Assembly (NCBI GenBank): GCA_034189535.1
Contig: JAXHUQ010000003.1
Coordinates: forward strand, 1-40,841
Length of the DNA stretch: 40,841 nt
Origin: Halobacteriota archaeon
Lineage (GTDB): Archaea > Halobacteriota > Syntropharchaeia > DAOWMC01
Direction of reading: 5' to 3'
The notes below the pieces were generated by a model. The model saw only the letters and a list, made by a program, of their open reading frames with translations. It was not told where the DNA came from and did no database searches. Numbering within the stretch: position 1 is the stretch's first letter; every line of letters begins with the position of its first letter. The translations under genes were made by a program, and so were the position numbers. Shown piece after piece: positions 1 to 40,841 of the stretch.

Positions 1-122
1 TAACCCAGCGCATATTGGACATAGCAGCCGAAAAGGGTGTTGATTGCTTGATCGGGGCCAAGATGGGCAACGTAGTCAAGGCGCCAACGTCGGTAAAGGT
101 TATGACGGTTGGGGAGTTGTAG
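1..122 (+). CDS. dnaG: Archaeal DnaG-type primase, C-terminal end (partial)
   Basis: Frame 3 reads TQRILDIAAEKGVDCLIGAKMGNVVKAPTSVKVMTVGEL* (TAG 120-122), matching the TQRLLDIA tail of archaeal DnaG. Confidence 0.75.
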   Translation, partial: TQRILDIAAEKGVDCLIGAKMGNVVKAPTSVKVMTVGEL

Positions 123-140
123 AAAATAAGAGGTTAGCTT

Positions 141-1421
141 ATGGATACGCCTAAACTTCAGGTGGCTTTGGACCTAGTTGAATTGGATCGCGCGGTTGCT
201 ATTGCGAGAGAGTCGGTGGATGGAGGGGCTGATTGGATTGAAGTGGGAACGCCTCTTATCAAAAGCGAGGGCATGGATGCTGTAAGACTTCTTCGCAAAG
301 AATTCCCAAATAACAAGATACTTGCAGATATGAAAACCATGGACACCGGAGCTATAGAGGTGGAGATGGCTATAAAGGCAGGTGCCGATATTGTTGCGAT
401 TCTAGGAGTTTCTGATGACTCAACAATAAGAGATGCCCTGAAAGCAGCTAGAAAATACGGTGCCGAACTGATGGTTGATATCATTAATGTCCAAGATCCT
501 GTGAACAGGTCCAAGGAGATAGAGGCTATTGGTGTTGATTACATCTGCGTCCATGTCGGTATTGATCAGCAGATGGTCGGGATGGATACTATTGATCTCC
601 TTGAGAAGATCTCAGATGTTGTCAATGTTCCGCTTGCAGCAGGTGGTGGACTTAATGCAGAGAACTCTTCCGTTGCTGTGAGTATGGGTGCGGATATTGT
701 CATCGTTGGAGGCCACATAATCAGATCCGCAGATGTTACAAAATCAACAAGGGAGATACGAAAGAGTATAGATAAGGTTGAAGTTAAGGAGAGGAAGAGA
801 AAGTCTCTGGAAGAGGAGACGATTGAGCTATTCATGCAGGTCTCCACACCGAATATCTCAGACGCCATGCATAGGGAACCCTGCATGAAAGGAATCAGAC
901 CGTTATTCCCCGGAATAAAAGTTGCCGGTAAGGCAGTAACCGTACAGACATTTGAGGGTGATTGGGCGAAGACGGTTGAGGCCATTGATGTCTGTGAGAA
1001 AGGGGATATACTAGTCATTTATAATGGGCCATCAATTGCGCCTTGGGGCGAGCTTGCCTCGCATAGCTCCCAGAACAAGGGTATAGCAGCACTCGTCATA
1101 GACGGACCAATCCGTGATGTTGAAGATATAATTGAGATGAAATTCCCTGTTTTTTTAACCGGGGTCGTATCAAATGCTGGAGATCCCAAAGGATTTGGAG
1201 AGATCAATGCCGAGATAACATGTGGTGGGTTAAAGGTAAAACCTGGAGATTACATAGTCGGAGATGATAACGGTGTCATGGTTATCCCAAAAGAACAGGG
1301 ATATGAGATGGCTAGGCGGGCGATGGAAGTAAAGAAGAATGAAGACCGTGTCCGTGAGGAGATTAGGAGGGGTAGCACGTTATCACAAGTCGTTGAACTT
1401 TATAAATGGGAGAAGAAATAA
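141..1421 (+). CDS. hxlA: 3-hexulose-6-phosphate synthase fused to an RraA/HMG-aldolase-like domain
   Basis: N-terminal [27 protein letters not shown] and HVGIDQQ (HPS); C-terminal [20 protein letters not shown] and [12 protein letters not shown] (RraA family). Confidence 0.9.
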
Positions 1422-1449
1422 TAAAAAAAGAATTCGTTAAAAGAGATAG

Positions 1450-2214
1450 GTGAATATTGTGAGCGACGAGATGAATATGAATACTTTTGGTGCTGTAGAA
1501 GTCAGATCAAGACAGATAAAATCGAGCAATCCGATTGTAATAGAAGGTTTTCCGGGGATTGGTCTTATAGGTAACATTACCGGGCAACATATAATAAATG
1601 AACTTAAAGCTGAATATGTAGGGATTATGAATTCCAGATTCTTTCCACCTGTTGCCCTCCTTACAAACGGAGAGATCTCCTCACCTGTAAAAATATATGA
1701 GTCGGTTGAGAATAACATGGTTATACTTCTCTCAAATGTTATGTTAGAACCTATCCTTTCGTACGATGTCAGTAAAGCGATAGTTGATTGGGCACAAGAT
1801 ATCAATGTAAGCGAGATGATATCGATTGCTGGAATTATCACTATGAGTGGGGAACAGAAGGTCTTTGGAGGGGCTACGAATAGTGGACTACTCGATAAAA
1901 TTAGGGATCACACAACGATCTTTGAAGCGGGGACTATCACAGGAATACCGGGATCTGTTATGGTTGAATGCCAAGCAAGAGATATACCCGGAATCAGTTT
2001 ACTTGGCGAGACAAGCAGTCAAAATCCGGATCCGAGAGCTGCCGCTCAGGTAGTAAAAGCGATAAATTCCATTTACGGTTTGGATATTAATATGGATAAA
2101 TTGATAAAGGAAGCCGAAATAATTGAACTGGAACTACAAAAATTAGCCGAAGAAGTTAAGTCCGGCACCGATGCTCCGCCTCTTACGATGAAAGATCTTT
2201 CTATGTACGGGTGA
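1450..2214 (+). CDS. PAC2-family proteasome assembly chaperone
   Basis: IEGFPGIGLIG, FPPVA, GTITGIPG and PDPRAAA motifs; C-terminal MYG tail. Confidence 0.9.
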   Translation: MNIVSDEMNMNTFGAVEVRSRQIKSSNPIVIEGFPGIGLIGNITGQHIINELKAEYVGIMNSRFFPPVALLTNGEISSPVKIYESVENNMVILLSNVMLEPILSYDVSKAIVDWAQDINVSEMISIAGIITMSGEQKVFGGATNSGLLDKIRDHTTIFEAGTITGIPGSVMVECQARDIPGISLLGETSSQNPDPRAAAQVVKAINSIYGLDINMDKLIKEAEIIELELQKLAEEVKSGTDAPPLTMKDLSMYG

Positions 2215-2609
2215 TCGATATGAGCTACACCACGCTAACCGGTATAATGGATTCTGTGTTAAGAGACTTGAAGAATCAACGGTTGAAGACGATAGAACTT
2301 AGAAGTGCCAACAACCTAATCTCAGCAATGAACATCGGTGTAGGTGATATGGTATTCCTTACAAAGGAGAGTTCACAGGACCTTACCTGTGGAACTACCG
2401 GAATGATTGCCAAGGTGAACGGGCTTCAAACGACTATGCATCGAGTATTCCAGGGGAATGAATATTTTTATGAAGAGCGAGAGACCATGGTAACGAGAAT
2501 TCAACTTCAAGCGCACGGATTCGGAAGGATACGATCGGTCAAAGATATCAGTATCGGAAAACCAACCGTTGTTGAAGCTGAAGAGTTACGATATTATGAG
2601 GCCAGATAG
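2211..2609 (+). CDS. DUF473-family archaeal protein
   Basis: LTGI...KTIELRSANN...GDMVFLT pattern typical of DUF473; overlaps the PAC2 stop. Confidence 0.75.
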   Translation: MIDMSYTTLTGIMDSVLRDLKNQRLKTIELRSANNLISAMNIGVGDMVFLTKESSQDLTCGTTGMIAKVNGLQTTMHRVFQGNEYFYEERETMVTRIQLQAHGFGRIRSVKDISIGKPTVVEAEELRYYEAR

Positions 2610-2613
2610 ATAA

Positions 2614-3396
2614 ATGGACAATGTACTTCTCGAAAAAGAGGATGCGATCGCGACTATAAAGATAAATCGTCCTGAAGTTTTAAACGCCCTTGACATCAAG
2701 ACTTATGAAGAGCTCGGCCTCGCGATCGAGGATGTAAGAACTGATAAGGATATTCGGGTTGTGATACTAACAGGGGTGGGAAGAGCATTCTGTGTTGGTC
2801 TCGATCTTAAGAACAACATGAATATGGTCGGTAAGATGGGTCCGTCGGATCTCAGGGCATTCATACGGGGTATTCAGCACTCGTTCACCTTCGAGAGGCT
2901 AGAAAAACCAGTAATTGCTGCCGTCAACGGATTCGCGATGGGTAACGGTCTTGAGATCGCCCTTGCATGTGATTTTAGGATAGCGTCAGAAGATGCAACC
3001 TTTGAGATGACTGAGGTAAAACTTGGGATGATACCGGATCTGGGTGGGACTTACAGATTGCCGAGGCTTGTAGGACTCGAAAAGGCAAAAGAACTGATAC
3101 TTACAGGCGAGAGAATTGATGCAAAAGAGGCTGAAAGGATCGGACTTGTAAGCAAAGTTGTTGCTGCGGATAGGCTAGATGATGAAGTTGACAAGCTCGC
3201 AAAGAGGTTGATTAGGGGTGCACCTATTGCTGTAGGACTTGCCAAAATGGCTATAAATGATGGGATTGGTACCGACTTAAGGTCCTCACTCGAGTATGAG
3301 GTCTACTGTCAGAGCCTATGTATGCAGAGCAGAGATATGGTTGAGGCCCTTACTGCCTATATGAACAAGAGAGAACCAAAGTTTAAGGGTCGTTAG
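2614..3396 (+). CDS. Enoyl-CoA hydratase/isomerase (crotonase family)
   Basis: INRPEVLNAL, AFCVGLDL, KPVIAAVNGFAMGNGLEIALACDFRIA and EVKLGMIPDLGG. Confidence 0.93.
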   Translation: MDNVLLEKEDAIATIKINRPEVLNALDIKTYEELGLAIEDVRTDKDIRVVILTGVGRAFCVGLDLKNNMNMVGKMGPSDLRAFIRGIQHSFTFERLEKPVIAAVNGFAMGNGLEIALACDFRIASEDATFEMTEVKLGMIPDLGGTYRLPRLVGLEKAKELILTGERIDAKEAERIGLVSKVVAADRLDDEVDKLAKRLIRGAPIAVGLAKMAINDGIGTDLRSSLEYEVYCQSLCMQSRDMVEALTAYMNKREPKFKGR

Positions 3397-3412
3397 AGGC
3401 AGTTATAAAAGG

Positions 3413-4186
3413 ATGGTTGAGATTCTCCCTCTCGTGGATGAACCGGTATTAACTGTAGAAGATAATATCAAGATACTTGTTATTTCCGACATTCACCTAG
3501 GTATAGAAAGAGATCTCAGGAGATCAGGGGTAAACATTCCCAGCCAGACCGGTAAACTGGTAGCTAAGATCTTGTCACTTGTTAGATTGCTTAAACCTGA
3601 TAAAGTAATAATCCTTGGAGACCTAAAGCACAACATTCCCTGGACATCGCGGCAGGAGAGGGACGAGATACCGCTATTTTTAGAAAGACTTGCAGAAGAA
3701 GCTACAGTAGATATCACGATGGGGAATCATGATGGCAATCTGGATCAGTTGATCCCAAATTCGCGTGATATCACCCTTCACAAGGCCCAGGGATTCTTGC
3801 TTGGTGATGTTGGCTACTTTCACGGTCATGCGTGGCCCTCAAAAGATCTTTTCAAGGCAGACTATATCCTTATGGGGCACAATCACCCAATAGTTAAATT
3901 AACCGATTCTCTCGGTTATTTTAAACCGATGCGGGTCTGGTTAAGGGCAAAGTTTGATAGAGAGGTGATCTTATCTCATTACGGCGAGATGGAGTATAAA
4001 GACCCGTTACTTGTCATGGTTCCCGCATTCAATAGATTGTGCGGTGGTATATCTGTGAATACCGAAAGTGGGAGTTTACTTGGACCGTTGCTTACATCAA
4101 ACGCTGTTGATATTGATACTGCAGATGTTTATCTGATCAATGGGACATATATCGGCGATGTCAGGACTGTCCAATACCAACTTTAG
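3413..4186 (+). CDS. Calcineurin-like metallophosphoesterase
   Basis: DIHLG, GDLKH, GNHD, HGH and GHNHP motifs. Confidence 0.9.
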   Translation: MVEILPLVDEPVLTVEDNIKILVISDIHLGIERDLRRSGVNIPSQTGKLVAKILSLVRLLKPDKVIILGDLKHNIPWTSRQERDEIPLFLERLAEEATVDITMGNHDGNLDQLIPNSRDITLHKAQGFLLGDVGYFHGHAWPSKDLFKADYILMGHNHPIVKLTDSLGYFKPMRVWLRAKFDREVILSHYGEMEYKDPLLVMVPAFNRLCGGISVNTESGSLLGPLLTSNAVDIDTADVYLINGTYIGDVRTVQYQL

Positions 4187-4237
4187 AAACATTTTTAAGC
4201 TTTTGAGAAGATTCCTGAAAAAGGGGGAATAATAGCG

Positions 4238-4390
4238 ATGAGAAGATTGGTATTGTTTGTGATGGCCCTGTTGATTGGGATGTGGATGGTCAGTCCTGCT
4301 ATTGGCGCATCCACTAGCGATTGTGAGCCATGTCATGCTGGTTCAATTGATGATGAGGCATTAGAGGGGGATCTTTGTTATGAGTTCTAG
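4238..4390 (+). CDS. Small secreted mono-heme c protein, or a detached N-terminus of the multiheme cytochrome (not in the ORF track)
   Basis: 50 aa MRRLVLFVMALLIGMWMVSPAIGASTSDCEPCHAGSIDDEALEGDLCYEF*: Sec signal peptide, one CxxCH, G-rich RBS upstream. Confidence 0.7.
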   Translation: MRRLVLFVMALLIGMWMVSPAIGASTSDCEPCHAGSIDDEALEGDLCYEF

Positions 4391-5315
4391 CGCGGCTATA
4401 TACGGTTTTTTGCTCATAGGCATAATTTGGGCGCTTGTTTTGTACTTTGTATTCAGAGGTAAATATAGCTACAGGTCAAGGTTAATACCCATCACCATGG
4501 TTCTAGCAATAGTACTTTGTGTTGTCGGATATTTTGGAGTTGGCTTCCTACATAGCATGGAGACTTCCGAGTCGTGTGGTAATTGCCATGCGATGGCTCC
4601 GTGGTATCATGGAACAGAAGGCGATGAATTGACAGGGGGCGAACCAAGAGTCAGTTATCTTGAGCCTGGTGAGAATAAGATGATGGCGGCTCATTCTTTA
4701 CATGAAGGTCACCCGGTGACCTGTTCAAACTGTCATGCGGGTCCCGGAGTTACGGGACTTTTAGGTGGTGTTATAGGGGGCGTTCTGGAGAGCATATATG
4801 AGATGCTCGGCACATACGAAATCCCAATTCATGGGCACTATCCTGATGAACAGTGCAATAAATGTCATGATGAATTGAACGGACATTTCGAATCTTACCA
4901 TCTGTCTCCCGCAAGAATAAAAGAGAGGGGACTGGAGTGCAGAGAATGTCACAAGCCGCATGAGGTCGGATCTGGGCTTGAGGGCTGCAATGAATGTCAT
5001 TCCGATATACCTAACACTTTACACCATCAGAGTAACATGGACTGTTTGAGATGCCATGAGGATCACAGTGAAGAAATTGATTGTACATCGTGCCATAAAT
5101 CCGAAATGGTGAAAAGTACATGTTCAAAGTGCCACACAGAGGAAGGAAAGACGATTAAAACACAAATGCATAAGGCACTAGAGTGTGATTCATGTCATAT
5201 AGATGAACATCCGGGAAAGGATACAAAGAGTTGTGTAGAATGCCATCCTGATGCACATTACAAGACTACAGGTTGTATGATGTGCCATGCGGATCCGCAC
5301 GCACCGCTTAACTAA
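4380..5315 (+). CDS. Membrane-anchored multiheme cytochrome c (11 CxxCH) with NapC/NrfH-like N-terminal part
   Basis: Two N-terminal TM helices; CGNCHAM (CxxCHxM), CSNCH, CNKCH, CRECH, CNECH, CLRCH, CTSCH, CSKCH, CDSCH, CVECH, CMMCH. Confidence 0.9.
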   Translation: MSSSAAIYGFLLIGIIWALVLYFVFRGKYSYRSRLIPITMVLAIVLCVVGYFGVGFLHSMETSESCGNCHAMAPWYHGTEGDELTGGEPRVSYLEPGENKMMAAHSLHEGHPVTCSNCHAGPGVTGLLGGVIGGVLESIYEMLGTYEIPIHGHYPDEQCNKCHDELNGHFESYHLSPARIKERGLECRECHKPHEVGSGLEGCNECHSDIPNTLHHQSNMDCLRCHEDHSEEIDCTSCHKSEMVKSTCSKCHTEEGKTIKTQMHKALECDSCHIDEHPGKDTKSCVECHPDAHYKTTGCMMCHADPHAPLN

Positions 5316-5321
5316 AGGGAG

Positions 5322-6161
5322 TTGATTGAAATGAGTGATTCATTGATTGAGAACGGAAAAGTAAAGAAGTATAGTCTCCTCACTCGAATTGAGCACTGGC
5401 TCTTCGCAATAACGATTGTTGGTTTGCTGGTGAACGGGTTCATGCCTTTTTTGAATAGGTTCTTTGAAGAGGCGCTAGACATTAAAGGAGGATTCAGATT
5501 TCCCGAAGTAGGTATCCAATACCATGTACCTCTTGGTATCCTGCTTATAGTCCTCTGTCTCCTTCACTTGCTGATTCACCTGGTGATCTTGCCAAGCAAA
5601 AAGGAGATTCTGCCGACCCATCCCAAGAAAGATATGAGAAATTCATACCATGCATTGCTTTATTTCTTCCTTCTTGCAAAGAGGCCGGAAAGGGGCAGTG
5701 GGGAAAGGTATAGAGGCAATCAGAAAATCGTTTACCTCGCATTTATATTTTCTTTAGGGCTTTTGATCTTCAGTGGATGTATAATGTACCTTGGTAATAT
5801 GGATATGGACGGATTCATGGAAGATCCCATCAAGCTGACACATGTCTTCGGATCATTCATGATCTTCCTTGTTGCCCTATGGCATTTTGGTATATATGTG
5901 AGAAGGCGTGATTGGGCCGCGATCAAAGGTGTCTTCTTCACGGGAAAGGTACCCCTCTGGCACGTCCGTAAGAACAATAAAATCTGGTATGACCAGATGA
6001 TGAGTGAACAATCCGACGATGACAAAGTCACGCCACTTGCACACACTCTTGTGGATGTATCAGGAGGAGCACTTCATCCTGATGCTGCCGAGATGATGGC
6101 AGACGAGATGAAATCAAGAATGAGTGATGAGGAGATCGAATATATCAAGAAGCTTGCATAA
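5322..6161 (+). CDS. Di-heme cytochrome b membrane subunit (FdnI/HyaC-like)
   Basis: Four TM helices with His in RIEHW, QYHVPLG, LTHVFG and LWHFG; RYRGNQK resembles FdnI KYNAGQK. Confidence 0.85.
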   Translation: MIEMSDSLIENGKVKKYSLLTRIEHWLFAITIVGLLVNGFMPFLNRFFEEALDIKGGFRFPEVGIQYHVPLGILLIVLCLLHLLIHLVILPSKKEILPTHPKKDMRNSYHALLYFFLLAKRPERGSGERYRGNQKIVYLAFIFSLGLLIFSGCIMYLGNMDMDGFMEDPIKLTHVFGSFMIFLVALWHFGIYVRRRDWAAIKGVFFTGKVPLWHVRKNNKIWYDQMMSEQSDDDKVTPLAHTLVDVSGGALHPDAAEMMADEMKSRMSDEEIEYIKKLA

Positions 6162-6163
6162 GT

Positions 6164-7453
6164 TCAAGCTTCAACTCTCTTTTTTATTTTTATCTTAGCC
6201 TCTTCTATATCGTCCTTCTCCCAGATCTGTCTAACTTTTGCTTTACCAAGCTCGCTAGAGATCTTCTGCAACCTGCCACTCACTTTAAGTGTCATATTGT
6301 CATCAGTTTCTGGAATAATTACCTCTTCTGTCTTCTTCTTCTCGAATTCAATCGGTTTGAGTGCCCTGGATGTATCTATCTTTTCAAATGGTCCATATTT
6401 TATCTGAGATATCGCTTTATCCCACTCACTATTCCAGGATGCTTCTGAAAGAGGGGTATGGTTGACAACTTCCCGATCGATAGATATCACACCGTAGGCA
6501 CAGGCATTATAGCAGGCTTTGCAGTAGATACATAGCTCATCATTCACACCTATCTTCTCTTCTGGTGACGATGGTAGATACCATGCCTTTGCAGGACATA
6601 TCTTCACACATGCCTGACAACCTTGAGGATCGCACTTGGGTAAGTTTGCCTCAACAATCTCTACACTGCCTTCCATCGGTTTTTCAATTTCGATGGCGCC
6701 ATAGGGGCATATAAGAAGACAACTTCCGCACTTTATGCACTTTTCCTCGTCAATATCAATCCCACCTTCTATCTCAAAAGAAACATCAATAGGGTCTTCG
6801 CTTTCGACAGTTATTGCATCTTCAGGGCAGATTCTTTCGCAGATCTTGCAGTAATCACACCTCATCTCATCCACCATCAGATCCTTGAACGGGGCAAGAT
6901 CTTCGGATGTGAACTCGCGTTCTATGGGGATTATTGCTTCACAAAACTCAGCACATACACCACAAAAGTTGCACTTGCCCATATCAATATCAATACTTCC
7001 GTTTACGCCCTCTTTTAAGGGAGCAACCTTTTCCTTTTTTGGTATATTGAGGTTCAATTTTATTGCTTCTTGTGGGCAGACCTTCTCACATAATACACAT
7101 GGTAAGCAGTCCTCGTTTACAGATATTTTAGAATCAAGATGGGGGTAATCCTCAAGATCTAGGATACTCTCACCATCAAAGTACATCTCCATTGCATGGA
7201 CAGGACAGAATGCGGCACACATACCACAAAACGAACAGGAGTCAGGGTCTATCATAACCGGAGGAGCATCCATTCCCGTTGCTATCTCCGGTATCGGACC
7301 GAGCTCGAGGGCATCTGAGGGGCATATGTCAACACATATACCACACCCAACGCATCTCTTGTAATCGTATATATGTTCCTTTGATCTGTCACCTGCTTTT
7401 TGATTATAAATAAACTTAGAACCTTCAAAATCTGATTCGACCATGATATCCAT
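6164..7453 (-). CDS. fwdF: Polyferredoxin with 8 [4Fe-4S] motifs, FwdF-like
   Basis: Eight CxxCxxCxxxC-type motifs; CVDICPSDALELGPIPEIA N-terminus typical of FwdF. Confidence 0.75.
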   Translation of the reverse strand: MDIMVESDFEGSKFIYNQKAGDRSKEHIYDYKRCVGCGICVDICPSDALELGPIPEIATGMDAPPVMIDPDSCSFCGMCAAFCPVHAMEMYFDGESILDLEDYPHLDSKISVNEDCLPCVLCEKVCPQEAIKLNLNIPKKEKVAPLKEGVNGSIDIDMGKCNFCGVCAEFCEAIIPIEREFTSEDLAPFKDLMVDEMRCDYCKICERICPEDAITVESEDPIDVSFEIEGGIDIDEEKCIKCGSCLLICPYGAIEIEKPMEGSVEIVEANLPKCDPQGCQACVKICPAKAWYLPSSPEEKIGVNDELCIYCKACYNACAYGVISIDREVVNHTPLSEASWNSEWDKAISQIKYGPFEKIDTSRALKPIEFEKKKTEEVIIPETDDNMTLKVSGRLQKISSELGKAKVRQIWEKDDIEEAKIKIKKRVEA

Positions 7454-7632
7454 ATGGATATATATTCATTTCTCGATGTATTTAAGTGTTTCATATTTGA
7501 TGTGGTTGATACGAGGTCTTTTTGAGGTTTTTTCGTCACGACTAAGCTTTGCAGAAGGATGGATCGAACGGTTCCTCGATGAGGATTTTAAGTATGAATT
7601 GTTAGGTTGTTGAGTATATTTGGATGTCTGGT

Positions 7633-7798
7633 TTTATTTCATCTTCAAAATACTTTTTACATATTTCTGTTCAGTTTCTTTAAGTTTTAGACTAAACTCC
7701 TCGTTTGTTTTGGCATTCTTTTTTATAGATTCGATTATTTTTGTGGAATAATTATCTTGAATATTGCTGTCTGGTATTGGTATTATTGTGTCTGTCCG
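7633..7798 (-). pseudogene. Gene fragment resembling the C-terminus of a restriction specificity (HsdS/type IIG) domain
   Basis: Startless frame TDTIIPIPDSNIQDNYSTKIIESIKKNAKTNEEFSLKLKETEQKYVKSILKMK*, with the IPIP-xx-IQ plus long-helix pattern. Confidence 0.35.
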
Positions 7799-8180
7799 AT
7801 TCAAACCCTGCAAGTATCAACTGTCTATACTTGCCTGTCGATGCTTTTTTATTCCTTGTGGGGATCTGTGCTTCCGCTCGCACTTCCTCCCTTATCACCT
7901 TATGTATAGGCTCTGCATCATATCGCACAGTATCAAGTCCGAGAATCTCCTTTAATTTTGGCATCTCCTCGGTGATCTCTACTACCTCTCTGTACTTCAG
8001 CCTCAACCTCTTTTTTATGCAACCTATGACAAATAGCTGAGGCTGTGTGTAGTCGTGCTTGGAGAATCTGCTAGAATAAGCAGTCATGGATCTTTTAGCG
8101 GTTTTATAAAGGTGTTTGACAAAGCTTATTAGTTCAGACTCTTTATCTTTTACTTGTAATTTATCTTCTCTATGTTTCAA
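7752..8180 (-). pseudogene. IS5-family transposase remnant with internal deletion
   Basis: N-terminal YSSRFSKHDYTQPQL...LKYREVVE joined directly to the late YDAEPIHKVIREE...IP...GKYR segment; most of the DDE core is missing. Confidence 0.75.
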
Positions 8181-8455
8181 TAAATAGGGGATGTTATCCT
8201 ATTATATCTTAATTTGGTGAGGTTTTCTATGGAGCCATTATTAGTTGTTCTTGCATACATTAAAGCATCTTTTAATCCATTGTCTGGATCATCATCTGGA
8301 TGTTTGGTATCAATAGCAACTATTGGAATTTTATTTATGGATAATAAGTAATCTGGACGATATTCCTTTTTGCTTCTTCCCATTCCTATCGATCTAATAT
8401 GGATTGTCTCTTTGGTGTGGATATTCTTATCTGTATATCCCAACATTTTTATAAA
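8177..8455 (-). pseudogene. Fragment of a type I HsdR_N / type IIG restriction nuclease domain
   Basis: LGY...YRPDYLL...IVAIDTKHP...ALMYA (PD-(D/E)xK-type pattern); truncated on both sides, with its upstream end at the IS terminal repeat. Confidence 0.6.
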
Positions 8456-9748
8456 CCCAAACTCCGCATTTTAATTCATAACCTTCACTTATCCCCCAGG
8501 TTTTTCCATTTCCCCCTACCGATTTGTCCGGCCCTGGAAACTCCCAATCGTTTTTCTTTAATTACGCTAACAATCCCAAACATACATGGAGTCACGTTTA
8601 GCCGAAAACGATATTAATTCTAACCCACGTGAAAGATATCCCACTCAAGATTCAAAAAACGTTCAATAACTTGAAGAAAGTAGAGGCATCCCACATCGAG
8701 TTAAAATTAATCAAAAACAACTACTACGTCTACCGCGCCACAAGTGAATGGGACAAGGAAAAAGGAAGGTAAGGAAAATAACCGAGTACATTGGCTCGAT
8801 AGACCGCGATGGTGTATTCACGAAAAAGAGATTAAGGTCACACATTCAAGAGTCCGGCCATGAGATTTTTGAGTATGGAAATAGCATGCTTGCCAGATAT
8901 TTGTTGAAAGATATCGGAGACCTCCCGTCAGAAAAGACACCTTACTGAAAAGAGCTTATTTCCGCGGCAATAATCAAGGCAATCGATCCCAAACTTCTGA
9001 GGCTATTTGCTTCCAGATGGGAAAAGTTGTACATATCAAGGTTGATCGATGTTAGTCTTTGTCCCAAACACCTTTCATCTGTTTTGTCCGGTGTGGGTGA
9101 GGGAATATACCTTTGGCATGACGTTTTTTCAAAACATACAACTAAAGACGACCTTCTACTGTATGATTTATCATCTGTTTTCACATATTCGAAGAACATT
9201 AAACTCGCAGAGAAAGGATATCTGACTTACCTTGTGGAATGGATGTCTTTTATGGATCTATGGAGGATATTACAACAATTAGAGACTTCGTTGAAAGATC
9301 CCAAAGAAATGACCTTGGATTTATTTTTGATAGAGGCTTGAAACGTAAACATGTTGGAATTATCTGTCTAGTTTCAGATATGGATAAAGAATGAACTGAT
9401 GTATTTGACTTGTATAAAGGTATAAAAGATGTAGAACTGAAATTTGATACTATGAAAAACGAATTGGAGTCTGATAAGACTTATTTGAGATCGAAAGATG
9501 CTGTAAGGGGTTATTTTTTTGTTACGTTTCTTGCATTGAGGATCTATTTTATGATTTTGAAGAGATTGAGAGAAAAGGGGCTCACAAACAAGATATCTGG
9601 GGGTGAGGTGTTATTTGAGCTCTCGAAAATTGAAAAGATTTTGGAAAAGAACGGGAGGGAGTACTTTGCAAAAATTCCAAAGAGTGCAAGGAGAATTAGT
9701 TCATTGTTTCCTGAAGCTTTACCTATGGGTTAAACTGCGGAGTTATGG
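8456..9748 (+). mobile_element. Degenerate IS1634-like insertion sequence
   Basis: Terminal inverted repeats CCCAAACTCCGCATTTTAA (8456-8474) and TTAAACTGCGGAGTTATGG (9730-9748), 16/19 match; broken transposase pieces YYVYRATSEWD, RKITEYIG, LLYDLSSVFTYS and VELKFDTMKNELESDKTYL. Confidence 0.8.
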
Positions 9749-9970
9749 TTAATAAATAAGGAGTGTGTCCTTAACAATAGCTAATATATATGGTATAGCG
9801 TTGTATTGAGCTGAAAATATTTCTGAAGCAAAATATTTAAATGTAATAAGGTTGCTATTAAAAGAAGGTAAAATGTGTGCTTAGTGTGCAGCGCTTTACG
9901 GATGTTTTACATTAGATTCGAAAAGCGATATAAATAAAAAATGGGCAATGGGATAAGAGGTGAATCATCA

Positions 9971-10882
9971 ATGGATATGCGAGGTTCTTCACTGGCTGTA
10001 ATACCCGCATTTAACGAGGAGGTTACGATAGGCAGTATCGTCCTGAAGGCGATGAACTATGTAGACGGAGTTGTCGTCATCGATGATGGCAGTGATGATA
10101 AGACCTCTATGGTCGCAGAGATGGCCGGAGCAACAGTAGTCAAACACAGCAAGAACGGAGGTTACGGTGCTGCTTTACAGTCATGTTTCAAGTATGCAAG
10201 AGACGGAAATGCTAATTCGATGGTGATATTGGATTCAGATGGGCAGCACGATCCATTATACATTCCTCATTTAATGGAGAAGATCAATGAGGGGGCAGAT
10301 GTCGTTATCGGATCAAGGTTCTTGAATGGGGGCAATAATGTCCCGGTTTACAGAAAGGCGGGCATGAAAGTTCTGGATACTGTGACCAACTCTGTCAGTG
10401 GACTGAACGTCTCTGATACTCAAAGCGGATTTCGTGCCTACTCAAGAAAGGCAATAGATAGTATTATGATCAACAATTTCGGCATGTCTGCAGGATCAGA
10501 GATACTTATACAAGCAAAAAATAATAACCTTAAAATTGCAGAAGTCCCAATTACATGCAGTTATGATGTCGATGAACCGTCAACTCACAATCCATTAAGA
10601 CATGGTATTGATGTGCTCATGGGTATTGTGAAGGCCGTGGGAATCAGCCGTCCTCTTACTTACCTTGGAGTTCCAGGAGTTTTGATGGTTTTGGCCGGAC
10701 TCATCATTTCAACGTGGATCTTACAAAGCTACAATGCCGGAGGTTTCATTCCTTTCGGACCTACAATGCTCATGATGCTTCTCATAATTGTAGGATCTTT
10801 AAGCACATTCTCAGGTATAATGTTATACTCGATGGGAAAGCTGGTAAAAGAACGAGAGGGTATTGAGAAGACCAGTGAATGA
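9971..10882 (+). CDS. GT2 glycosyltransferase, dolichol-phosphate-sugar synthase-like
   Basis: VIPAFNEE, DDGSDD, DSDGQH and DTQSGFRA; two C-terminal TM helices; start chosen after GAGGTGA RBS. Confidence 0.9.
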   Translation: MDMRGSSLAVIPAFNEEVTIGSIVLKAMNYVDGVVVIDDGSDDKTSMVAEMAGATVVKHSKNGGYGAALQSCFKYARDGNANSMVILDSDGQHDPLYIPHLMEKINEGADVVIGSRFLNGGNNVPVYRKAGMKVLDTVTNSVSGLNVSDTQSGFRAYSRKAIDSIMINNFGMSAGSEILIQAKNNNLKIAEVPITCSYDVDEPSTHNPLRHGIDVLMGIVKAVGISRPLTYLGVPGVLMVLAGLIISTWILQSYNAGGFIPFGPTMLMMLLIIVGSLSTFSGIMLYSMGKLVKEREGIEKTSE

Positions 10883-11029
10883 CCTATATAATTATTGTAG
10901 GTCATGGTGCGGATTACACCAGGGTAAATTGCTTTATCAAAAGATATTGGTTTATACACCGGAAGAATTTGAGAATATGAAGGGTAAGAATCCATTTATA
11001 AAAGACGCAATCAAGAGGAGTAAAATTTT

Positions 11030-11386
11030 ATGAAAAAGGACAGCCATGAAGAGGCTGAAAGATGGATAAAACAGGCTGAGGTCGATTTTGCATCGTTAAG
11101 CCAACTTTTCAAGGTGAAGATCTATCATCTGGTCTGTTTTATGGCACAACAAGCAGCAGAGAAGGCTTTAAAAGCACATATCTATGCCCAGGGAGAAGAA
11201 CTGATTCTCACTCATTCAGTTGCAAAGTTGTGCAATGCGGCATCTGAATATGATGCATCATTTGAAGGATTGGGAAAGTCTGTTAAAAATCTCGATTCGT
11301 TCTATATCCAGGCCCGGTATCCAAACGGCATGATAGATGGGATTTTTGCTGAATTTTTTGAGAAAGAATTCACAGGATTTCTATAG
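11030..11386 (+). CDS. HEPN domain protein, probably C-terminally truncated; no MNT partner
   Basis: CFMAQQAAEKALKA, THSV and YIQARYP motifs; final helix missing. Confidence 0.8.
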   Translation: MKKDSHEEAERWIKQAEVDFASLSQLFKVKIYHLVCFMAQQAAEKALKAHIYAQGEELILTHSVAKLCNAASEYDASFEGLGKSVKNLDSFYIQARYPNGMIDGIFAEFFEKEFTGFL

Positions 11387-11482
11387 GTTTATATCTAAAA
11401 TAGAGGATTTTTTATAATATTGTGGCATTGTGGCGGGATGTGAACTGGTGATGTGTAGTTAAAGATATGGGTAAAAGAAAGG

Positions 11483-11554
11483 ATGAGAAAAATGACGGAT
11501 GGCAGGATTTCAGTGGTAATTCCGGTGAAAAATGAGGAGGAGTGGTATACATAA
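11483..11554 (+). pseudogene. Stranded N-terminus of a different GT2 glycosyltransferase
   Basis: MRKMTDGRISVVIPVKNEEEWYT* parallels ITVIVAVKNEE of the GT2 immediately downstream. Confidence 0.7.
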
Positions 11555-12558
11555 ACAACATCTTAATAACAGTCATTGTTGCAGTTAAAAACGAAGAAAG
11601 ATTCATTGAAAAATGTTTAATATCTTTAATAAATCAAGATTTTGCTCAAGATCTCTATCAAATAGTCGTTGTTGATGGAAGGTCAACCGATCGAACAATG
11701 GATATCGTAGAGGAATATATAAAAAAATACCCTGACCTTATCAAAGTATATGATAATCCAATGGAATGGCAAGCAGTTGGGAGAAATATTGCCATTCAAA
11801 ACGAGAAGGAAAGTGAATTAATCACATATTTAGATGGGCATTGCATAGCAGATTCACAATGGTTACGGACTTTGTTTAATGATTTTCAAGCACATGACAA
11901 CCCCAAATTTGCTGGTGTAGGGTCATTACATTTGAGCCCGGATGATGAATCCACTATTGGTAAATCTATTGAGCAAATATTCCATACTTTATTTGGAGGA
12001 ATTGGTTCATCCTTCAGACCTACAGTAATAAGGGGAGAGGTGGAAACAGTTCCTTTTGTATTGTTTAAAAGAGAAGCTTTAGAAGACGTGGGCCTATATG
12101 AAGAGGATATGAAGGTCGGAGAGGATTTTACCTTGAGTTATAAGCTGAGGAGTGCTGGTTATAAACTATTCATCAATCCTAAAGCCATTGTATATCGTTA
12201 TAATAGGAATTCCTTCTATTCTTTTCTTATTCAGATTTATAATTATGGAATAGCAAAGGCAATTAGTGGAAAGAAATTTCCACATTCTCTAAGTGTTTAT
12301 CACTATCTCCCTAGCGTTCTACTAATTTTTTTAGCGATTTTAGGGGTGTTAGGAGTATATTTGGTGGAATTAAGATTATTTTTTTACCGGATTGTTCTTC
12401 TATATGCTGGCGCCATATTAACTTCCTCTATAGTAACTGCTTTTAAAAAGGTGCAATGGACGTTCGCTATTATCATGCCATTATTATATGTTGTGGAACA
12501 TTTTTCCTATAGTATTGGATTTTTATTCGGGATTTTTAAAAAGGGGTGGAAAAGATGA
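11542..12558 (+). CDS. GT2 glycosyltransferase with C-terminal TM helices
   Basis: VIVAVKNEE, VVDGRSTDRT, LDGH and GED motifs. Confidence 0.9.
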   Translation: MVYINNILITVIVAVKNEERFIEKCLISLINQDFAQDLYQIVVVDGRSTDRTMDIVEEYIKKYPDLIKVYDNPMEWQAVGRNIAIQNEKESELITYLDGHCIADSQWLRTLFNDFQAHDNPKFAGVGSLHLSPDDESTIGKSIEQIFHTLFGGIGSSFRPTVIRGEVETVPFVLFKREALEDVGLYEEDMKVGEDFTLSYKLRSAGYKLFINPKAIVYRYNRNSFYSFLIQIYNYGIAKAISGKKFPHSLSVYHYLPSVLLIFLAILGVLGVYLVELRLFFYRIVLLYAGAILTSSIVTAFKKVQWTFAIIMPLLYVVEHFSYSIGFLFGIFKKGWKR

Positions 12559-14006
12559 AGGTATATTTGCTAAACCCTCCTTTTGTTAAAGGATTTAGTA
12601 GGGGTGTAAGAGGGGTTGGTGAAGCAACTCGCGGAGGGACTTTGTATTGCCCGATTTGGTTATCCTATGCAGCAGGTGTATTGGAACAAGAACACGAAGT
12701 TAAGTTGATAGATGCACAAGCAAGGCAGTGGTTAATCGAAGATGTTTTACAAGATTTAAATAGATTCGATCCAGATTTAATCGTTGTTGAGACTAATTTT
12801 TCAAGTTTGAATAATGACCTTGACATGGTAGATAAAATTAAGACTATATCAAACGCCGCTATTACTATGGTGGGCCCTCCCACTTCCCAATACTTTGAAA
12901 AAATTATAATTGGAAACGGTGTAGGTATTGTAGCAAGGCATGAGTATGATATTACTCTAAAAGAAGTTGCAAATGCGATTCGAAGCGGTACAAGTCTAAA
13001 AAAAATAAGGGGTATTTCTTATATTGAATGTGGTAAGGCGATTAACAATCCTGACAGAGAATATACCAACTCTGAAGATTTGGATGGAATGCCGTTCGTA
13101 TCAAAAACATATAAAAAACATCTCAACTTGAAGGATTACTTTTTAAGTTCTTCTCTTTATCCTACGATACAGATATTCACAGGGAGAGGGTGTCCAAATC
13201 AATGTACATTCTGTTCTTGGCCTGAGACTTTAATGGGAAGAAAGTACAGAGTCAGAAGTGTAGCGAATGTTTTGGATGAATTTGAATATATCGAAAATGA
13301 GCTTCCTGAAGTAAAAGAGATCTTCATTGAGGATGACACATTCACTATCAGTAAAAAGAGAGTTTTGGCGTTTTGCGAAGATTATAAGAAAAGAGGTTTA
13401 AACATAACCTGGTCATGCAACGCTAGGGCCAATTCACTGGATTTGGAAACGATGAAAGAGATGAAGAAGGCCAACTGCCGATTGCTTATCGTTGGATATG
13501 AATCGGGAAATGATGAGATCTTAATAAACATAAAAAAGGGCATAACATCTCAACACATAAGGGATTTTTCAAAAAATGCACGAAAAGCCGGATTGCTCGT
13601 ACATGGTGATTTTATAATTGGTTTACCAGGTGAGACAAATGAGACAATTATGGTTACAAAGAAAATGATACATGAGGTAAAACCCGATCTCTTACAAGTT
13701 CTGGTCCCCCAACCAGTCCCGGGAACACATCTTTATGATTGGTGTAAAGAACATAAATTTTTACTCACAGAGGATCCAAATGAGTATCTGGATGAAAATG
13801 GACATCAAAAGGCAATTATTTCTTATCCGGAACTTAGCAATGAAGAGATGGTAAAAGAGGTGGATGAAATATTGAAAAATTATTATATGAGTCCGTCTTA
13901 CATACCGCTAGCTATGAGGCAGGTGCTTAGGAAAAACGGATTGGACGAAGCGAGAAGACTCTGGTATTCTATGAGGATGTTTTTAGGTTATGTTGGGAGG
14001 AGGTGA
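12555..14006 (+). CDS. B12-binding-domain radical SAM protein, HpnJ-like
   Basis: LLNPP...PIWLSYAA N-terminus, GRGCPNQCTFC, EDDTFT, GYESG and DFIIGLPGET; ATGA overlap with GT2. Confidence 0.88.
   Translation: MKVYLLNPPFVKGFSRGVRGVGEATRGGTLYCPIWLSYAAGVLEQEHEVKLIDAQARQWLIEDVLQDLNRFDPDLIVVETNFSSLNNDLDMVDKIKTISNAAITMVGPPTSQYFEKIIIGNGVGIVARHEYDITLKEVANAIRSGTSLKKIRGISYIECGKAINNPDREYTNSEDLDGMPFVSKTYKKHLNLKDYFLSSSLYPTIQIFTGRGCPNQCTFCSWPETLMGRKYRVRSVANVLDEFEYIENELPEVKEIFIEDDTFTISKKRVLAFCEDYKKRGLNITWSCNARANSLDLETMKEMKKANCRLLIVGYESGNDEILINIKKGITSQHIRDFSKNARKAGLLVHGDFIIGLPGETNETIMVTKKMIHEVKPDLLQVLVPQPVPGTHLYDWCKEHKFLLTEDPNEYLDENGHQKAIISYPELSNEEMVKEVDEILKNYYMSPSYIPLAMRQVLRKNGLDEARRLWYSMRMFLGYVGRR
13890..14006 (+). 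repeat. Radical SAM 3' end, copy A (in use)
   Basis: Encodes SPSYIPLAMRQVLRKNGLDEARRLWYSMRMFLGYVGRR*. Confidence 0.95.
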
Positions 14007-14010
14007 AACA

Positions 14011-14235
14011 ATGGTAAGTATTGTAAGAATAAAAGAAGTTAAGGAGAATGTAGTGCTACGCAAAGAGGACTTTGAAAGTCTGATAGGGGAGATGGAATCT
14101 TTGATGGAGACCATAGAGATTTTAAGCGATAAGGATCTGATGGGACAGATAAAGAATAGTGAAAAAGATATTAAAGAAGGAAATGTCCTCGAAATAATGA
14201 CTGAGAGTGATATGAATAATTTGTTTGTGGAGTGA
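14011..14235 (+). CDS. Putative RelB/Phd-like antitoxin
   Basis: Small acidic protein with ESLMETIEILSDKDLMGQIK, directly upstream of RelE; RBS GGAGGAGGTGA. Confidence 0.8.
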   Translation: MVSIVRIKEVKENVVLRKEDFESLIGEMESLMETIEILSDKDLMGQIKNSEKDIKEGNVLEIMTESDMNNLFVE

Positions 14236-14239
14236 TCTT

Positions 14240-14548
14240 GTGAGATACAGCCTGAAGTACACCAAGACCTTCAAGAAACAGATTGATAGGCTGAAGAAGA
14301 AAGACAAAGCATTGATGGAAGAGTTGATGAAGAAGGTGAAGAAACTACAGGATGTACCGCATTCCGGAAAGCTCCTGAAATATCAACTCTCTTATTATAG
14401 GTATAGGTCTCTGCGAATAAAGAAAAAATATAGACTTGTTTATGTGGTAGATGAGAATGAAAACACGGTGATACTGGTTGCATTTGGACACAGAGAGGAA
14501 ATATATAAGCTCATGCTGTTGTCATTTGAAGAAGAACGGAAAGAGTGA
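14240..14548 (+). CDS. RelE/ParE-family toxin
   Basis: Basic protein with PHSGKLL, YRSLRI, YRLVY and FGHREEIY. Confidence 0.88.
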   Translation: MRYSLKYTKTFKKQIDRLKKKDKALMEELMKKVKKLQDVPHSGKLLKYQLSYYRYRSLRIKKKYRLVYVVDENENTVILVAFGHREEIYKLMLLSFEEERKE

Positions 14549-14591
14549 TGGTATGAATTATATAGGAACGGCGTTGAAGGAATACCGCCCA

Positions 14592-14708
14592 AGTCCGTCT
14601 TACATACCGTTAGCGATGAGGCAGGTATTTCGAAGGAATGGGTTGGATGAAGCTAGAAGGCTCTGGTATTCGATGAGAATGTTTTTGGGGTATGTTGGAG
14701 GGAGGTGA
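14592..14708 (+). repeat. Radical SAM 3' end, stranded copy B
   Basis: Encodes SPSYIPLAMRQVFRRNGLDEARRLWYSMRMFLGYVGGR*; 35/38 aa identical to copy A. Confidence 0.95.
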
Positions 14709-14713
14709 TTACA

Positions 14714-14953
14714 ATGGTAATAGAAGTAAAAGTTCCAAAAGAGATCGATCTGAAGATAAAGAGTGATAAGGACCTTGAAGGAATCATAAAGAGGAAGATA
14801 GAAATGGAGATCTTTAAAGAAATAAAAGGAGATATATTCCTCTCGATGCTCTTTGATAAACTCCTTGAAGAGAGTGAACTAACAGGTGGAGATGTTGATG
14901 AGATTGATCACAAGGTTAAGAAGGGCATCATGGAGAATCTGGGATGGAAATAG
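14714..14953 (+). CDS. Putative VapB-type antitoxin
   Basis: Small protein overlapping the PIN gene; RBS GGAGGTGA supplied by copy B. Confidence 0.7.
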   Translation: MVIEVKVPKEIDLKIKSDKDLEGIIKRKIEMEIFKEIKGDIFLSMLFDKLLEESELTGGDVDEIDHKVKKGIMENLGWK

Positions 14954-15369
14954 TCGCTGACACGAATGTGATAATTTCAGCGCTGTTAAGAGATGGACTG
15001 ACAAGAAAACTATTGCTCCTCGCTCCTTTTGACTTTTACACCGTGGCTTATTCAAAAATCGAGATAGAAACGCACAGAAATGAGCTTCTTAATAGATCCA
15101 AACTTGATGAGGAGGCTTTTCAGTACCTTATAGATTTAATTTTCAGTAAAATTTGTGTCGTGGAATCCAATGTTATCGAAGCTTACAGGAAGAAAGCTAT
15201 TGATGTCATGCGTGGTATAGATATTAGCGATTCCCCTTTCATCGCGTTGGCAATGCATTTAAATTGTTCAATATGGTCGAATGATAAGCATTTTAAAGAA
15301 CAAAATGTTGTCAAAGCATATACAACTAAAGAGATCATGGCGTTATTGGGGGAGGCTGCAGAAGAATGA
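14944..15369 (+). CDS. PIN-domain (VapC-type) toxin
   Basis: VADTNVIISAL, DISDSPFIALA and IWSNDKHF acidic motifs. Confidence 0.9.
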   Translation: MEIVADTNVIISALLRDGLTRKLLLLAPFDFYTVAYSKIEIETHRNELLNRSKLDEEAFQYLIDLIFSKICVVESNVIEAYRKKAIDVMRGIDISDSPFIALAMHLNCSIWSNDKHFKEQNVVKAYTTKEIMALLGEAAEE

Positions 15370-15476
15370 TATCGCTCGCTCAGAGGCAGGTGTTTAGGAG
15401 AAACGGGTTGGATGAATTAAAGATGCTCTGGTATTTGATGAGGATGTTTTTGGGGTATGTTGGACGTGTAAAATGA
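15366..15476 (+). repeat. Radical SAM 3' end, stranded copy C (36-aa mini-ORF)
   Basis: MISLAQRQVFRRNGLDELKMLWYLMRMFLGYVGRVK*; ATGA overlaps with the PIN stop and with the GT4 start. Confidence 0.92.
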
Positions 15477-16696
15477 AGATTTGTATGATATGTCCCGAAA
15501 TTGGGAACTCTGGAAATAATGCGTTTATAGGTGGACACACAAATAACGTAATTAGATTATCTAAAGCTTTGCATAATAGGGGGCATGAAATAACAATTAT
15601 TACGACCCCCCATCGCCATCCTGGCGATCAACCCAGCGAGGATTTAGAATGGGCCAAGGTAGTTTGTTTGCCTATCAATGGATCGTTTTCATCTATTGGA
15701 TTTGGGCTAGAATTTGCCTTAAAATCTTTTAACAAAATTCGAAAAATAAATGGAAAAAGTAAATTTGACATTATCCATGGTCATTCTGGATTTACAATGC
15801 CCGCGATTATAACAGGTATAACGAGTATGTTTTTAAATATCCCTTCAGTACACAGTGTTTATTGTCCGATACAGGTAAATAGCAAAAGTACTGTTAAGTT
15901 TTTATCAAATAATGCTTTATCAAGATTTTATTTTTTTCATATAGATAAGGTTATTGCAACGAGCGGATCTGTTTTGGAATCTCTTGTAAATGCAGGTATT
16001 GCTAAAGAAAAAATTGACCTTATACCTCCTTTGATTGGCAACAATTTTAATTCTTCTGTTTCTGGAGAAAAAATTAGAGAAGAGTTTAATATTTTACCGG
16101 AGCAAACCGTTGTAACGTTTGTGGGCAATTTATCAAAAATAAAAGGTATAGATATATTGATTGATTCTTTAAGCTACTTAAAAGAAGAATACCATGATAT
16201 AATGCTTTTAATGGTATTAAATCTACCTTTAAGTAAATATAATAATCCTGAAATATTGGAAGCGGATGCAGAATTGCTACCGGAAATCAAAAGAAAGATA
16301 AAATCATATGGATTGGAAGAAAATGTCATTCCGATTGGTTTGACCGAAAAGATGCCCCAAATCATGGCTGCAAGTGATATTTTCACAATGCCTTTTTTAA
16401 ACTTGGTGGGAGTTGCCGACCCGCCTATTTCCCTAATAGAAGCCATGGCTATCGGAAAACCAGTGATTGCGACTAAAGTGGGTAGTGTATCTAAACTCGT
16501 AAAACATAAAGTAAATGGTATACTAATTGATCCAGGAAGCTCAGTTGAATTGGCTGAAGGAATAAAATATCTTATTGAAAATGAAAAAGAATCAAAAGAG
16601 ATGGGTAAAAGAGGATCAAAAATGATTCACGATAATTTTGGAGATGCCACTATTATTAAGAAAATTGAGAATGTTTACGAGTCGGTAGGTGTTTAA
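15473..16696 (+). CDS. GT4 glycosyltransferase
   Basis: FVGNLSKIKGID and EAMAIGKPVIAT motifs. Confidence 0.92.
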   Translation: MKICMICPEIGNSGNNAFIGGHTNNVIRLSKALHNRGHEITIITTPHRHPGDQPSEDLEWAKVVCLPINGSFSSIGFGLEFALKSFNKIRKINGKSKFDIIHGHSGFTMPAIITGITSMFLNIPSVHSVYCPIQVNSKSTVKFLSNNALSRFYFFHIDKVIATSGSVLESLVNAGIAKEKIDLIPPLIGNNFNSSVSGEKIREEFNILPEQTVVTFVGNLSKIKGIDILIDSLSYLKEEYHDIMLLMVLNLPLSKYNNPEILEADAELLPEIKRKIKSYGLEENVIPIGLTEKMPQIMAASDIFTMPFLNLVGVADPPISLIEAMAIGKPVIATKVGSVSKLVKHKVNGILIDPGSSVELAEGIKYLIENEKESKEMGKRGSKMIHDNFGDATIIKKIENVYESVGV

Positions 16697-17291
16697 GATC
16701 ATAGTTACAATAGAAGGTGTCGATGGTTCCGGGAAAACGACACAAGCAACAATGCTTGTTGAGCGGTTGTTAGGAGAAGGACATAATGCTGTTTATATTA
16801 GGCCCATCTTTGTGTTATTAGGCCTTTTCAGGCGTGAAGAGTCCCCCATATCAGTAAGCCCTAGGAAAAATAGAACCAAAGATGACTCAGGTAAAAGTTC
16901 TGTTATATTTGGGGTTTTAGGGTATTTTTATGCACTTGTTTCGTATGTTGTCATTAGATTTCAGAGCAGGAATAAAATTGTTGTCTGCGACAGGTATTTT
17001 TATCAGTTCTTTTATGATCTGTTCGAGTCTTCAAGCGAAAATGTTGTAAAATTTTTCCCTAAGCCGGATATTGCATTTTTACTTAAAATGGACTTGGATA
17101 CATTGTATTCTCGTGTCAGCTCCTATGATGCAGAGGTGGATAAGAGTTATTATATCAAAGTAATCGGAATGTACTCAAAACTGGCAAGTAAATATGAATT
17201 CATTCAAATAGATGCAAAACTTGAAAAAGAGGCAATTAATGATGTGATCTTTGGACATTTGGCGAAAATGCTGGGGAGGACAAGCTTATGA
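16689..17291 (+). CDS. Thymidylate-kinase-like P-loop kinase
   Basis: EGVDGSGKTT, CDRY and PKPD motifs; glycan-locus context suggests it is not the housekeeping Tmk. Confidence 0.8.
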   Translation: MFKIIVTIEGVDGSGKTTQATMLVERLLGEGHNAVYIRPIFVLLGLFRREESPISVSPRKNRTKDDSGKSSVIFGVLGYFYALVSYVVIRFQSRNKIVVCDRYFYQFFYDLFESSSENVVKFFPKPDIAFLLKMDLDTLYSRVSSYDAEVDKSYYIKVIGMYSKLASKYEFIQIDAKLEKEAINDVIFGHLAKMLGRTSL

Positions 17292-18310
17292 GCAAATTGG
17301 ACCCATTGAAACTTGTTTTGTCTGTTGTCGATCAAGAGTATCCAAATGATATTTCTGTGAAAGAGGTGATCAAAGATAAGGGCTTATTTAGGTCTGCAAC
17401 AAAACTAGCTGAGAGAAATGGTCTTTACTATTATTTTATTTACCGATTGAAGGAGTTGGGTGTTGAGATACCATCTTCTGAAGATGAACGTTGGGATGAA
17501 GAAAATCGAAGATTGTCTGAATTTAAGAGAACGATCGAACTCTTAAATAAAGTGGCAAAGGACTATGGGATATGTTATATTATAATTAAAGTAAGTAATG
17601 CAACACCATATATTCCAAGAGATGTTGATATTTTTGTTAGAACGGAAGATAGAACGAGGATTATAAAAGCGCTCGAAGATAATGGCATGAAGTTGGAAGT
17701 ATCCGATGTTACTGAAACTGTGTTACGAAAAGAAGGGTACATAGAGGTTGAGCTCTACAGTACAATATGCTATCTTGGCAAGGATTTTATAGATGGGGAT
17801 TTTCTATGGGAATTTAATGTCAAAGATACACTGTTTGAAATCGATTATTCAGGTTTAAATAAAGAATCAAATTTTCTTCTTATGCTTATACATCGCCTTA
17901 TGGGGCATAGAAGTATGTCTCTTTTAGACTTTTTACATTTAAAACAATTTAGGGATGATATTAATCTTGAAAAATGCAGAAAATATGCTATCGAAAATGG
18001 ATGGGGTTCTGTATTTGATATGGCTTTGAATAAGTTAAATGAGATACAGGAAAAATTGTATAAAAAAGACGATTCTGTTTCATTTCCTTATCTTTATGAC
18101 TGGGATTTTATTTTGAAATGTGTTTCTGAAATTGATGATTTACAAATGAATAAAACTATGTTTTACATCTCCCTTCTCCAAGATGGAATAGTTTTCAAAC
18201 TAAAGGATTCATTTATATATAATTTGTTAAAATCTTTTAAACCTGCGAGACTCATAATCTCATTTTTCACTCGCAACGTTAGAAGAATGAGGGGTGATGT
18301 GCATGGGTAA
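17288..18310 (+). CDS. Nucleotidyltransferase-family protein (NTP_transf_5-like)
   Basis: IIIK...PRDVDIF DxD motif, followed by EVELY. Confidence 0.65.
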   Translation: MSKLDPLKLVLSVVDQEYPNDISVKEVIKDKGLFRSATKLAERNGLYYYFIYRLKELGVEIPSSEDERWDEENRRLSEFKRTIELLNKVAKDYGICYIIIKVSNATPYIPRDVDIFVRTEDRTRIIKALEDNGMKLEVSDVTETVLRKEGYIEVELYSTICYLGKDFIDGDFLWEFNVKDTLFEIDYSGLNKESNFLLMLIHRLMGHRSMSLLDFLHLKQFRDDINLEKCRKYAIENGWGSVFDMALNKLNEIQEKLYKKDDSVSFPYLYDWDFILKCVSEIDDLQMNKTMFYISLLQDGIVFKLKDSFIYNLLKSFKPARLIISFFTRNVRRMRGDVHG

Positions 18311-18372
18311 ATTGAATATAATGCTATTATGCTCTCGTAATATTCATTGGGTTGGAAAAAAGGTGATCAGAA

Positions 18373-19566
18373 ATGAAAATAGCATATCATGTTGTACATT
18401 TTCCGTATGCTGACACATCTAGTCTTACTTATTCAGAATATGGTAAGAATTATCTTCATGGCGGAGCAGGCGTAGCAACGTATCATTTGGCACTAAATAT
18501 TGCAGAAAGAGGTCATGAAGTAGGGGTTTTTACTACTTCCACAATAGGTTCGAAAGAAAATTTTGAAAAATATGAGAACATAAATATTCATCGATATAAA
18601 ACAAACTTTAAAATAGGTGTAGGAAATATATCGATTAATTCATTCCGTGAACCATGGAAATATAAATTTGATGTTGTTCATGCACATTCAGGGAGCGTCT
18701 CTATTGCAGGTCTCACAGGTATTCAACATGCTAAAAAAAGGAACATACCGCTTGTACTTACATATCATGCCGACGCTCCAGAAAATTATGGTGGTTTTGT
18801 TAGAAGGATGGGTGTTTCCTTTTTTAACAAATACCTTATTGACCGAGTCCTTTCGTATGCAGAAGTCATAGTGTGTCCTTCCGAGTACTTTATAGATGAA
18901 TCAAGATTTTTAAAAGGGTATAAAGATAAAATTGTCACTATTCCTAACGGAGTGAAAATTAATAATTTTGATATCCCTTATTCAAAGAATGATTGTAGAA
19001 AAAAATTAGGTTTCGCACCTGACGAAAATATTGTTTTGTTTGTTGGTACCCTTGTTGACTATAAATGTCCTGATGTTTTAATCAAGGCGTTGACAAAAGT
19101 TGTAAAGAAAATTCCAAACGTAAAACTTGTTTTTGTTGGGGATGGAAAGATTAGAAACGATCTTGAATTATTGTCTAAGAAATTAATGGTTGACGACCAT
19201 ATCAAATTTGTTGGTTTTGTAGGGGATGTTTTTGAAAAGGCTTTATATTATAAATCTGCAGATGTTTTTGTACTTCCTTCTTTCGCAGAAGTTTTCCCAT
19301 TAGTGCTTTTAGAGGCTTCTGCTTCTAGTCTCCCGATGGTTGTTAGTGATTTGAAGACTCTTCAATGCATTATCGAAGATGGATTTAACGGTATTGTTGT
19401 AAAAAAAGGCAATGAAATAAGTCTTGCAGATGCCTTAATTCACATATTAGAAAACGAAGATACACGAGTGTTGATGGGAAAAAATGCAAGAAAAAAAGTT
19501 GAAAAATTTTCATGGGACGAAATTGCACAGAAGACTGAGAAAATTTATTATGAGGTGACCTCTTGA
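18373..19566 (+). CDS. GT4 glycosyltransferase
   Basis: IPNGV, LFVGTL and DVFVLPSFAEVFPLVLLEA. Confidence 0.92.
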   Translation: MKIAYHVVHFPYADTSSLTYSEYGKNYLHGGAGVATYHLALNIAERGHEVGVFTTSTIGSKENFEKYENINIHRYKTNFKIGVGNISINSFREPWKYKFDVVHAHSGSVSIAGLTGIQHAKKRNIPLVLTYHADAPENYGGFVRRMGVSFFNKYLIDRVLSYAEVIVCPSEYFIDESRFLKGYKDKIVTIPNGVKINNFDIPYSKNDCRKKLGFAPDENIVLFVGTLVDYKCPDVLIKALTKVVKKIPNVKLVFVGDGKIRNDLELLSKKLMVDDHIKFVGFVGDVFEKALYYKSADVFVLPSFAEVFPLVLLEASASSLPMVVSDLKTLQCIIEDGFNGIVVKKGNEISLADALIHILENEDTRVLMGKNARKKVEKFSWDEIAQKTEKIYYEVTS

Positions 19567-19578
19567 AGACTTTTTACG

Positions 19579-21777
19579 TTGGGTGGTATGCAAGTGTATA
19601 TTGAGCGGAGTTTTAATATAGAAAAAAAGACTTCTTCCTTGGTTTTTTTGTTGGTCTTATTTTCATTCATAACCATGGCCAAAGATCTGTTTCCTTTTCG
19701 ACCCGTTTTAGGGGTGATAGTATATTGTTTTCTATTTGGTTTTTTGTTTCTCTCGCTCTTGGATATTGAGGGAATCAATCTCACCAAAAAAATTATTTAT
19801 TCTTTGGGACTTAGCATATCATTTCTAATGCTTTTTGGGTATATAATTGATCAGATCTACTATTTCCTTGGGTATAAGACTCCACTCTCTACAATATCTC
19901 TATCTTTCAGCTTTAGTATTATTTTACTCGCAATGATCACTATATTGTATTATAAAAAAAATATTGGTTTAACCTCGCCTTCATTTAAATTTTGTCTAAC
20001 TGCTATTGAGAAAGCCCTATTATCTTTCTCATTTCTCCTTCCAGCAATTAGCATATATGGTATATGGGTTATGAACACTTTGAATGATAATATTTTTATT
20101 ATGCTATTATATTCCATGATTGCGTTATTGGTCGTGATTATTACACTGCTTAACGAGCGAATTCCAGAAAGATTGTACCCTTTGATAATCTACTCAATTA
20201 GCCTTTCTCTTGTTCTACCTTTCGCTCTACGGTCTAACTATATTATGGGTGATGATGTACACTATTCATTTTATTTATTTAAAAACACCTATGCGAATAT
20301 GCACTGGACCGTTCTTGAACCTTCACCATTATCAGCTTGTTTGAGTGTTACATTATTACCAACTATTTTTAAATCTTTGTTAAATATCGAGGACCAGTAT
20401 GTTTTCAAGTTATTATATCCTTTACTATTTTCTTTTGTCCCTTTAGTTGTTTACGAGTTATCCAAAAACCACATTAGAGTAGATTATGCGTTTCTCGCAT
20501 CTTTCTTTTTTATGTCACAACAAGTCTTTTTATGGGCTTTATATCAGGCACGAACCGCTATTGCCATTTTTTTCTTTGCACTTTCAATTCTCGTTATTTT
20601 TGATAGTCAAATTGATGACATGAAGAAAAAAGTTTTATTTTTTATCTTTCTGTTTTCGGTGATAATCTCACATTACTCTACTACTTATATTTATCATTTC
20701 ATCTTAATTACTGTAGTTACTATATCATATGCATTAAATAGAACGCACAACTCCACAATTAAACTGATTAAAAAAAGAATATCTTTAACAACTTTACTCC
20801 TTTTCTCCGTCGCAACGTTTCTATGGTTTGGTCAGATTACTACAAGTGGTTTTACAAGCGGCACAAGGTTTGTCTTTGACACAATCAGAGAATTAAATAG
20901 TATCTTCCTTATCGAGTCTAGATCTCAAAGTGTTCAAACTTTTTTTGGGTACCAAATTATACAAAGGGGTATTCCTTATGTGATAGAACTTGTCCTAACA
21001 TGGGTAATACTAATAACTATTGTAATTGGATTCTTATATATTCTTAAGCATTTTATACAGGGCAGTCTCAACTCAAATAAACAAGGAAAAAAAATTATTA
21101 ATGGGGTAATCAGCACGGAATATTTTGCCTTAGTATTTGGTTGCGTTGGTTTACTTTTCCTCTTCGTTACACTACCATTTGTTTCGGAAGGTTATGGAAT
21201 GACTAGAATTTTTTCTCAAGTTAGTGTCATTTTGTCAACTGTTTTCATATTCGGGACACTAGTATTGTCAGAAAAAATAAAGGTTAAACCCATAATACTC
21301 ATGATGCTGATAATATTACCCAACTTTCTAAGTATTACAGGAGTTACTTACCAAGTTTTTGGAGATCCCCGTCAAATTGTATTAAATTCTGAGGGGGATC
21401 TCTATGATACTTATTACATTTATGATACCGAATATGCTTCTGGGCAATGGTATGGCTTATATTCATCATATGATACAAAAGTATATACGGATTCTTCTGG
21501 CGCCGAGATCTCTTCTGCCATTGGTAGCAGAATCAGATCGGGACCTATAGGAGACAATGAAAAATATTTGACATACTATTTTAAAATTTTGCCTTTCTCA
21601 GAGGATGCATTTGAACACTTGGATGGTTACGTCTATCTACGATATGTTAATGTTATATCAAAAAAATTCGAAATCAAAAAAATTGGATACGAGGATTTTT
21701 CGAGTAACTATTCTAAGCTTCAGGTAAATTCAGATAAAATATACGCCAACGGCGGCAGCGAAATCTATTATAGGTAG
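19579..21777 (+). CDS. Large polytopic membrane protein, DUF2206-like (GT-C-like)
   Basis: Many TM helices; GDDVH, ACLSVTLLP, SHYST and KIYANGGSEIY motifs. Confidence 0.75.
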   Translation: MGGMQVYIERSFNIEKKTSSLVFLLVLFSFITMAKDLFPFRPVLGVIVYCFLFGFLFLSLLDIEGINLTKKIIYSLGLSISFLMLFGYIIDQIYYFLGYKTPLSTISLSFSFSIILLAMITILYYKKNIGLTSPSFKFCLTAIEKALLSFSFLLPAISIYGIWVMNTLNDNIFIMLLYSMIALLVVIITLLNERIPERLYPLIIYSISLSLVLPFALRSNYIMGDDVHYSFYLFKNTYANMHWTVLEPSPLSACLSVTLLPTIFKSLLNIEDQYVFKLLYPLLFSFVPLVVYELSKNHIRVDYAFLASFFFMSQQVFLWALYQARTAIAIFFFALSILVIFDSQIDDMKKKVLFFIFLFSVIISHYSTTYIYHFILITVVTISYALNRTHNSTIKLIKKRISLTTLLLFSVATFLWFGQITTSGFTSGTRFVFDTIRELNSIFLIESRSQSVQTFFGYQIIQRGIPYVIELVLTWVILITIVIGFLYILKHFIQGSLNSNKQGKKIINGVISTEYFALVFGCVGLLFLFVTLPFVSEGYGMTRIFSQVSVILSTVFIFGTLVLSEKIKVKPIILMMLIILPNFLSITGVTYQVFGDPRQIVLNSEGDLYDTYYIYDTEYASGQWYGLYSSYDTKVYTDSSGAEISSAIGSRIRSGPIGDNEKYLTYYFKILPFSEDAFEHLDGYVYLRYVNVISKKFEIKKIGYEDFSSNYSKLQVNSDKIYANGGSEIYYR

Positions 21778-21790
21778 TTGATCGGTATCC

Positions 21791-23065
21791 TTACCCTTGA
21801 CCATTATCCATATTACTCATTACCCAACCCATCCCAACTCCACTTGCTATGGCCACGTTACCAATAATCCAAGAATATCCTACTCCAATTATACCCATAC
21901 TTTGCATCAACAGGTAACTTGCCACCAGAGTTATAATTGCAACCCCCCCATAGACATAGATCACAGGCATCACCTCTTTTTGAACTCGTTTTGTCGTTAC
22001 ATAAATTACATTAATCGCAAAAGGTATGCTTCCCAAAGCAAGAACTAGTAACAACTCGTATGAATTCGTTGCATACTCTTCACCGAAGAATCCCAGGATA
22101 TTTCTTCCAAACAAAAATATTCCAATTATTGCTGGCCCAAGTAACAGAAATATGAATTTTAATGCCCTTTTAGTATTGGCACTTAGAGTCTCTTCATTAT
22201 GAGATCCTTCAGCAAGCAAGGAGATAGTAGTCCATCTTGGGATTGTGAGTAACAACATGGAAATTTGCCAAGACATAAAGAAATATGCATTCATTTCCGC
22301 CCCTAAAACATTTATCACCATAATGGGTAACACAAAAACGGGAAGATATTCGAATATTTTTGCAAAATAATTACCAAATGAAAAATGAAAAATATCTTTG
22401 ATAATCTCTATATTTACTGTTGGAATCGGTTTATATGGGAAAATCCTTGATGCTAAAAAGATTCCGAACCCAAAAGCAAGAATTGGAGTTAATCCATACG
22501 GGGCATAAATCCCCAATTCTCCGAATGTTACCAGGAAAGGAATGATTCCCAACCTTGCAAGCGTTACAAGTGTTTGAAATAATGAATATTCAGTTCTTCT
22601 AAATCCGGCAAAAACACCCTGACTTAGCAAACCAGGCAAAGATGTGGTAGCTGAAAAAAATACAAAAAAGAATAAGAAAAATTTATTTTCCCTTATGACG
22701 CTCAATGAAGGCGACCATATGTTTATCCCTGCTACAAATATTAAAGTCAGTATAAGCGATATTATAAATGATATTGTGAGGCACGTGTTAATCAGTTCGG
22801 ATTTATCTTCTCTTTCCGGTAAGAATCTAACAAGTGCAATGTCAAACCCTAATACCGAGAAAATTGAAATTAAACCCATTGCAGAGATAATCGCAGAAGC
22901 AAGTCCTACATCTTCAGTGGAGTAAAATCTTGCAGCGATGATCCAGAAGAAAAAACCAGAACCAGCATTGGTCAAGGATGACATCATCAAAAATATCGAG
23001 TTCCTATACAACGGATCCCTCAAATGCCCCTTCAGCTCTTTTATGCTTGGTATTTTCAGTTTCAT
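21791..23065 (-). CDS. Oligosaccharide flippase (Wzx/MOP family)
   Basis: LYRNSIFL, GFFFWIIAARFY and VRFLP; about 12 TM helices. Confidence 0.88.
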   Translation of the reverse strand: MKLKIPSIKELKGHLRDPLYRNSIFLMMSSLTNAGSGFFFWIIAARFYSTEDVGLASAIISAMGLISIFSVLGFDIALVRFLPEREDKSELINTCLTISFIISLILTLIFVAGINIWSPSLSVIRENKFFLFFFVFFSATTSLPGLLSQGVFAGFRRTEYSLFQTLVTLARLGIIPFLVTFGELGIYAPYGLTPILAFGFGIFLASRIFPYKPIPTVNIEIIKDIFHFSFGNYFAKIFEYLPVFVLPIMVINVLGAEMNAYFFMSWQISMLLLTIPRWTTISLLAEGSHNEETLSANTKRALKFIFLLLGPAIIGIFLFGRNILGFFGEEYATNSYELLLVLALGSIPFAINVIYVTTKRVQKEVMPVIYVYGGVAIITLVASYLLMQSMGIIGVGYSWIIGNVAIASGVGMGWVMSNMDNGQG

Positions 23066-23073
23066 ATTGATAT
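22987..23073 (-). repeat. Flippase 5' end, copy 1 (in use)
   Basis: MKLKIPSIKELKGHLRDPLYRNSIFL plus upstream ATATCAAT. Confidence 0.95.
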
Positions 23074-23205
23074 TCCGTAAAGCGTAATCAATGATTCGTA
23101 ATGCGTGATCAGTGATTAGTAAAGTGTAAAGCGTGATCAGTAAAACGGGATGTGTTACCCATTACCCTTCACGCATAACTCATTACCCGTTTCACCCATC
23201 ACCTG
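23074..23205. repeat. Inverted heptamer array 1 (long imperfect hairpin)
   Basis: About 10-11 units NNNGTRA (tccgtaa agcgtaa tcaatga ttcgtaa tgcgtga...), spacer tgtg, then about 7 units TYACNNN (ttaccca ttaccct tcacgca taactca...). Confidence 0.9.
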
Positions 23206-23565
23206 TTAATGTTTTCCCTTTTGATGCTTTATCAGGCCGAGTAACATTCTTCTTATTCTTTCAATGCTTCCGTTCATGTCCTCGGTTTCCAGGAACCCTA
23301 ATTCTTTCGATAATTGCAACTGTGTTTCTAATTCGGCAAGAGAGCCCAACGATACATAAAGGAATTGAATGAATTCCTTGTTTGAATTTCTCGCTGCACC
23401 TTCAGCTATATTACTCGGAATTGATACTGATGCCCGTCTTATTTGAGATACCAATCCATAAGTCTCTTCTTTGGGGAACTCTGCTGTTACTATGTATATC
23501 TCTTTTGCCAGGGCCATTGCCTCTTTCCAAACATCAAGATCCTTGTGTGTTTTAATTCCACTCAT
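23206..23565 (-). CDS. Four-helix-bundle protein (23S rRNA IVP-like family)
   Basis: HKDLDVWK, FPKEETYGLVSQIRRASVSIPSNIAEG and GSLAELETQL. Confidence 0.93.
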   Translation of the reverse strand: MSGIKTHKDLDVWKEAMALAKEIYIVTAEFPKEETYGLVSQIRRASVSIPSNIAEGAARNSNKEFIQFLYVSLGSLAELETQLQLSKELGFLETEDMNGSIERIRRMLLGLIKHQKGKH

Positions 23566-23617
23566 AACTCATTACTCTTCACGCATTACCCATTACTCGT
23601 TACTCATTCATCACTTA
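23565..23617. repeat. Direct heptamer array upstream of the four-helix-bundle gene
   Basis: taactca ttactct tcacgca ttaccca ttactcg ttactca ... tcactta. Confidence 0.88.
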
Positions 23618-23842
23618 TATCTTTTCAATGATGGATAGGTATTCATCCCTTGTCATACCAACTGTTTTCATATTATTTCTTATGATGGTGACAGGAACTT
23701 CATCGTACTTTGGAATGACTACGGCTCTTTTTGCGTTTTGGTGATGGAATATCATATGGTCCCCTTTCTGCCTTACGAATTTGCAACCATATTTCTCGAA
23801 GATTTTAACCTGTGTTTTCCAGTTTGTGGGTTTGATCTTCAT
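23615..23842 (-). CDS. hicA: HicA-family toxin
   Basis: YGCKFVRQKGDHMIF and VVIP motifs. Confidence 0.88.
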   Translation of the reverse strand: MKIKPTNWKTQVKIFEKYGCKFVRQKGDHMIFHHQNAKRAVVIPKYDEVPVTIIRNNMKTVGMTRDEYLSIIEKI

Positions 23843-24120
23843 TACAGAACTCCAACCGAGATCGATAGCTCCTCAAATCCCACTATCTTCTTCTCAGTTT
23901 TAAGCACCCCATCCTCTAAAACATAACCAGCTTCTGCCAAAAAATCTTTCAATGTGCCAAGTTTGGCTGTCTCTTCAAATTGTATTTGAATAACCTCTTC
24001 CAGATTCTTTTTTGCCTCTTCGTGTGTGTGACCACAACTTGCGATATCCAATTCCGGACAGTAGGCAGTAAACATCCCTCCCTCCTTCCATATCTCAACC
24101 GTGGCAATTATATTTTTCAT
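23842..24120 (-). CDS. hicB: HicB-family antitoxin
   Basis: AYCPELDIASCGHTHEEAKKNLEE; TAATG coupling to hicA. Confidence 0.88.
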   Translation of the reverse strand: MKNIIATVEIWKEGGMFTAYCPELDIASCGHTHEEAKKNLEEVIQIQFEETAKLGTLKDFLAEAGYVLEDGVLKTEKKIVGFEELSISVGVL

Positions 24121-24184
24121 CGGATATCCCTCACACTTTATTAGTAAAGATACTATATTGTAACTTTCGCATCATCTATTTGTC

Positions 24185-24271
24185 TCAAAAATATCGAGTT
24201 CTTATACAAAGGATCCCTCAAATGCATCCTCAGCTCGTTTATGCTTGGTATTTTTAGTTTCATATTGATAT
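24185..24271 (-). repeat. Flippase 5' end, stranded copy 2
   Basis: MKLKIPSINELRMHLRDPLYKNSIFL then unrelated RQIDDAKVTI*; same upstream ATATCAAT as copy 1. Confidence 0.95.
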
Positions 24272-24365
24272 TCCGTGATGCGTAATCCGTAAACCGTGAT
24301 CGTTGATGCATAATGTGTTACCCATTACTCGTCACCCATAACTCATTACCAATTACTTGTTATCC
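24272..24365. repeat. Inverted heptamer array 2
   Basis: tccgtga tgcgtaa tccgtaa accgtga tcgttga tgcataa tgtg ttaccca ttactcg tcaccca taactca ttaccaa ttacttg. Confidence 0.9.
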
Positions 24366-24366
24366 T

Positions 24367-24624
24367 TTACTTATAAGCTCTCCTTCTAGGTAAAATAGCA
24401 TAAATTACAATAACATAACCCTCTTGAAGTTCAAAAAGAACCCGATATTCTCGCACCCTCAAACGATAATGGTTCTTATATCCTTTTAACTTCCTTATAT
24501 CAAGCTCAGGAGAAAAACCGCTCTTAAGTTTGGTTATCTTGTCCTTTATCACACCACTTATGCTTGGATCTAAACCGTCTAACTGTTTTTGCGCCTTTCT
24601 TTCGAGAAATACCTTATATTTCAT
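24367..24624 (-). CDS. RelE/ParE-family toxin
   Basis: DIRKLKGYKNHYRLRVREYRVLF and PRRRAY. Confidence 0.9.
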   Translation of the reverse strand: MKYKVFLERKAQKQLDGLDPSISGVIKDKITKLKSGFSPELDIRKLKGYKNHYRLRVREYRVLFELQEGYVIVIYAILPRRRAYK

Positions 24625-24778
24625 TCAGTTCAATCTTTTTATTGCTCTTTCTATCTTCGTAATCCTCTATTTCTTTAATTTCATCTTCTTCAGGCTCTTC
24701 TATACCTATCAATCTTGAATCGATTATCCCTTCAATCTTCTCAAGCATAAGTTTTATCTCGGTTACTTCTTTACTCAT
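24614..24778 (-). CDS. Putative antitoxin, 54 aa (not in the ORF track)
   Basis: MSKEVTEIKLMLEKIEGIIDSRLIGIEEPEEDEIKEIEDYEDRKSNKKIELNEI*; acidic, GGTGA RBS, overlaps relE start. Confidence 0.8.
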   Translation of the reverse strand: MSKEVTEIKLMLEKIEGIIDSRLIGIEEPEEDEIKEIEDYEDRKSNKKIELNEI

Positions 24779-24817
24779 TTCACCCATATTTATACCAAAT
24801 ATTACATTAGGTTGTTT

Positions 24818-24832
24818 GTATTTAACCTTTTA
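24818..24832 (-). promoter_or_regulatory. BRE/TATA promoter of the RelBE cassette
   Basis: AAAAGGTTAAATA on the minus strand, about 40 bp before the antitoxin ATG. Confidence 0.6.
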
Positions 24833-24858
24833 TCTCAAGATCGTTACTTGCTTTATTT

Positions 24859-24902
24859 AAATGCCCCCTAATCTCTTTTATGCTTGGTATTTTTAGTTTC
24901 AT
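24859..24902 (-). repeat. Flippase 5' end, stranded copy 3
   Basis: MKLKIPSIKEIRGHL then unrelated NKASNDLEIKG*; GGGGAG RBS upstream. Confidence 0.92.
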
Positions 24903-24916
24903 TTCTCCCCAACAGA

Positions 24917-25162
24917 TCAGATCTTCTTTTTACGGTAGAAAAGGTCAATATACTCCTCATTTGTGAGGCCTGCTCTTGTAATGAGCTTCTTAAGAAGCCC
25001 TACACCAAGTGTTTTACCTTTGTGCACTGGTATGGACAGGTGAATATCACAATCTTCTTTCACCAGGATATAATAACTCCCTTCAACATGGTTCACTTTT
25101 TAACCTTCTTTTTTAAAAGTGGCGATATGTTTATCCCCACTCGCCCTTGGGAGTTTAGGCAT
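24917..25162 (-). pseudogene. hicA: HicA toxin pseudogene
   Basis: MPKLPRASGDKHIATFKKEG*KVNHVEGSYYIL...SIPVHKGKTLGVGLLKKLI; in-frame TAA at 25100-25102 and GSH motif changed to GSY. Confidence 0.85.
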
Positions 25163-25180
25163 GTGTTGTTCCGGTGATAT

Positions 25181-25393
25181 CTACTGATATGTCGAGTTTA
25201 TGCTGAAAGGAGGGGATTTTAGATGTTCTCCTACTTCCCTCAGCCTTGATCTTAAACAACCGACAATCGCTTCGTTTATATTCTCGATCGCCTCTTCAAG
25301 ATTTTCTCCTTCTGAAAGACAGCCCGGAAGGTCGGCGCATTCGACCACATACCGCCCATCTTCATCGATCTCAATTGTGATACGAAATTCCAT
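25181..25393 (-). CDS. hicB: HicB-family antitoxin (short)
   Basis: EDGRYVVECADLPGCLSEGENLEEAIENINEAI. Confidence 0.88.
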   Translation of the reverse strand: MEFRITIEIDEDGRYVVECADLPGCLSEGENLEEAIENINEAIVGCLRSRLREVGEHLKSPPFSINSTYQ

Positions 25394-26001
25394 ACTTTAC
25401 CTTTTTTTGTTACATAGTCATAATGCTTTTCGCACTATAAATCATCTCAATCAAATTTAAACCCTTCTTTTCGCCGCAAGGCAGAGATGGCCTATGGCAT
25501 AGCCATGGGTCGTAGACTGGACCGAGGAGCAAGATAGATATAACGTGCCGGAGTCCAAAGTGTAAATATTTCCTGAAGTAGAATGGGAAGGACATTATTA
25601 AGAACGGTAAGAATCGTTCAGGCCATCAAAGATTTTTCTGCTTCAGATGTAACACATATTTTGTCGAGATATCGGATACAATACACCACTCTATCGAAAG
25701 CAATTATCCGAAAGTGAAATAACCAACATATCTGGAATTGGAATGATTTTTCACAAAGTACCCTCAAATTATGATAATTTGTTATACAGGTGGTGAATGT
25801 AAATCTTTTGAAATGAGTTCATGGCTAAATAACATGGCGATAGCCTCTTTTTTAAGATCCTGTTTTTAGCATTTTGATCTCCGAAACGTTTATGCTGTTT
25901 TGTTGACATATAGTAATTAGAAGTATACAACCAATGGTTGTTTAAACCATTGATCATACTTTCTGTCGATTCACTCGTTAGCCCCGATAGGGTGTGTTGT
26001 A

Positions 26002-26670
26002 ATGAGAAGGAGAACGTCCGATCTTGATATACTGCTCAAAATAGTTGAGAACCCAATAAGGCGCAAGATCCTTAATAAGTTGACAAAGGAGGCTCACTAT
26101 CCTTTGCAGCTATCAAAGGAGCTTAAAATTAGCCAGCAGGCCATTGCCAAGCACCTCAAGGCTCTGGAAGAGGCGGGGATCGTTGAATCTTATGAAGAAG
26201 GAAGTACGTCTGGACCTCCCCGGACATACTATACTTCTAAGAAGCAATTTTGTATTCACATCGATGTTGGGCCCAGTCTATTCGATGTAGGATTGCGAAC
26301 TTTCGATGGGCTCATTGAGAAAGGTTCTTCCAAGTTAGGGGAGCTTGAGTGCGAATACAATCGCATCAAGAGATCCAAGACCTCGCTAAATCGTTTGAAT
26401 GAATTATCAACTCTTTTGAAGAACGTGAACGAGTCTATCCACGATATAGAGGAACAGCGCTTATCCCTTTACCAGGCAAAGCAGAAGCTATTGGTAGAAG
26501 CTCACGATATTATAAGAAGACTTGATGATTATCAGCAGCGCAGCGTACTTTATGAGATAATCGGGGGAAGAGACCAGACGGTCCGTGAAGTATCAAAAGA
26601 GGTCGACCTCAGAGAGGAGATCGTTGAAAAAATATTAAAGGGTTTATCAGACGATGACCTTCTTGTTTGA
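26002..26670 (+). CDS. ArsR-family archaeal transcriptional regulator with coiled coil
   Basis: NPIRRKIL, YPLQLSKELKISQQAIAKHL and GPPRTYY. Confidence 0.85.
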   Translation: MRRRTSDLDILLKIVENPIRRKILNKLTKEAHYPLQLSKELKISQQAIAKHLKALEEAGIVESYEEGSTSGPPRTYYTSKKQFCIHIDVGPSLFDVGLRTFDGLIEKGSSKLGELECEYNRIKRSKTSLNRLNELSTLLKNVNESIHDIEEQRLSLYQAKQKLLVEAHDIIRRLDDYQQRSVLYEIIGGRDQTVREVSKEVDLREEIVEKILKGLSDDDLLV

Positions 26671-26677
26671 AGTTTCA

Positions 26678-27172
26678 CTAATCATTCCTTAGGAGTCTGA
26701 AAGCTTCGAGGAATGCAGGCAGATCCGTAGCAGTTGTTTTTTCTGTCATCTTCGGCGACGAGATCATCTCCGGTTTACTTGTAGGTGATTGAACAGTCTT
26801 GGTCTCGAATGTAAACCTTCTTTGTGTTGTGGTAGATTTGGGTGTTACCTCCTCTTCCACTCTTTTCTGTTTCTCCCTCTTCACATTCTCATCATAACTT
26901 TCTCCGACGCTCTTTTCTACAAGACCTGAAGAGATGCTCATCAGCTTCTTCTTGACCCCGTCCTCCTTTCCGCGTTCGTAGAACTCTTTTACTTTATCTT
27001 CGAATCCATATTCGGAAGCAACATTGTAGATCTTATCATACCGTTCAAGGACCCAACCCATCTCATAGTGTTTGTGATATCCCACATCCACCCCAAGCTC
27101 ATAGACCTTCTTAATGACTCTTCTCTTCTGCGCAACTGTTGCGACTTTTGTCTTCTTTTTTGAAGATGGCAT
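26678..27172 (-). CDS. Hypothetical protein downstream of the KaiC-like ATPase
   Basis: 164-aa ORF with helical N-terminal domain (YELGVDVGY...YERGKEDG) and low-complexity T/P/S tail. Confidence 0.75.
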   Translation of the reverse strand: MPSSKKKTKVATVAQKRRVIKKVYELGVDVGYHKHYEMGWVLERYDKIYNVASEYGFEDKVKEFYERGKEDGVKKKLMSISSGLVEKSVGESYDENVKREKQKRVEEEVTPKSTTTQRRFTFETKTVQSPTSKPEMISSPKMTEKTTATDLPAFLEAFRLLRND

Positions 27173-27210
27173 GATTAATTTCCTTTCATTTACCCAAACG
27201 ATTATAACAG

Positions 27211-27945
27211 TCAGCTTTCGTCAATTATCATGATCCCATCATCGGTAAATTTGATCTTTTTCATATTACAGTTGTGTCTGGTTCCACGCATTTTAACTAT
27301 CTGGACTGCTCGTGTCATACCATTCGTCTTGGGGTCAAAGTAATTATGTAGAAAAATAACTCCATGGCAGGCGAAGTGTTCTATTGTATAGGCGGAAGGA
27401 TTTGTCATCTCAGAAAGCAGTATTGTTGTACATCCGAGATTCTTGAGATTTCTTATGAACCTGCTCACCGACTTCTCCTGTCTTGCCGTATCATCGGTAG
27501 TAAAACGTATCGCCGAAGATGAATCCAGGACCACTCTCTTCACATTCTCTTTCTCAACACATTCACGTATCTTCTCGTAAACCATCCTTGGAGATGGCGC
27601 ATCAGTCTCAGCCTCGCGGTTGGCCATAGCCATATTCCTTGGGTCTTCAAAGAAACCATACTCTCTTGTTGGACCAAGGTCGAGGAATAAGACCTTTTTA
27701 AGCTTCACGAGCCCCTCTATATCAAAGCGATAGTTTGACATATCCATCGTGATAGAGTCAACCGGTTCGTTCATTGTTATGAATATACCCTTCTGTCCGA
27801 TAGAGGCACCACTGACGAGAAATTGAACTCCAAAAGTGGTCTTTCCAGATCCTGGAGGGCCACATAAAGTGTAGACGCGTCCTGAAATCAAGCCACCCTG
27901 AATCAATTCATCAAAACCGCTTACCCCGGTTGGTTCTCTCTGCAT
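27211..27945 (-). CDS. KaiC/RAD55-like RecA-fold ATPase (single domain)
   Basis: PTGVSGFDELIQGG, GPPGSGKT, RVVLDS and KMRGT; start chosen after GGAGGGGGAG RBS. Confidence 0.9.
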   Translation of the reverse strand: MQREPTGVSGFDELIQGGLISGRVYTLCGPPGSGKTTFGVQFLVSGASIGQKGIFITMNEPVDSITMDMSNYRFDIEGLVKLKKVLFLDLGPTREYGFFEDPRNMAMANREAETDAPSPRMVYEKIRECVEKENVKRVVLDSSSAIRFTTDDTARQEKSVSRFIRNLKNLGCTTILLSEMTNPSAYTIEHFACHGVIFLHNYFDPKTNGMTRAVQIVKMRGTRHNCNMKKIKFTDDGIMIIDES

Positions 27946-28098
27946 AATCTCCCCCTCCAAGACTAATTCAGATACAAATTGGCCAAACCCAAAAGAATAA
28001 CGGGCCAATAATAACTCCTATCCCAATATTATAAATATTTTTCCCCAGAACGGGTAAACTTATAAAAAGGTGCCGGCCAATATAGCTTCAGAGACTAG

Positions 28099-29814
28099 AT
28101 GATCAAGAACGAAGATGTAGTCCATATATTGGACGAAATTGCCGATATCTTAGAACTGAAAGGTGAGAACAAATTCCAGATAAATGCTTTCAGAAAGGCT
28201 GCAAGGACAATAGATGGACTTTTGGAGGATATCTCTGTTGTCGCAGAAGAAGAGAGGTTAAAAGAGCTTCCCGGGATAGGAGAGGGTATTGCAAAGAAGA
28301 TCATTGAGCTCTTGGAGGATGGTGAGCTTATGTACTACGAAGATCTGAAGAGATCAATACCCTCCGGACTTCTTGAAATGATTAAGATACAGGGATTGGG
28401 CCCAAACAAGGTTCGTAAGCTATACGAGGAGCTAGGTATCGAGGATATTGAGGCACTCAAAACCGCTGCTATGAATAAAAAACTTCGTGGTCTAACAGGG
28501 TTTGGAGCAAAGACCGAAGAGAATATAATAAAAGGTATAGAGCAATACAGAAAAAATATAGAACGCGTTCCTATCGGAATAGCGATGTTGTATGCAGAAT
28601 CGATCATTGCAAATCTCAAAGATCTGGAATCGGTATCTGAGATAACTTATGCCGGAAGTTTGAGGCGGATGAGAGAGACGATAGGAGATATTGATATACT
28701 TATCTCTTCTCAAGACTCAAGACCGGTTATTGATGCTTTCATTGGTCTGAAAGGAGTATCTAACGTACTTGCAAGAGGAGATACCAAGTCAAGCGTGATA
28801 ATGAATGGCATCCATGTGGATCTAAGAGTCATTAAACCGGATAGCTTCGGAGCTGCTTTGCAGTATTTTACAGGCTCCAAGGAACACAATGTAAGGCTTA
28901 GGGATCTCGCATTGAGGAGGGGGCTCAAGGTCAACGAGTATGGTGTCTATCAGGGTGAAGAAAAGATAGCGGGTGTTTCAGAAGAGGGGATATACCAAAG
29001 TATCGGATTGGGGTACATTCCACCTGAGTTAAGAGAGGATAAAGGAGAGATAGAGGCGGCATTAAGAGGAGACCTTCCGGATCTCATTGAGCTTGGGGAT
29101 ATTAAGGGCGACCTACATATACATTCGGACTATAGTGACGGAAAACGCAGCATTGAAGAGATGGCAAGAGCTGCGAAATCGAGGGGTTATGAGTACATTG
29201 TAATATCCGATCATTCGCCCGCCGTCACAATTGCTTCCGGGCCTTCAAGAGAAGACCTCAAAAAGCAGATTAAAATTATAAGGGATCTTAATAGAGATTT
29301 CGATGGATTCAGGATTTTTACATCGACCGAAGTGGATATCAGACCGGACAGTTCCCTTGATTTCGATGACGATATATTAGGTGAGCTTGAAATCGTTGTA
29401 GCGGCTGTCCACAGTAAGTTTTCAATGGATGAAGATAGCATGACGGATAGAATAATCTCTGCCATAAAAAACCCTAATGTTGATATATTGGCTCATCCGA
29501 CAGGTCGCCTCTTGGGGAGGCGTGATCCTTATAAAGTGAATATGAAGCGGGTAATCGATGTGGCGAAGAGGACTGATACTGTTCTCGAACTCAACGCAAG
29601 TCCGAGAAGACTCGACCTAAATGATATGCACTGTAAACAGGCTGTTGATGCCGGTATCAAGATAGCGATATCTACAGACTCTCATGACACATATCAGATG
29701 GCGTTTATGAAGTACGGTATCGGAACAGCAAGAAGGGCGTGGCTAAAGAAAGAGGACGTGGTAAATACTAGGTCTTTGGAAAGTTTAATAGATTTCTTTG
29801 AAATAGAAGGTTAA
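28099..29814 (+). CDS. polX: Family X DNA polymerase with PHP domain
   Basis: GSLRRMRETIGDIDIL, YFTGSKEHN, GDLHIHSDYSDG and TDSH. Confidence 0.95.
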   Translation: MIKNEDVVHILDEIADILELKGENKFQINAFRKAARTIDGLLEDISVVAEEERLKELPGIGEGIAKKIIELLEDGELMYYEDLKRSIPSGLLEMIKIQGLGPNKVRKLYEELGIEDIEALKTAAMNKKLRGLTGFGAKTEENIIKGIEQYRKNIERVPIGIAMLYAESIIANLKDLESVSEITYAGSLRRMRETIGDIDILISSQDSRPVIDAFIGLKGVSNVLARGDTKSSVIMNGIHVDLRVIKPDSFGAALQYFTGSKEHNVRLRDLALRRGLKVNEYGVYQGEEKIAGVSEEGIYQSIGLGYIPPELREDKGEIEAALRGDLPDLIELGDIKGDLHIHSDYSDGKRSIEEMARAAKSRGYEYIVISDHSPAVTIASGPSREDLKKQIKIIRDLNRDFDGFRIFTSTEVDIRPDSSLDFDDDILGELEIVVAAVHSKFSMDEDSMTDRIISAIKNPNVDILAHPTGRLLGRRDPYKVNMKRVIDVAKRTDTVLELNASPRRLDLNDMHCKQAVDAGIKIAISTDSHDTYQMAFMKYGIGTARRAWLKKEDVVNTRSLESLIDFFEIEG

Positions 29815-30059
29815 CAGTCGTTTTTTCCGCCTTTGTCCAGATTGTGTATCTCGTCTATCTTCTTTATCTGGTATACCTGCACTCTGTCACATGCTCTACC
29901 GGACACTCCATCTGTCATCCTTGATACTACCTGCTTTACAAGGTCAGGTTCATCCTCAGTATCCCACTCAATACACCTGGAACCATCCTGATCATCAACA
30001 AATCCCAGTATCACATAATCCCAGTCCAACAACTCAAATAGGAAAGACATTTTATCCAT
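29811..30059 (-). CDS. Small hypothetical protein
   Basis: 82-aa ORF with GAGGT RBS, downstream of mtd. Confidence 0.55.
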   Translation of the reverse strand: MDKMSFLFELLDWDYVILGFVDDQDGSRCIEWDTEDEPDLVKQVVSRMTDGVSGRACDRVQVYQIKKIDEIHNLDKGGKNDC

Positions 30060-30149
30060 CTTAAAAACCTCTGAGCCTTTTCATCAAATTAAAAATGAAT
30101 AGTTGGGACACGCTGATTACGAGTCCCTTAACCTCTTGAAATCTGCCCA

Positions 30150-30962
30150 CTACTTGGGTACATCCATAAGGTTAACTTTATTCAGAATTTCGCCGGATTT
30201 TGCATGCGGATTTCTTAGCACACTGTCAGAGTTCTTCTCGATCTCCCTTGCCTCATCTGCGAGCCTTGCGGATGCCCTAATCACCTCATGGGCTGCAGTT
30301 GCCATAGGTATGTACTTATCCTTATCCTTCATTATGAAGCAGGCCTGTACATCCATCTCTGCAACCTTCTCTGCTAAATTATACGCAGCAATAGCCTTTG
30401 CCTTTGCATAAGGATTCGAGAAACCTGCCCTTTCAACAGCCTTTGCAGCCGTGAGCACAATCCTTGGAACCTTAACCTCACCTTTTCCAACTTGGGAAAT
30501 AACCTTGTCTATCTCTTCCTGTACAAGTCTCAAAGCTCCGGTTGATGCAAGTGTCTTTACCACATCAGCATTGAAGAGCGCCATCTCGGTCGGATCCAAA
30601 AATTCTCTTCTTGCACCGATCATCGGATCGCCAGTTATGATTATGTATCCATATCCTGCCCCTTCCAGTTCTTCCTTTGCCTTCTTGGAAGGGAGATCAG
30701 AGATAACGATGCAGGGTTTATCCTTAGTGAGTTCACGCGCCGCCTTTGGACCCGGAAGGGCCGCATTTGGACTTATAACAATGACCACGTCCGGATCCCA
30801 TTCCATGAGTTTCTCAGCGTAAGGTGCTTCATCAGTTCCCATCTTCGCACCGGTTCCAACAGTTCTAACTTCAATATCCCTGTCCGCCCTTTCGTCCAGC
30901 AATAAGTCGACAACTATTGATGTTCCCAGGTTTCCGATCTTAATAAAGCCTACTTTGACCAT
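30150..30962 (-). CDS. mtd: F420-dependent methylene-H4MPT dehydrogenase
   Basis: KIGNLGTS, LLDERADR, SPNAALPGP and DPMIGARREFLDPTEMALFNAD. Confidence 0.96.
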   Translation of the reverse strand: MVKVGFIKIGNLGTSIVVDLLLDERADRDIEVRTVGTGAKMGTDEAPYAEKLMEWDPDVVIVISPNAALPGPKAARELTKDKPCIVISDLPSKKAKEELEGAGYGYIIITGDPMIGARREFLDPTEMALFNADVVKTLASTGALRLVQEEIDKVISQVGKGEVKVPRIVLTAAKAVERAGFSNPYAKAKAIAAYNLAEKVAEMDVQACFIMKDKDKYIPMATAAHEVIRASARLADEAREIEKNSDSVLRNPHAKSGEILNKVNLMDVPK

Positions 30963-30989
30963 TCAAACCACAAGTCTGAATGTTCGGTA

Positions 30990-31007
30990 GATTATAAAAC
31001 TTTTTGG
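30990..31007 (-). promoter_or_regulatory. BRE/TATA promoter of mtd
   Basis: CCAAAAAGTTTTATAAT on the minus strand, about 30 bp before ATG. Confidence 0.55.
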
Positions 31008-31181
31008 ATTCGGTGCTTTTATGTATGATACAAAAAATGAAGATTTGGCAGCGTTATGATGGTCTTATTATTACGTATTATTAGGGGTACATATCGCATT
31101 TTGGCCACTTACAATTGAAAAAATATATAGTCTAATATAATCAAGGGGGGATACTATAAATCAAATTACTCGACACTTCAT

Positions 31182-31724
31182 ATGTTAAACGTCGCAAATT
31201 CTCATGGTTTGGATCTCGCAGAAGTGAATGAAGATCTGTATGCAGTAAAGATGGGTAACGATAATTCAAGCCTGATCTGTACTTATGGGAGGATTAAGAT
31301 CTGGTTCGGAAGAAAAGCAAGTAAAGAACTGATACGGGATATCCTACTTGGTATCTCCAAAGTTGACTCTTGTATTGAGTTTGAATTTGAGACAATATGC
31401 GGGTTTGACACAATCCAACATTATGAGAATGTAGGATTCAAGCTTCTCTCTTACGCAAAATATGCTCCTTCAGGAATCTATCCCCCCCCTATTGCCAAGA
31501 CCCCCAACCTGTACAAGGCCATATTCAACGTACCTTTTTCAAGGGAGGAAGCCTTACATCGCCTTGTAGATTTTCTCATGGAGAGATTGCACAGTAAAAA
31601 TATAAATAGCAACTTGCATTGGAGTGGGAATGATACCAAGATAAGGATGCTATATAACGAGTTTAAGGAATTTGAAAGATGGAAGGTGGAAGAGATACAC
31701 CTAAAAAGTCAGTTGAAAAAATGA
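31182..31724 (+). CDS. Hypothetical protein upstream of hxlB
   Basis: 180-aa ORF ending 1 nt before the hxlB frame; no recognised motif. Confidence 0.65.
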   Translation: MLNVANSHGLDLAEVNEDLYAVKMGNDNSSLICTYGRIKIWFGRKASKELIRDILLGISKVDSCIEFEFETICGFDTIQHYENVGFKLLSYAKYAPSGIYPPPIAKTPNLYKAIFNVPFSREEALHRLVDFLMERLHSKNINSNLHWSGNDTKIRMLYNEFKEFERWKVEEIHLKSQLKK

Positions 31725-31725
31725 G

Positions 31726-32358
31726 GTGATTATAACAATGTCTGAAGAAAATCCAACGTGCAATTCAGTGATAACTTGCATACGTTCTATCGTCAATCAT
31801 ATAAGTGGGACTGCAGATCAATTGGACCAATCACGCATTGAAGACATTATTAAAAGATTGATGGAGACCGATAAGATCTTTGTAATGGGGGCAGGTAGAT
31901 CCGGGCTTGTTGCCAGGGCTTTTGCCATGAGACTTATGCATCTTGGATTTACCGTCTTTGTTGTCGGTGATTCAACCACTCCTGCAGTTGGAAAGGGAGA
32001 TATGGTGATGATCATATCCGGGTCAGGAGAGACATTTTCGATGTGTAGTCTTGCCAAAATAGCAAAGGACCTGGGAGCCGTACTTGTCGCTGTGACGTCC
32101 AATCCGGATTCCCCGCTTGGAAAGTTGGCAGATGTAATAGTTGTCGTTAAGGGGAGGACAAAATCCGATTCTGAACGGGATGAGGACTATCTTGAGAGGC
32201 AGATAAGAGGAGACTACAGGTCACTTGCTCTTGCGCCTCTGGGAACCATGTTCGAGATAACTTCACTCGTAGTCTTGGATGCCATCGTAGCCGGACTTAT
32301 GACTGTTATGGGCAAAAGTGAAGCGGATCTCAAGTCCCGTCACGCAACACTTGAATGA
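31726..32358 (+). CDS. hxlB: 6-phospho-3-hexuloisomerase
   Basis: GAGRSGLVARAFAMRLMHLG, SGSGET, PLGTMFE and RHATLE; true start may be 31738. Confidence 0.93.
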   Translation: MIITMSEENPTCNSVITCIRSIVNHISGTADQLDQSRIEDIIKRLMETDKIFVMGAGRSGLVARAFAMRLMHLGFTVFVVGDSTTPAVGKGDMVMIISGSGETFSMCSLAKIAKDLGAVLVAVTSNPDSPLGKLADVIVVVKGRTKSDSERDEDYLERQIRGDYRSLALAPLGTMFEITSLVVLDAIVAGLMTVMGKSEADLKSRHATLE

Positions 32359-32369
32359 TCGCCGTACAC

Positions 32370-32385
32370 TAAAAGGTTAAGTAGT
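32370..32385 (+). promoter_or_regulatory. BRE/TATA promoter of the first archaellin
   Basis: AAAAGGTTAAGTA upstream of a GGGGGG RBS and ATG 32422. Confidence 0.55.
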
Positions 32386-32421
32386 ATAAAGTGATATGTT
32401 TACATATAAGGGGGGACGGAT

Positions 32422-33054
32422 ATGGTTAAAGCTAATCGTAGATTGTCATTGTCCCAAGATGAGGCACAGATGGGTATCGGTACATTGATCATATTTATTG
32501 CTATGGTCCTTGTTGCGGCTGTTGCGGCAGCTGTTCTGATACAGACAAGCGGTGTCCTTCAGCAGAGGGCAACCGAGACAGGAAAAGAGGCGACAGCCGA
32601 GGTATCATCAAACATTGGCGTCGAGACGATCATAGGAGAACGGCTTACGGCAAGTTCAGCCAATCTTCAGATGTTAAATATCTCAATCAAGGTTATGGCG
32701 GGAGCTGGCGATATTGATATATCTCAGATGAGAGTTGTAATCCAGAACGAGACAACACGTAAAGACAATATACAGCTAAATACGTCATCAAGTACCACCG
32801 CAGACGCAACTCATTTTGCAGTTATTGTGTATAGGGATGTGGATGACTCATACAATGCTAGCTCTGGTAATTACGTTATAAATAGTGGAGATCTGATTGA
32901 AATAGATGTTAATTTAACGGCAATAGGTACCAACATTCCTGCAAGGGAACCATTGAGAATCGAACTGATTCCGGAGCATGGGGCAGCAGTGATAAAGGAA
33001 CTTACAATGCCTGCATCATACGGTGTAGACATCTTCATACCGGTGTTCCCGTGA
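32422..33054 (+). CDS. flaB: Archaellin
   Basis: Class III signal, then QMGIGTLIIFIAMVLVAAVAAAVLIQTSGVLQQRA. Confidence 0.93.
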   Translation: MVKANRRLSLSQDEAQMGIGTLIIFIAMVLVAAVAAAVLIQTSGVLQQRATETGKEATAEVSSNIGVETIIGERLTASSANLQMLNISIKVMAGAGDIDISQMRVVIQNETTRKDNIQLNTSSSTTADATHFAVIVYRDVDDSYNASSGNYVINSGDLIEIDVNLTAIGTNIPAREPLRIELIPEHGAAVIKELTMPASYGVDIFIPVFP

Positions 33055-33114
33055 TACGGGACGGAGGTTTCACAGTTTTGTTTCATTATCATTATTATAA
33101 CTTCAAGATAAAAA

Positions 33115-33723
33115 ATGAGGGCTAACAGGAAGGCTACGATTCACTGTGCTGAAGATGCACAGATGGGTATAGGTACACTCATTATATTTATATCCATGGT
33201 CCTTGTCTCTGCCGTTGCCGCTGCAGTATTGATTTCCACATCCGGCATTCTCCAGGAACGTGCAACCGACACCGGCAAAGAGGCGACCGAAAGTGTTGCA
33301 ACAAATCTAAAGGTGGTTCAGACCAGTGGAAGTCGTCCAACAGCTTACAATCACACTCTTGAAGATATCTCTATGAGGATTACTGTTAGCGCAGGGAGCA
33401 GACAGATAGATCTGAGCCAGGTTGCAATAAACATAATAGACGGAATCACTTCAGTGGATCTTACTTATAGTAACAGCACCGCTAACGCAACAAAATTCAA
33501 CATCACTGTTTTACGTGATGAAGACGGCTCATTCAGTGCCCAGTACCCAATTATAAATTCAGGTGATCTCGTAGAAGTCTTAATTGATGCAGATGCTGCC
33601 GGTCTTGTCATCGATCCAAGGACAAATGTTCAGATGTTCATAGTACCTGAGATCGGTAATCCTGTCCTTCACAAATTCAGAACTCCAAGCTCTTATGGCC
33701 TCAATCTACAGATATCACTTTAA
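33115..33723 (+). CDS. flaB: Archaellin, second paralogue
   Basis: QMGIGTLIIFISMVLVSAVAAAVLISTSGILQERA. Confidence 0.93.
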   Translation: MRANRKATIHCAEDAQMGIGTLIIFISMVLVSAVAAAVLISTSGILQERATDTGKEATESVATNLKVVQTSGSRPTAYNHTLEDISMRITVSAGSRQIDLSQVAINIIDGITSVDLTYSNSTANATKFNITVLRDEDGSFSAQYPIINSGDLVEVLIDADAAGLVIDPRTNVQMFIVPEIGNPVLHKFRTPSSYGLNLQISL

Positions 33724-33748
33724 ACATAGTCCATTCTATTGAGATGGT

Positions 33749-34351
33749 ATCATCACACAAAATTATTTCAAGAAGGGAATACGCGCGATCGGTGTTGCCG
33801 AAAGCTTCGTAAAAGGCATACCATTATCCACACTTGTTGGAGTCGTTATGAGAGGAGATTTTTACATAGATGGTATCTCAGTGGGTTCGGCTACTGTTGG
33901 TGGTATGGATGCTACTGATGGAGTAATAAAGCTCTTCAAAGGGCTGGATAGAGAAGATGTGAATTTTATATTGTTGAATGGTTCCGTGATAAGCTGGTTC
34001 AACATAATCGATCTGAAGTACCTAGCAGACCGACTAAAAATACCTGTAATCTCGATAACCTATGAGGAATCAGATGGTCTTGAAGATAATATAATAGGGC
34101 TGTTCGATGATTGGGAAGACCGACTGAAGTTATATAGACAGTTGGGCGATCGTAAAAGGGTGATGCTGTCCACCGGATATGATGTCTTTGTTAGATCTCA
34201 TGGTTTGAACGATAATGGCGAGAGGCTACTTCTGGATAGATTTACTATACATGGTAAGGTCCCCGAACCGCTAAGGGTTGCAAAACTTATTGCGCGAGCC
34301 GTTTTAAGAAGCGATAAAGCCCATCATAGAAAGGTTTATCAGTCCTTTTGA
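33749..34351 (+). CDS. DUF99 (endonuclease V-like) protein; start uncertain
   Basis: KKGIRAIGVAESF lies in frame upstream of the track start; VGGMDAT, SWFNIID and PEPLRVAKLIA. Confidence 0.8.
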   Translation: MITQNYFKKGIRAIGVAESFVKGIPLSTLVGVVMRGDFYIDGISVGSATVGGMDATDGVIKLFKGLDREDVNFILLNGSVISWFNIIDLKYLADRLKIPVISITYEESDGLEDNIIGLFDDWEDRLKLYRQLGDRKRVMLSTGYDVFVRSHGLNDNGERLLLDRFTIHGKVPEPLRVAKLIARAVLRSDKAHHRKVYQSF

Positions 34352-34393
34352 CGATCAGGATAATACATATGGTAATATAATTGGAGGGGAGAG

Positions 34394-35773
34394 TTGAACA
34401 GTTATACCGCAGCACTACTTATCTTTGTAATTTATTGGATATTGGTGGAGCTGCTCAATAGAAAAGGCATCCTTAAACGGCATGATGTGACAGCCTATGG
34501 CCCAATAATAATGATCAGAACGCAGTTGGGACAAGATCTCTTAAGCTCTGCCTCAAGGGCAAAGAGATTCTGGAGGGCGTTTGCGAATGCAGGAGTCCCT
34601 TTAATGTTGGCAAGTATGGTTTCTATGTTCCTATTATTCCTCTTCAACACGTTCTTTTTATTGATGCAGTATGTACGTTTCGAGGAGTTGCCACCTGCAG
34701 AACTTGCCGACCCCAGGAACATGTTGATCTTGCCAGGTGTAAATCCAATGCTACCACTTTCGTGGGGCGTCTGGATACTCGTAGGAATGGTTGTCACAAT
34801 AATCGTCCATGAGCTTGCACATGGTATACTCTGCAAGGTGGAAGGTGTAAGGGTAAAATCGATGGGTGTAATACTTGCCCTTATTCCAATCGGTGCGTTT
34901 GCAGAGCCGGATGAGTCTCAACTCTTCGGAGGGGAGAAAGACTCTACCGAAAAGCCTGATAAAATCGCAACAAGGGGTGAAAGGATAAGAATCCTTGCCG
35001 CCGGCGTCATGAGTAACTTTGTCGTTGCATTCATCGCATATATTATGTTCTTCGGGCTTTTAACGACATCTATTGCCCCTGTTATCGATGGAGTTCCCAT
35101 CATGAGTGTTGAAGATGGGTATCCTGCAGAACTTGCCGGTGTAAAAGAGGGGATGGTGATTACTGCCATAGATGGCGCCGAGGTTAGGACGCTACAGGAT
35201 TTTGCAGACTCACTAAGATATGTAGAACCTGGGCAGATAGTGAGGCTTGAGGTGAACTCAAAAGAGACTTTTGATATCGAACTTGCAGTGTCGCCACACA
35301 ACTCGTCTCGTGGGATCATGGGCGTTAGCTCCAGACCAGGAACAGGAGAATTTCTCAGCTTCTTGCAAGAGACTCCAAGCAAGCTTACATCTTTAGAGGG
35401 GTTGGTTGTGATAACCGGACTTCCGATCATCTACGGCTTCGGCGGATTCGATAGCACATATATTGAATTATACAAGCCTATAGGAATCGCTGCTAGCATG
35501 GGAAATACGATATTCTGGGTAGTAAATTCACTTCTTTGGATTGCTTTCATAAATCTGGCAGCAGCAATTTTTAACTCTCTACCCGCTGTTCCTCTGGATG
35601 GTGGTCATGTCTTCAGGGAACTGCTCAACTCCGCTGTCGGTTATTTCGTTAAAGATGATCAAAGAAGAGAGAGAATCTCAAATCTTATGACAAACTCACT
35701 GGCACTTACTATCCTCTTCTTTATACTCTTCCCTTTCCTCTTGCGACTCGTTACTACTGCACTTGCGATTTAA
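34394..35773 (+). CDS. Site-2 protease (M50) with PDZ domain
   Basis: HELAH, GAFAEPDE and NSLPAVPLDGG; PDZ segment PAELAGVKEGMVITAIDG. Confidence 0.93.
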   Translation: MNSYTAALLIFVIYWILVELLNRKGILKRHDVTAYGPIIMIRTQLGQDLLSSASRAKRFWRAFANAGVPLMLASMVSMFLLFLFNTFFLLMQYVRFEELPPAELADPRNMLILPGVNPMLPLSWGVWILVGMVVTIIVHELAHGILCKVEGVRVKSMGVILALIPIGAFAEPDESQLFGGEKDSTEKPDKIATRGERIRILAAGVMSNFVVAFIAYIMFFGLLTTSIAPVIDGVPIMSVEDGYPAELAGVKEGMVITAIDGAEVRTLQDFADSLRYVEPGQIVRLEVNSKETFDIELAVSPHNSSRGIMGVSSRPGTGEFLSFLQETPSKLTSLEGLVVITGLPIIYGFGGFDSTYIELYKPIGIAASMGNTIFWVVNSLLWIAFINLAAAIFNSLPAVPLDGGHVFRELLNSAVGYFVKDDQRRERISNLMTNSLALTILFFILFPFLLRLVTTALAI

Positions 35774-36474
35774 TTTGAAGCTTTGCAGAACTCAACGATC
35801 TCGCGACCCTCGATGAATACGAATCCGTTATCTGATGCATACTTCTTGGCATCTTCTTTTGTTAGGGCTTTTCCGGTATTCTCATCGAGCATCTCGCATA
35901 TTGCGACAGCAGGGGTTATATCGGCCAATAATGCAAGCACAATGGATAGCTCTGTCTGACCCCTCCGTTCATCCAGAAGACCATCTGCAGCCCTCAGGAG
36001 TGCTACATGTCCGGGAGATCTGAACTCGCTTCCAAAGTCAACCTCCTCGCCGTTTCTTACCTTCTCAGTTATTTTACCAAGCTCGTTTATCGTTAATGCA
36101 CGGTCATTGTCAGTGATTCCTGTATATGTTTTTCTATGGTTAACCCATAGTGAGAATGATGATTTTCTATCGTAAGGGATATCGCCACTCTTCTCAACTA
36201 CCGATTTGATGGTGGCAAAACCATTATTAGAGGTGCTTCTGAGGAGGTCTGAAATAAATGGCAGCCCAAGCTTTTTTGCTGCATCAGGGTGAAGTGCGAC
36301 ACATAATAGTCCGCCACCATCAGATCTGAATCGTGCAACATCCTTTGGCGTCATGCTCGTAACAGGAATAGCAAGATCAGTCTCACCTTCTCTATCATCC
36401 GCATCATATATTAGTACAATCTCCCCTCTCTTCATAGCCTCTACTGCATTCGAGACATTGTTATCTGTTGTCAT
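35770..36474 (-). CDS. ribB: 3,4-dihydroxy-2-butanone 4-phosphate synthase
   Basis: DADDREGETD, TGITDNDRALT, FRSPGHV, RRGQTE and CEMLD. Confidence 0.95.
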   Translation of the reverse strand: MTTDNNVSNAVEAMKRGEIVLIYDADDREGETDLAIPVTSMTPKDVARFRSDGGGLLCVALHPDAAKKLGLPFISDLLRSTSNNGFATIKSVVEKSGDIPYDRKSSFSLWVNHRKTYTGITDNDRALTINELGKITEKVRNGEEVDFGSEFRSPGHVALLRAADGLLDERRGQTELSIVLALLADITPAVAICEMLDENTGKALTKEDAKKYASDNGFVFIEGREIVEFCKASN

Positions 36475-37127
36475 AAAACCACCGTTAAGATAATCTCGTC
36501 CCCATCTTTTATATCTAATTCATCTCTGAGCTTGATGGGTGCAAGTATCTCAAGAACGTCCGGGGGATAATGCGTTCGATCGGGAATGATGACTGCACAA
36601 TTCTCATCCCTCAGCTTCGCATGAAAACATTTACCGCCACCAAATGTTCTATCTTCTGATTTGAATCCAGTTATCTCTATTCCTGTGTGTTCACTCAGTT
36701 TCCTTCGGAGAATGGTGCTCTGCTCATTCAGATTCATATTCAGTGTACCAGGAAACGGATGGAATCCAAGTTTCTCTTCAAACTGCCCAATATAGCCATC
36801 CTGTGCCAGATAATACTGTCCCTCTCCAAGGCCGGTAAATAGTGTTCCCACGAGATCAACGTAGTCCCTCTCAGCCGTAAAGATCTCCTGATACTCGTAG
36901 TACTCCTTTCTCAAGAGTTCAACCCCGTTCTTATTCATTGTGATCCACTGTCCATCCGCAACGATGGTCCTGTTTATGTGGCCTTCATGCTCCATTATTT
37001 GAAGTTTCCTTGATGCAGTCTGTGGTGAAGAGGAGATGGATGTGGAGAACTCATGTGAGGATAGCTTGATAGGTTTGTGTATAGCGCCAAGAAGTGCCAG
37101 TTTCTTTAGAGACTCGATATCAGTCAT
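36471..37127 (-). CDS. ribK: CTP-dependent riboflavin kinase with N-terminal wHTH (RbkR type)
   Basis: SPQTASRKL HTH; GLGEGQYY, PFPGTLN and PDRTHY; start chosen after GGTGA RBS. Confidence 0.93.
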   Translation of the reverse strand: MTDIESLKKLALLGAIHKPIKLSSHEFSTSISSSPQTASRKLQIMEHEGHINRTIVADGQWITMNKNGVELLRKEYYEYQEIFTAERDYVDLVGTLFTGLGEGQYYLAQDGYIGQFEEKLGFHPFPGTLNMNLNEQSTILRRKLSEHTGIEITGFKSEDRTFGGGKCFHAKLRDENCAVIIPDRTHYPPDVLEILAPIKLRDELDIKDGDEIILTVVL

Positions 37128-37131
37128 AGAT

Positions 37132-37186
37132 TCACCAAATTTGAGATACAACTCATATTTTGGATGAAGGTGAATATTAACCTTTT
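37132..37186 (-). promoter_or_regulatory. ribK-ribB promoter with candidate RbkR operator
   Basis: Minus strand AAAAGGTTAATAT, then imperfect inverted repeat TCATCCAAAATATGAG-TTGTAT-CTCAAATTTGGTGA before the ATG. Confidence 0.55.
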
Positions 37187-37245
37187 GGTTTTTTGCTTCT
37201 TTATCTTCAAAATTTATTTGGAGCATCACGGAATATTCTCAAGCA

Positions 37246-38253
37246 ATGAGTAGAAGCAAGCTTGGGGAGGATAAACCAGACAGTCACTGGAATATAGAGA
37301 TGAATGATCTAATTAAAAAGATCAAGGCTCAAGGTGCCAAATCTGTCGGACTCCAGTTTCCGGCAGGGCTTAAACATCTCTTTTACATTGCAGCTCAGAT
37401 CGAGGAAGAGACCGATGCAGAGGTCATAATCTCGGGGAGATCGTCGTATGGTGCTTGTGACATAGATGAAGCCTTAAGAGACTCAGTAGACCTCCTTTTT
37501 CATTTCGGTCACTCTGAAATCACATCTGATCTGAAGACCGAGTTTGTTGAAGTAACCTCGAATATTGATGTCTCTTCCGTGATCAAGGAAGCTCTTGAGA
37601 TATTCCGGGACGAATCTCAGAAGATTGGCCTTATCACCTCAGTTCAGCATCTGCATAATCTTGGAGGAGCAAAGAAAATTCTCGAAGACGCCGGAAAGGT
37701 CGTCATGATCGGAGAGGGAGATGATCGTATCACATATGCCGGTCAGGTACTCGGTTGCAACTTCTCTTCCGCAAGAGTGGACTGTGACGAACTCTTGTTC
37801 ATCGGAAGTGGAGATTTTCATCCAATTGGTGCATCCATTGCCACCGGTAAAAGGGTAGTAATCGCCGATCCTATTATAGGAGAGGCGAGGATCAGTGATC
37901 CTGAAAGGCTGTTGAGAAAGAGGTATGCTCGGATTGGTACAGTTCTTGATGCCGGATCTTTCGGTGTACTTGTATGTTCAAAAGAAGGTCAAAAGAGGAT
38001 GGAACTAGCAAAAGAGATGAAAAAAATGGGAATTGAGGCAGGGAAAGAGGTCTATATGATCCTTATGGATGAGTTTGACCCTGATCAACTGCTATCCTTT
38101 AATGTTGACTTCTTTGTAAGTACTGCATGTCCTAGGATTGCAATAGATGATATAAGTAGGTTTAAAAAACCTGTTCTTACGCCGATCGAGCTAGAGGTTG
38201 TACTGGGACTTCGTGAATGGGATGATATAACATTTGACGAGATACCGGGTTGA
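37246..38253 (+). CDS. dph2: Diphthamide synthesis protein Dph2
   Basis: LQFPAGLK, YGACD, HFGH, GQVLGC and ACPRIAIDD (three cluster Cys). Confidence 0.93.
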   Translation: MSRSKLGEDKPDSHWNIEMNDLIKKIKAQGAKSVGLQFPAGLKHLFYIAAQIEEETDAEVIISGRSSYGACDIDEALRDSVDLLFHFGHSEITSDLKTEFVEVTSNIDVSSVIKEALEIFRDESQKIGLITSVQHLHNLGGAKKILEDAGKVVMIGEGDDRITYAGQVLGCNFSSARVDCDELLFIGSGDFHPIGASIATGKRVVIADPIIGEARISDPERLLRKRYARIGTVLDAGSFGVLVCSKEGQKRMELAKEMKKMGIEAGKEVYMILMDEFDPDQLLSFNVDFFVSTACPRIAIDDISRFKKPVLTPIELEVVLGLREWDDITFDEIPG

Positions 38254-38371
38254 ATTATCTTTTGGCGATGGGTTCGAATATAGAGGGCGGACCGGCGGTA
38301 ATCGTATAAATATAATTGGATATAATTGGAATTTTTTTGAGTTTAATCCTCCTTTTAAAGAGTAGCAAATT

Positions 38372-38392
38372 AAGAAATGTTTAAATATTATA
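38372..38392 (+). promoter_or_regulatory. BRE/TATA promoter of the unknown two-gene operon
   Basis: AAGAAATGTTTAAATA in an AT-rich intergenic region; GGGTGA RBS before ATG 38433. Confidence 0.55.
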
Positions 38393-38432
38393 ATTTTTAT
38401 CTGTGATATTAATATAATAAGGGTGAATAATT

Positions 38433-39752
38433 ATGTCAACTATTATGTCAACTTTAAGGAGGCCTTTTCAGGATGAAACCTTGTTTGGTCCCTGTTTGAG
38501 GCATTTTTATGGTAGGACAACACTTGGTAGACCTGGTGATCCCAAGGAGGAACCTATCAAGTATTCTCAGACGCTTAATGAGGAACTACATTTTGATATA
38601 ATGACTGAGTGGCATGCACGAGTTCCTGCTTATGGGCATCTTTCTAAAGCGATAGCAAATGATGAACTTGAATCAGAGATTGAAGCTGTGAAGAAGATTG
38701 ATAGTTTCATGGAAGCCACAGGTGTAAGCGAAGATTTTATCAAAGGGACGATAGATTCAGGTGCGGACTCTGCAATGGCGACTGCTGAAGCCAAGCTTGC
38801 AGAGGTGGGTGAAGGATCAGCACTAGAGATGGTCGAGGAGATTCTTACTGAAGATATGGAGGTCGAGTATGGGATATTTCCGCCTGTTGTCGCTGTTCCA
38901 CAGAGGGTGACTGCCGCTGCAATGTCTATTATTTATGGTCCGAGTGCAGATTGTGTGTACTATCATCTGGATCAATGGACTAATGAGTATTTATGGACAT
39001 GGTTCAACCACATCGAAGAGGGACTCATGAAGACCGGTCATGGTGATCTGGCCCATTACGACTATTATCATGCATTCTCCGATAGGAGGCATCTCAGAAC
39101 CGGTGAGAAGATGAAGCATGTTACTGTCCAAAGGCCTGCTGCAGAAGGGCTTGGAATGGTAGCTGATATTCTTAAAGATCTGAGAAACGAGGTGGCGCCG
39201 GAGTACTCGATGGATCCGCTTTACATTCAATCGGTCAGTTCTGCTCCTGCAACAGGGATGGCCCAGTACAGCAGCAGGGCGGTGATGGAGATCATCGGTT
39301 TTCTTTACTTCTGGTCAGGCGGTTCACTACTTAGAGGATTCCCATTCCAGAGTTACACGACCTTATTCCCCGTGCCCGGAGTATTTGATCTCCTCTTGCA
39401 ATTACCGCTTGATATGCTCGGGCCTAGGTTCCTTGGACTTCTTGCAGGTGCGAATCTTTGGCTTCCAATGCACTCCATGACGCCGCTTGAAACCCGTTTT
39501 GAGGTCTTTGGAGATATGGCAATTCCTGCTACTTATGATGAAAGTCTGGCAGCATACTTCACATATGGTATGGACGGTCCGAGGTACCCGCCAAGTTACT
39601 TAAGGTCCGTTTACCTTTACGGTCAGGACGCTCAGGTGAGAGAACCGACGGAATATCCGGTGCCCGAGAGGAAGATTATGGGAATCGGCGATGCCGATGT
39701 AGAGATAAAAAAAGCGAGAAGTGAGCATCCCGAATGGCTTGCAACAAGGTGA
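38433..39752 (+). CDS. Unrecognised 439-aa protein
   Basis: Long ORF with promoter and RBS; His/Tyr/Trp-rich centre and hydrophobic C-terminal half. Confidence 0.85.
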   Translation: MSTIMSTLRRPFQDETLFGPCLRHFYGRTTLGRPGDPKEEPIKYSQTLNEELHFDIMTEWHARVPAYGHLSKAIANDELESEIEAVKKIDSFMEATGVSEDFIKGTIDSGADSAMATAEAKLAEVGEGSALEMVEEILTEDMEVEYGIFPPVVAVPQRVTAAAMSIIYGPSADCVYYHLDQWTNEYLWTWFNHIEEGLMKTGHGDLAHYDYYHAFSDRRHLRTGEKMKHVTVQRPAAEGLGMVADILKDLRNEVAPEYSMDPLYIQSVSSAPATGMAQYSSRAVMEIIGFLYFWSGGSLLRGFPFQSYTTLFPVPGVFDLLLQLPLDMLGPRFLGLLAGANLWLPMHSMTPLETRFEVFGDMAIPATYDESLAAYFTYGMDGPRYPPSYLRSVYLYGQDAQVREPTEYPVPERKIMGIGDADVEIKKARSEHPEWLATR

Positions 39753-39754
39753 TA

Positions 39755-40240
39755 ATGGTGACTGAAGTAAGAGAACCAGGAAAGATGTGCCAGTATTTTC
39801 ATTATGAAACGAGCATTTACAAAGGAAAGAGCGGAGTATGTGAAGGAAAGCTACTGGTAAAAGAGCCTGTTCTAATGTCATCAAGGAATACAAAGGCACT
39901 GTTATTTCTCCCACATAAGAAGATACATGCTCCGGTTGGTTATGACTGGAAGCTCAGGGCAAGCGATGATAATATCCCATTCTGTCTGTATTTATGCGAG
40001 AATGGACATATTGGAATGAGGCCGATGGACTCTGCTGATGTCCCAATGGTTCCCCCTGGTACAATAGTCAATCCAAGAAACAAGATGTATAACAGACCCC
40101 AGGCATGGTATGTTGAGATGTCCGCTGATGAAAGGGCGGATATGTGGAAGGAACTTGGCGTTGAGTTTACTCCGCTTGAGGAGATACCGGATGATATAAA
40201 GGAGAATCTCAACATCGAGAACTACAGTAAGTACAAGTAG
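39755..40240 (+). CDS. Unrecognised 161-aa Cys/His protein
   Basis: Starts 2 nt after the upstream stop with GGTGA RBS; CQYFH...VCEG and CLYLCENGH. Confidence 0.8.
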   Translation: MVTEVREPGKMCQYFHYETSIYKGKSGVCEGKLLVKEPVLMSSRNTKALLFLPHKKIHAPVGYDWKLRASDDNIPFCLYLCENGHIGMRPMDSADVPMVPPGTIVNPRNKMYNRPQAWYVEMSADERADMWKELGVEFTPLEEIPDDIKENLNIENYSKYK

Positions 40241-40244
40241 TAGA

Positions 40245-40841
40245 TCAACCGATCATTCGGTTGTTCATCTTTCTCTTCTTATTTTGTGTCCTAAAGGCAC
40301 TCTTAACATCTTTTATCAGCTCTGTTGCTTCATCTTCGGTCATGTTTTCATTAAGGTCCAATCGTGGTCTCTGATGGAAGAAGTACCTCCAATCGATATT
40401 CTTTATGATCTCATTTGAAGAGTACATCTCGTTCAATTCAGTTCCGGGATATGGGGCCACACAGTTGAAGCTGGCAAAGTCAGGATCCAGCTCCTGCATA
40501 AAAGAGATCGTCTTTCGTACTGATTCTTTCGACTCCCATGGAAAACCAATCAGAAACATCCCATTGAATCCTATGGCATTTTCGAGAAGTACTCTTCTTG
40601 TATCCCGTATCTCTTCGATAGTGGTGCCTTTCTTAATCATCTTAAGCATCTCCTCATCACCTGATTCAACACCTATATAGACGTGGTCACATCCCGAAAG
40701 CATCATCTTCTTTGCAATCCTATCGTCCAATTCTCCCGCACGGGCTTCACAGCACCAATCGATGATGAGCCCTTCTTTGTCTATAAGATCACAGACCTCA
40801 CTTACATACCTCTTTTTTATAAGAAAGTCCGCATCGTTGAA
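40245..40841 (-). CDS. Radical SAM protein of the B12-binding type, C-terminal part (runs off the window)
   Basis: WCCEAR, IGVESG, MFLIGFPWES and APYPGTEL. Confidence 0.85.
   Translation of the reverse strand, partial: FNDADFLIKKRYVSEVCDLIDKEGLIIDWCCEARAGELDDRIAKKMMLSGCDHVYIGVESGDEEMLKMIKKGTTIEEIRDTRRVLLENAIGFNGMFLIGFPWESKESVRKTISFMQELDPDFASFNCVAPYPGTELNEMYSSNEIIKNIDWRYFFHQRPRLDLNENMTEDEATELIKDVKSAFRTQNKKRKMNNRMIG

What the first reader, a model, noticed from the sequence alone, without database searches (positions are those of the whole stretch)
11030..25393. Candidate new system: target-regenerating toxin-antitoxin cassette accretion at gene termini of a glycosylation island
Seen: five TA pairs, a lone HEPN and a four-helix-bundle gene sit in arrays where neighbouring cassettes are separated by a 45-120 bp stranded copy of the end of the adjacent host gene. 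The same architecture occurs independently at a 3' end (radical SAM) and at a 5' end (flippase), and the host gene is intact each time. No integrase, transposase or attC/IR pair is associated. Inference: each incoming unit is [TA module + terminus of a homologous target gene] and inserts by crossover within that terminus. This restores the gene and pushes the old terminus outward, giving an integron-like chronological array whose attachment sites are coding termini. A single crossover with a small circle, or homology-facilitated illegitimate recombination, would give exactly this layout. TA genes in glycan loci are common, but I do not know a named mechanism for this terminus-duplication pattern.
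Basis: partly seen in the sequence, partly recalled or inferred. Interest (0 to 1): 0.88.

Follow-up and report, generated by a model that had tools for sequence, protein, structure and literature searches.

The report
Toxin-antitoxin cassettes between copied gene ends
In an archaeal sugar-coat gene cluster, small toxin-antitoxin gene pairs have piled up beside two genes, each pair bounded by a spare copy of that gene's end, and comparison with other genomes indicates that these spare copies act as homology handles by which ordinary recombination moves the pairs.

Summary
The core observation is real. The last ~100-150 nt of a radical-SAM gene occur three times (13890-14017, 14562-14720, 15369-15473) with two TA pairs between them. 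The first ~45-155 nt of a flippase gene also occur three times, with three TA pairs and a four-helix-bundle gene between them. The lone HEPN has no such flank.

The pattern recurs. Extra copies of the same radical-SAM terminus ("T") bound TA cassettes in 6 of the 13 class genomes with a T match (79 searched). They also do so in a Methanoperedenaceae (GoM-Arc1) genome and in metagenome contigs. Other gene ends are hit too: a GT2 5' end in this genome and a type IIG methylase 3' end in a relative.

T copies are not in-situ duplicates. They differ from the working terminus mostly at synonymous sites, some belong to a different allele type than the resident gene, and some are chimeras. The same cassette-T junction is shared across orders.

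The best reading is that cassettes carry a terminus copy and spread or shuffle by homologous recombination within it, after a rare illegitimate founding event. No integrase or hairpin site is involved.

The closest precedent is "insertion with long target duplication" of restriction-modification genes. I file this as a new variant of a known kind.

The parts
9941..10882 (+). GT2 glycosyltransferase (island context)
   Evidence: Pfam Glycos_transf_2, E 2e-23
10863..11033 (+). 56-aa ORF, possible 5'-truncated nucleotidyltransferase (MNT) remnant
   Evidence: ORF; no Pfam hit. The MNT reading rests only on its position before HEPN and on C-terminal likeness by eye.
11030..11386 (+). HEPN gene, not flanked by terminus copies
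   Evidence: Pfam HEPN, E 2e-23; no repeat around it
11542..12558 (+). GT2 glycosyltransferase
   Evidence: Pfam. The 95 nt upstream (11447-11541) are 96% identical to L025 although the genes differ.
12546..14006 (+). B12-binding radical-SAM gene, intact host gene of the 3' array
   Evidence: Pfam Radical_SAM + B12-binding; orthologues align over residues 2-486
13890..14017 (+). T1: terminus copy inside the working gene; ends in GGAGGTGA (stop plus Shine-Dalgarno-like motif for the next ORF)
13990..14235 (+). Small ORF, presumed antitoxin of cassette 1 (likely start ATG 14011)
   Evidence: ORF; no Pfam hit; homologue precedes ParE in L027
14225..14548 (+). ParE-family toxin, cassette 1
   Evidence: Pfam ParE_toxin, E 1e-13
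14562..14720 (+). T2: terminus fragment (residues 439-486). Chimera of a B-type 5' part and an A-type 3' part.
14705..14953 (+). Small ORF, presumed antitoxin of cassette 2 (likely start ATG 14714)
   Evidence: ORF; no Pfam hit; homologue in L020 581-820
14944..15369 (+). PIN_2 toxin, cassette 2
   Evidence: Pfam PIN_2, E 1e-27
15369..15473 (+). T3: terminus fragment (residues 453-485) abutting the GT1 start codon
15473..16696 (+). GT1 glycosyltransferase, the original downstream neighbour
   Evidence: Pfam
21791..23065 (-). Polysaccharide flippase-type gene, intact host gene of the 5' array
   Evidence: Pfam Polysacc_synt; 83% nt identity to G001:C74 orthologue
22987..23127 (-). F1: working 5' end of the flippase plus 62 nt upstream
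23066..23205 (.). Heptamer-repeat tract upstream of the flippase ATG (two opposed arms)
23206..23565 (-). Four-helix-bundle gene (23S_rRNA_IVP family) inserted in the heptamer tract with a ~35-nt duplication
   Evidence: Pfam PF05635, E 1e-39; repeat family D2
23566..23614 (.). Duplicated piece of the heptamer tract
23615..23842 (-). HicA toxin
   Evidence: Pfam HicA_toxin, E 2e-13
23842..24120 (-). HicB-like antitoxin (weak Pfam support)
   Evidence: UPF0150-like/DUF7387 at E 0.007; position upstream of HicA
24185..24339 (-). F2: copy of the flippase 5' end (26 codons) plus the upstream heptamer tract
   Evidence: 89% identical to G001's working 5' end
24367..24624 (-). ParE/RelE-family toxin
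   Evidence: Pfam ParE_toxin, E 6e-7
24614..24787 (-). Small ORF, presumed antitoxin
   Evidence: ORF; no Pfam hit
24859..24902 (-). F3: copy of the flippase start (ATG plus about 14 codons)
24917..25162 (-). HicA toxin gene broken by an in-frame TAA (25100-25102)
   Evidence: sequence read; Pfam HicA on the 3' part
25181..25393 (-). HicB antitoxin
   Evidence: Pfam HicB_lk_antitox, E 2e-10

Best explanation
The arrays are built from TA cassettes that each travel with a copy of a conserved gene terminus.

Founding step (inferred). A rare illegitimate event places a TA pair exactly between two tightly packed genes and duplicates the boundary. This could be homology-facilitated illegitimate recombination or 'insertion with long target duplication'. 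The upstream gene keeps its end and the downstream gene keeps the GGAGGTGA ribosome site that lies inside that end.

Spread (crossover products shown, process inferred). The flanking terminus copies then serve as portable homology arms. Host homologous recombination within them can do three things:
- move a cassette into any genome that has the same gene;
- add further cassettes, giving arrays;
- reshuffle cassettes or swap the downstream gene.

Retention (inferred). Cassettes that are addictive (TA) resist loss, so they are what remains between the repeats. Outer copies and old toxins decay (shown: HicA with an in-frame stop, RelE fragment, MNT without partner).

No dedicated recombinase is needed.
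For: 1. Recurrence.
- T-only copies bound cassettes in G000, G001, G025, G031, G041 and G071. That is 6 of the 13 class genomes with a T match, out of 79 searched (maps).
- The same holds in L027, a 1.92-Mb GoM-Arc1 record.
- 12 of 61 metagenome loci have two or more T hits. Three of these are not true extra copies: two are paralogues and one is a single copy split in two.

2. Presence/absence. G065 (same genus) has radical-SAM directly followed by a methyltransferase. G025 has radical-SAM, UPF0175 + PIN-like, a T fragment, then the methyltransferase.

3. The fragments are foreign.
- The G025 fragment is 78.0% identical to its own terminus, 78.5% to G065, but 87.0% to G024 and 86.5% to G041.
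- L027's resident T is type A, while the fragment behind its ParE cassette is type B.
- L044 and L019 also mix the two types.

4. Differences are mostly synonymous. dN/dS is 0.05 for T1-T2 (48 codons, pS 0.74) and 0.07 for G025 gene vs fragment (72 codons, pS 0.71).

5. Shared junction with mosaic ends.
- Window 14000-14708 matches L027 9348-10047 at 81.6%. The match runs from GAGGTGA.ACAATG through ParE into the first ~60 nt of the fragment, then drops.
- The window's T2 continues as type A.
- The last 100 nt of G025's terminus plus its cassette are 91.5% identical to G041 2781-3776.
- L025 is 54-57 of 60 identical per block over the last 240 columns, against 31-37 of 60 in the first 540.
- The apparent crossover points differ: roughly -290, -100, -85 and -25 nt from the stop.

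6. Shuffling. The UPF0175(97 aa) cassette lies before ParDE in L035 and after ParDE + MNT in L027. T3 is followed by GT1 in the window and by a sulfatase-type start in G001.

7. Other targets.
- GT2 5' end on G000:C48.
- Eco57I-type methylase 3' end, three copies on G062:C194 with HicAB between.

8. Cassette content. 15 of 17 gene-bearing inter-T intervals in 9 arrays hold TA-type genes. The other two hold a sulfatase, and GT1 + epimerase.

9. No recombinase signature.
- No PF00589 match on the window's contig.
- T does not fold: z from -1.07 to +0.71 on six strands.
- No tRNA or Rfam match.
Against: - No recombination intermediate (circle or loop-out) was seen. The only runs available are contigs, which break inside T and show no joints.
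- Cassette limits are very tight, from the ribosome site to the toxin stop. This is what a site-specific system would give. Under my model it needs later trimming or selection.
- The founding event is not observed.
- T copies within one array are only 68-85% identical. Recombination between them may be too rare for 'addiction prevents loop-out' to matter.
- The route is a minority one. Only 3 of 26 full-length metagenome loci have a true extra T. Only 4 of 30 HicA loci have bracketing repeats, against 10 of 300 random G000 windows, and only one of those four is a gene terminus.
- Fragment conservation at the protein level could also reflect selection on the fragment itself.
- All genomes are MAGs. 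Claims at contig level hold, but assignments to organisms may not. L025 carries a bacterial bin title.
Confidence: 0.62

Rival explanations
1. An integron-like or integrase-driven site-specific system. A recombinase encoded elsewhere recognises the terminus as an attachment site and inserts circular cassettes that carry their own att copy.
For: - Ordered arrays of tight, single-module cassettes, each followed by a repeat of 45-200 nt.
- Cassette order can differ between arrays.
- Integrons are reported in Archaea, and TA cassettes are common in chromosomal integrons (PMC9668308 and PMC13108822; search listings and abstract starts only).
- G000 has tyrosine recombinase genes on other contigs.
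Against: - No integrase in the window or in the other arrays mapped.
- T has no hairpin potential.
- At least four unrelated sequences are used as the repeat: radical-SAM 3', flippase 5', GT2 5' and methylase 3'.
- The apparent crossover points inside T differ between cases.
- The repeat is a genuine coding terminus, conserved in orthologues without cassettes.
Confidence: 0.12
2. In-situ partial or whole-gene tandem duplication followed by decay, with TA genes landing later in the dead copies.
For: - Some fragments are long: 142 residues in L035 and 104 residues for GT2 on C48.
- G031 keeps a GT2-5'::radical-SAM-3' fusion that is a deletion remnant of whole genes.
- L027's first fragment has dN/dS 0.51 against the resident gene.
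Against: - Fragments belong to other allele types than the resident gene, or are chimeras.
- dN/dS is 0.05-0.07 with near-saturated synonymous change.
- The same toxin-to-fragment junction occurs in different orders.
- The empty site in G065 shows a clean gene-gene boundary.
Confidence: 0.06
3. The terminus copy is kept because it is a functional expression adaptor for whatever gene follows (ribosome site, possibly an internal promoter). Its spread reflects selection for expression, not a role in recombination. This does not exclude the best explanation.
For: - Every T copy ends in, or close to, GGAGGTGA followed a few bases later by the next ATG.
- A GT1-5'(31 codons)::T(residue 446 to end) junction stands in front of different genes in L059, L087, L089, L090 and L091.
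- Non-TA genes (sulfatase, GT1 + epimerase) are also bounded by T.
Against: - 100-200 nt is far more than a ribosome site needs.
- 5'-type arrays (flippase, GT2) duplicate the start of the downstream gene instead.
- No transcript data: no RNA holder is listed (see Tried and rejected).
- It does not explain the mosaic alleles.
Confidence: 0.12
4. Assembly artefact: strain variants of one locus chained into a false array.
For: - The genome is a fragmented MAG (194 contigs).
- Contigs of public runs break inside T, and T joins several contexts in run X3.
Against: - An independent contig of a congener carries ParE-T2-antitoxin-PIN-T3 at 97.6% identity.
- Run X2 contigs bridge each cassette to both flanks: 13963-14687 and 14672-15406.
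- The same layout stands in a 1.92-Mb record (L027) and in many unrelated contigs.
Confidence: 0.03

Closest known systems
Insertion with long target duplication of restriction-modification units (Nobusato et al. 2000, cited in Furuta et al. 2010, PMC2853133; passages read)
   Same: - A small addictive gene unit without mobility genes is flanked by direct repeats of over 30 bp (46-423 bp there).
- The repeats correspond to one copy in an empty-site genome.
- The repeats often span a start or stop codon, so the target gene stays intact.
- The authors hypothesised a life cycle of insertion, then amplification or release via the repeats.
   Different: - Here the cargo is TA pairs, not RM genes. 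The word 'toxin' does not occur in that paper.
- The hosts here are archaea. That paper states that no archaeal case survived its screen.
- Insertions here are serial, giving arrays of up to five repeats.
- The repeats here are diverged (68-85%) mosaics of different alleles, not near-identical copies.
- The same cassette-plus-repeat junction is shared across orders, which points to recombination in the repeat as the means of spread.
Integrons, including archaeal integrons and TA cassettes in chromosomal integrons (PMC9668308, PMC13108822; search listings and abstract starts only)
   Same: - Arrays of compact cassettes, each followed by a repeat.
- Cassette order varies between arrays.
- TA modules are frequent cargo.
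   Different: - No IntI-type integrase nearby.
- The repeat is a coding terminus without attC-like folding.
- Several unrelated 'sites' are used.
Integrase-borne islands and prophages that regenerate the 3' end of a tRNA or protein gene and leave the displaced end as a fragment (recalled knowledge; tRNA cases are mentioned in PMC2853133)
   Same: The target gene is restored by a copy carried on the incoming DNA. Tandem accretion leaves a row of end fragments.
   Different: Those elements encode or borrow a tyrosine recombinase and cross over at a fixed core. Here the units are 0.6-1 kb with TA genes only, and the breakpoints vary.
TA operons in insertion/deletion structural variants of ANME-1 strains (PMC13385816; section 8 and term search read)
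   Same: Same group of archaea. hicAB, parE and other TA operons are described as variable insertions and partial deletions, with horizontal transfer inferred.
   Different: The main text does not mention homologous recombination, glycosyl genes, radical SAM, integrase or flanking terminus repeats (0 occurrences each). Its supplements could not be read.
Minimal mobile elements of Neisseria (recalled, no call)
   Same: Cassettes are exchanged by homologous recombination in conserved flanks, without mobility genes.
   Different: There the flanks are two different whole genes and nothing is duplicated. Here the homology is a duplicated terminus carried with the cassette.

Membership tests
Insertion with long target duplication | Insert flanked by direct repeats >30 bp that match a single-copy target in an empty-site genome | tested here: met
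   G025 (occupied) vs G065 (empty): G065 1811-2009 matches both G025 repeats. For the flippase, G001:C74 has a single 5' end and no cassettes, but its upstream synteny differs.
Insertion with long target duplication | No transposase or integrase in the insert; insert <20 kb | tested here: met
   Inserts of 0.6-1 kb with TA-type Pfam hits only. PF00589 is absent from the window's contig.
Insertion with long target duplication | Cargo is a restriction-modification unit (as defined in the 2010 screen) | tested here: not met
   Cargo is TA pairs. In G062:C194 the target, not the cargo, is an Eco57I-type methylase.
Insertion with long target duplication | The two repeats are near-identical products of one duplication | tested here: not met
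   Repeats are 68-85% identical and of different allele types.
Integron | Integron integrase next to the array | tested here: not met
   No PF00589 match on C118. None among the ORFs mapped around arrays in other loci; those were not all scanned with Pfam.
Integron | attC sites that fold as imperfect hairpins in single-stranded DNA | tested here: not met
   Six strands of T1-T3 folded as DNA: z from -1.07 to +0.71 against shuffles.
Integrase-mediated island at a gene end | Crossover at one fixed core within the repeated segment | tested here: inconclusive
   Apparent breakpoints at about -290, -100, -85 and -25 nt. These come from four comparisons only, and later gene conversion could blur them.
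Type II toxin-antitoxin modules (the cargo) | Toxin domain plus a small adjacent, often overlapping, partner ORF | tested here: met
   ParE, PIN_2, HicA x2 (one broken) and a ParE-family toxin, with upstream small ORFs overlapping by 1-11 nt. Three partner ORFs have no Pfam hit.
Type II toxin-antitoxin modules (the cargo) | Toxicity neutralised by the partner | not testable with these tools
   No experiment was done. ANME-1 hicAB activity in E. coli is reported in PMC13385816 (abstract) for other loci.

The most novel reading that the evidence does not exclude
An integrase-free counterpart of an integron. In these archaea a conserved gene terminus works as a portable, self-propagating homology arm.
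- TA cassettes that carry it can enter any genome holding the target gene.
- They stack into arrays, are reshuffled, and cross between orders (a Methanophagales-related class and GoM-Arc1).
- The same junction is also used to swap downstream glycan-modifying genes (sulfatase, glycosyltransferases, methyltransferase).
- The terminus would thus be a general module junction for combinatorial evolution of surface-glycan operons, held in place by TA addiction.
Probability: 0.4. Interest if true: 0.8.

Novelty: new variant of a known kind. Interest (0 to 1): 0.62.

Why it matters
How chromosomal TA modules move without transposases or integrases is largely unexplained. So is how 'insertion with long target duplication' works. 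These arrays give a natural series of the same event at one site, in several lineages. The series includes empty sites, mosaic repeats and shared junctions, so the recombination steps can be read from sequence.

If the homology-arm reading holds, it would be a simple route by which selfish modules, and with them glycan-modifying genes, spread among uncultured methane- and alkane-oxidising archaea. It would also explain why assemblies of these genomes break at such loci, and it offers a design principle for marker insertion in archaea.

Tried and rejected
- Self-BLAST of the whole MAG for local direct repeats gave 145 pairs. Of the 19 I mapped, only the two window arrays and C48 have this architecture.
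- Two look-alikes were rejected. C110 19632/20030 is a broken NifX-like paralogue. C155 is a tandem set of small peptide genes.
- HicA survey: 4 of 30 loci had bracketing repeats. L101 is a 49-nt intergenic repeat, L102 looks like MITE copies, and L107 is a 300-nt repeat of unknown kind. Only L119 is a gene terminus.
- tRNA scan of those four loci found none. Rfam on the window and L101 found none.
- Viral-contig scan for T: 63 pattern matches, none confirmed.
- Sequencing runs: no RNA holder listed.
- Four DNA runs were laid as contigs. There were no joints, and no piece spans the whole stretch. Parts without cover say nothing.
- PF05635 occurs once in the genome, so the four-helix-bundle gene is not a multicopy element here.
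- The continuation of contig C48 was not found in the MAG.
- Literature searches that found no description of this pattern: (0 papers for the last). Supplements were closed. Those of PMC13385816 and PMC2853133 may hold relevant cases.
- I did not use structure prediction, complex prediction, or either large protein-database search. No claim needed them.

Full report
WHAT IS THERE.

The window is contig C118 of a 1.82-Mb, 194-contig MAG with 42% G+C. Positions 9.9-23 kb hold a glycan-synthesis cluster:
- GT2, GT2, B12-binding radical-SAM;
- GT1, a thymidylate-kinase-like gene, NTP_transf_5, GT1;
- a DUF2206 membrane protein and a Polysacc_synt flippase.

The last part of the radical-SAM gene (here 'T') occurs three times:
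- T1 at 13890-14017, inside the working gene.
- T2 at 14562-14720, covering residues 439-486 (83.7% over 129 nt, E 2e-30).
- T3 at 15369-15473, covering residues 453-485 (80% over 95 nt, E 9e-16). T3 ends at the ATG of GT1.

Between the copies lie a small ORF + ParE and a small ORF + PIN_2. Each T ends in, or near, GGAGGTGA followed a few bases later by the next ATG.

On the other strand, the first 26 and 14 codons of the flippase recur upstream of it. The longer copy also includes the ~60-100 nt before the ATG.
- F2 at 24185-24339 (83%, E 9e-35).
- F3 at 24859-24902 (91%, E 1e-8).
- Between and beyond them lie HicB-like/HicA, a small ORF + ParE-family toxin, and HicB/HicA.

- The HEPN gene has no terminus copy around it.
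- The PF05635 four-helix-bundle gene is bracketed by a ~35-nt duplication of a heptamer-repeat tract, not by coding sequence.
- The outermost HicA carries an in-frame TAA at 25100-25102.

IS IT AN ARTEFACT?

- A contig of a congener (G001:C222, 2085 nt) carries ParE-T2-antitoxin-PIN-T3 at 97.6% identity.
- Contigs of a second public run bridge each cassette to both flanks: 13963-14687 and 14672-15406.
- The same layout stands in a 1.92-Mb record (L027).

No single public contig spans a whole array, because assemblies break inside T. Long reads are therefore still wanted.

RECURRENCE.

I searched the C-terminal 72 residues in all 79 genomes of the class. 13 genomes have a match.
- Nine hold a full-length gene: G000, G021, G024, G025, G032, G062, G065, G068 and G071.
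- T-only extra copies occur in six: G000 (2), G001 (2), G025 (1), G031 (5), G041 (2) and G071 (1). G071 has one more copy fused to a sulfatase 5' fragment.

Record titles of related named loci read Methanophagales, Methanosarcinales, Halobacteriota, Ca. Methanoperedenaceae GB37 (GoM-Arc1), Altiarchaeales and others. The host is therefore an archaeon of an ANME-1-related class (inference).

L027 (GoM-Arc1) reads as follows:
- GT2, radical-SAM;
- [UPF0175 + 156 aa], T;
- [small ORF + ParE], T;
- [MNT + HepT pieces], T remnant;
- [UPF0175], methyltransferase, GT.

Of 61 metagenome loci, 12 have two or more T hits. Two of these are paralogues and one is a split single copy. Of 26 loci with the full gene and at least 1 kb downstream, 4 have a further T hit, one of which is a paralogue. 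Five near-identical pairs were not removed. Most sites are therefore empty.

In nine arrays I annotated, 17 intervals between T copies hold genes. 15 hold TA-type genes: ParE, PIN, UPF0175 with DUF3368/PIN-like partners, MNT/HepT, RelB/RelE, TumE, HicAB, AF2212-like + PIN, and DUF433. Two hold other genes: a sulfatase, and GT1 + epimerase. Some partner ORFs have no Pfam hit.

OTHER TARGETS.

- G000:C48. A 104-codon GT2 5' fragment, then a DUF4258 toxin + zinc-finger ORF, then the GT2 start again (46 nt, 95.7%, up to the contig end).
- G062:C194. The 3' end of an Eco57I-type methylase occurs three times, with a 498-aa ORF and [153 aa + HicB + HicA] between the copies.
- HicA survey. Of 30 HicA loci sampled across the class, 4 had bracketing direct repeats of at least 35 nt, against 10 of 300 random 3.2-kb windows of G000. 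The 10 include this window itself. Only one of the four is a gene terminus.

The pattern is therefore general in kind, but a minority route.

HOW THE COPIES AROSE.

In-situ duplication followed by decay is contradicted.

1. The G025 fragment is 78.0% identical to G025's own terminus and 78.5% to the empty-site relative G065. It is 87.0% identical to G024 and 86.5% to a G041 fragment. Only its last ~25 nt and the following methyltransferase are G065-like.

2. T peptides fall into two types: A (...DEARRLW...) and B (...LHELKGM...). L027's resident gene is type A, but the fragment behind its ParE cassette is type B. L044 and L019 also mix types. The window's T2 starts like the B-type, cassette-borne fragment and ends like the resident A type.

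3. Gene-versus-fragment differences are mostly synonymous. dN/dS is 0.05 for T1-T2 and 0.07 for G025, with pS about 0.7. The copies therefore diverged as working gene ends in different lineages. One older fragment (L027 f1) gives 0.51.

4. The ParE cassette is 81.6% identical between the window and L027 over 713 nt. The match runs from the ribosome site through the toxin and ~60 nt into the fragment, which starts at residue 439 in both. The neighbouring radical-SAM 3' region is only 70% identical.

5. L025 has a radical-SAM gene only 68.7% identical in protein to the window's. Its last 240 alignment columns are 54-57 of 60 identical, and it continues into the same cassette. The first 540 columns are 31-37 of 60 identical.

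6. The last 100 nt of G025's terminus plus its cassette are 91.5% identical to a T fragment + cassette in G041.

The switch points differ between these cases: about -290, -100, -85 and -25 nt from the stop.

In addition, cassette order differs between L035 and L027. The gene after T3 also differs between the window (GT1) and its congener (a sulfatase-type start).

MECHANISM.

These facts fit homologous recombination within a terminus copy that travels with the cassette. The form could be a double crossover of a T-cassette-T segment, or a single crossover of a looped-out circle. I could not distinguish the two.

The first linkage of a cassette to a terminus must have been illegitimate (inferred).
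- Because the genes abut, only insertions that duplicate the boundary keep both genes working.
- The ribosome-site motif at the end of T offers microhomology with the start of any cassette.

Retention of TA cargo by addiction is inferred from cargo counts alone. It is weakened by the low identity (68-85%) between copies within an array.

Against a site-specific system:
- no integrase on the contig;
- no hairpin in T;
- several unrelated target sequences;
- scattered breakpoints.

In its favour are the very tight cassette limits. I give it 0.12.

COMPARISON WITH WHAT IS KNOWN.

The nearest precedent is 'insertion with long target duplication' of restriction-modification units. There, direct repeats of 46-423 bp often span a start or stop codon, so the target gene stays intact. 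The units carry no mobility genes, and a repeat-mediated life cycle was hypothesised. No archaeal case passed that screen, and TA genes are not discussed (PMC2853133, passages read).

A 2026 paper reports TA operons in insertion/deletion variants of ANME-1 strains. Its main text does not mention flanking terminus repeats, recombination or glycan genes (PMC13385816). Supplements were not readable.

Integrons, including archaeal ones, resemble this in layout only.

I therefore file it as a new variant of a known kind. What is new: TA cargo, archaeal hosts, serial arrays, and sequence evidence that the duplicated terminus acts as a portable homology arm shared across orders.

LIMITS.

- All genomes are MAGs or metagenome contigs.
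- No intermediates or transcripts were seen.
- Breakpoints rest on a handful of pairwise comparisons.
- The claim that this is not in print rests on four text searches without supplements.

Noticed in passing
window 23066-23205, 23566-23614, 24264-24366; L025 142-324: Heptamer-type repeat tracts with two opposed arms (units like GGGTAAT and ATTACGC) sit just upstream of the flippase ATG and of its F2 copy. The PF05635 four-helix-bundle gene is inserted in one arm with a ~35-nt duplication. Similar tracts gave short hits in 7 other genomes of the class.
   Followed up: partly
L059, L087, L089, L090, L091 (metagenome loci): A recurrent fusion of the first 31 codons of a GT1 gene to the radical-SAM terminus from residue 446 onward stands in front of different downstream genes. 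It looks like a scar of module replacement at the same junction.
   Followed up: partly
L025 (2791-nt named contig, bacterial bin title): It carries an archaeal-type GT2/radical-SAM pair whose last ~240-290 nt and following cassette start are about 93% identical to the window. It is probably mis-binned (inference). It also shares 95 nt upstream of GT2 (window 11447-11541) at 96%.
   Followed up: partly
G000:C155 7400-8300: Five tandem small ORFs share a leader (M.LKLEVKKLE.RETK-like), each behind GGAGGTGA. This may be a precursor-peptide array.
   Followed up: no
L013 (G031:C50) 2569-2914: The N-terminal ~45 codons of a GT2 gene are fused to radical-SAM residues 419-486. The original host genes were deleted internally while the cassette array survived. 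A second, 38%-identical GT2/radical-SAM pair lies downstream, before GT1.
   Followed up: partly
L024 (G001:C74) 662-3665: In the congener the flippase is preceded by PAPS_reduct-domain and EF-Tu-type GTPase genes (sulfate-activation-like) and a phosphodiesterase-like ORF, instead of TA cassettes. Together with the sulfatase behind T3 in that genome, this hints at sulfated glycans.
   Followed up: no
window 7752-9733: A run of short ORFs without Pfam hits, plus one weak HSDR_N fragment (E 3e-4), lies at the left edge of the glycan cluster. These may be gene remnants marking the island border.
   Followed up: no

Follow-up and report, generated by a model that had tools for sequence, protein, structure and literature searches.

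Predicted toxin-antitoxin cassettes between repeated ends of a radical SAM gene in an archaeal genome, and their probable growth by recombination in the gene's tail

How chromosomal toxin-antitoxin pairs spread when they have no mobility genes of their own is, to our knowledge, poorly explained. The 40,841-nucleotide stretch of Halobacteriota DNA analysed here (the window) raises this question at a single locus, where two type II toxin-antitoxin cassettes are predicted to form an array between a B12-binding radical SAM (rSAM) gene and a GT4 glycosyltransferase gene. Downstream of the rSAM gene the RelE/ParE-type cassette comes first and the PIN cassette second, and the 3' end of the rSAM gene (the tail) is present in three copies (Table 1). 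Tail A completes the working rSAM gene, and tails B and C are displaced former ends. The rSAM gene scored 422 bits against the NCBIfam HpnJ model, under the equivalog cut-off of 577.6, and was therefore classed as HpnJ-like, not as HpnJ. Most related loci have a GT2 homologue upstream of their rSAM homologue.

Table 1 Features of the cassette array and its flanking genes, in window coordinates.
Feature	Coordinates	Strand	Basis or remark
GT2 glycosyltransferase gene	11542..12558	+	Pfam PF00535, 70 bits; overlaps rSAM gene start
B12-binding radical SAM gene (HpnJ-like), working copy ending in tail A	12546..14006	+	Pfam PF04055, PF02310
Stretch common to L024 allele (gene 3' part, stop, junction, first 37 nt of antitoxin gene)	13757..14047	+	92% identity
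Tail copy A (last 38 codons and stop of working rSAM gene)	13890..14006	+	Repeat search, codon comparison
Junction word A: GGAGGTGA, a, ACAATGGTAA	13999..14017	+	Read from sequence
Antitoxin-position gene, cassette 1 (AT1), 74 aa	14011..14235	+	Position; no Pfam/NCBIfam family match
RelE/ParE-superfamily toxin gene, cassette 1	14240..14548	+	Pfam PF05016, NCBIfam RelE_StbE
B-up, 13 codons of decayed rSAM tail, other allele class	14553..14591	+	ATG 4 nt past toxin stop
B-down (tail copy B), 38 pristine codons and stop	14592..14708	+	Codon comparison, family tails
Junction word B: GGAGGTGA, tt, ACAATGGTAA	14701..14720	+	Read from sequence
Antitoxin-position gene, cassette 2 (AT2), 79 aa	14714..14953	+	Position; no Pfam/NCBIfam family match
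PIN-domain toxin gene, cassette 2	14944..15369	+	Pfam PF10130 PIN_2; overlaps antitoxin gene by 10 nt
Tail copy C, 36-codon open frame	15366..15476	+	ATGA overlaps PIN stop; second ATGA overlaps GT4 start
GT4 glycosyltransferase gene, conserved downstream partner	15473..16696	+	Pfam PF00534, PF13439

Both cassettes are predicted toxin-antitoxin pairs, one RelE/ParE-type and the other of the PIN, VapC-like kind. The cassette 1 toxin matched PF05016 over its full length (positions 1-89 of 89) with 52 bits (cut-off 23) and NCBIfam RelE_StbE with 41.8 bits, above the cut-off of 27.9, and the 74-codon frame in the antitoxin position ends 4 nt ahead of the toxin GTG. The cassette 2 toxin matched PF10130 with 97 bits (cut-off 22.4) over positions 1-120 of 133, behind a 79-codon frame that overlaps the PIN gene. 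Neither AT1 nor AT2 matched an antitoxin family in Pfam or NCBIfam. Homologues of AT1, 54% identical, occur in two other genomes (G024 and G033); the AT2-PIN pair is kept in a congener, G001, and an AT2 homologue, 78% identical at the amino-acid level, stands behind a different tail in G049. The start ATGGTAA is common to AT1 and AT2 and may be native to AT1 or have been acquired from AT2; the AT1 homologues in G024 and G033 have start codons that are not clear-cut. An earlier note on this DNA, made from its letters alone, had proposed a junction signature shared by both cassettes, and it is indeed present at both (Table 1); in junction word A, the Shine-Dalgarno-like GGAGGTGA contains the rSAM stop and ACAATGGTAA contains the antitoxin start.

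The same note had described three copies of the rSAM 3' end, and this observation was confirmed: the last 35-38 codons of the gene occur three times, beginning at 13890, 14592 and 15369. A repeat search returned copies at 13890-14006, 14592-14708 (84% identical) and 15357-15473 (68% ungapped), and these were the only three tail matches in a genome-wide search of the 1.82-Mb assembly. Tail C, aligned in frame from 15369, is one codon longer than A and B and is 75-76% identical to them over 102 nt. Between A and B, 17 of the 38 sense codons differ, exactly as had been counted, 14 of them synonymously and three non-synonymously (L/F, K/R and R/G); there are 19 base differences, 14 at third positions. 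The dN/dS comparison that had been proposed as a check gave 0.022 for A and B by the Nei-Gojobori method (16.0 synonymous differences over 24.3 sites, 3.0 non-synonymous over 89.7 sites) and 0.18-0.23 for C against A and B. When the 19 substitutions were placed at random, three or fewer amino-acid changes arose in none of 20,000 placements (mean 12.4).

Tail B is a hybrid, in which 13 decayed codons of another allele class (B-up) are joined to 38 pristine codons (B-down) in one 51-codon open frame. B-up is identical to the matching part of A at 14 of 39 nt (36%), and its start Met and four of its residues at conserved positions were found in none of 107 family tails, of which 95, 101, 107 and 76 have the commonest residue at those four positions. 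Every state of B-down, which is 84% identical to A, is either found in A too or frequent in the family. Of the family tails, those closest to B-up (7-8 of 12) agree with B-down at no more than 20 of 38 positions, and those closest to B-down (28-35 of 38) agree with B-up at 2-3 of 12; such a make-up is predicted by a crossover. Tail C has S, Q, M and L at conserved positions where these residues reach a frequency of 0.01 at most among the 107 family tails.

Comparison with a distant allele, L024, located an exchange in the gene itself. The window and L024 are 66.1% identical to the left of a breakpoint (n=1205) and 92.1% identical to its right (n=291). The maximum chi-square placed this breakpoint after 13756, a value that was reached in none of 500 permutations; it thus lies at 13756/7 and not near 13870-13890, where the earlier note had predicted it. 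L024 carries an A-type end and a junction word identical to junction word A, followed by the first part of the cassette 1 antitoxin gene, where its contig stops, and a search of the genome holding L024 for the remainder of the cassette returned the same contig end only. Over 27 codons, all six differences between the A tail and the L024 tail are B's states, on which basis tails are taken to convert one another. Contigs of the sampled community favour L024's lineage, not the window's, as the one that received the A-type piece. The claim that each cassette imported the end of a foreign allele was borne out in one part: gene end and cassette do move between alleles (L024, and G049 and G025 below). 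Full-length genes ending in the manner of B or C were absent from the 111 proteins that a protein database search on the tail returned; beyond the A-type P0002, the best match was 29 of 38 positions for B and 23 of 35 for C. A metagenome scan with the three-tail alignment returned two loci only, neither of B- nor C-type: L044 is an ordinary allele, and L045 is a degraded 102-codon tail fragment before a GT4 gene at a contig start.

The congener G001 shares the block 14013-15369 with the window at about 99% identity, against 73-88% for the background of long G001 matches elsewhere in the window. The left edge of the block falls between 13926 and about 14010. The four toxin-antitoxin genes differ by nine substitutions in about 1190 nt and one 6-nt indel, and the G001 junction word is the same as junction word B with tg in place of tt. 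Homology ends for good after 15463, within the third tail; the G001 version of this tail is coupled through ATGA not to GT4 but to a gene that, by eye, resembles a sulfatase gene. These findings point to the RelE-type cassette, B and the PIN cassette moving as one unit; with all three shared as a block, the arrival order that had been put forward, PIN first and RelBE second, is not demonstrated for the window's lineage. In the third tail, 13 of 98 nt separate the window from G001, grouped in two patches, and the block model accommodates them only with additional conversion events. At three related loci (L005, L010 and L030), the GT4 start lies within 6 nt of the rSAM end, and rSAM leads directly to GT4 via ATGA; judging by this arrangement, the rSAM-ATGA-GT4 junction is the probable ancestral state. 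The proposal that tail C is the ancestral end is favoured by these relatives and by the ATGA overlap with GT4 at 15473-15476; against it, most of C may have arrived with the G001-shared block, only its last 13 nt and the GT4 coupling looking native.

Similar arrays recur. Of 79 genomes of the class, 12 have the tail; in six of these it is present two to five times, the copies being separated by various toxin-antitoxin pairs, and the cargo differs among genomes. Genes between tails were named by Pfam as RelE/ParE-type, PIN and UPF0175, and the remaining ones were recognised by eye alone from their sequences. The working end of G025, with its UPF0175 cassette, recurs in G049 as a displaced tail with cassette, the cassette being 93-98% identical and the tail 77-83%. 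Tail remnants range from roughly 24 to at least 72 codons, and breakpoints fall at differing tail positions (13756/7, 13890/14592 and 15463). Cassette edges are tight, running from antitoxin start to toxin stop, and the first few bases past the tail are common to unrelated cassettes (A and B here; tail t1 of G031 and a G074 gene; tails t2 and t3 of G031).

We consider it likely that the array grew by homologous recombination in the tail, with displacement of the gene end. Incoming DNA made up of a cassette and a piece of rSAM tail would have recombined by homology with the resident tail, most probably as a circle by a single crossover or in linear form, joined by homology on one side and irregularly on the other. 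In this way a full end (A) would remain with the working gene, and the previous end would be shifted downstream as a remnant (B, then C). The repeated tails could then serve as homology arms, through which whole blocks would move between lineages and tail copies would convert, and toxin-antitoxin addiction would hinder the loss of insertions. What the sequences show is the repeats with their selective signature, the hybrid B, sharp identity breakpoints in or beside the tails of two other genomes, and recurrent arrays at this gene; the shape in which the DNA came in, the direction and sequence in which the events ran and the stabilising role of the toxins are inferred. Recombination between tails that are 16-25% different should be inefficient, which counts against displacement. 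In addition, tight edges and shared first bases of unrelated cassettes are not predicted by random irregular joins, so a more specific process may act. An excised circle, a cassette-skipping joint and an empty site were all absent from community contigs over the window, and contigs cannot show rare forms. The sole joint found on these contigs, from 13259 to 13405, was on one contig with 21 letters on its shorter side and is unrelated.

Other histories of the tails were weighed against growth by displacement. One of them has the gene end duplicated in tandem on the spot, with neutral decay and cassette insertion afterwards. It would fit copies that are direct repeats within 1.6 kb, but it is scarcely credible given the substitutions: had B drifted freely over half of the synonymous distance between A and B, it should show about 44 non-synonymous differences, where three were seen. 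Together with the random placements described above, this excludes decay of a local duplicate as the source of the A/B pattern, as the earlier note had argued. Also against such a duplication stand the stretch of only 36% identity (A-up against B-up) beside one of 84%, and the A-type end with a cassette start on a foreign allele. Selection acting in place on the mini-frames B and C, as peptides or translated bridges, would likewise explain the synonymous bias, and the frames are positioned as this would require: B starts 4 nt past a toxin stop and stops 5 nt before the next start, C overlaps a toxin stop with its start and the next start with its stop, both frames are open in G001 too, and B-down is without unusual residues. 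We nevertheless regard it as improbable. A bridge requires an open frame, not a conserved protein sequence, and the first 13 codons of the B frame are decayed. Between the window's genome and G001, 3 of 117 nt of B-down have changed, including R to S at a conserved position, for comparison with the nine changes in the four toxin-antitoxin genes; C has four residues that are rare or absent in the family, and one G031 tail is frameshifted.

The tail might instead be the att site of a site-specific recombinase whose gene lies elsewhere, the cassettes being integrase-less, cis-mobilisable elements that stack in tandem, as do islands at the 3' ends of tRNA and other genes or integron cassettes. Islands made by integrases and cis-mobilisable elements restore the 3' end of the target, leave the displaced end on the far side and pile up in tandem, by means of a site-specific recombinase that acts on att repeats whose core is fixed. 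The locus is like them in its restored gene end, the displaced end beyond it and the tandem stacking, and reuse of the target in half of the tail-bearing genomes, tight cassette edges and the short post-stop stretch common to unrelated cassettes all speak for such a site. We still hold it unlikely. The window's contig (C118) has no match to PF00589, in a search for tyrosine recombinases; the three matches in the assembly lie on C117, C192 and C30. Remnant lengths and breakpoints vary as described, and the copies are only 68-84% alike (16-32% different), unlike att repeats, which would have one fixed extent and a core without differences. Unlike in an integron, there is no adjacent integron integrase by the same search, and the three tails showed no attC-like hairpins, folding on either strand no better than shuffled sequences (z -1.6 to +0.7).

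A bolder reading is that the rSAM tail is a recombinase-free cassette-capture site in archaea and that displaced tails are also kept as translated frames that hand on ribosomes; we put it forward tentatively and think it more doubtful than displacement. Recombination between adjacent tails would excise a cassette together with a tail, the unit would be handed from one co-resident lineage to another, and one crossover with whichever tail it met would integrate it again; toxin-antitoxin pairs would then stack in an integron-like manner. Translated tail frames would re-establish the ATGA link with the glycosyltransferase gene downstream, which an insertion would otherwise sever.

Growth by displacement of gene ends has close counterparts. 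In Rhs C-terminal displacement, as outlined by Jackson et al. (2009, PMC2935791), laterally acquired DNA recombines with a resident gene in its conserved 3' portion and gives it a new end, and the old end remains downstream as a fragment with a piece of the conserved part, so that displaced ends accumulate; in the same outline, homologous recombination with circular intermediates is proposed. Orphan cdiA-CT/cdiI modules (PMC3150448) are counted with these systems. As in Rhs and CDI systems, the downstream fragments here repeat the conserved 3' part of the upstream gene, in three copies, and the end is exchanged laterally, decoupled from the gene body, as the 13756 breakpoint (66% against 92%) and the G001 block illustrate. 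In an Rhs array, in contrast, the protein itself gains a different toxin domain as its new tip, with an immunity gene behind it. Here the tail is the same conserved one, the cargo consists of a two-gene toxin-antitoxin operon of its own, and the host gene encodes an archaeal glycolipid or glycan enzyme and not a secreted toxin. Minimal mobile elements (2007), in brief, hold variable cargo between conserved flanking genes and are exchanged by recombination in the flanks without a mobility gene of their own (PMC3787668). The locus resembles them in its conserved rSAM and GT4 flanks, its varying cargo and block edges within flank-derived tails. In that brief account the flank is not duplicated (PMC3787668), whereas here a flank piece follows every cassette, so that cassettes stack and do not replace one another. 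By analogy, homology-facilitated illegitimate recombination, summarised as a laboratory-defined bacterial process (PMC3240628), could be the origin of the first tail duplication, although alone it leaves the recurrent tight junctions unexplained. A literature search over titles and abstract openings returned no paper on toxin-antitoxin cassettes flanked by duplicated gene ends in archaea.

These archaeal loci would offer a concrete route for toxin-antitoxin pairs, in which a cassette rides on a conserved piece of a host gene and repairs that gene on landing, and the repeat left by each cassette makes further insertions or exchanges easier. Half of the gene-bearing related genomes show this route, which brings several toxin-antitoxin families to one site and links co-resident lineages that are otherwise 12-27% diverged. 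Integrons and Rhs tip displacement would thus have a counterpart that needs recombination alone and is open to testing. They also carry a warning for annotation, in that short frames resembling conserved peptides can be displaced gene ends. The other local direct repeats that appeared in a genome-wide self-comparison are mostly tandem paralogues or repeat proteins.

All frames from 11542 to 16696 lie on the plus strand and are spaced by at most 5 nt or overlap. From the radical SAM gene (HpnJ score of 422 bits, below the equivalog cut-off of 577.6) to the GT4 gene, the stop/start contacts form a strikingly unbroken chain, with gaps of 4, 4, 4 and 5 nt, a 10-nt overlap, ATGA and ATGA in order. 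The 51-codon and 36-codon frames each repeat the end of the radical SAM gene; we refer to the working end as tail A and to the displaced remnants as tails B and C. Cassette 1 comprises the first antitoxin-position gene and the RelE/ParE toxin, and cassette 2 the second and the PIN toxin. The GT2 and HpnJ-like pair (11542-14006) is like HpnI/HpnJ, which act in the synthesis of hopanoid sugar head groups; it may build a head group of the cyclitol type on an archaeal lipid or glycan.

Frames from the GT2 gene to the GT4 gene, with their database matches
Feature	Coordinates	Strand	Match
GT2 gene	11542-12558	+	
B12-binding radical SAM gene, HpnJ-like	12546-14006	+	Pfam PF04055 + PF02310
74-codon frame (first antitoxin position)	14011-14235	+	without family match
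RelE/ParE-superfamily toxin gene	14240-14548	+	PF05016, 52 bits; NCBIfam RelE_StbE, 41.8 bits
51-codon frame (contains tail B)	14553-14708	+	
79-codon frame (second antitoxin position)	14714-14953	+	without family match
PIN_2 toxin gene	14944-15369	+	97 bits
36-codon frame (tail C)	15366-15476	+	
GT4 gene	15473-16696	+	

A repeat search located a 117-nt unit at 13890, 14592 (84%) and 15357 (68% ungapped), with no further copies in the 1.82-Mb assembly, bearing out the three copies described in the earlier note. Its claim that A and B differ mostly at synonymous sites was also confirmed: 17 of 38 codons differ, 14 synonymously and 3 non-synonymously, through 19 base changes (14 at third positions), and dN/dS is 0.022. 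For C, whose in-frame alignment begins at 15369 with 75-76% identity to A and B, dN/dS is about 0.2. The junction signature ascribed to both cassettes likewise held, lying within an A/B likeness that extends past the stop codon into the start of the next gene (13890-14017 versus 14592-14720). When 19 substitutions were placed at random 20,000 times, no trial produced as few as three amino-acid changes, and a B released from constraint for half the synonymous distance between A and B should have gathered about 44 non-synonymous differences, versus the 3 observed. Local duplication followed by decay was therefore rejected.

A protein database search with the last 62 residues only returned 111 proteins, and the tails of 107 (the window's own protein and three of at most 430 residues were left out) were aligned with A, B and C. 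Throughout the 38 codons of the downstream part of B (B-down, 14592-14708), the states are either common in the family or the same as in A, whereas the 13 upstream codons (B-up, 14553-14591) have, at four conserved positions, residues absent from all 107 tails; the commonest residues there occur in 95, 101, 107 and 76 of them. The start Met of B is absent from family tails at its position, and B-up is identical to the matching part of A at 14 of 39 nt. In sequence, B-up is akin to the other main class of alleles. Its closest family tails (7-8 of 12) agree with B-down at no more than 20 of 38 positions; the closest to B-down (28-35 of 38) agree with B-up at just 2-3 of 12. The first 18 nt from the conserved SPSYIP codons are identical in A and B. 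B is therefore a hybrid: the decayed B-up is an old leftover from one allele class, and at the SPSYIP codons it passes into a tail that had been functional until recently. C departs from the family at four conserved positions, where its residues are seldom or never seen in other tails, and so shows relaxed constraint.

A 2.8-kb contig, L024, is binned as Thermodesulfobacteriota, a label that is only a weak guide to the organism. The radical SAM protein encoded on it shares 69% identity overall with that of the window, and 59 of its last 60 residues are identical to A. The DNA identity is 66.1% (1205 aligned positions) up to 13756 and 92.1% (291 positions) from 13757, a contrast reached in 0 of 500 permutations. 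The 92.1% stretch takes in the stop, the same junction word (the short motif holding the tail stop and the next antitoxin start) and, up to the end of the contig, the opening 37 nt of the same antitoxin gene. On this evidence, the gene end and its cassette travel together between alleles. Over 27 codons, the A and L024 tails show 6 differences, all 6 of them with B's states, and this sharing points to conversion between tail copies. One contig, from a run of the study that is possibly the window's source, matches the window from 13757 on and has L024-like letters upstream. Another run of that study contains a radical SAM variant about 10% diverged both before (138/1343) and after (23/213) the breakpoint; this even divergence suggests, on contigs only, that one continuous allele was kept in the window's genus and that L024's lineage was the recipient. 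In run X3, one contig matches through the end of tail B (14706) and then has other letters, including a ATGAATTATGTTGG start like that of B-up, which hints at another tail arrangement in the community.

In G001, a representative genome of the same genus, one contig begins at the first antitoxin gene and contains both cassettes and both remnant positions. Compared with the window, the four toxin-antitoxin genes have 4, 3 (plus one 6-nt indel), 1 and 1 substitutions (9 in about 1190 nt), B-up differs at 4 of 39 nt and B-down at 3 of 117, one being R to S at a conserved site; long matches elsewhere in the window are 73-88% identical. The third tails of both have an unusual Ser at a conserved Pro position and identical runs of 34 and 27 nt, with two differing patches (4/12 and 8/20 nt), and similarity is gone after 15463. 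The G001 third tail ends differently, and its ATGA coupling is not to GT4 but to a gene that by eye is sulfatase-like. Set against B over 27 codons, this tail shows 9 synonymous changes and 0 non-synonymous ones, and the two are a further pair of ends that worked until recently. Among the contig differences listed, the shared block begins on its left side within tail A or shortly after it, between 13926 and about 14010. This pattern could have arisen in either of two ways, which the data do not separate: a single unit of cassettes plus tail crossed over into each lineage close to the tail's conserved end, or the inner part of an older array was exchanged. Under either alternative, the order put forward earlier, PIN first and RelBE second, is how the array was assembled somewhere, and two arrivals in this lineage are not demonstrated.

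The 62-residue tail was present in 12 of 79 class representative genomes, the window's own (G000) included, and six of the 12 have more than one copy (G000 3, G001 2, G025 2, G049 2, G074 2, G031 5). Behind the working gene of G025 come a UPF0175-type antitoxin gene, a 158-codon gene that resembles a PIN-type toxin but has no Pfam match, and then a 110-codon frame with 72 tail codons that overlaps the next gene. This tail and cassette unit recurs in G049 as a displaced remnant (cassette 93-98% identical, tail 77-83%). Ahead of it lies a second tail, which belongs to the other class and is followed by a homologue of the window's second antitoxin (87% nt). On that contig (L062, G049:C36, 1-2600), a transposase-like zinc-finger fragment replaces the radical SAM body upstream of the first tail, and between the tails lie a truncated PIN start, a HicAB pair and another PIN pair on the opposite strand, all by eye. 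G031 has an orphan array of five tails (L060, G031:C50, 3196-6951) with no full-length orthologue upstream; the differing small gene pairs between tails are, by eye, nucleotidyltransferase-like, Phd/RelE-like and UPF0175/PIN-like. Its last tail leads into a stub of the GT4 start, and the array adjoins a 38%-identical paralogue with its own GT2 and GT4 genes. In G074 the order is gene, 35 nt of cassette start (also in G031), fused UPF0175/PIN-like frame, tail, sulfatase-like gene, tail stub and GT4. The sulfatase-like gene lies between two tail remnants (L061, G074:C61, 2495-4178, minus strand), and a second copy of its first approximately 40 codons is joined to the second tail stub; larger cargo can thus enter in the same way as toxin-antitoxin cassettes.

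Ten loci from a wider set of archaea had 5 kb of flank downstream, and one of them, L035, has a second tail; G025 is apparently the public record of this locus. Small frames lie between the radical SAM and GT4 genes in L028, with no detectable tail remnant. The two genes abut directly via ATGA in L005, L010 and L030, supporting the earlier proposal that the C/GT4 junction is ancestral. A metagenome contig, L045, starts (134-442) with a degraded 102-codon 3' fragment of the radical SAM gene, with an internal deletion, just before a GT4 gene, and the fragment is probably a further displaced tail.

The hybrid B and the native-looking last 13 nt of C are both what one would predict if an incoming piece of tail crossed over with the resident tail. 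A site-specific enzyme acting at the tail is argued against by remnant lengths ranging from roughly 24 to at least 72 codons, by breakpoints at differing positions within the tail and by tail copies that are merely 68-84% alike. In addition, a search for the tyrosine family found no such recombinase on the window's contig, and tail hairpins did not exceed those of shuffled sequence. The window array matches the model proposed for Rhs genes in PMC2935791, in which homologous recombination and circular intermediates leave displaced tips gathering downstream. The first duplication at a virgin site would require an irregular join, of which homology-facilitated illegitimate recombination is a known source, as described in PMC3240628. 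Unrelated cassettes share their first bases after the tail (A and B in the window; tail 1 of G031 and the G074 gene; tails 2 and 3 of G031), which suggests that new cargo was often spliced just behind the start of the resident cassette. In G049, the second antitoxin has its start ATGGCAATAG behind an unrelated 58-nt spacer, so ATGGTAA looks native to that gene, and it may have been taken over from there by the first cassette. Selection on the mini-frames B and C in place is disfavoured, since B-up decayed within the same frame as B-down, B changed faster than the toxin-antitoxin genes between G000 and G001, C has unusual residues and one G031 tail is frameshifted. In view of the unbroken stop/start contacts, the mini-frames may nevertheless act as a relay, whatever their protein sequence.

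Gene-end displacement is an already known kind of event, and cargo between conserved flanks corresponds to minimal mobile elements as defined in PMC3787668. The novelty lies in the combination: toxin-antitoxin pairs of several families are stacked at a single conserved archaeal enzyme gene, the arrays recur in 6 of 12 related genomes with the tail, the selective signature is clean, and hybrid tails expose the crossovers. A literature search at title and abstract level found no account of such toxin-antitoxin stacking at gene tails.

A second case in the window (22987-25393, minus strand) lies at a gene start, that of a Polysacc_synt flippase gene (21791-23065). Its leader and first 15-26 codons occur in three copies (23127-22987, 24318-24185 and 24902-24859); one pair of copies encloses a HicB/HicA pair and a 23S_rRNA_IVP gene, the other an antitoxin/RelE pair, and another HicBA pair lies upstream. 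By eye, copies 1 and 2 differ over 26 codons by 2 synonymous and 4 non-synonymous changes, and thus show no synonymous bias. Runs of GTAATGRGT-like words and their complements (23070-23215, 23560-23610 and 24318-24365, minus strand) lie on either side of the 23S_rRNA_IVP (four-helix bundle) gene and ahead of the flippase leader copies; the stretch may be a small repeat-bounded element. Another G000 contig (C48:1-989) has a 104-codon 5' GT2 fragment, a small gene pair that by eye resembles a DUF4258-type toxin with a zinc-finger antitoxin and, at its edge, a 46-nt repeat of the GT2 start (96% identical), possibly a third case in this assembly. The 137-nt repeat at 32458/33151 is explained by two tandem paralogues (32422-33723) with near-identical N-terminal signal regions, which by eye resemble archaellin or pilin genes.

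Follow-up and report, generated by a model that had tools for sequence, protein, structure and literature searches.

In the window analysed (the whole stretch of 40,841 nucleotides, taken from the metagenome-assembled, 79% complete genome of an uncultured methane-seep archaeon, referred to as G000), the start of a flippase gene was found three times on the minus strand: in the complete gene, as 26 codons together with the native upstream hairpin, and as 15 codons. These start copies separate three cassettes of type II toxin-antitoxin (TA) genes, namely HicB/HicA with a four-helix IVP gene, an antitoxin with ParE/RelE, and HicB/HicA with an in-frame stop. Each cassette lay between direct repeats of 44–190 nt derived from the flippase start, and the flippase was left intact by the gene-adjacent copy. 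We give an even chance to the locus being a tandem accretion array, in which three small self-contained type II TA cassettes have been gathered in the first codons of the flippase. The proposal that co-resident archaea trade the cassettes and gain them through homologous recombination inside conserved gene ends is just as evenly poised, and the gain probably took place without a dedicated enzyme. The architecture had been described in a sequence-only reading of this DNA and was borne out, as direct reading, a repeat finder, self-BLAST of the genome and alignment all agreed on the coordinates (Table 1).

Table 1. Features of the flippase array and of the sister array in the window
Feature	Position	Strand	Remarks
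Sister array, radical SAM 3′ end three times	13890..15473	+	copies 13890-14006, 14592-14708, 15357-15473
Radical SAM array cassette, antitoxin and ParE	14011-14548	+	between 3′-end copies
Radical SAM array cassette, antitoxin and PIN	14714-15369	+	between 3′-end copies
Wzx-like flippase, intact, 424 aa	21791..23065	-	ORF and Pfam; relatives 412-427 aa
Start copy 1, first 26 flippase codons	22987-23065	-	within intact gene
Native-type flippase upstream region, long hairpin	23066..23205	-	GTAATGR-type heptamers; ends 14 nt before ATG
Four-helix-bundle gene (23S rRNA IVP/bAvd-like)	23206..23565	-	PF05635, 135.1 bits
Heptamer run after hicA	23559..23611	-	D2; displaced 5′ arm of native hairpin
Cassette A	23615..24184	-	leader 24121-24184, HicB antitoxin 23842-24120, HicA toxin 23615-23842
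Start copy 2, 26 stranded flippase codons	24185..24263	-	runs into cassette A leader at 24185/24184
Native 44-nt upstream stretch and heptamer hairpin, copy in repeat 2	24264..24371	-	D3, D5
Cassette B	24367..24858	-	leader, 57-aa antitoxin 24614-24787, ParE/RelE toxin 24367-24624
Start copy 3, 44 nt, about 15 codons	24859..24902	-	upstream sequence its own, unrelated
Cassette C	24903..25515	-	leader 25394-25515, HicB 25181-25393, hicA pseudogene 24917-25162
Dispersed repeat, distal boundary of array	25520..25731	.	89-91% copies on C46, C38, C68, C179

The flippase has the features of a Wzx/MOP polysaccharide flippase, with a Polysacc_synt domain (PF01943, 51.8 bits against a cut-off of 28.2; Polysacc_synt_3, 41.6 bits), a length of about 420 aa and a place in a glycosylation cluster, where GT4, GT2 and DUF2206 genes are its neighbours. 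The repeat finder returned repeat D5 (22987-23109 versus 24185-24307, 85%) and repeat D6 (44-nt copies at 23022-23065, 24220-24263 and 24859-24902, 89–91%), and self-BLAST of the 1.8-Mb genome recovered the start copies with E values of 9e-35, 1e-8 and 4.5e-7. The breakpoints read earlier held in the alignment, copy 2 following the flippase to 24185 and copy 3 for 44 nt to 24859. The coding part of copy 2 was 91% identical to copy 1, and all three copies had their first 44 nt in common, among them a 17-nt block that is invariant. When copy 1, copy 2 and the start from a genome of the same genus (G001) were compared, they were 82–86% alike and none had a nearest neighbour.

The hairpin upstream of the flippase is strong (-41.8 kcal/mol, z -4.46). 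The 44 nt that precede the ATG are repeated in copy 2 as well, together with the heptamer hairpin (D3, 77%), which brings repeat 2 to about 190 nt. Its upstream stretch and start were 89% identical over 155 nt to the native upstream region and start of G001. The hairpin after RelE, not significant when folded alone (z -0.8), is homologous to the native hairpin of G001, and 28 nt of the heptamer run after hicA were 100% identical to an arm of that hairpin. The IVP gene, which has nucleotide relatives of 83–88% in G031, G039, G055 and G027, was apparently inserted into the flippase hairpin. In G001 the hairpin and the flippase (83% aa) are present with no cassette, and this is an empty site; hairpin and start are thus native and no invention of the cassettes.

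The cassettes have the architecture of type II modules, with gene pairs overlapping by 1–11 nt. In cassette A, HicA was matched by HicA_toxin at 51.1 bits (cut-off 27), and its upstream partner gave a weak UPF0150-like match (E 0.007) and is called an antitoxin by position only. Nucleotide relatives of 79–81% occur in six genomes of family f4, with homology beginning about 40 nt before the ATG. The toxin of cassette B scored 30.4 bits with ParE_toxin (cut-off 23); its 57-aa partner had no Pfam match and is likewise assigned by position only, and relatives of this cassette (77–79%) were found in G027, G055 and G056. HicB_lk_antitox was detected within the array at 41.6 bits (cut-off 27). The distal HicA scored 29.0 bits over profile positions 18-58 only and has an in-frame TAA at 25100-25102, so it is a pseudogene, as had been read; the cassette C relatives L053 and L055 have an intact HicA of 81–83 aa. 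No recombinase gene is encoded in the cassettes according to Pfam. For hicAB of ANME-1, the main text of one study describes toxicity that is neutralised by the partner in E. coli (PMC13385816).

Contigs of one metagenome study (runs X1-X4), which may derive from related organisms, were compared with the locus. The locus could be an assembly artefact, in which the assembler chained variants of a single locus from different strains; the genome is indeed metagenome-assembled, and contigs of relatives often end at these repeats. However, the copies differ by 9–15% and have no common word longer than 18 nt, so that k-mer collapse or chaining is precluded, and single contigs of X1, which may be the sample from which the genome was assembled, bridge each of the two start-to-leader junctions at flank depth (114–117; flanks 92–106). 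Such an artefact is very improbable. An X4 contig joins the hairpin, 17 start codons, 27 nt and the cassette C leader, and the left end of cassette C (25513-25515) is a junction in three different contexts among these contigs. The dispersed repeat at the distal boundary had a depth of 390 with loose ends at 25520. Two further joints were observed, 21779>24334 in X1 (side 23) and 23597>24645 on one contig of X3. Recombination intermediates, circles and empty-site reads were not seen among the contigs of this study.

A parallel with a radical SAM array had also been drawn. This array is on the same contig and has TA cassettes between repeats, as proposed, but the repeat there is the 3′ end of the gene. 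Its cassettes look promoterless and translationally coupled, and the GT4 gene begins at 15473, after the last 3′-end copy. On contig C48, the start of a GT2 gene is repeated around a DUF4258 cassette. Three unrelated targets are therefore present within G000 (flippase 5′ end, radical SAM 3′ end and GT2 5′ end), all with repeats of at least 44 nt. When 17 loci with local repeats in G000 were annotated, C118 (twice), C48 and perhaps C190 fitted the array pattern. Most of the remaining local repeats come from gene paralogues or repeated domains (cytochromes, FilR1 regulators, ATPase c-ring, MCPs, thiolases), and those of C155 are a peptide-gene family.

The flippase upstream regions of relatives were compared, and the array content was not common to them: G001 had none and other genomes had different cassettes, which supports the gain of cassettes with one stranded start per gain. 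Each cassette of the flippase array has nucleotide relatives of 77–83% in another family of the class, whereas none was found in the three remaining genomes of its own family. Co-resident archaea have these cassettes in common as mobile modules. The two-cassette radical SAM block was 97.6% identical between G000 and G001 over 1451 nt, whereas other long matches between these genomes (at least about 900 nt) were 69–88% identical, or 73–88% once one multi-copy gene family is set aside. The block lies before a sulfatase-like gene in G001 and not before GT4. Identity within the block reached 99.5%, with 3 mismatches in about 665 nt in cassette 2; for repeat copies 2 and 3 the figures were about 94% and 89%, the differences formed a patchy mosaic, and identity ended inside copy 3. 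Patchy divergence of this kind is expected if crossovers and conversion happen inside the repeats. An empty site, no mobility genes, and 97.6% identity against 73–88% elsewhere are the features of a TA islet spread by recombination.

Similar arrangements recur in genomes of the class that holds ANME-1, where TA cassettes alternate with flippase N-terminal fragments. In L055, L049, L013, L131, L133 and the unrelated L074, Polysacc_synt N-fragments or radical SAM C-fragments alternate with TA modules; L074, one unrelated metagenome contig, is an independent array with cassettes in both orientations. Matches to the flippase N-terminus in 19 genomes fell in open frames of at least 400 aa in 7 of 35 cases. 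As a control, 25 distant flippase loci that had 1 kb or more of DNA upstream were examined, and 1 had extra start copies. A metagenome search with the flippase gave 49 loci (best identity 46%; one short contig-end fragment, 57% over 53 residues), among which no strain-level relatives for phasing the array were found; the control loci and L074 came from this search. Two counts speak against the reading of the locus as an accretion array: of 20 loci of cassette A relatives with 1 kb or more downstream, 2 had a flippase start next to the cassette, and long direct repeats flanked 2 of 24 cassette A relative loci, one of them MITE-like. The flanking repeats of L159 were rejected as a gene end, being a structured MITE-like element. 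The intergenic DNA between RelE and the flippase start in the window is unlike that of its two relatives, so cassette and start may not have travelled together.

Insertion of circular cassettes at gene-end att cores by a tyrosine or serine recombinase encoded elsewhere, either in an integron-like way or by an integrase that works in trans on mini-elements lacking one, was considered as an alternative, with the stranded starts as attL remnants, for which tandem islands at tRNA genes may be compared. In its favour, each element lies between direct repeats of the target gene end, and the gene is made whole again by the element-proximal copy. The invariant 17-nt block in all start copies could be the core, cassette C has a discrete left end in three contexts, the radical SAM fragments of different genomes begin alike, near LK(E/D)Y, and two full tyrosine recombinase genes exist in G000. 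The unequal break lengths, which had been offered as an argument against a fixed att core, are insufficient alone, given the first 44 nt and the 17-nt block common to the copies. However, no recombinase is encoded by a cassette. All three tyrosine recombinase (PF00589) matches in G000 were on C117, C192 and C30, the window contig had none, and among five array-bearing genomes 0 of 22 matches were on the array contigs listed; a search covering tyrosine recombinases only thus revealed no cognate integrase in the elements or beside the arrays. Moreover, several specificities would be required for three unrelated targets in one genome, the G000–G001 identity falls off patchily within the repeats with no single switch point, and Rfam revealed no structured element (0 matches at gathering thresholds over the whole window). 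The three targets and the array contigs listed, free of tyrosine recombinases, speak against an integrase, and we regard site-specific insertion as unlikely, though the least unlikely of the alternatives.

Duplication in place is a further alternative, in which slippage or unequal crossing-over at the hairpin duplicated the upstream region and start, and TA genes later replaced the content. The repeat-built hairpin is a plausible slippage site and the copies are old (82–91% alike), none being clearly nearer to another than to the G001 start; against this, the three cassettes are unrelated in sequence and would require extra replacement steps, the same cassettes occur at 77–98% identity in other genomes, and copy 3 has no hairpin. 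This explanation is hardly probable.

The cassettes might instead have been gained for regulation, each bringing a promoter and a fresh start and placing the flippase under TA autoregulation. A TATA-like element, GGTTAAATAC, lies at 24817-24826 in the cassette B leader, after copy 3, and was conserved in the two cassette B relatives examined (77–79% identical), so a cassette promoter, as suggested before, is plausible; the suggested fresh start does not extend to the radical SAM array, whose repeat is a 3′ end. The cassettes point the same way as the flippase, and in relatives the toxin gene ends close to the flippase ATG (hicA 20 nt before it in L049 and L054, RelE about 44 nt before it in L050 and L056), so that co-transcription is likely in these four. 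In the window, however, the IVP gene and the -41.8 kcal/mol hairpin stand between hicA and the flippase, the flippase of G001 has the same hairpin context with no cassette, and the cassettes of L074 lie in both orientations. A regulatory gain therefore appears improbable, although somewhat less so than duplication in place.

Under the proposed accretion by homologous recombination, DNA with the order gene end, cassette, gene end would be taken up from a relative; a one-copy circle excised from another array could be the donor instead. Host recombination within the conserved gene end would duplicate that end with no dedicated recombinase. New cassettes would enter beside the intact gene, and the most distal cassette would thus be the oldest; an age gradient was observed, the shortest repeat and a broken toxin both being those of the distal cassette. 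An insert between direct repeats would normally be deleted, but loss of a live TA pair would kill or arrest the cell, and TA cassettes would therefore persist. The repeats would then be portable homology arms for the next transfer.

Mobile TA modules are found everywhere, and the entry of integrase-less TA islets into chromosomes is mostly guessed. Each gain has left a readable record in these arrays: every cassette has its own stranded gene end, a sister species has the empty site, and a near-identical block stands in a different context. The mechanism of entry can therefore be tested directly. Should host recombination be enough by itself, any conserved gene end can turn into a cassette platform. 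TA addiction would then explain the survival of repeat-flanked inserts, and likewise the strain-to-strain variability that ANME archaea show in TA genes and in loci for cell-surface glycosylation, a variability recently reported for ANME-1. In these genomes, the numerous short open frames labelled “flippase” or “radical SAM” should be entered in the annotation as scars and not as genes.

Archaeal integrons have reportedly been described in a bioRxiv preprint (10.1101/2022.02.06.479319). The arrays resemble sedentary chromosomal integrons (Vibrio superintegrons) in being co-oriented arrays of small cassettes, with a repeated separator of about 45–190 nt here. Unlike integrons, they have no IntI or attI nearby (as judged by a tyrosine recombinase search in the 79% complete genome), and the host gene that supplies the separator differs between arrays. 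The separators are host gene-end direct repeats and not variable-sequence attC hairpins with conserved core sites ending every cassette; a hairpin follows only two of the three cassettes and is native to the flippase upstream region. By eye, no convincing common motif was found at the cassette left ends, nor a dif-like or integron-core motif in the repeats. For integron arrays, a stabilising role of TA cassettes has been proposed (10.1101/2022.08.03.502626).

The arrays were also compared with other systems of accretion and spread. Tandem accretion of integrative elements at the ends of tRNA and protein genes is carried out by site-specific integrases. As in that process, the target gene end is duplicated per insertion, the gene is intact on one side and stranded partial copies mark older insertions; unlike it, the elements here are 0.5–1.1 kb, carry a TA pair only with no integrase or excisionase, use three unrelated targets per genome and show patchy repeat divergence. 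Minimal mobile elements of Neisseria spread by homologous recombination at flanking core genes. The same route is proposed for TA islets in Photorhabdus (PMC13617665). These are likewise tiny TA-only islands with no mobility genes, proposed host recombination and persistence through addiction; their flanks are not known to be duplicated, nor their cassettes to stack, whereas here the homology arm is copied at each gain and joins the array.

In ANME-1, structural-variant hotspots hold hicAB, parE and other TA operons in indels between strains, HicA and HicB proved in E. coli to be a working toxin and antitoxin with a stabilising effect on plasmids, and horizontal transfer of the TA operons was inferred, as stated in the main text (PMC13385816). 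The words flippase, direct repeat, glycosyl, radical SAM and truncated have 0 occurrences in that main text, from which a gene-end-punctuated array and its mechanism are absent, but the organism group and the cassette families are the same as here. Tentatively, and with rather less confidence than in the accretion array itself, seep methane- and alkane-oxidising archaea may possess an integrase-free counterpart of the integron, in which TA cassettes bear a conserved host gene end, such as the flippase start, the radical SAM end or the GT2 start, as a portable homology arm, insert at that gene in any relative through ordinary homologous recombination, stack and are locked in by addiction. Glycosylation loci would then be open platforms that several families use in common, and other ANME lineages would also be reached by the cassette families.

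The three copies of the flippase 5′ end that the sequence-only reading had placed between toxin-antitoxin (TA) cassettes are real: a repeat search and a self-search of the source genome (G000; 1.8 Mb in 194 contigs) agreed, and the start copies gave E values of 9e-35, 1e-8 and 4.5e-7 in the latter. The window makes up the whole of contig C118 of this genome. Alignment also bore out the breakpoints, with the stranded starts ending at codon 26 and at approximately codon 15, and showed that start copy 2 additionally carries the hairpin and the 44 nt preceding the ATG. Upstream of start copy 3 lies sequence of its own, not the flippase upstream repeat. Both start-to-leader junctions were bridged by single contigs of X1, a sequencing run possibly from the sample behind the source genome, at a depth equal to that of the flanks. 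Contigs of X1 terminated at every start copy, and the summed depth in this run was higher over the cassettes (158–198) than over the flanks (92–106). The dispersed repeat bordering the array is approximately 160–210 nt in length, with copies of 89–91% identity on contigs C46, C38, C68 and C179; its summed depth in X1 was 390, and many contigs stopped at 25520.

Layout of the flippase cassette array, in transcription order on the minus strand
Feature	Coordinates	Strand	Remark
Dispersed repeat	25731-25520	minus order	distal border of cassette array
Cassette C, leader		minus	
Cassette C, HicB	25393-25181	minus	
Cassette C, hicA	25162-24917	minus	in-frame TAA
Start copy 3	24902-24859	minus	
Cassette B, leader		minus	
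Cassette B, antitoxin	24787-24614	minus	57 aa
Cassette B, ParE/RelE toxin	24624-24367	minus	
Heptamer hairpin + 44 nt		minus	between cassette B and start copy 2
Start copy 2	24263-24185	minus	
Cassette A, leader		minus	
Cassette A, HicB	24120-23842	minus	
Cassette A, HicA	23842-23615	minus	
Heptamer run		minus	between hicA of cassette A and IVP gene
Four-helix IVP gene	23565-23206	minus	
Strong heptamer hairpin		minus	between IVP gene and flippase
Intact flippase	23065-21791	minus	424 aa

In G001, a genome of the same genus, the flippase (83% amino acid identity over 285 residues, where the contig ends) has a collinear heptamer hairpin immediately upstream, then an unrelated gene of 238 aa, and no cassette was found upstream of it on this contig. 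Hairpin plus start is thus the native state, and synteny breaks at the flippase start.

The IVP gene (23S rRNA IVP, four-helix, bAvd-like) is nested in a hairpin of GTAATGR-type heptamers (window 23066–23611), and the 28 nt ahead of it match, at 100% identity, the 5′ arm of the G001 hairpin, which lacks an IVP gene. Runs of such heptamers occur in the source genome at this locus only and flank IVP genes in relatives (loci L006, L048, L051 and L052). This arrangement recalls IVP genes nested in the stems of rRNA intervening sequences, so the IVP gene may be an insert that itself targets hairpins. Putative cassette-borne regulation of the flippase, as proposed in the sequence-only reading, would fit the conservation in relatives of the TATA-like element of cassette B (24817–24826), but the IVP gene and a hairpin of −41.8 kcal/mol separate hicA from the flippase, and cassette orientation is variable in L074, a locus of an unrelated lineage.

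Further gene-end arrays were identified in the source genome. On the plus strand of the window, the 3′-terminal 117 nt of a B12-binding radical SAM gene are present three times (copies 84% and 68–80% alike), separated by an antitoxin plus ParE and an antitoxin plus PIN, and the third copy closes with the native ATGA overlap to the GT4 start. The antitoxin ATGs lie 4–5 nt past the stop of the repeated fragment, downstream of its GGAGGTGA; the fragment thus provides the cassette with its translational leader. A third site where a cassette is set off by copies of a gene end lies in a glycosylation cluster on contig C48 (L039, 1–1000). Here a GT2 start fragment of 104 codons precedes a DUF4258 toxin and its zinc-ribbon partner, and 46 nt of the GT2 start (95.7%) reappear where the contig stops. 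A HEPN/MNT pair is located just upstream of this array. On contig C190 (L037, 1000–2200), in a Fic/type I restriction locus, the 3′ end of the upstream Fic gene occurs as two 45-nt direct repeats (91%) that enclose a DUF3644 gene. This insertion may follow the same pattern with non-TA cargo. The remaining loci among the 17 annotated local-repeat loci were ordinary paralogues, not gene-end arrays.

Two other repeats were observed. Contig C155 (7440–8800) carries at least 5 tandem small ORFs near an AglB fragment, each preceded by GGAGGTGA. They share a conserved leader (M.LKLEVKKLE.RETK), end in Cys-rich tails that vary, and look like a precursor-peptide family. In the window, a 137-nt direct repeat (74%; 32458–32594 and 33151–33287) lies inside adjacent ORFs of 210 and 202 aa, which are probably tandem paralogues.

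Loci matching HicB came from ANME-1/Methanophagales, ANME-2, GoM-Arc1 and Methanoperedens archaea, and 9 of them recur identically in the window's class, which therefore includes ANME-1. All three cassettes have relatives of 77–83% nucleotide identity in many genomes of f4, another family of the class, and were absent, by nucleotide comparison, from the three other genomes (three other species) of the window's own family. Some cassette match was present in 40 of 79 genomes, all of them metagenome assemblies that are often broken at these repeats. With the first 59 flippase residues as the query, 35 matches were obtained in 19 of the 79 genomes; 7 lay in open frames of at least 400 aa and the other 28 in frames no longer than 303 aa, some of the short frames being cut by contig ends. 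In L049, a flippase start begins no more than 20 nt after a relative of cassette A; the start that follows such a relative in L054 breaks off after about 18 codons. Relatives of cassette B precede flippase N-fragments in L050 and L056. Locus L055 reads flippase N-fragment, AF2212-like plus PIN, N-fragment, intact cassette C-type HicB/HicA, N-fragment, PIN. For the radical SAM gene, L131 has five C-fragments alternating with MNT, RelB-like, UPF0175 plus DUF3368, and TumE modules; a GT2-radical SAM-GT4 operon that is not interrupted lies a few kb downstream of them. L133 has the order radical SAM, one cassette, fragment, sulfatase gene. As a control, 25 distantly related metagenome flippase loci, each with 1 kb or more of DNA upstream, were inspected, and only one had extra start copies. 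This locus, L074 (2500–7200; flippase 39% identity), has three flippase N-fragments interspersed with DUF433/DUF5615, DUF433, RelB/YafQ-ParE and DUF3800 genes, the cassettes lying in both orientations.

A repeat with the translation ...GSAPRPRKPCKGL... / ...KKSFTKET... recurs at cassette borders in L013, L015/L050, L048 and L131 (genomes G027, G059 and G031) and, in G026 and G027, cuts off flippase fragments near residue 44; it is probably a MITE-like element.

Cassettes transfer between species. Contig C222 of G001 contains the two radical SAM array cassettes together with repeat copies 2 and 3, 97.6% identical to the window over 1451 nt; elsewhere, long matches between G001 and the source genome (approximately 900 nt or more) showed 69–88% identity, or 73–88% without one multi-copy gene family. 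No full-length radical SAM orthologue was found in G001 (best 33%; genome completeness 90%, contig ending at the repeat), and the gene after the cassette block is sulfatase-like there and GT4 in the window. Cassette 2 had 3 mismatches in approximately 665 nt, copy 2 was approximately 94% identical, and copy 3 approximately 89%, with two difference patches between identical stretches; in one of these patches copy 3 of G001 resembles window copies 1 and 2, and the similarity ends 10 nt short of the fragment end. Such an uneven pattern is as expected from crossovers and conversion inside the repeats. Other small pieces that may have been exchanged are the HEPN gene between two GT2 genes (window 11030–11386; 88% to G001, adjoining GT2 80%) and a 124-nt stretch (7801–7924; 97% to G001, against about 85% in the surrounding region).

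These comparisons show that cassettes are gained singly or as blocks at conserved gene ends, one direct repeat being left per gain. We infer that the joining step is homologous recombination. A linear "end - cassette - end" donor would replace one resident end through two offset crossovers, or a circle carrying one end would integrate via a single crossover; both routes would yield the observed topology with the newest cassette beside the intact gene, in keeping with the distal position of the broken hicA and of the shortest repeat. An insert between direct repeats of 44–190 nt should be lost readily, and a live TA pair would penalize such loss, which would explain the near-exclusive TA content between the repeats. 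Host recombination is favored by three unrelated targets within one genome, by repeats that are all at least 44 nt, by mosaic divergence within them, and by the finding that neither the window contig nor the array contigs checked in other genomes carry a tyrosine recombinase. Insertion by an integrase acting in trans is less likely but a serious rival: the discrete and recurring left end of cassette C, an invariant 17-nt block common to the start copies, and the similar starting place of radical SAM fragments in different genomes point in its direction. One contig of run X4 joins the hairpin, 17 start codons and 27 nt to the cassette C leader at 25515, and contigs of X2 and X3 fuse a heptamer hairpin arm to 25513; the junction evidence from X1–X4 consists of single metagenome contigs from one study, which may stem from related organisms. 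No recombination intermediate was seen in the contigs examined, which counts against homologous recombination.

In ANME-1, TA operons (hicAB, parE and others) are located in strain-variable insertions, and HicA and HicB function as toxin and antitoxin (2026; PMC13385816); flippases, direct repeats, glycosylation, radical SAM and truncated genes are all absent from the main text of that report. In Photorhabdus, TA islets have been proposed to spread through homologous recombination at the core genes on either side, and a duplicated 24-bp palindrome surrounds one TA (PMC13617665). A full-text literature search, which is not proof of absence, found no account of TA cassettes arrayed between duplicated ends of host genes. 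The array works like an integron but has neither IntI nor attC, and like tandem att-site accretion but without a cognate integrase (tyrosine recombinases; window and array contigs), and by these features it qualifies as neither. The flippase array is classed here as a variant of cassette accretion.
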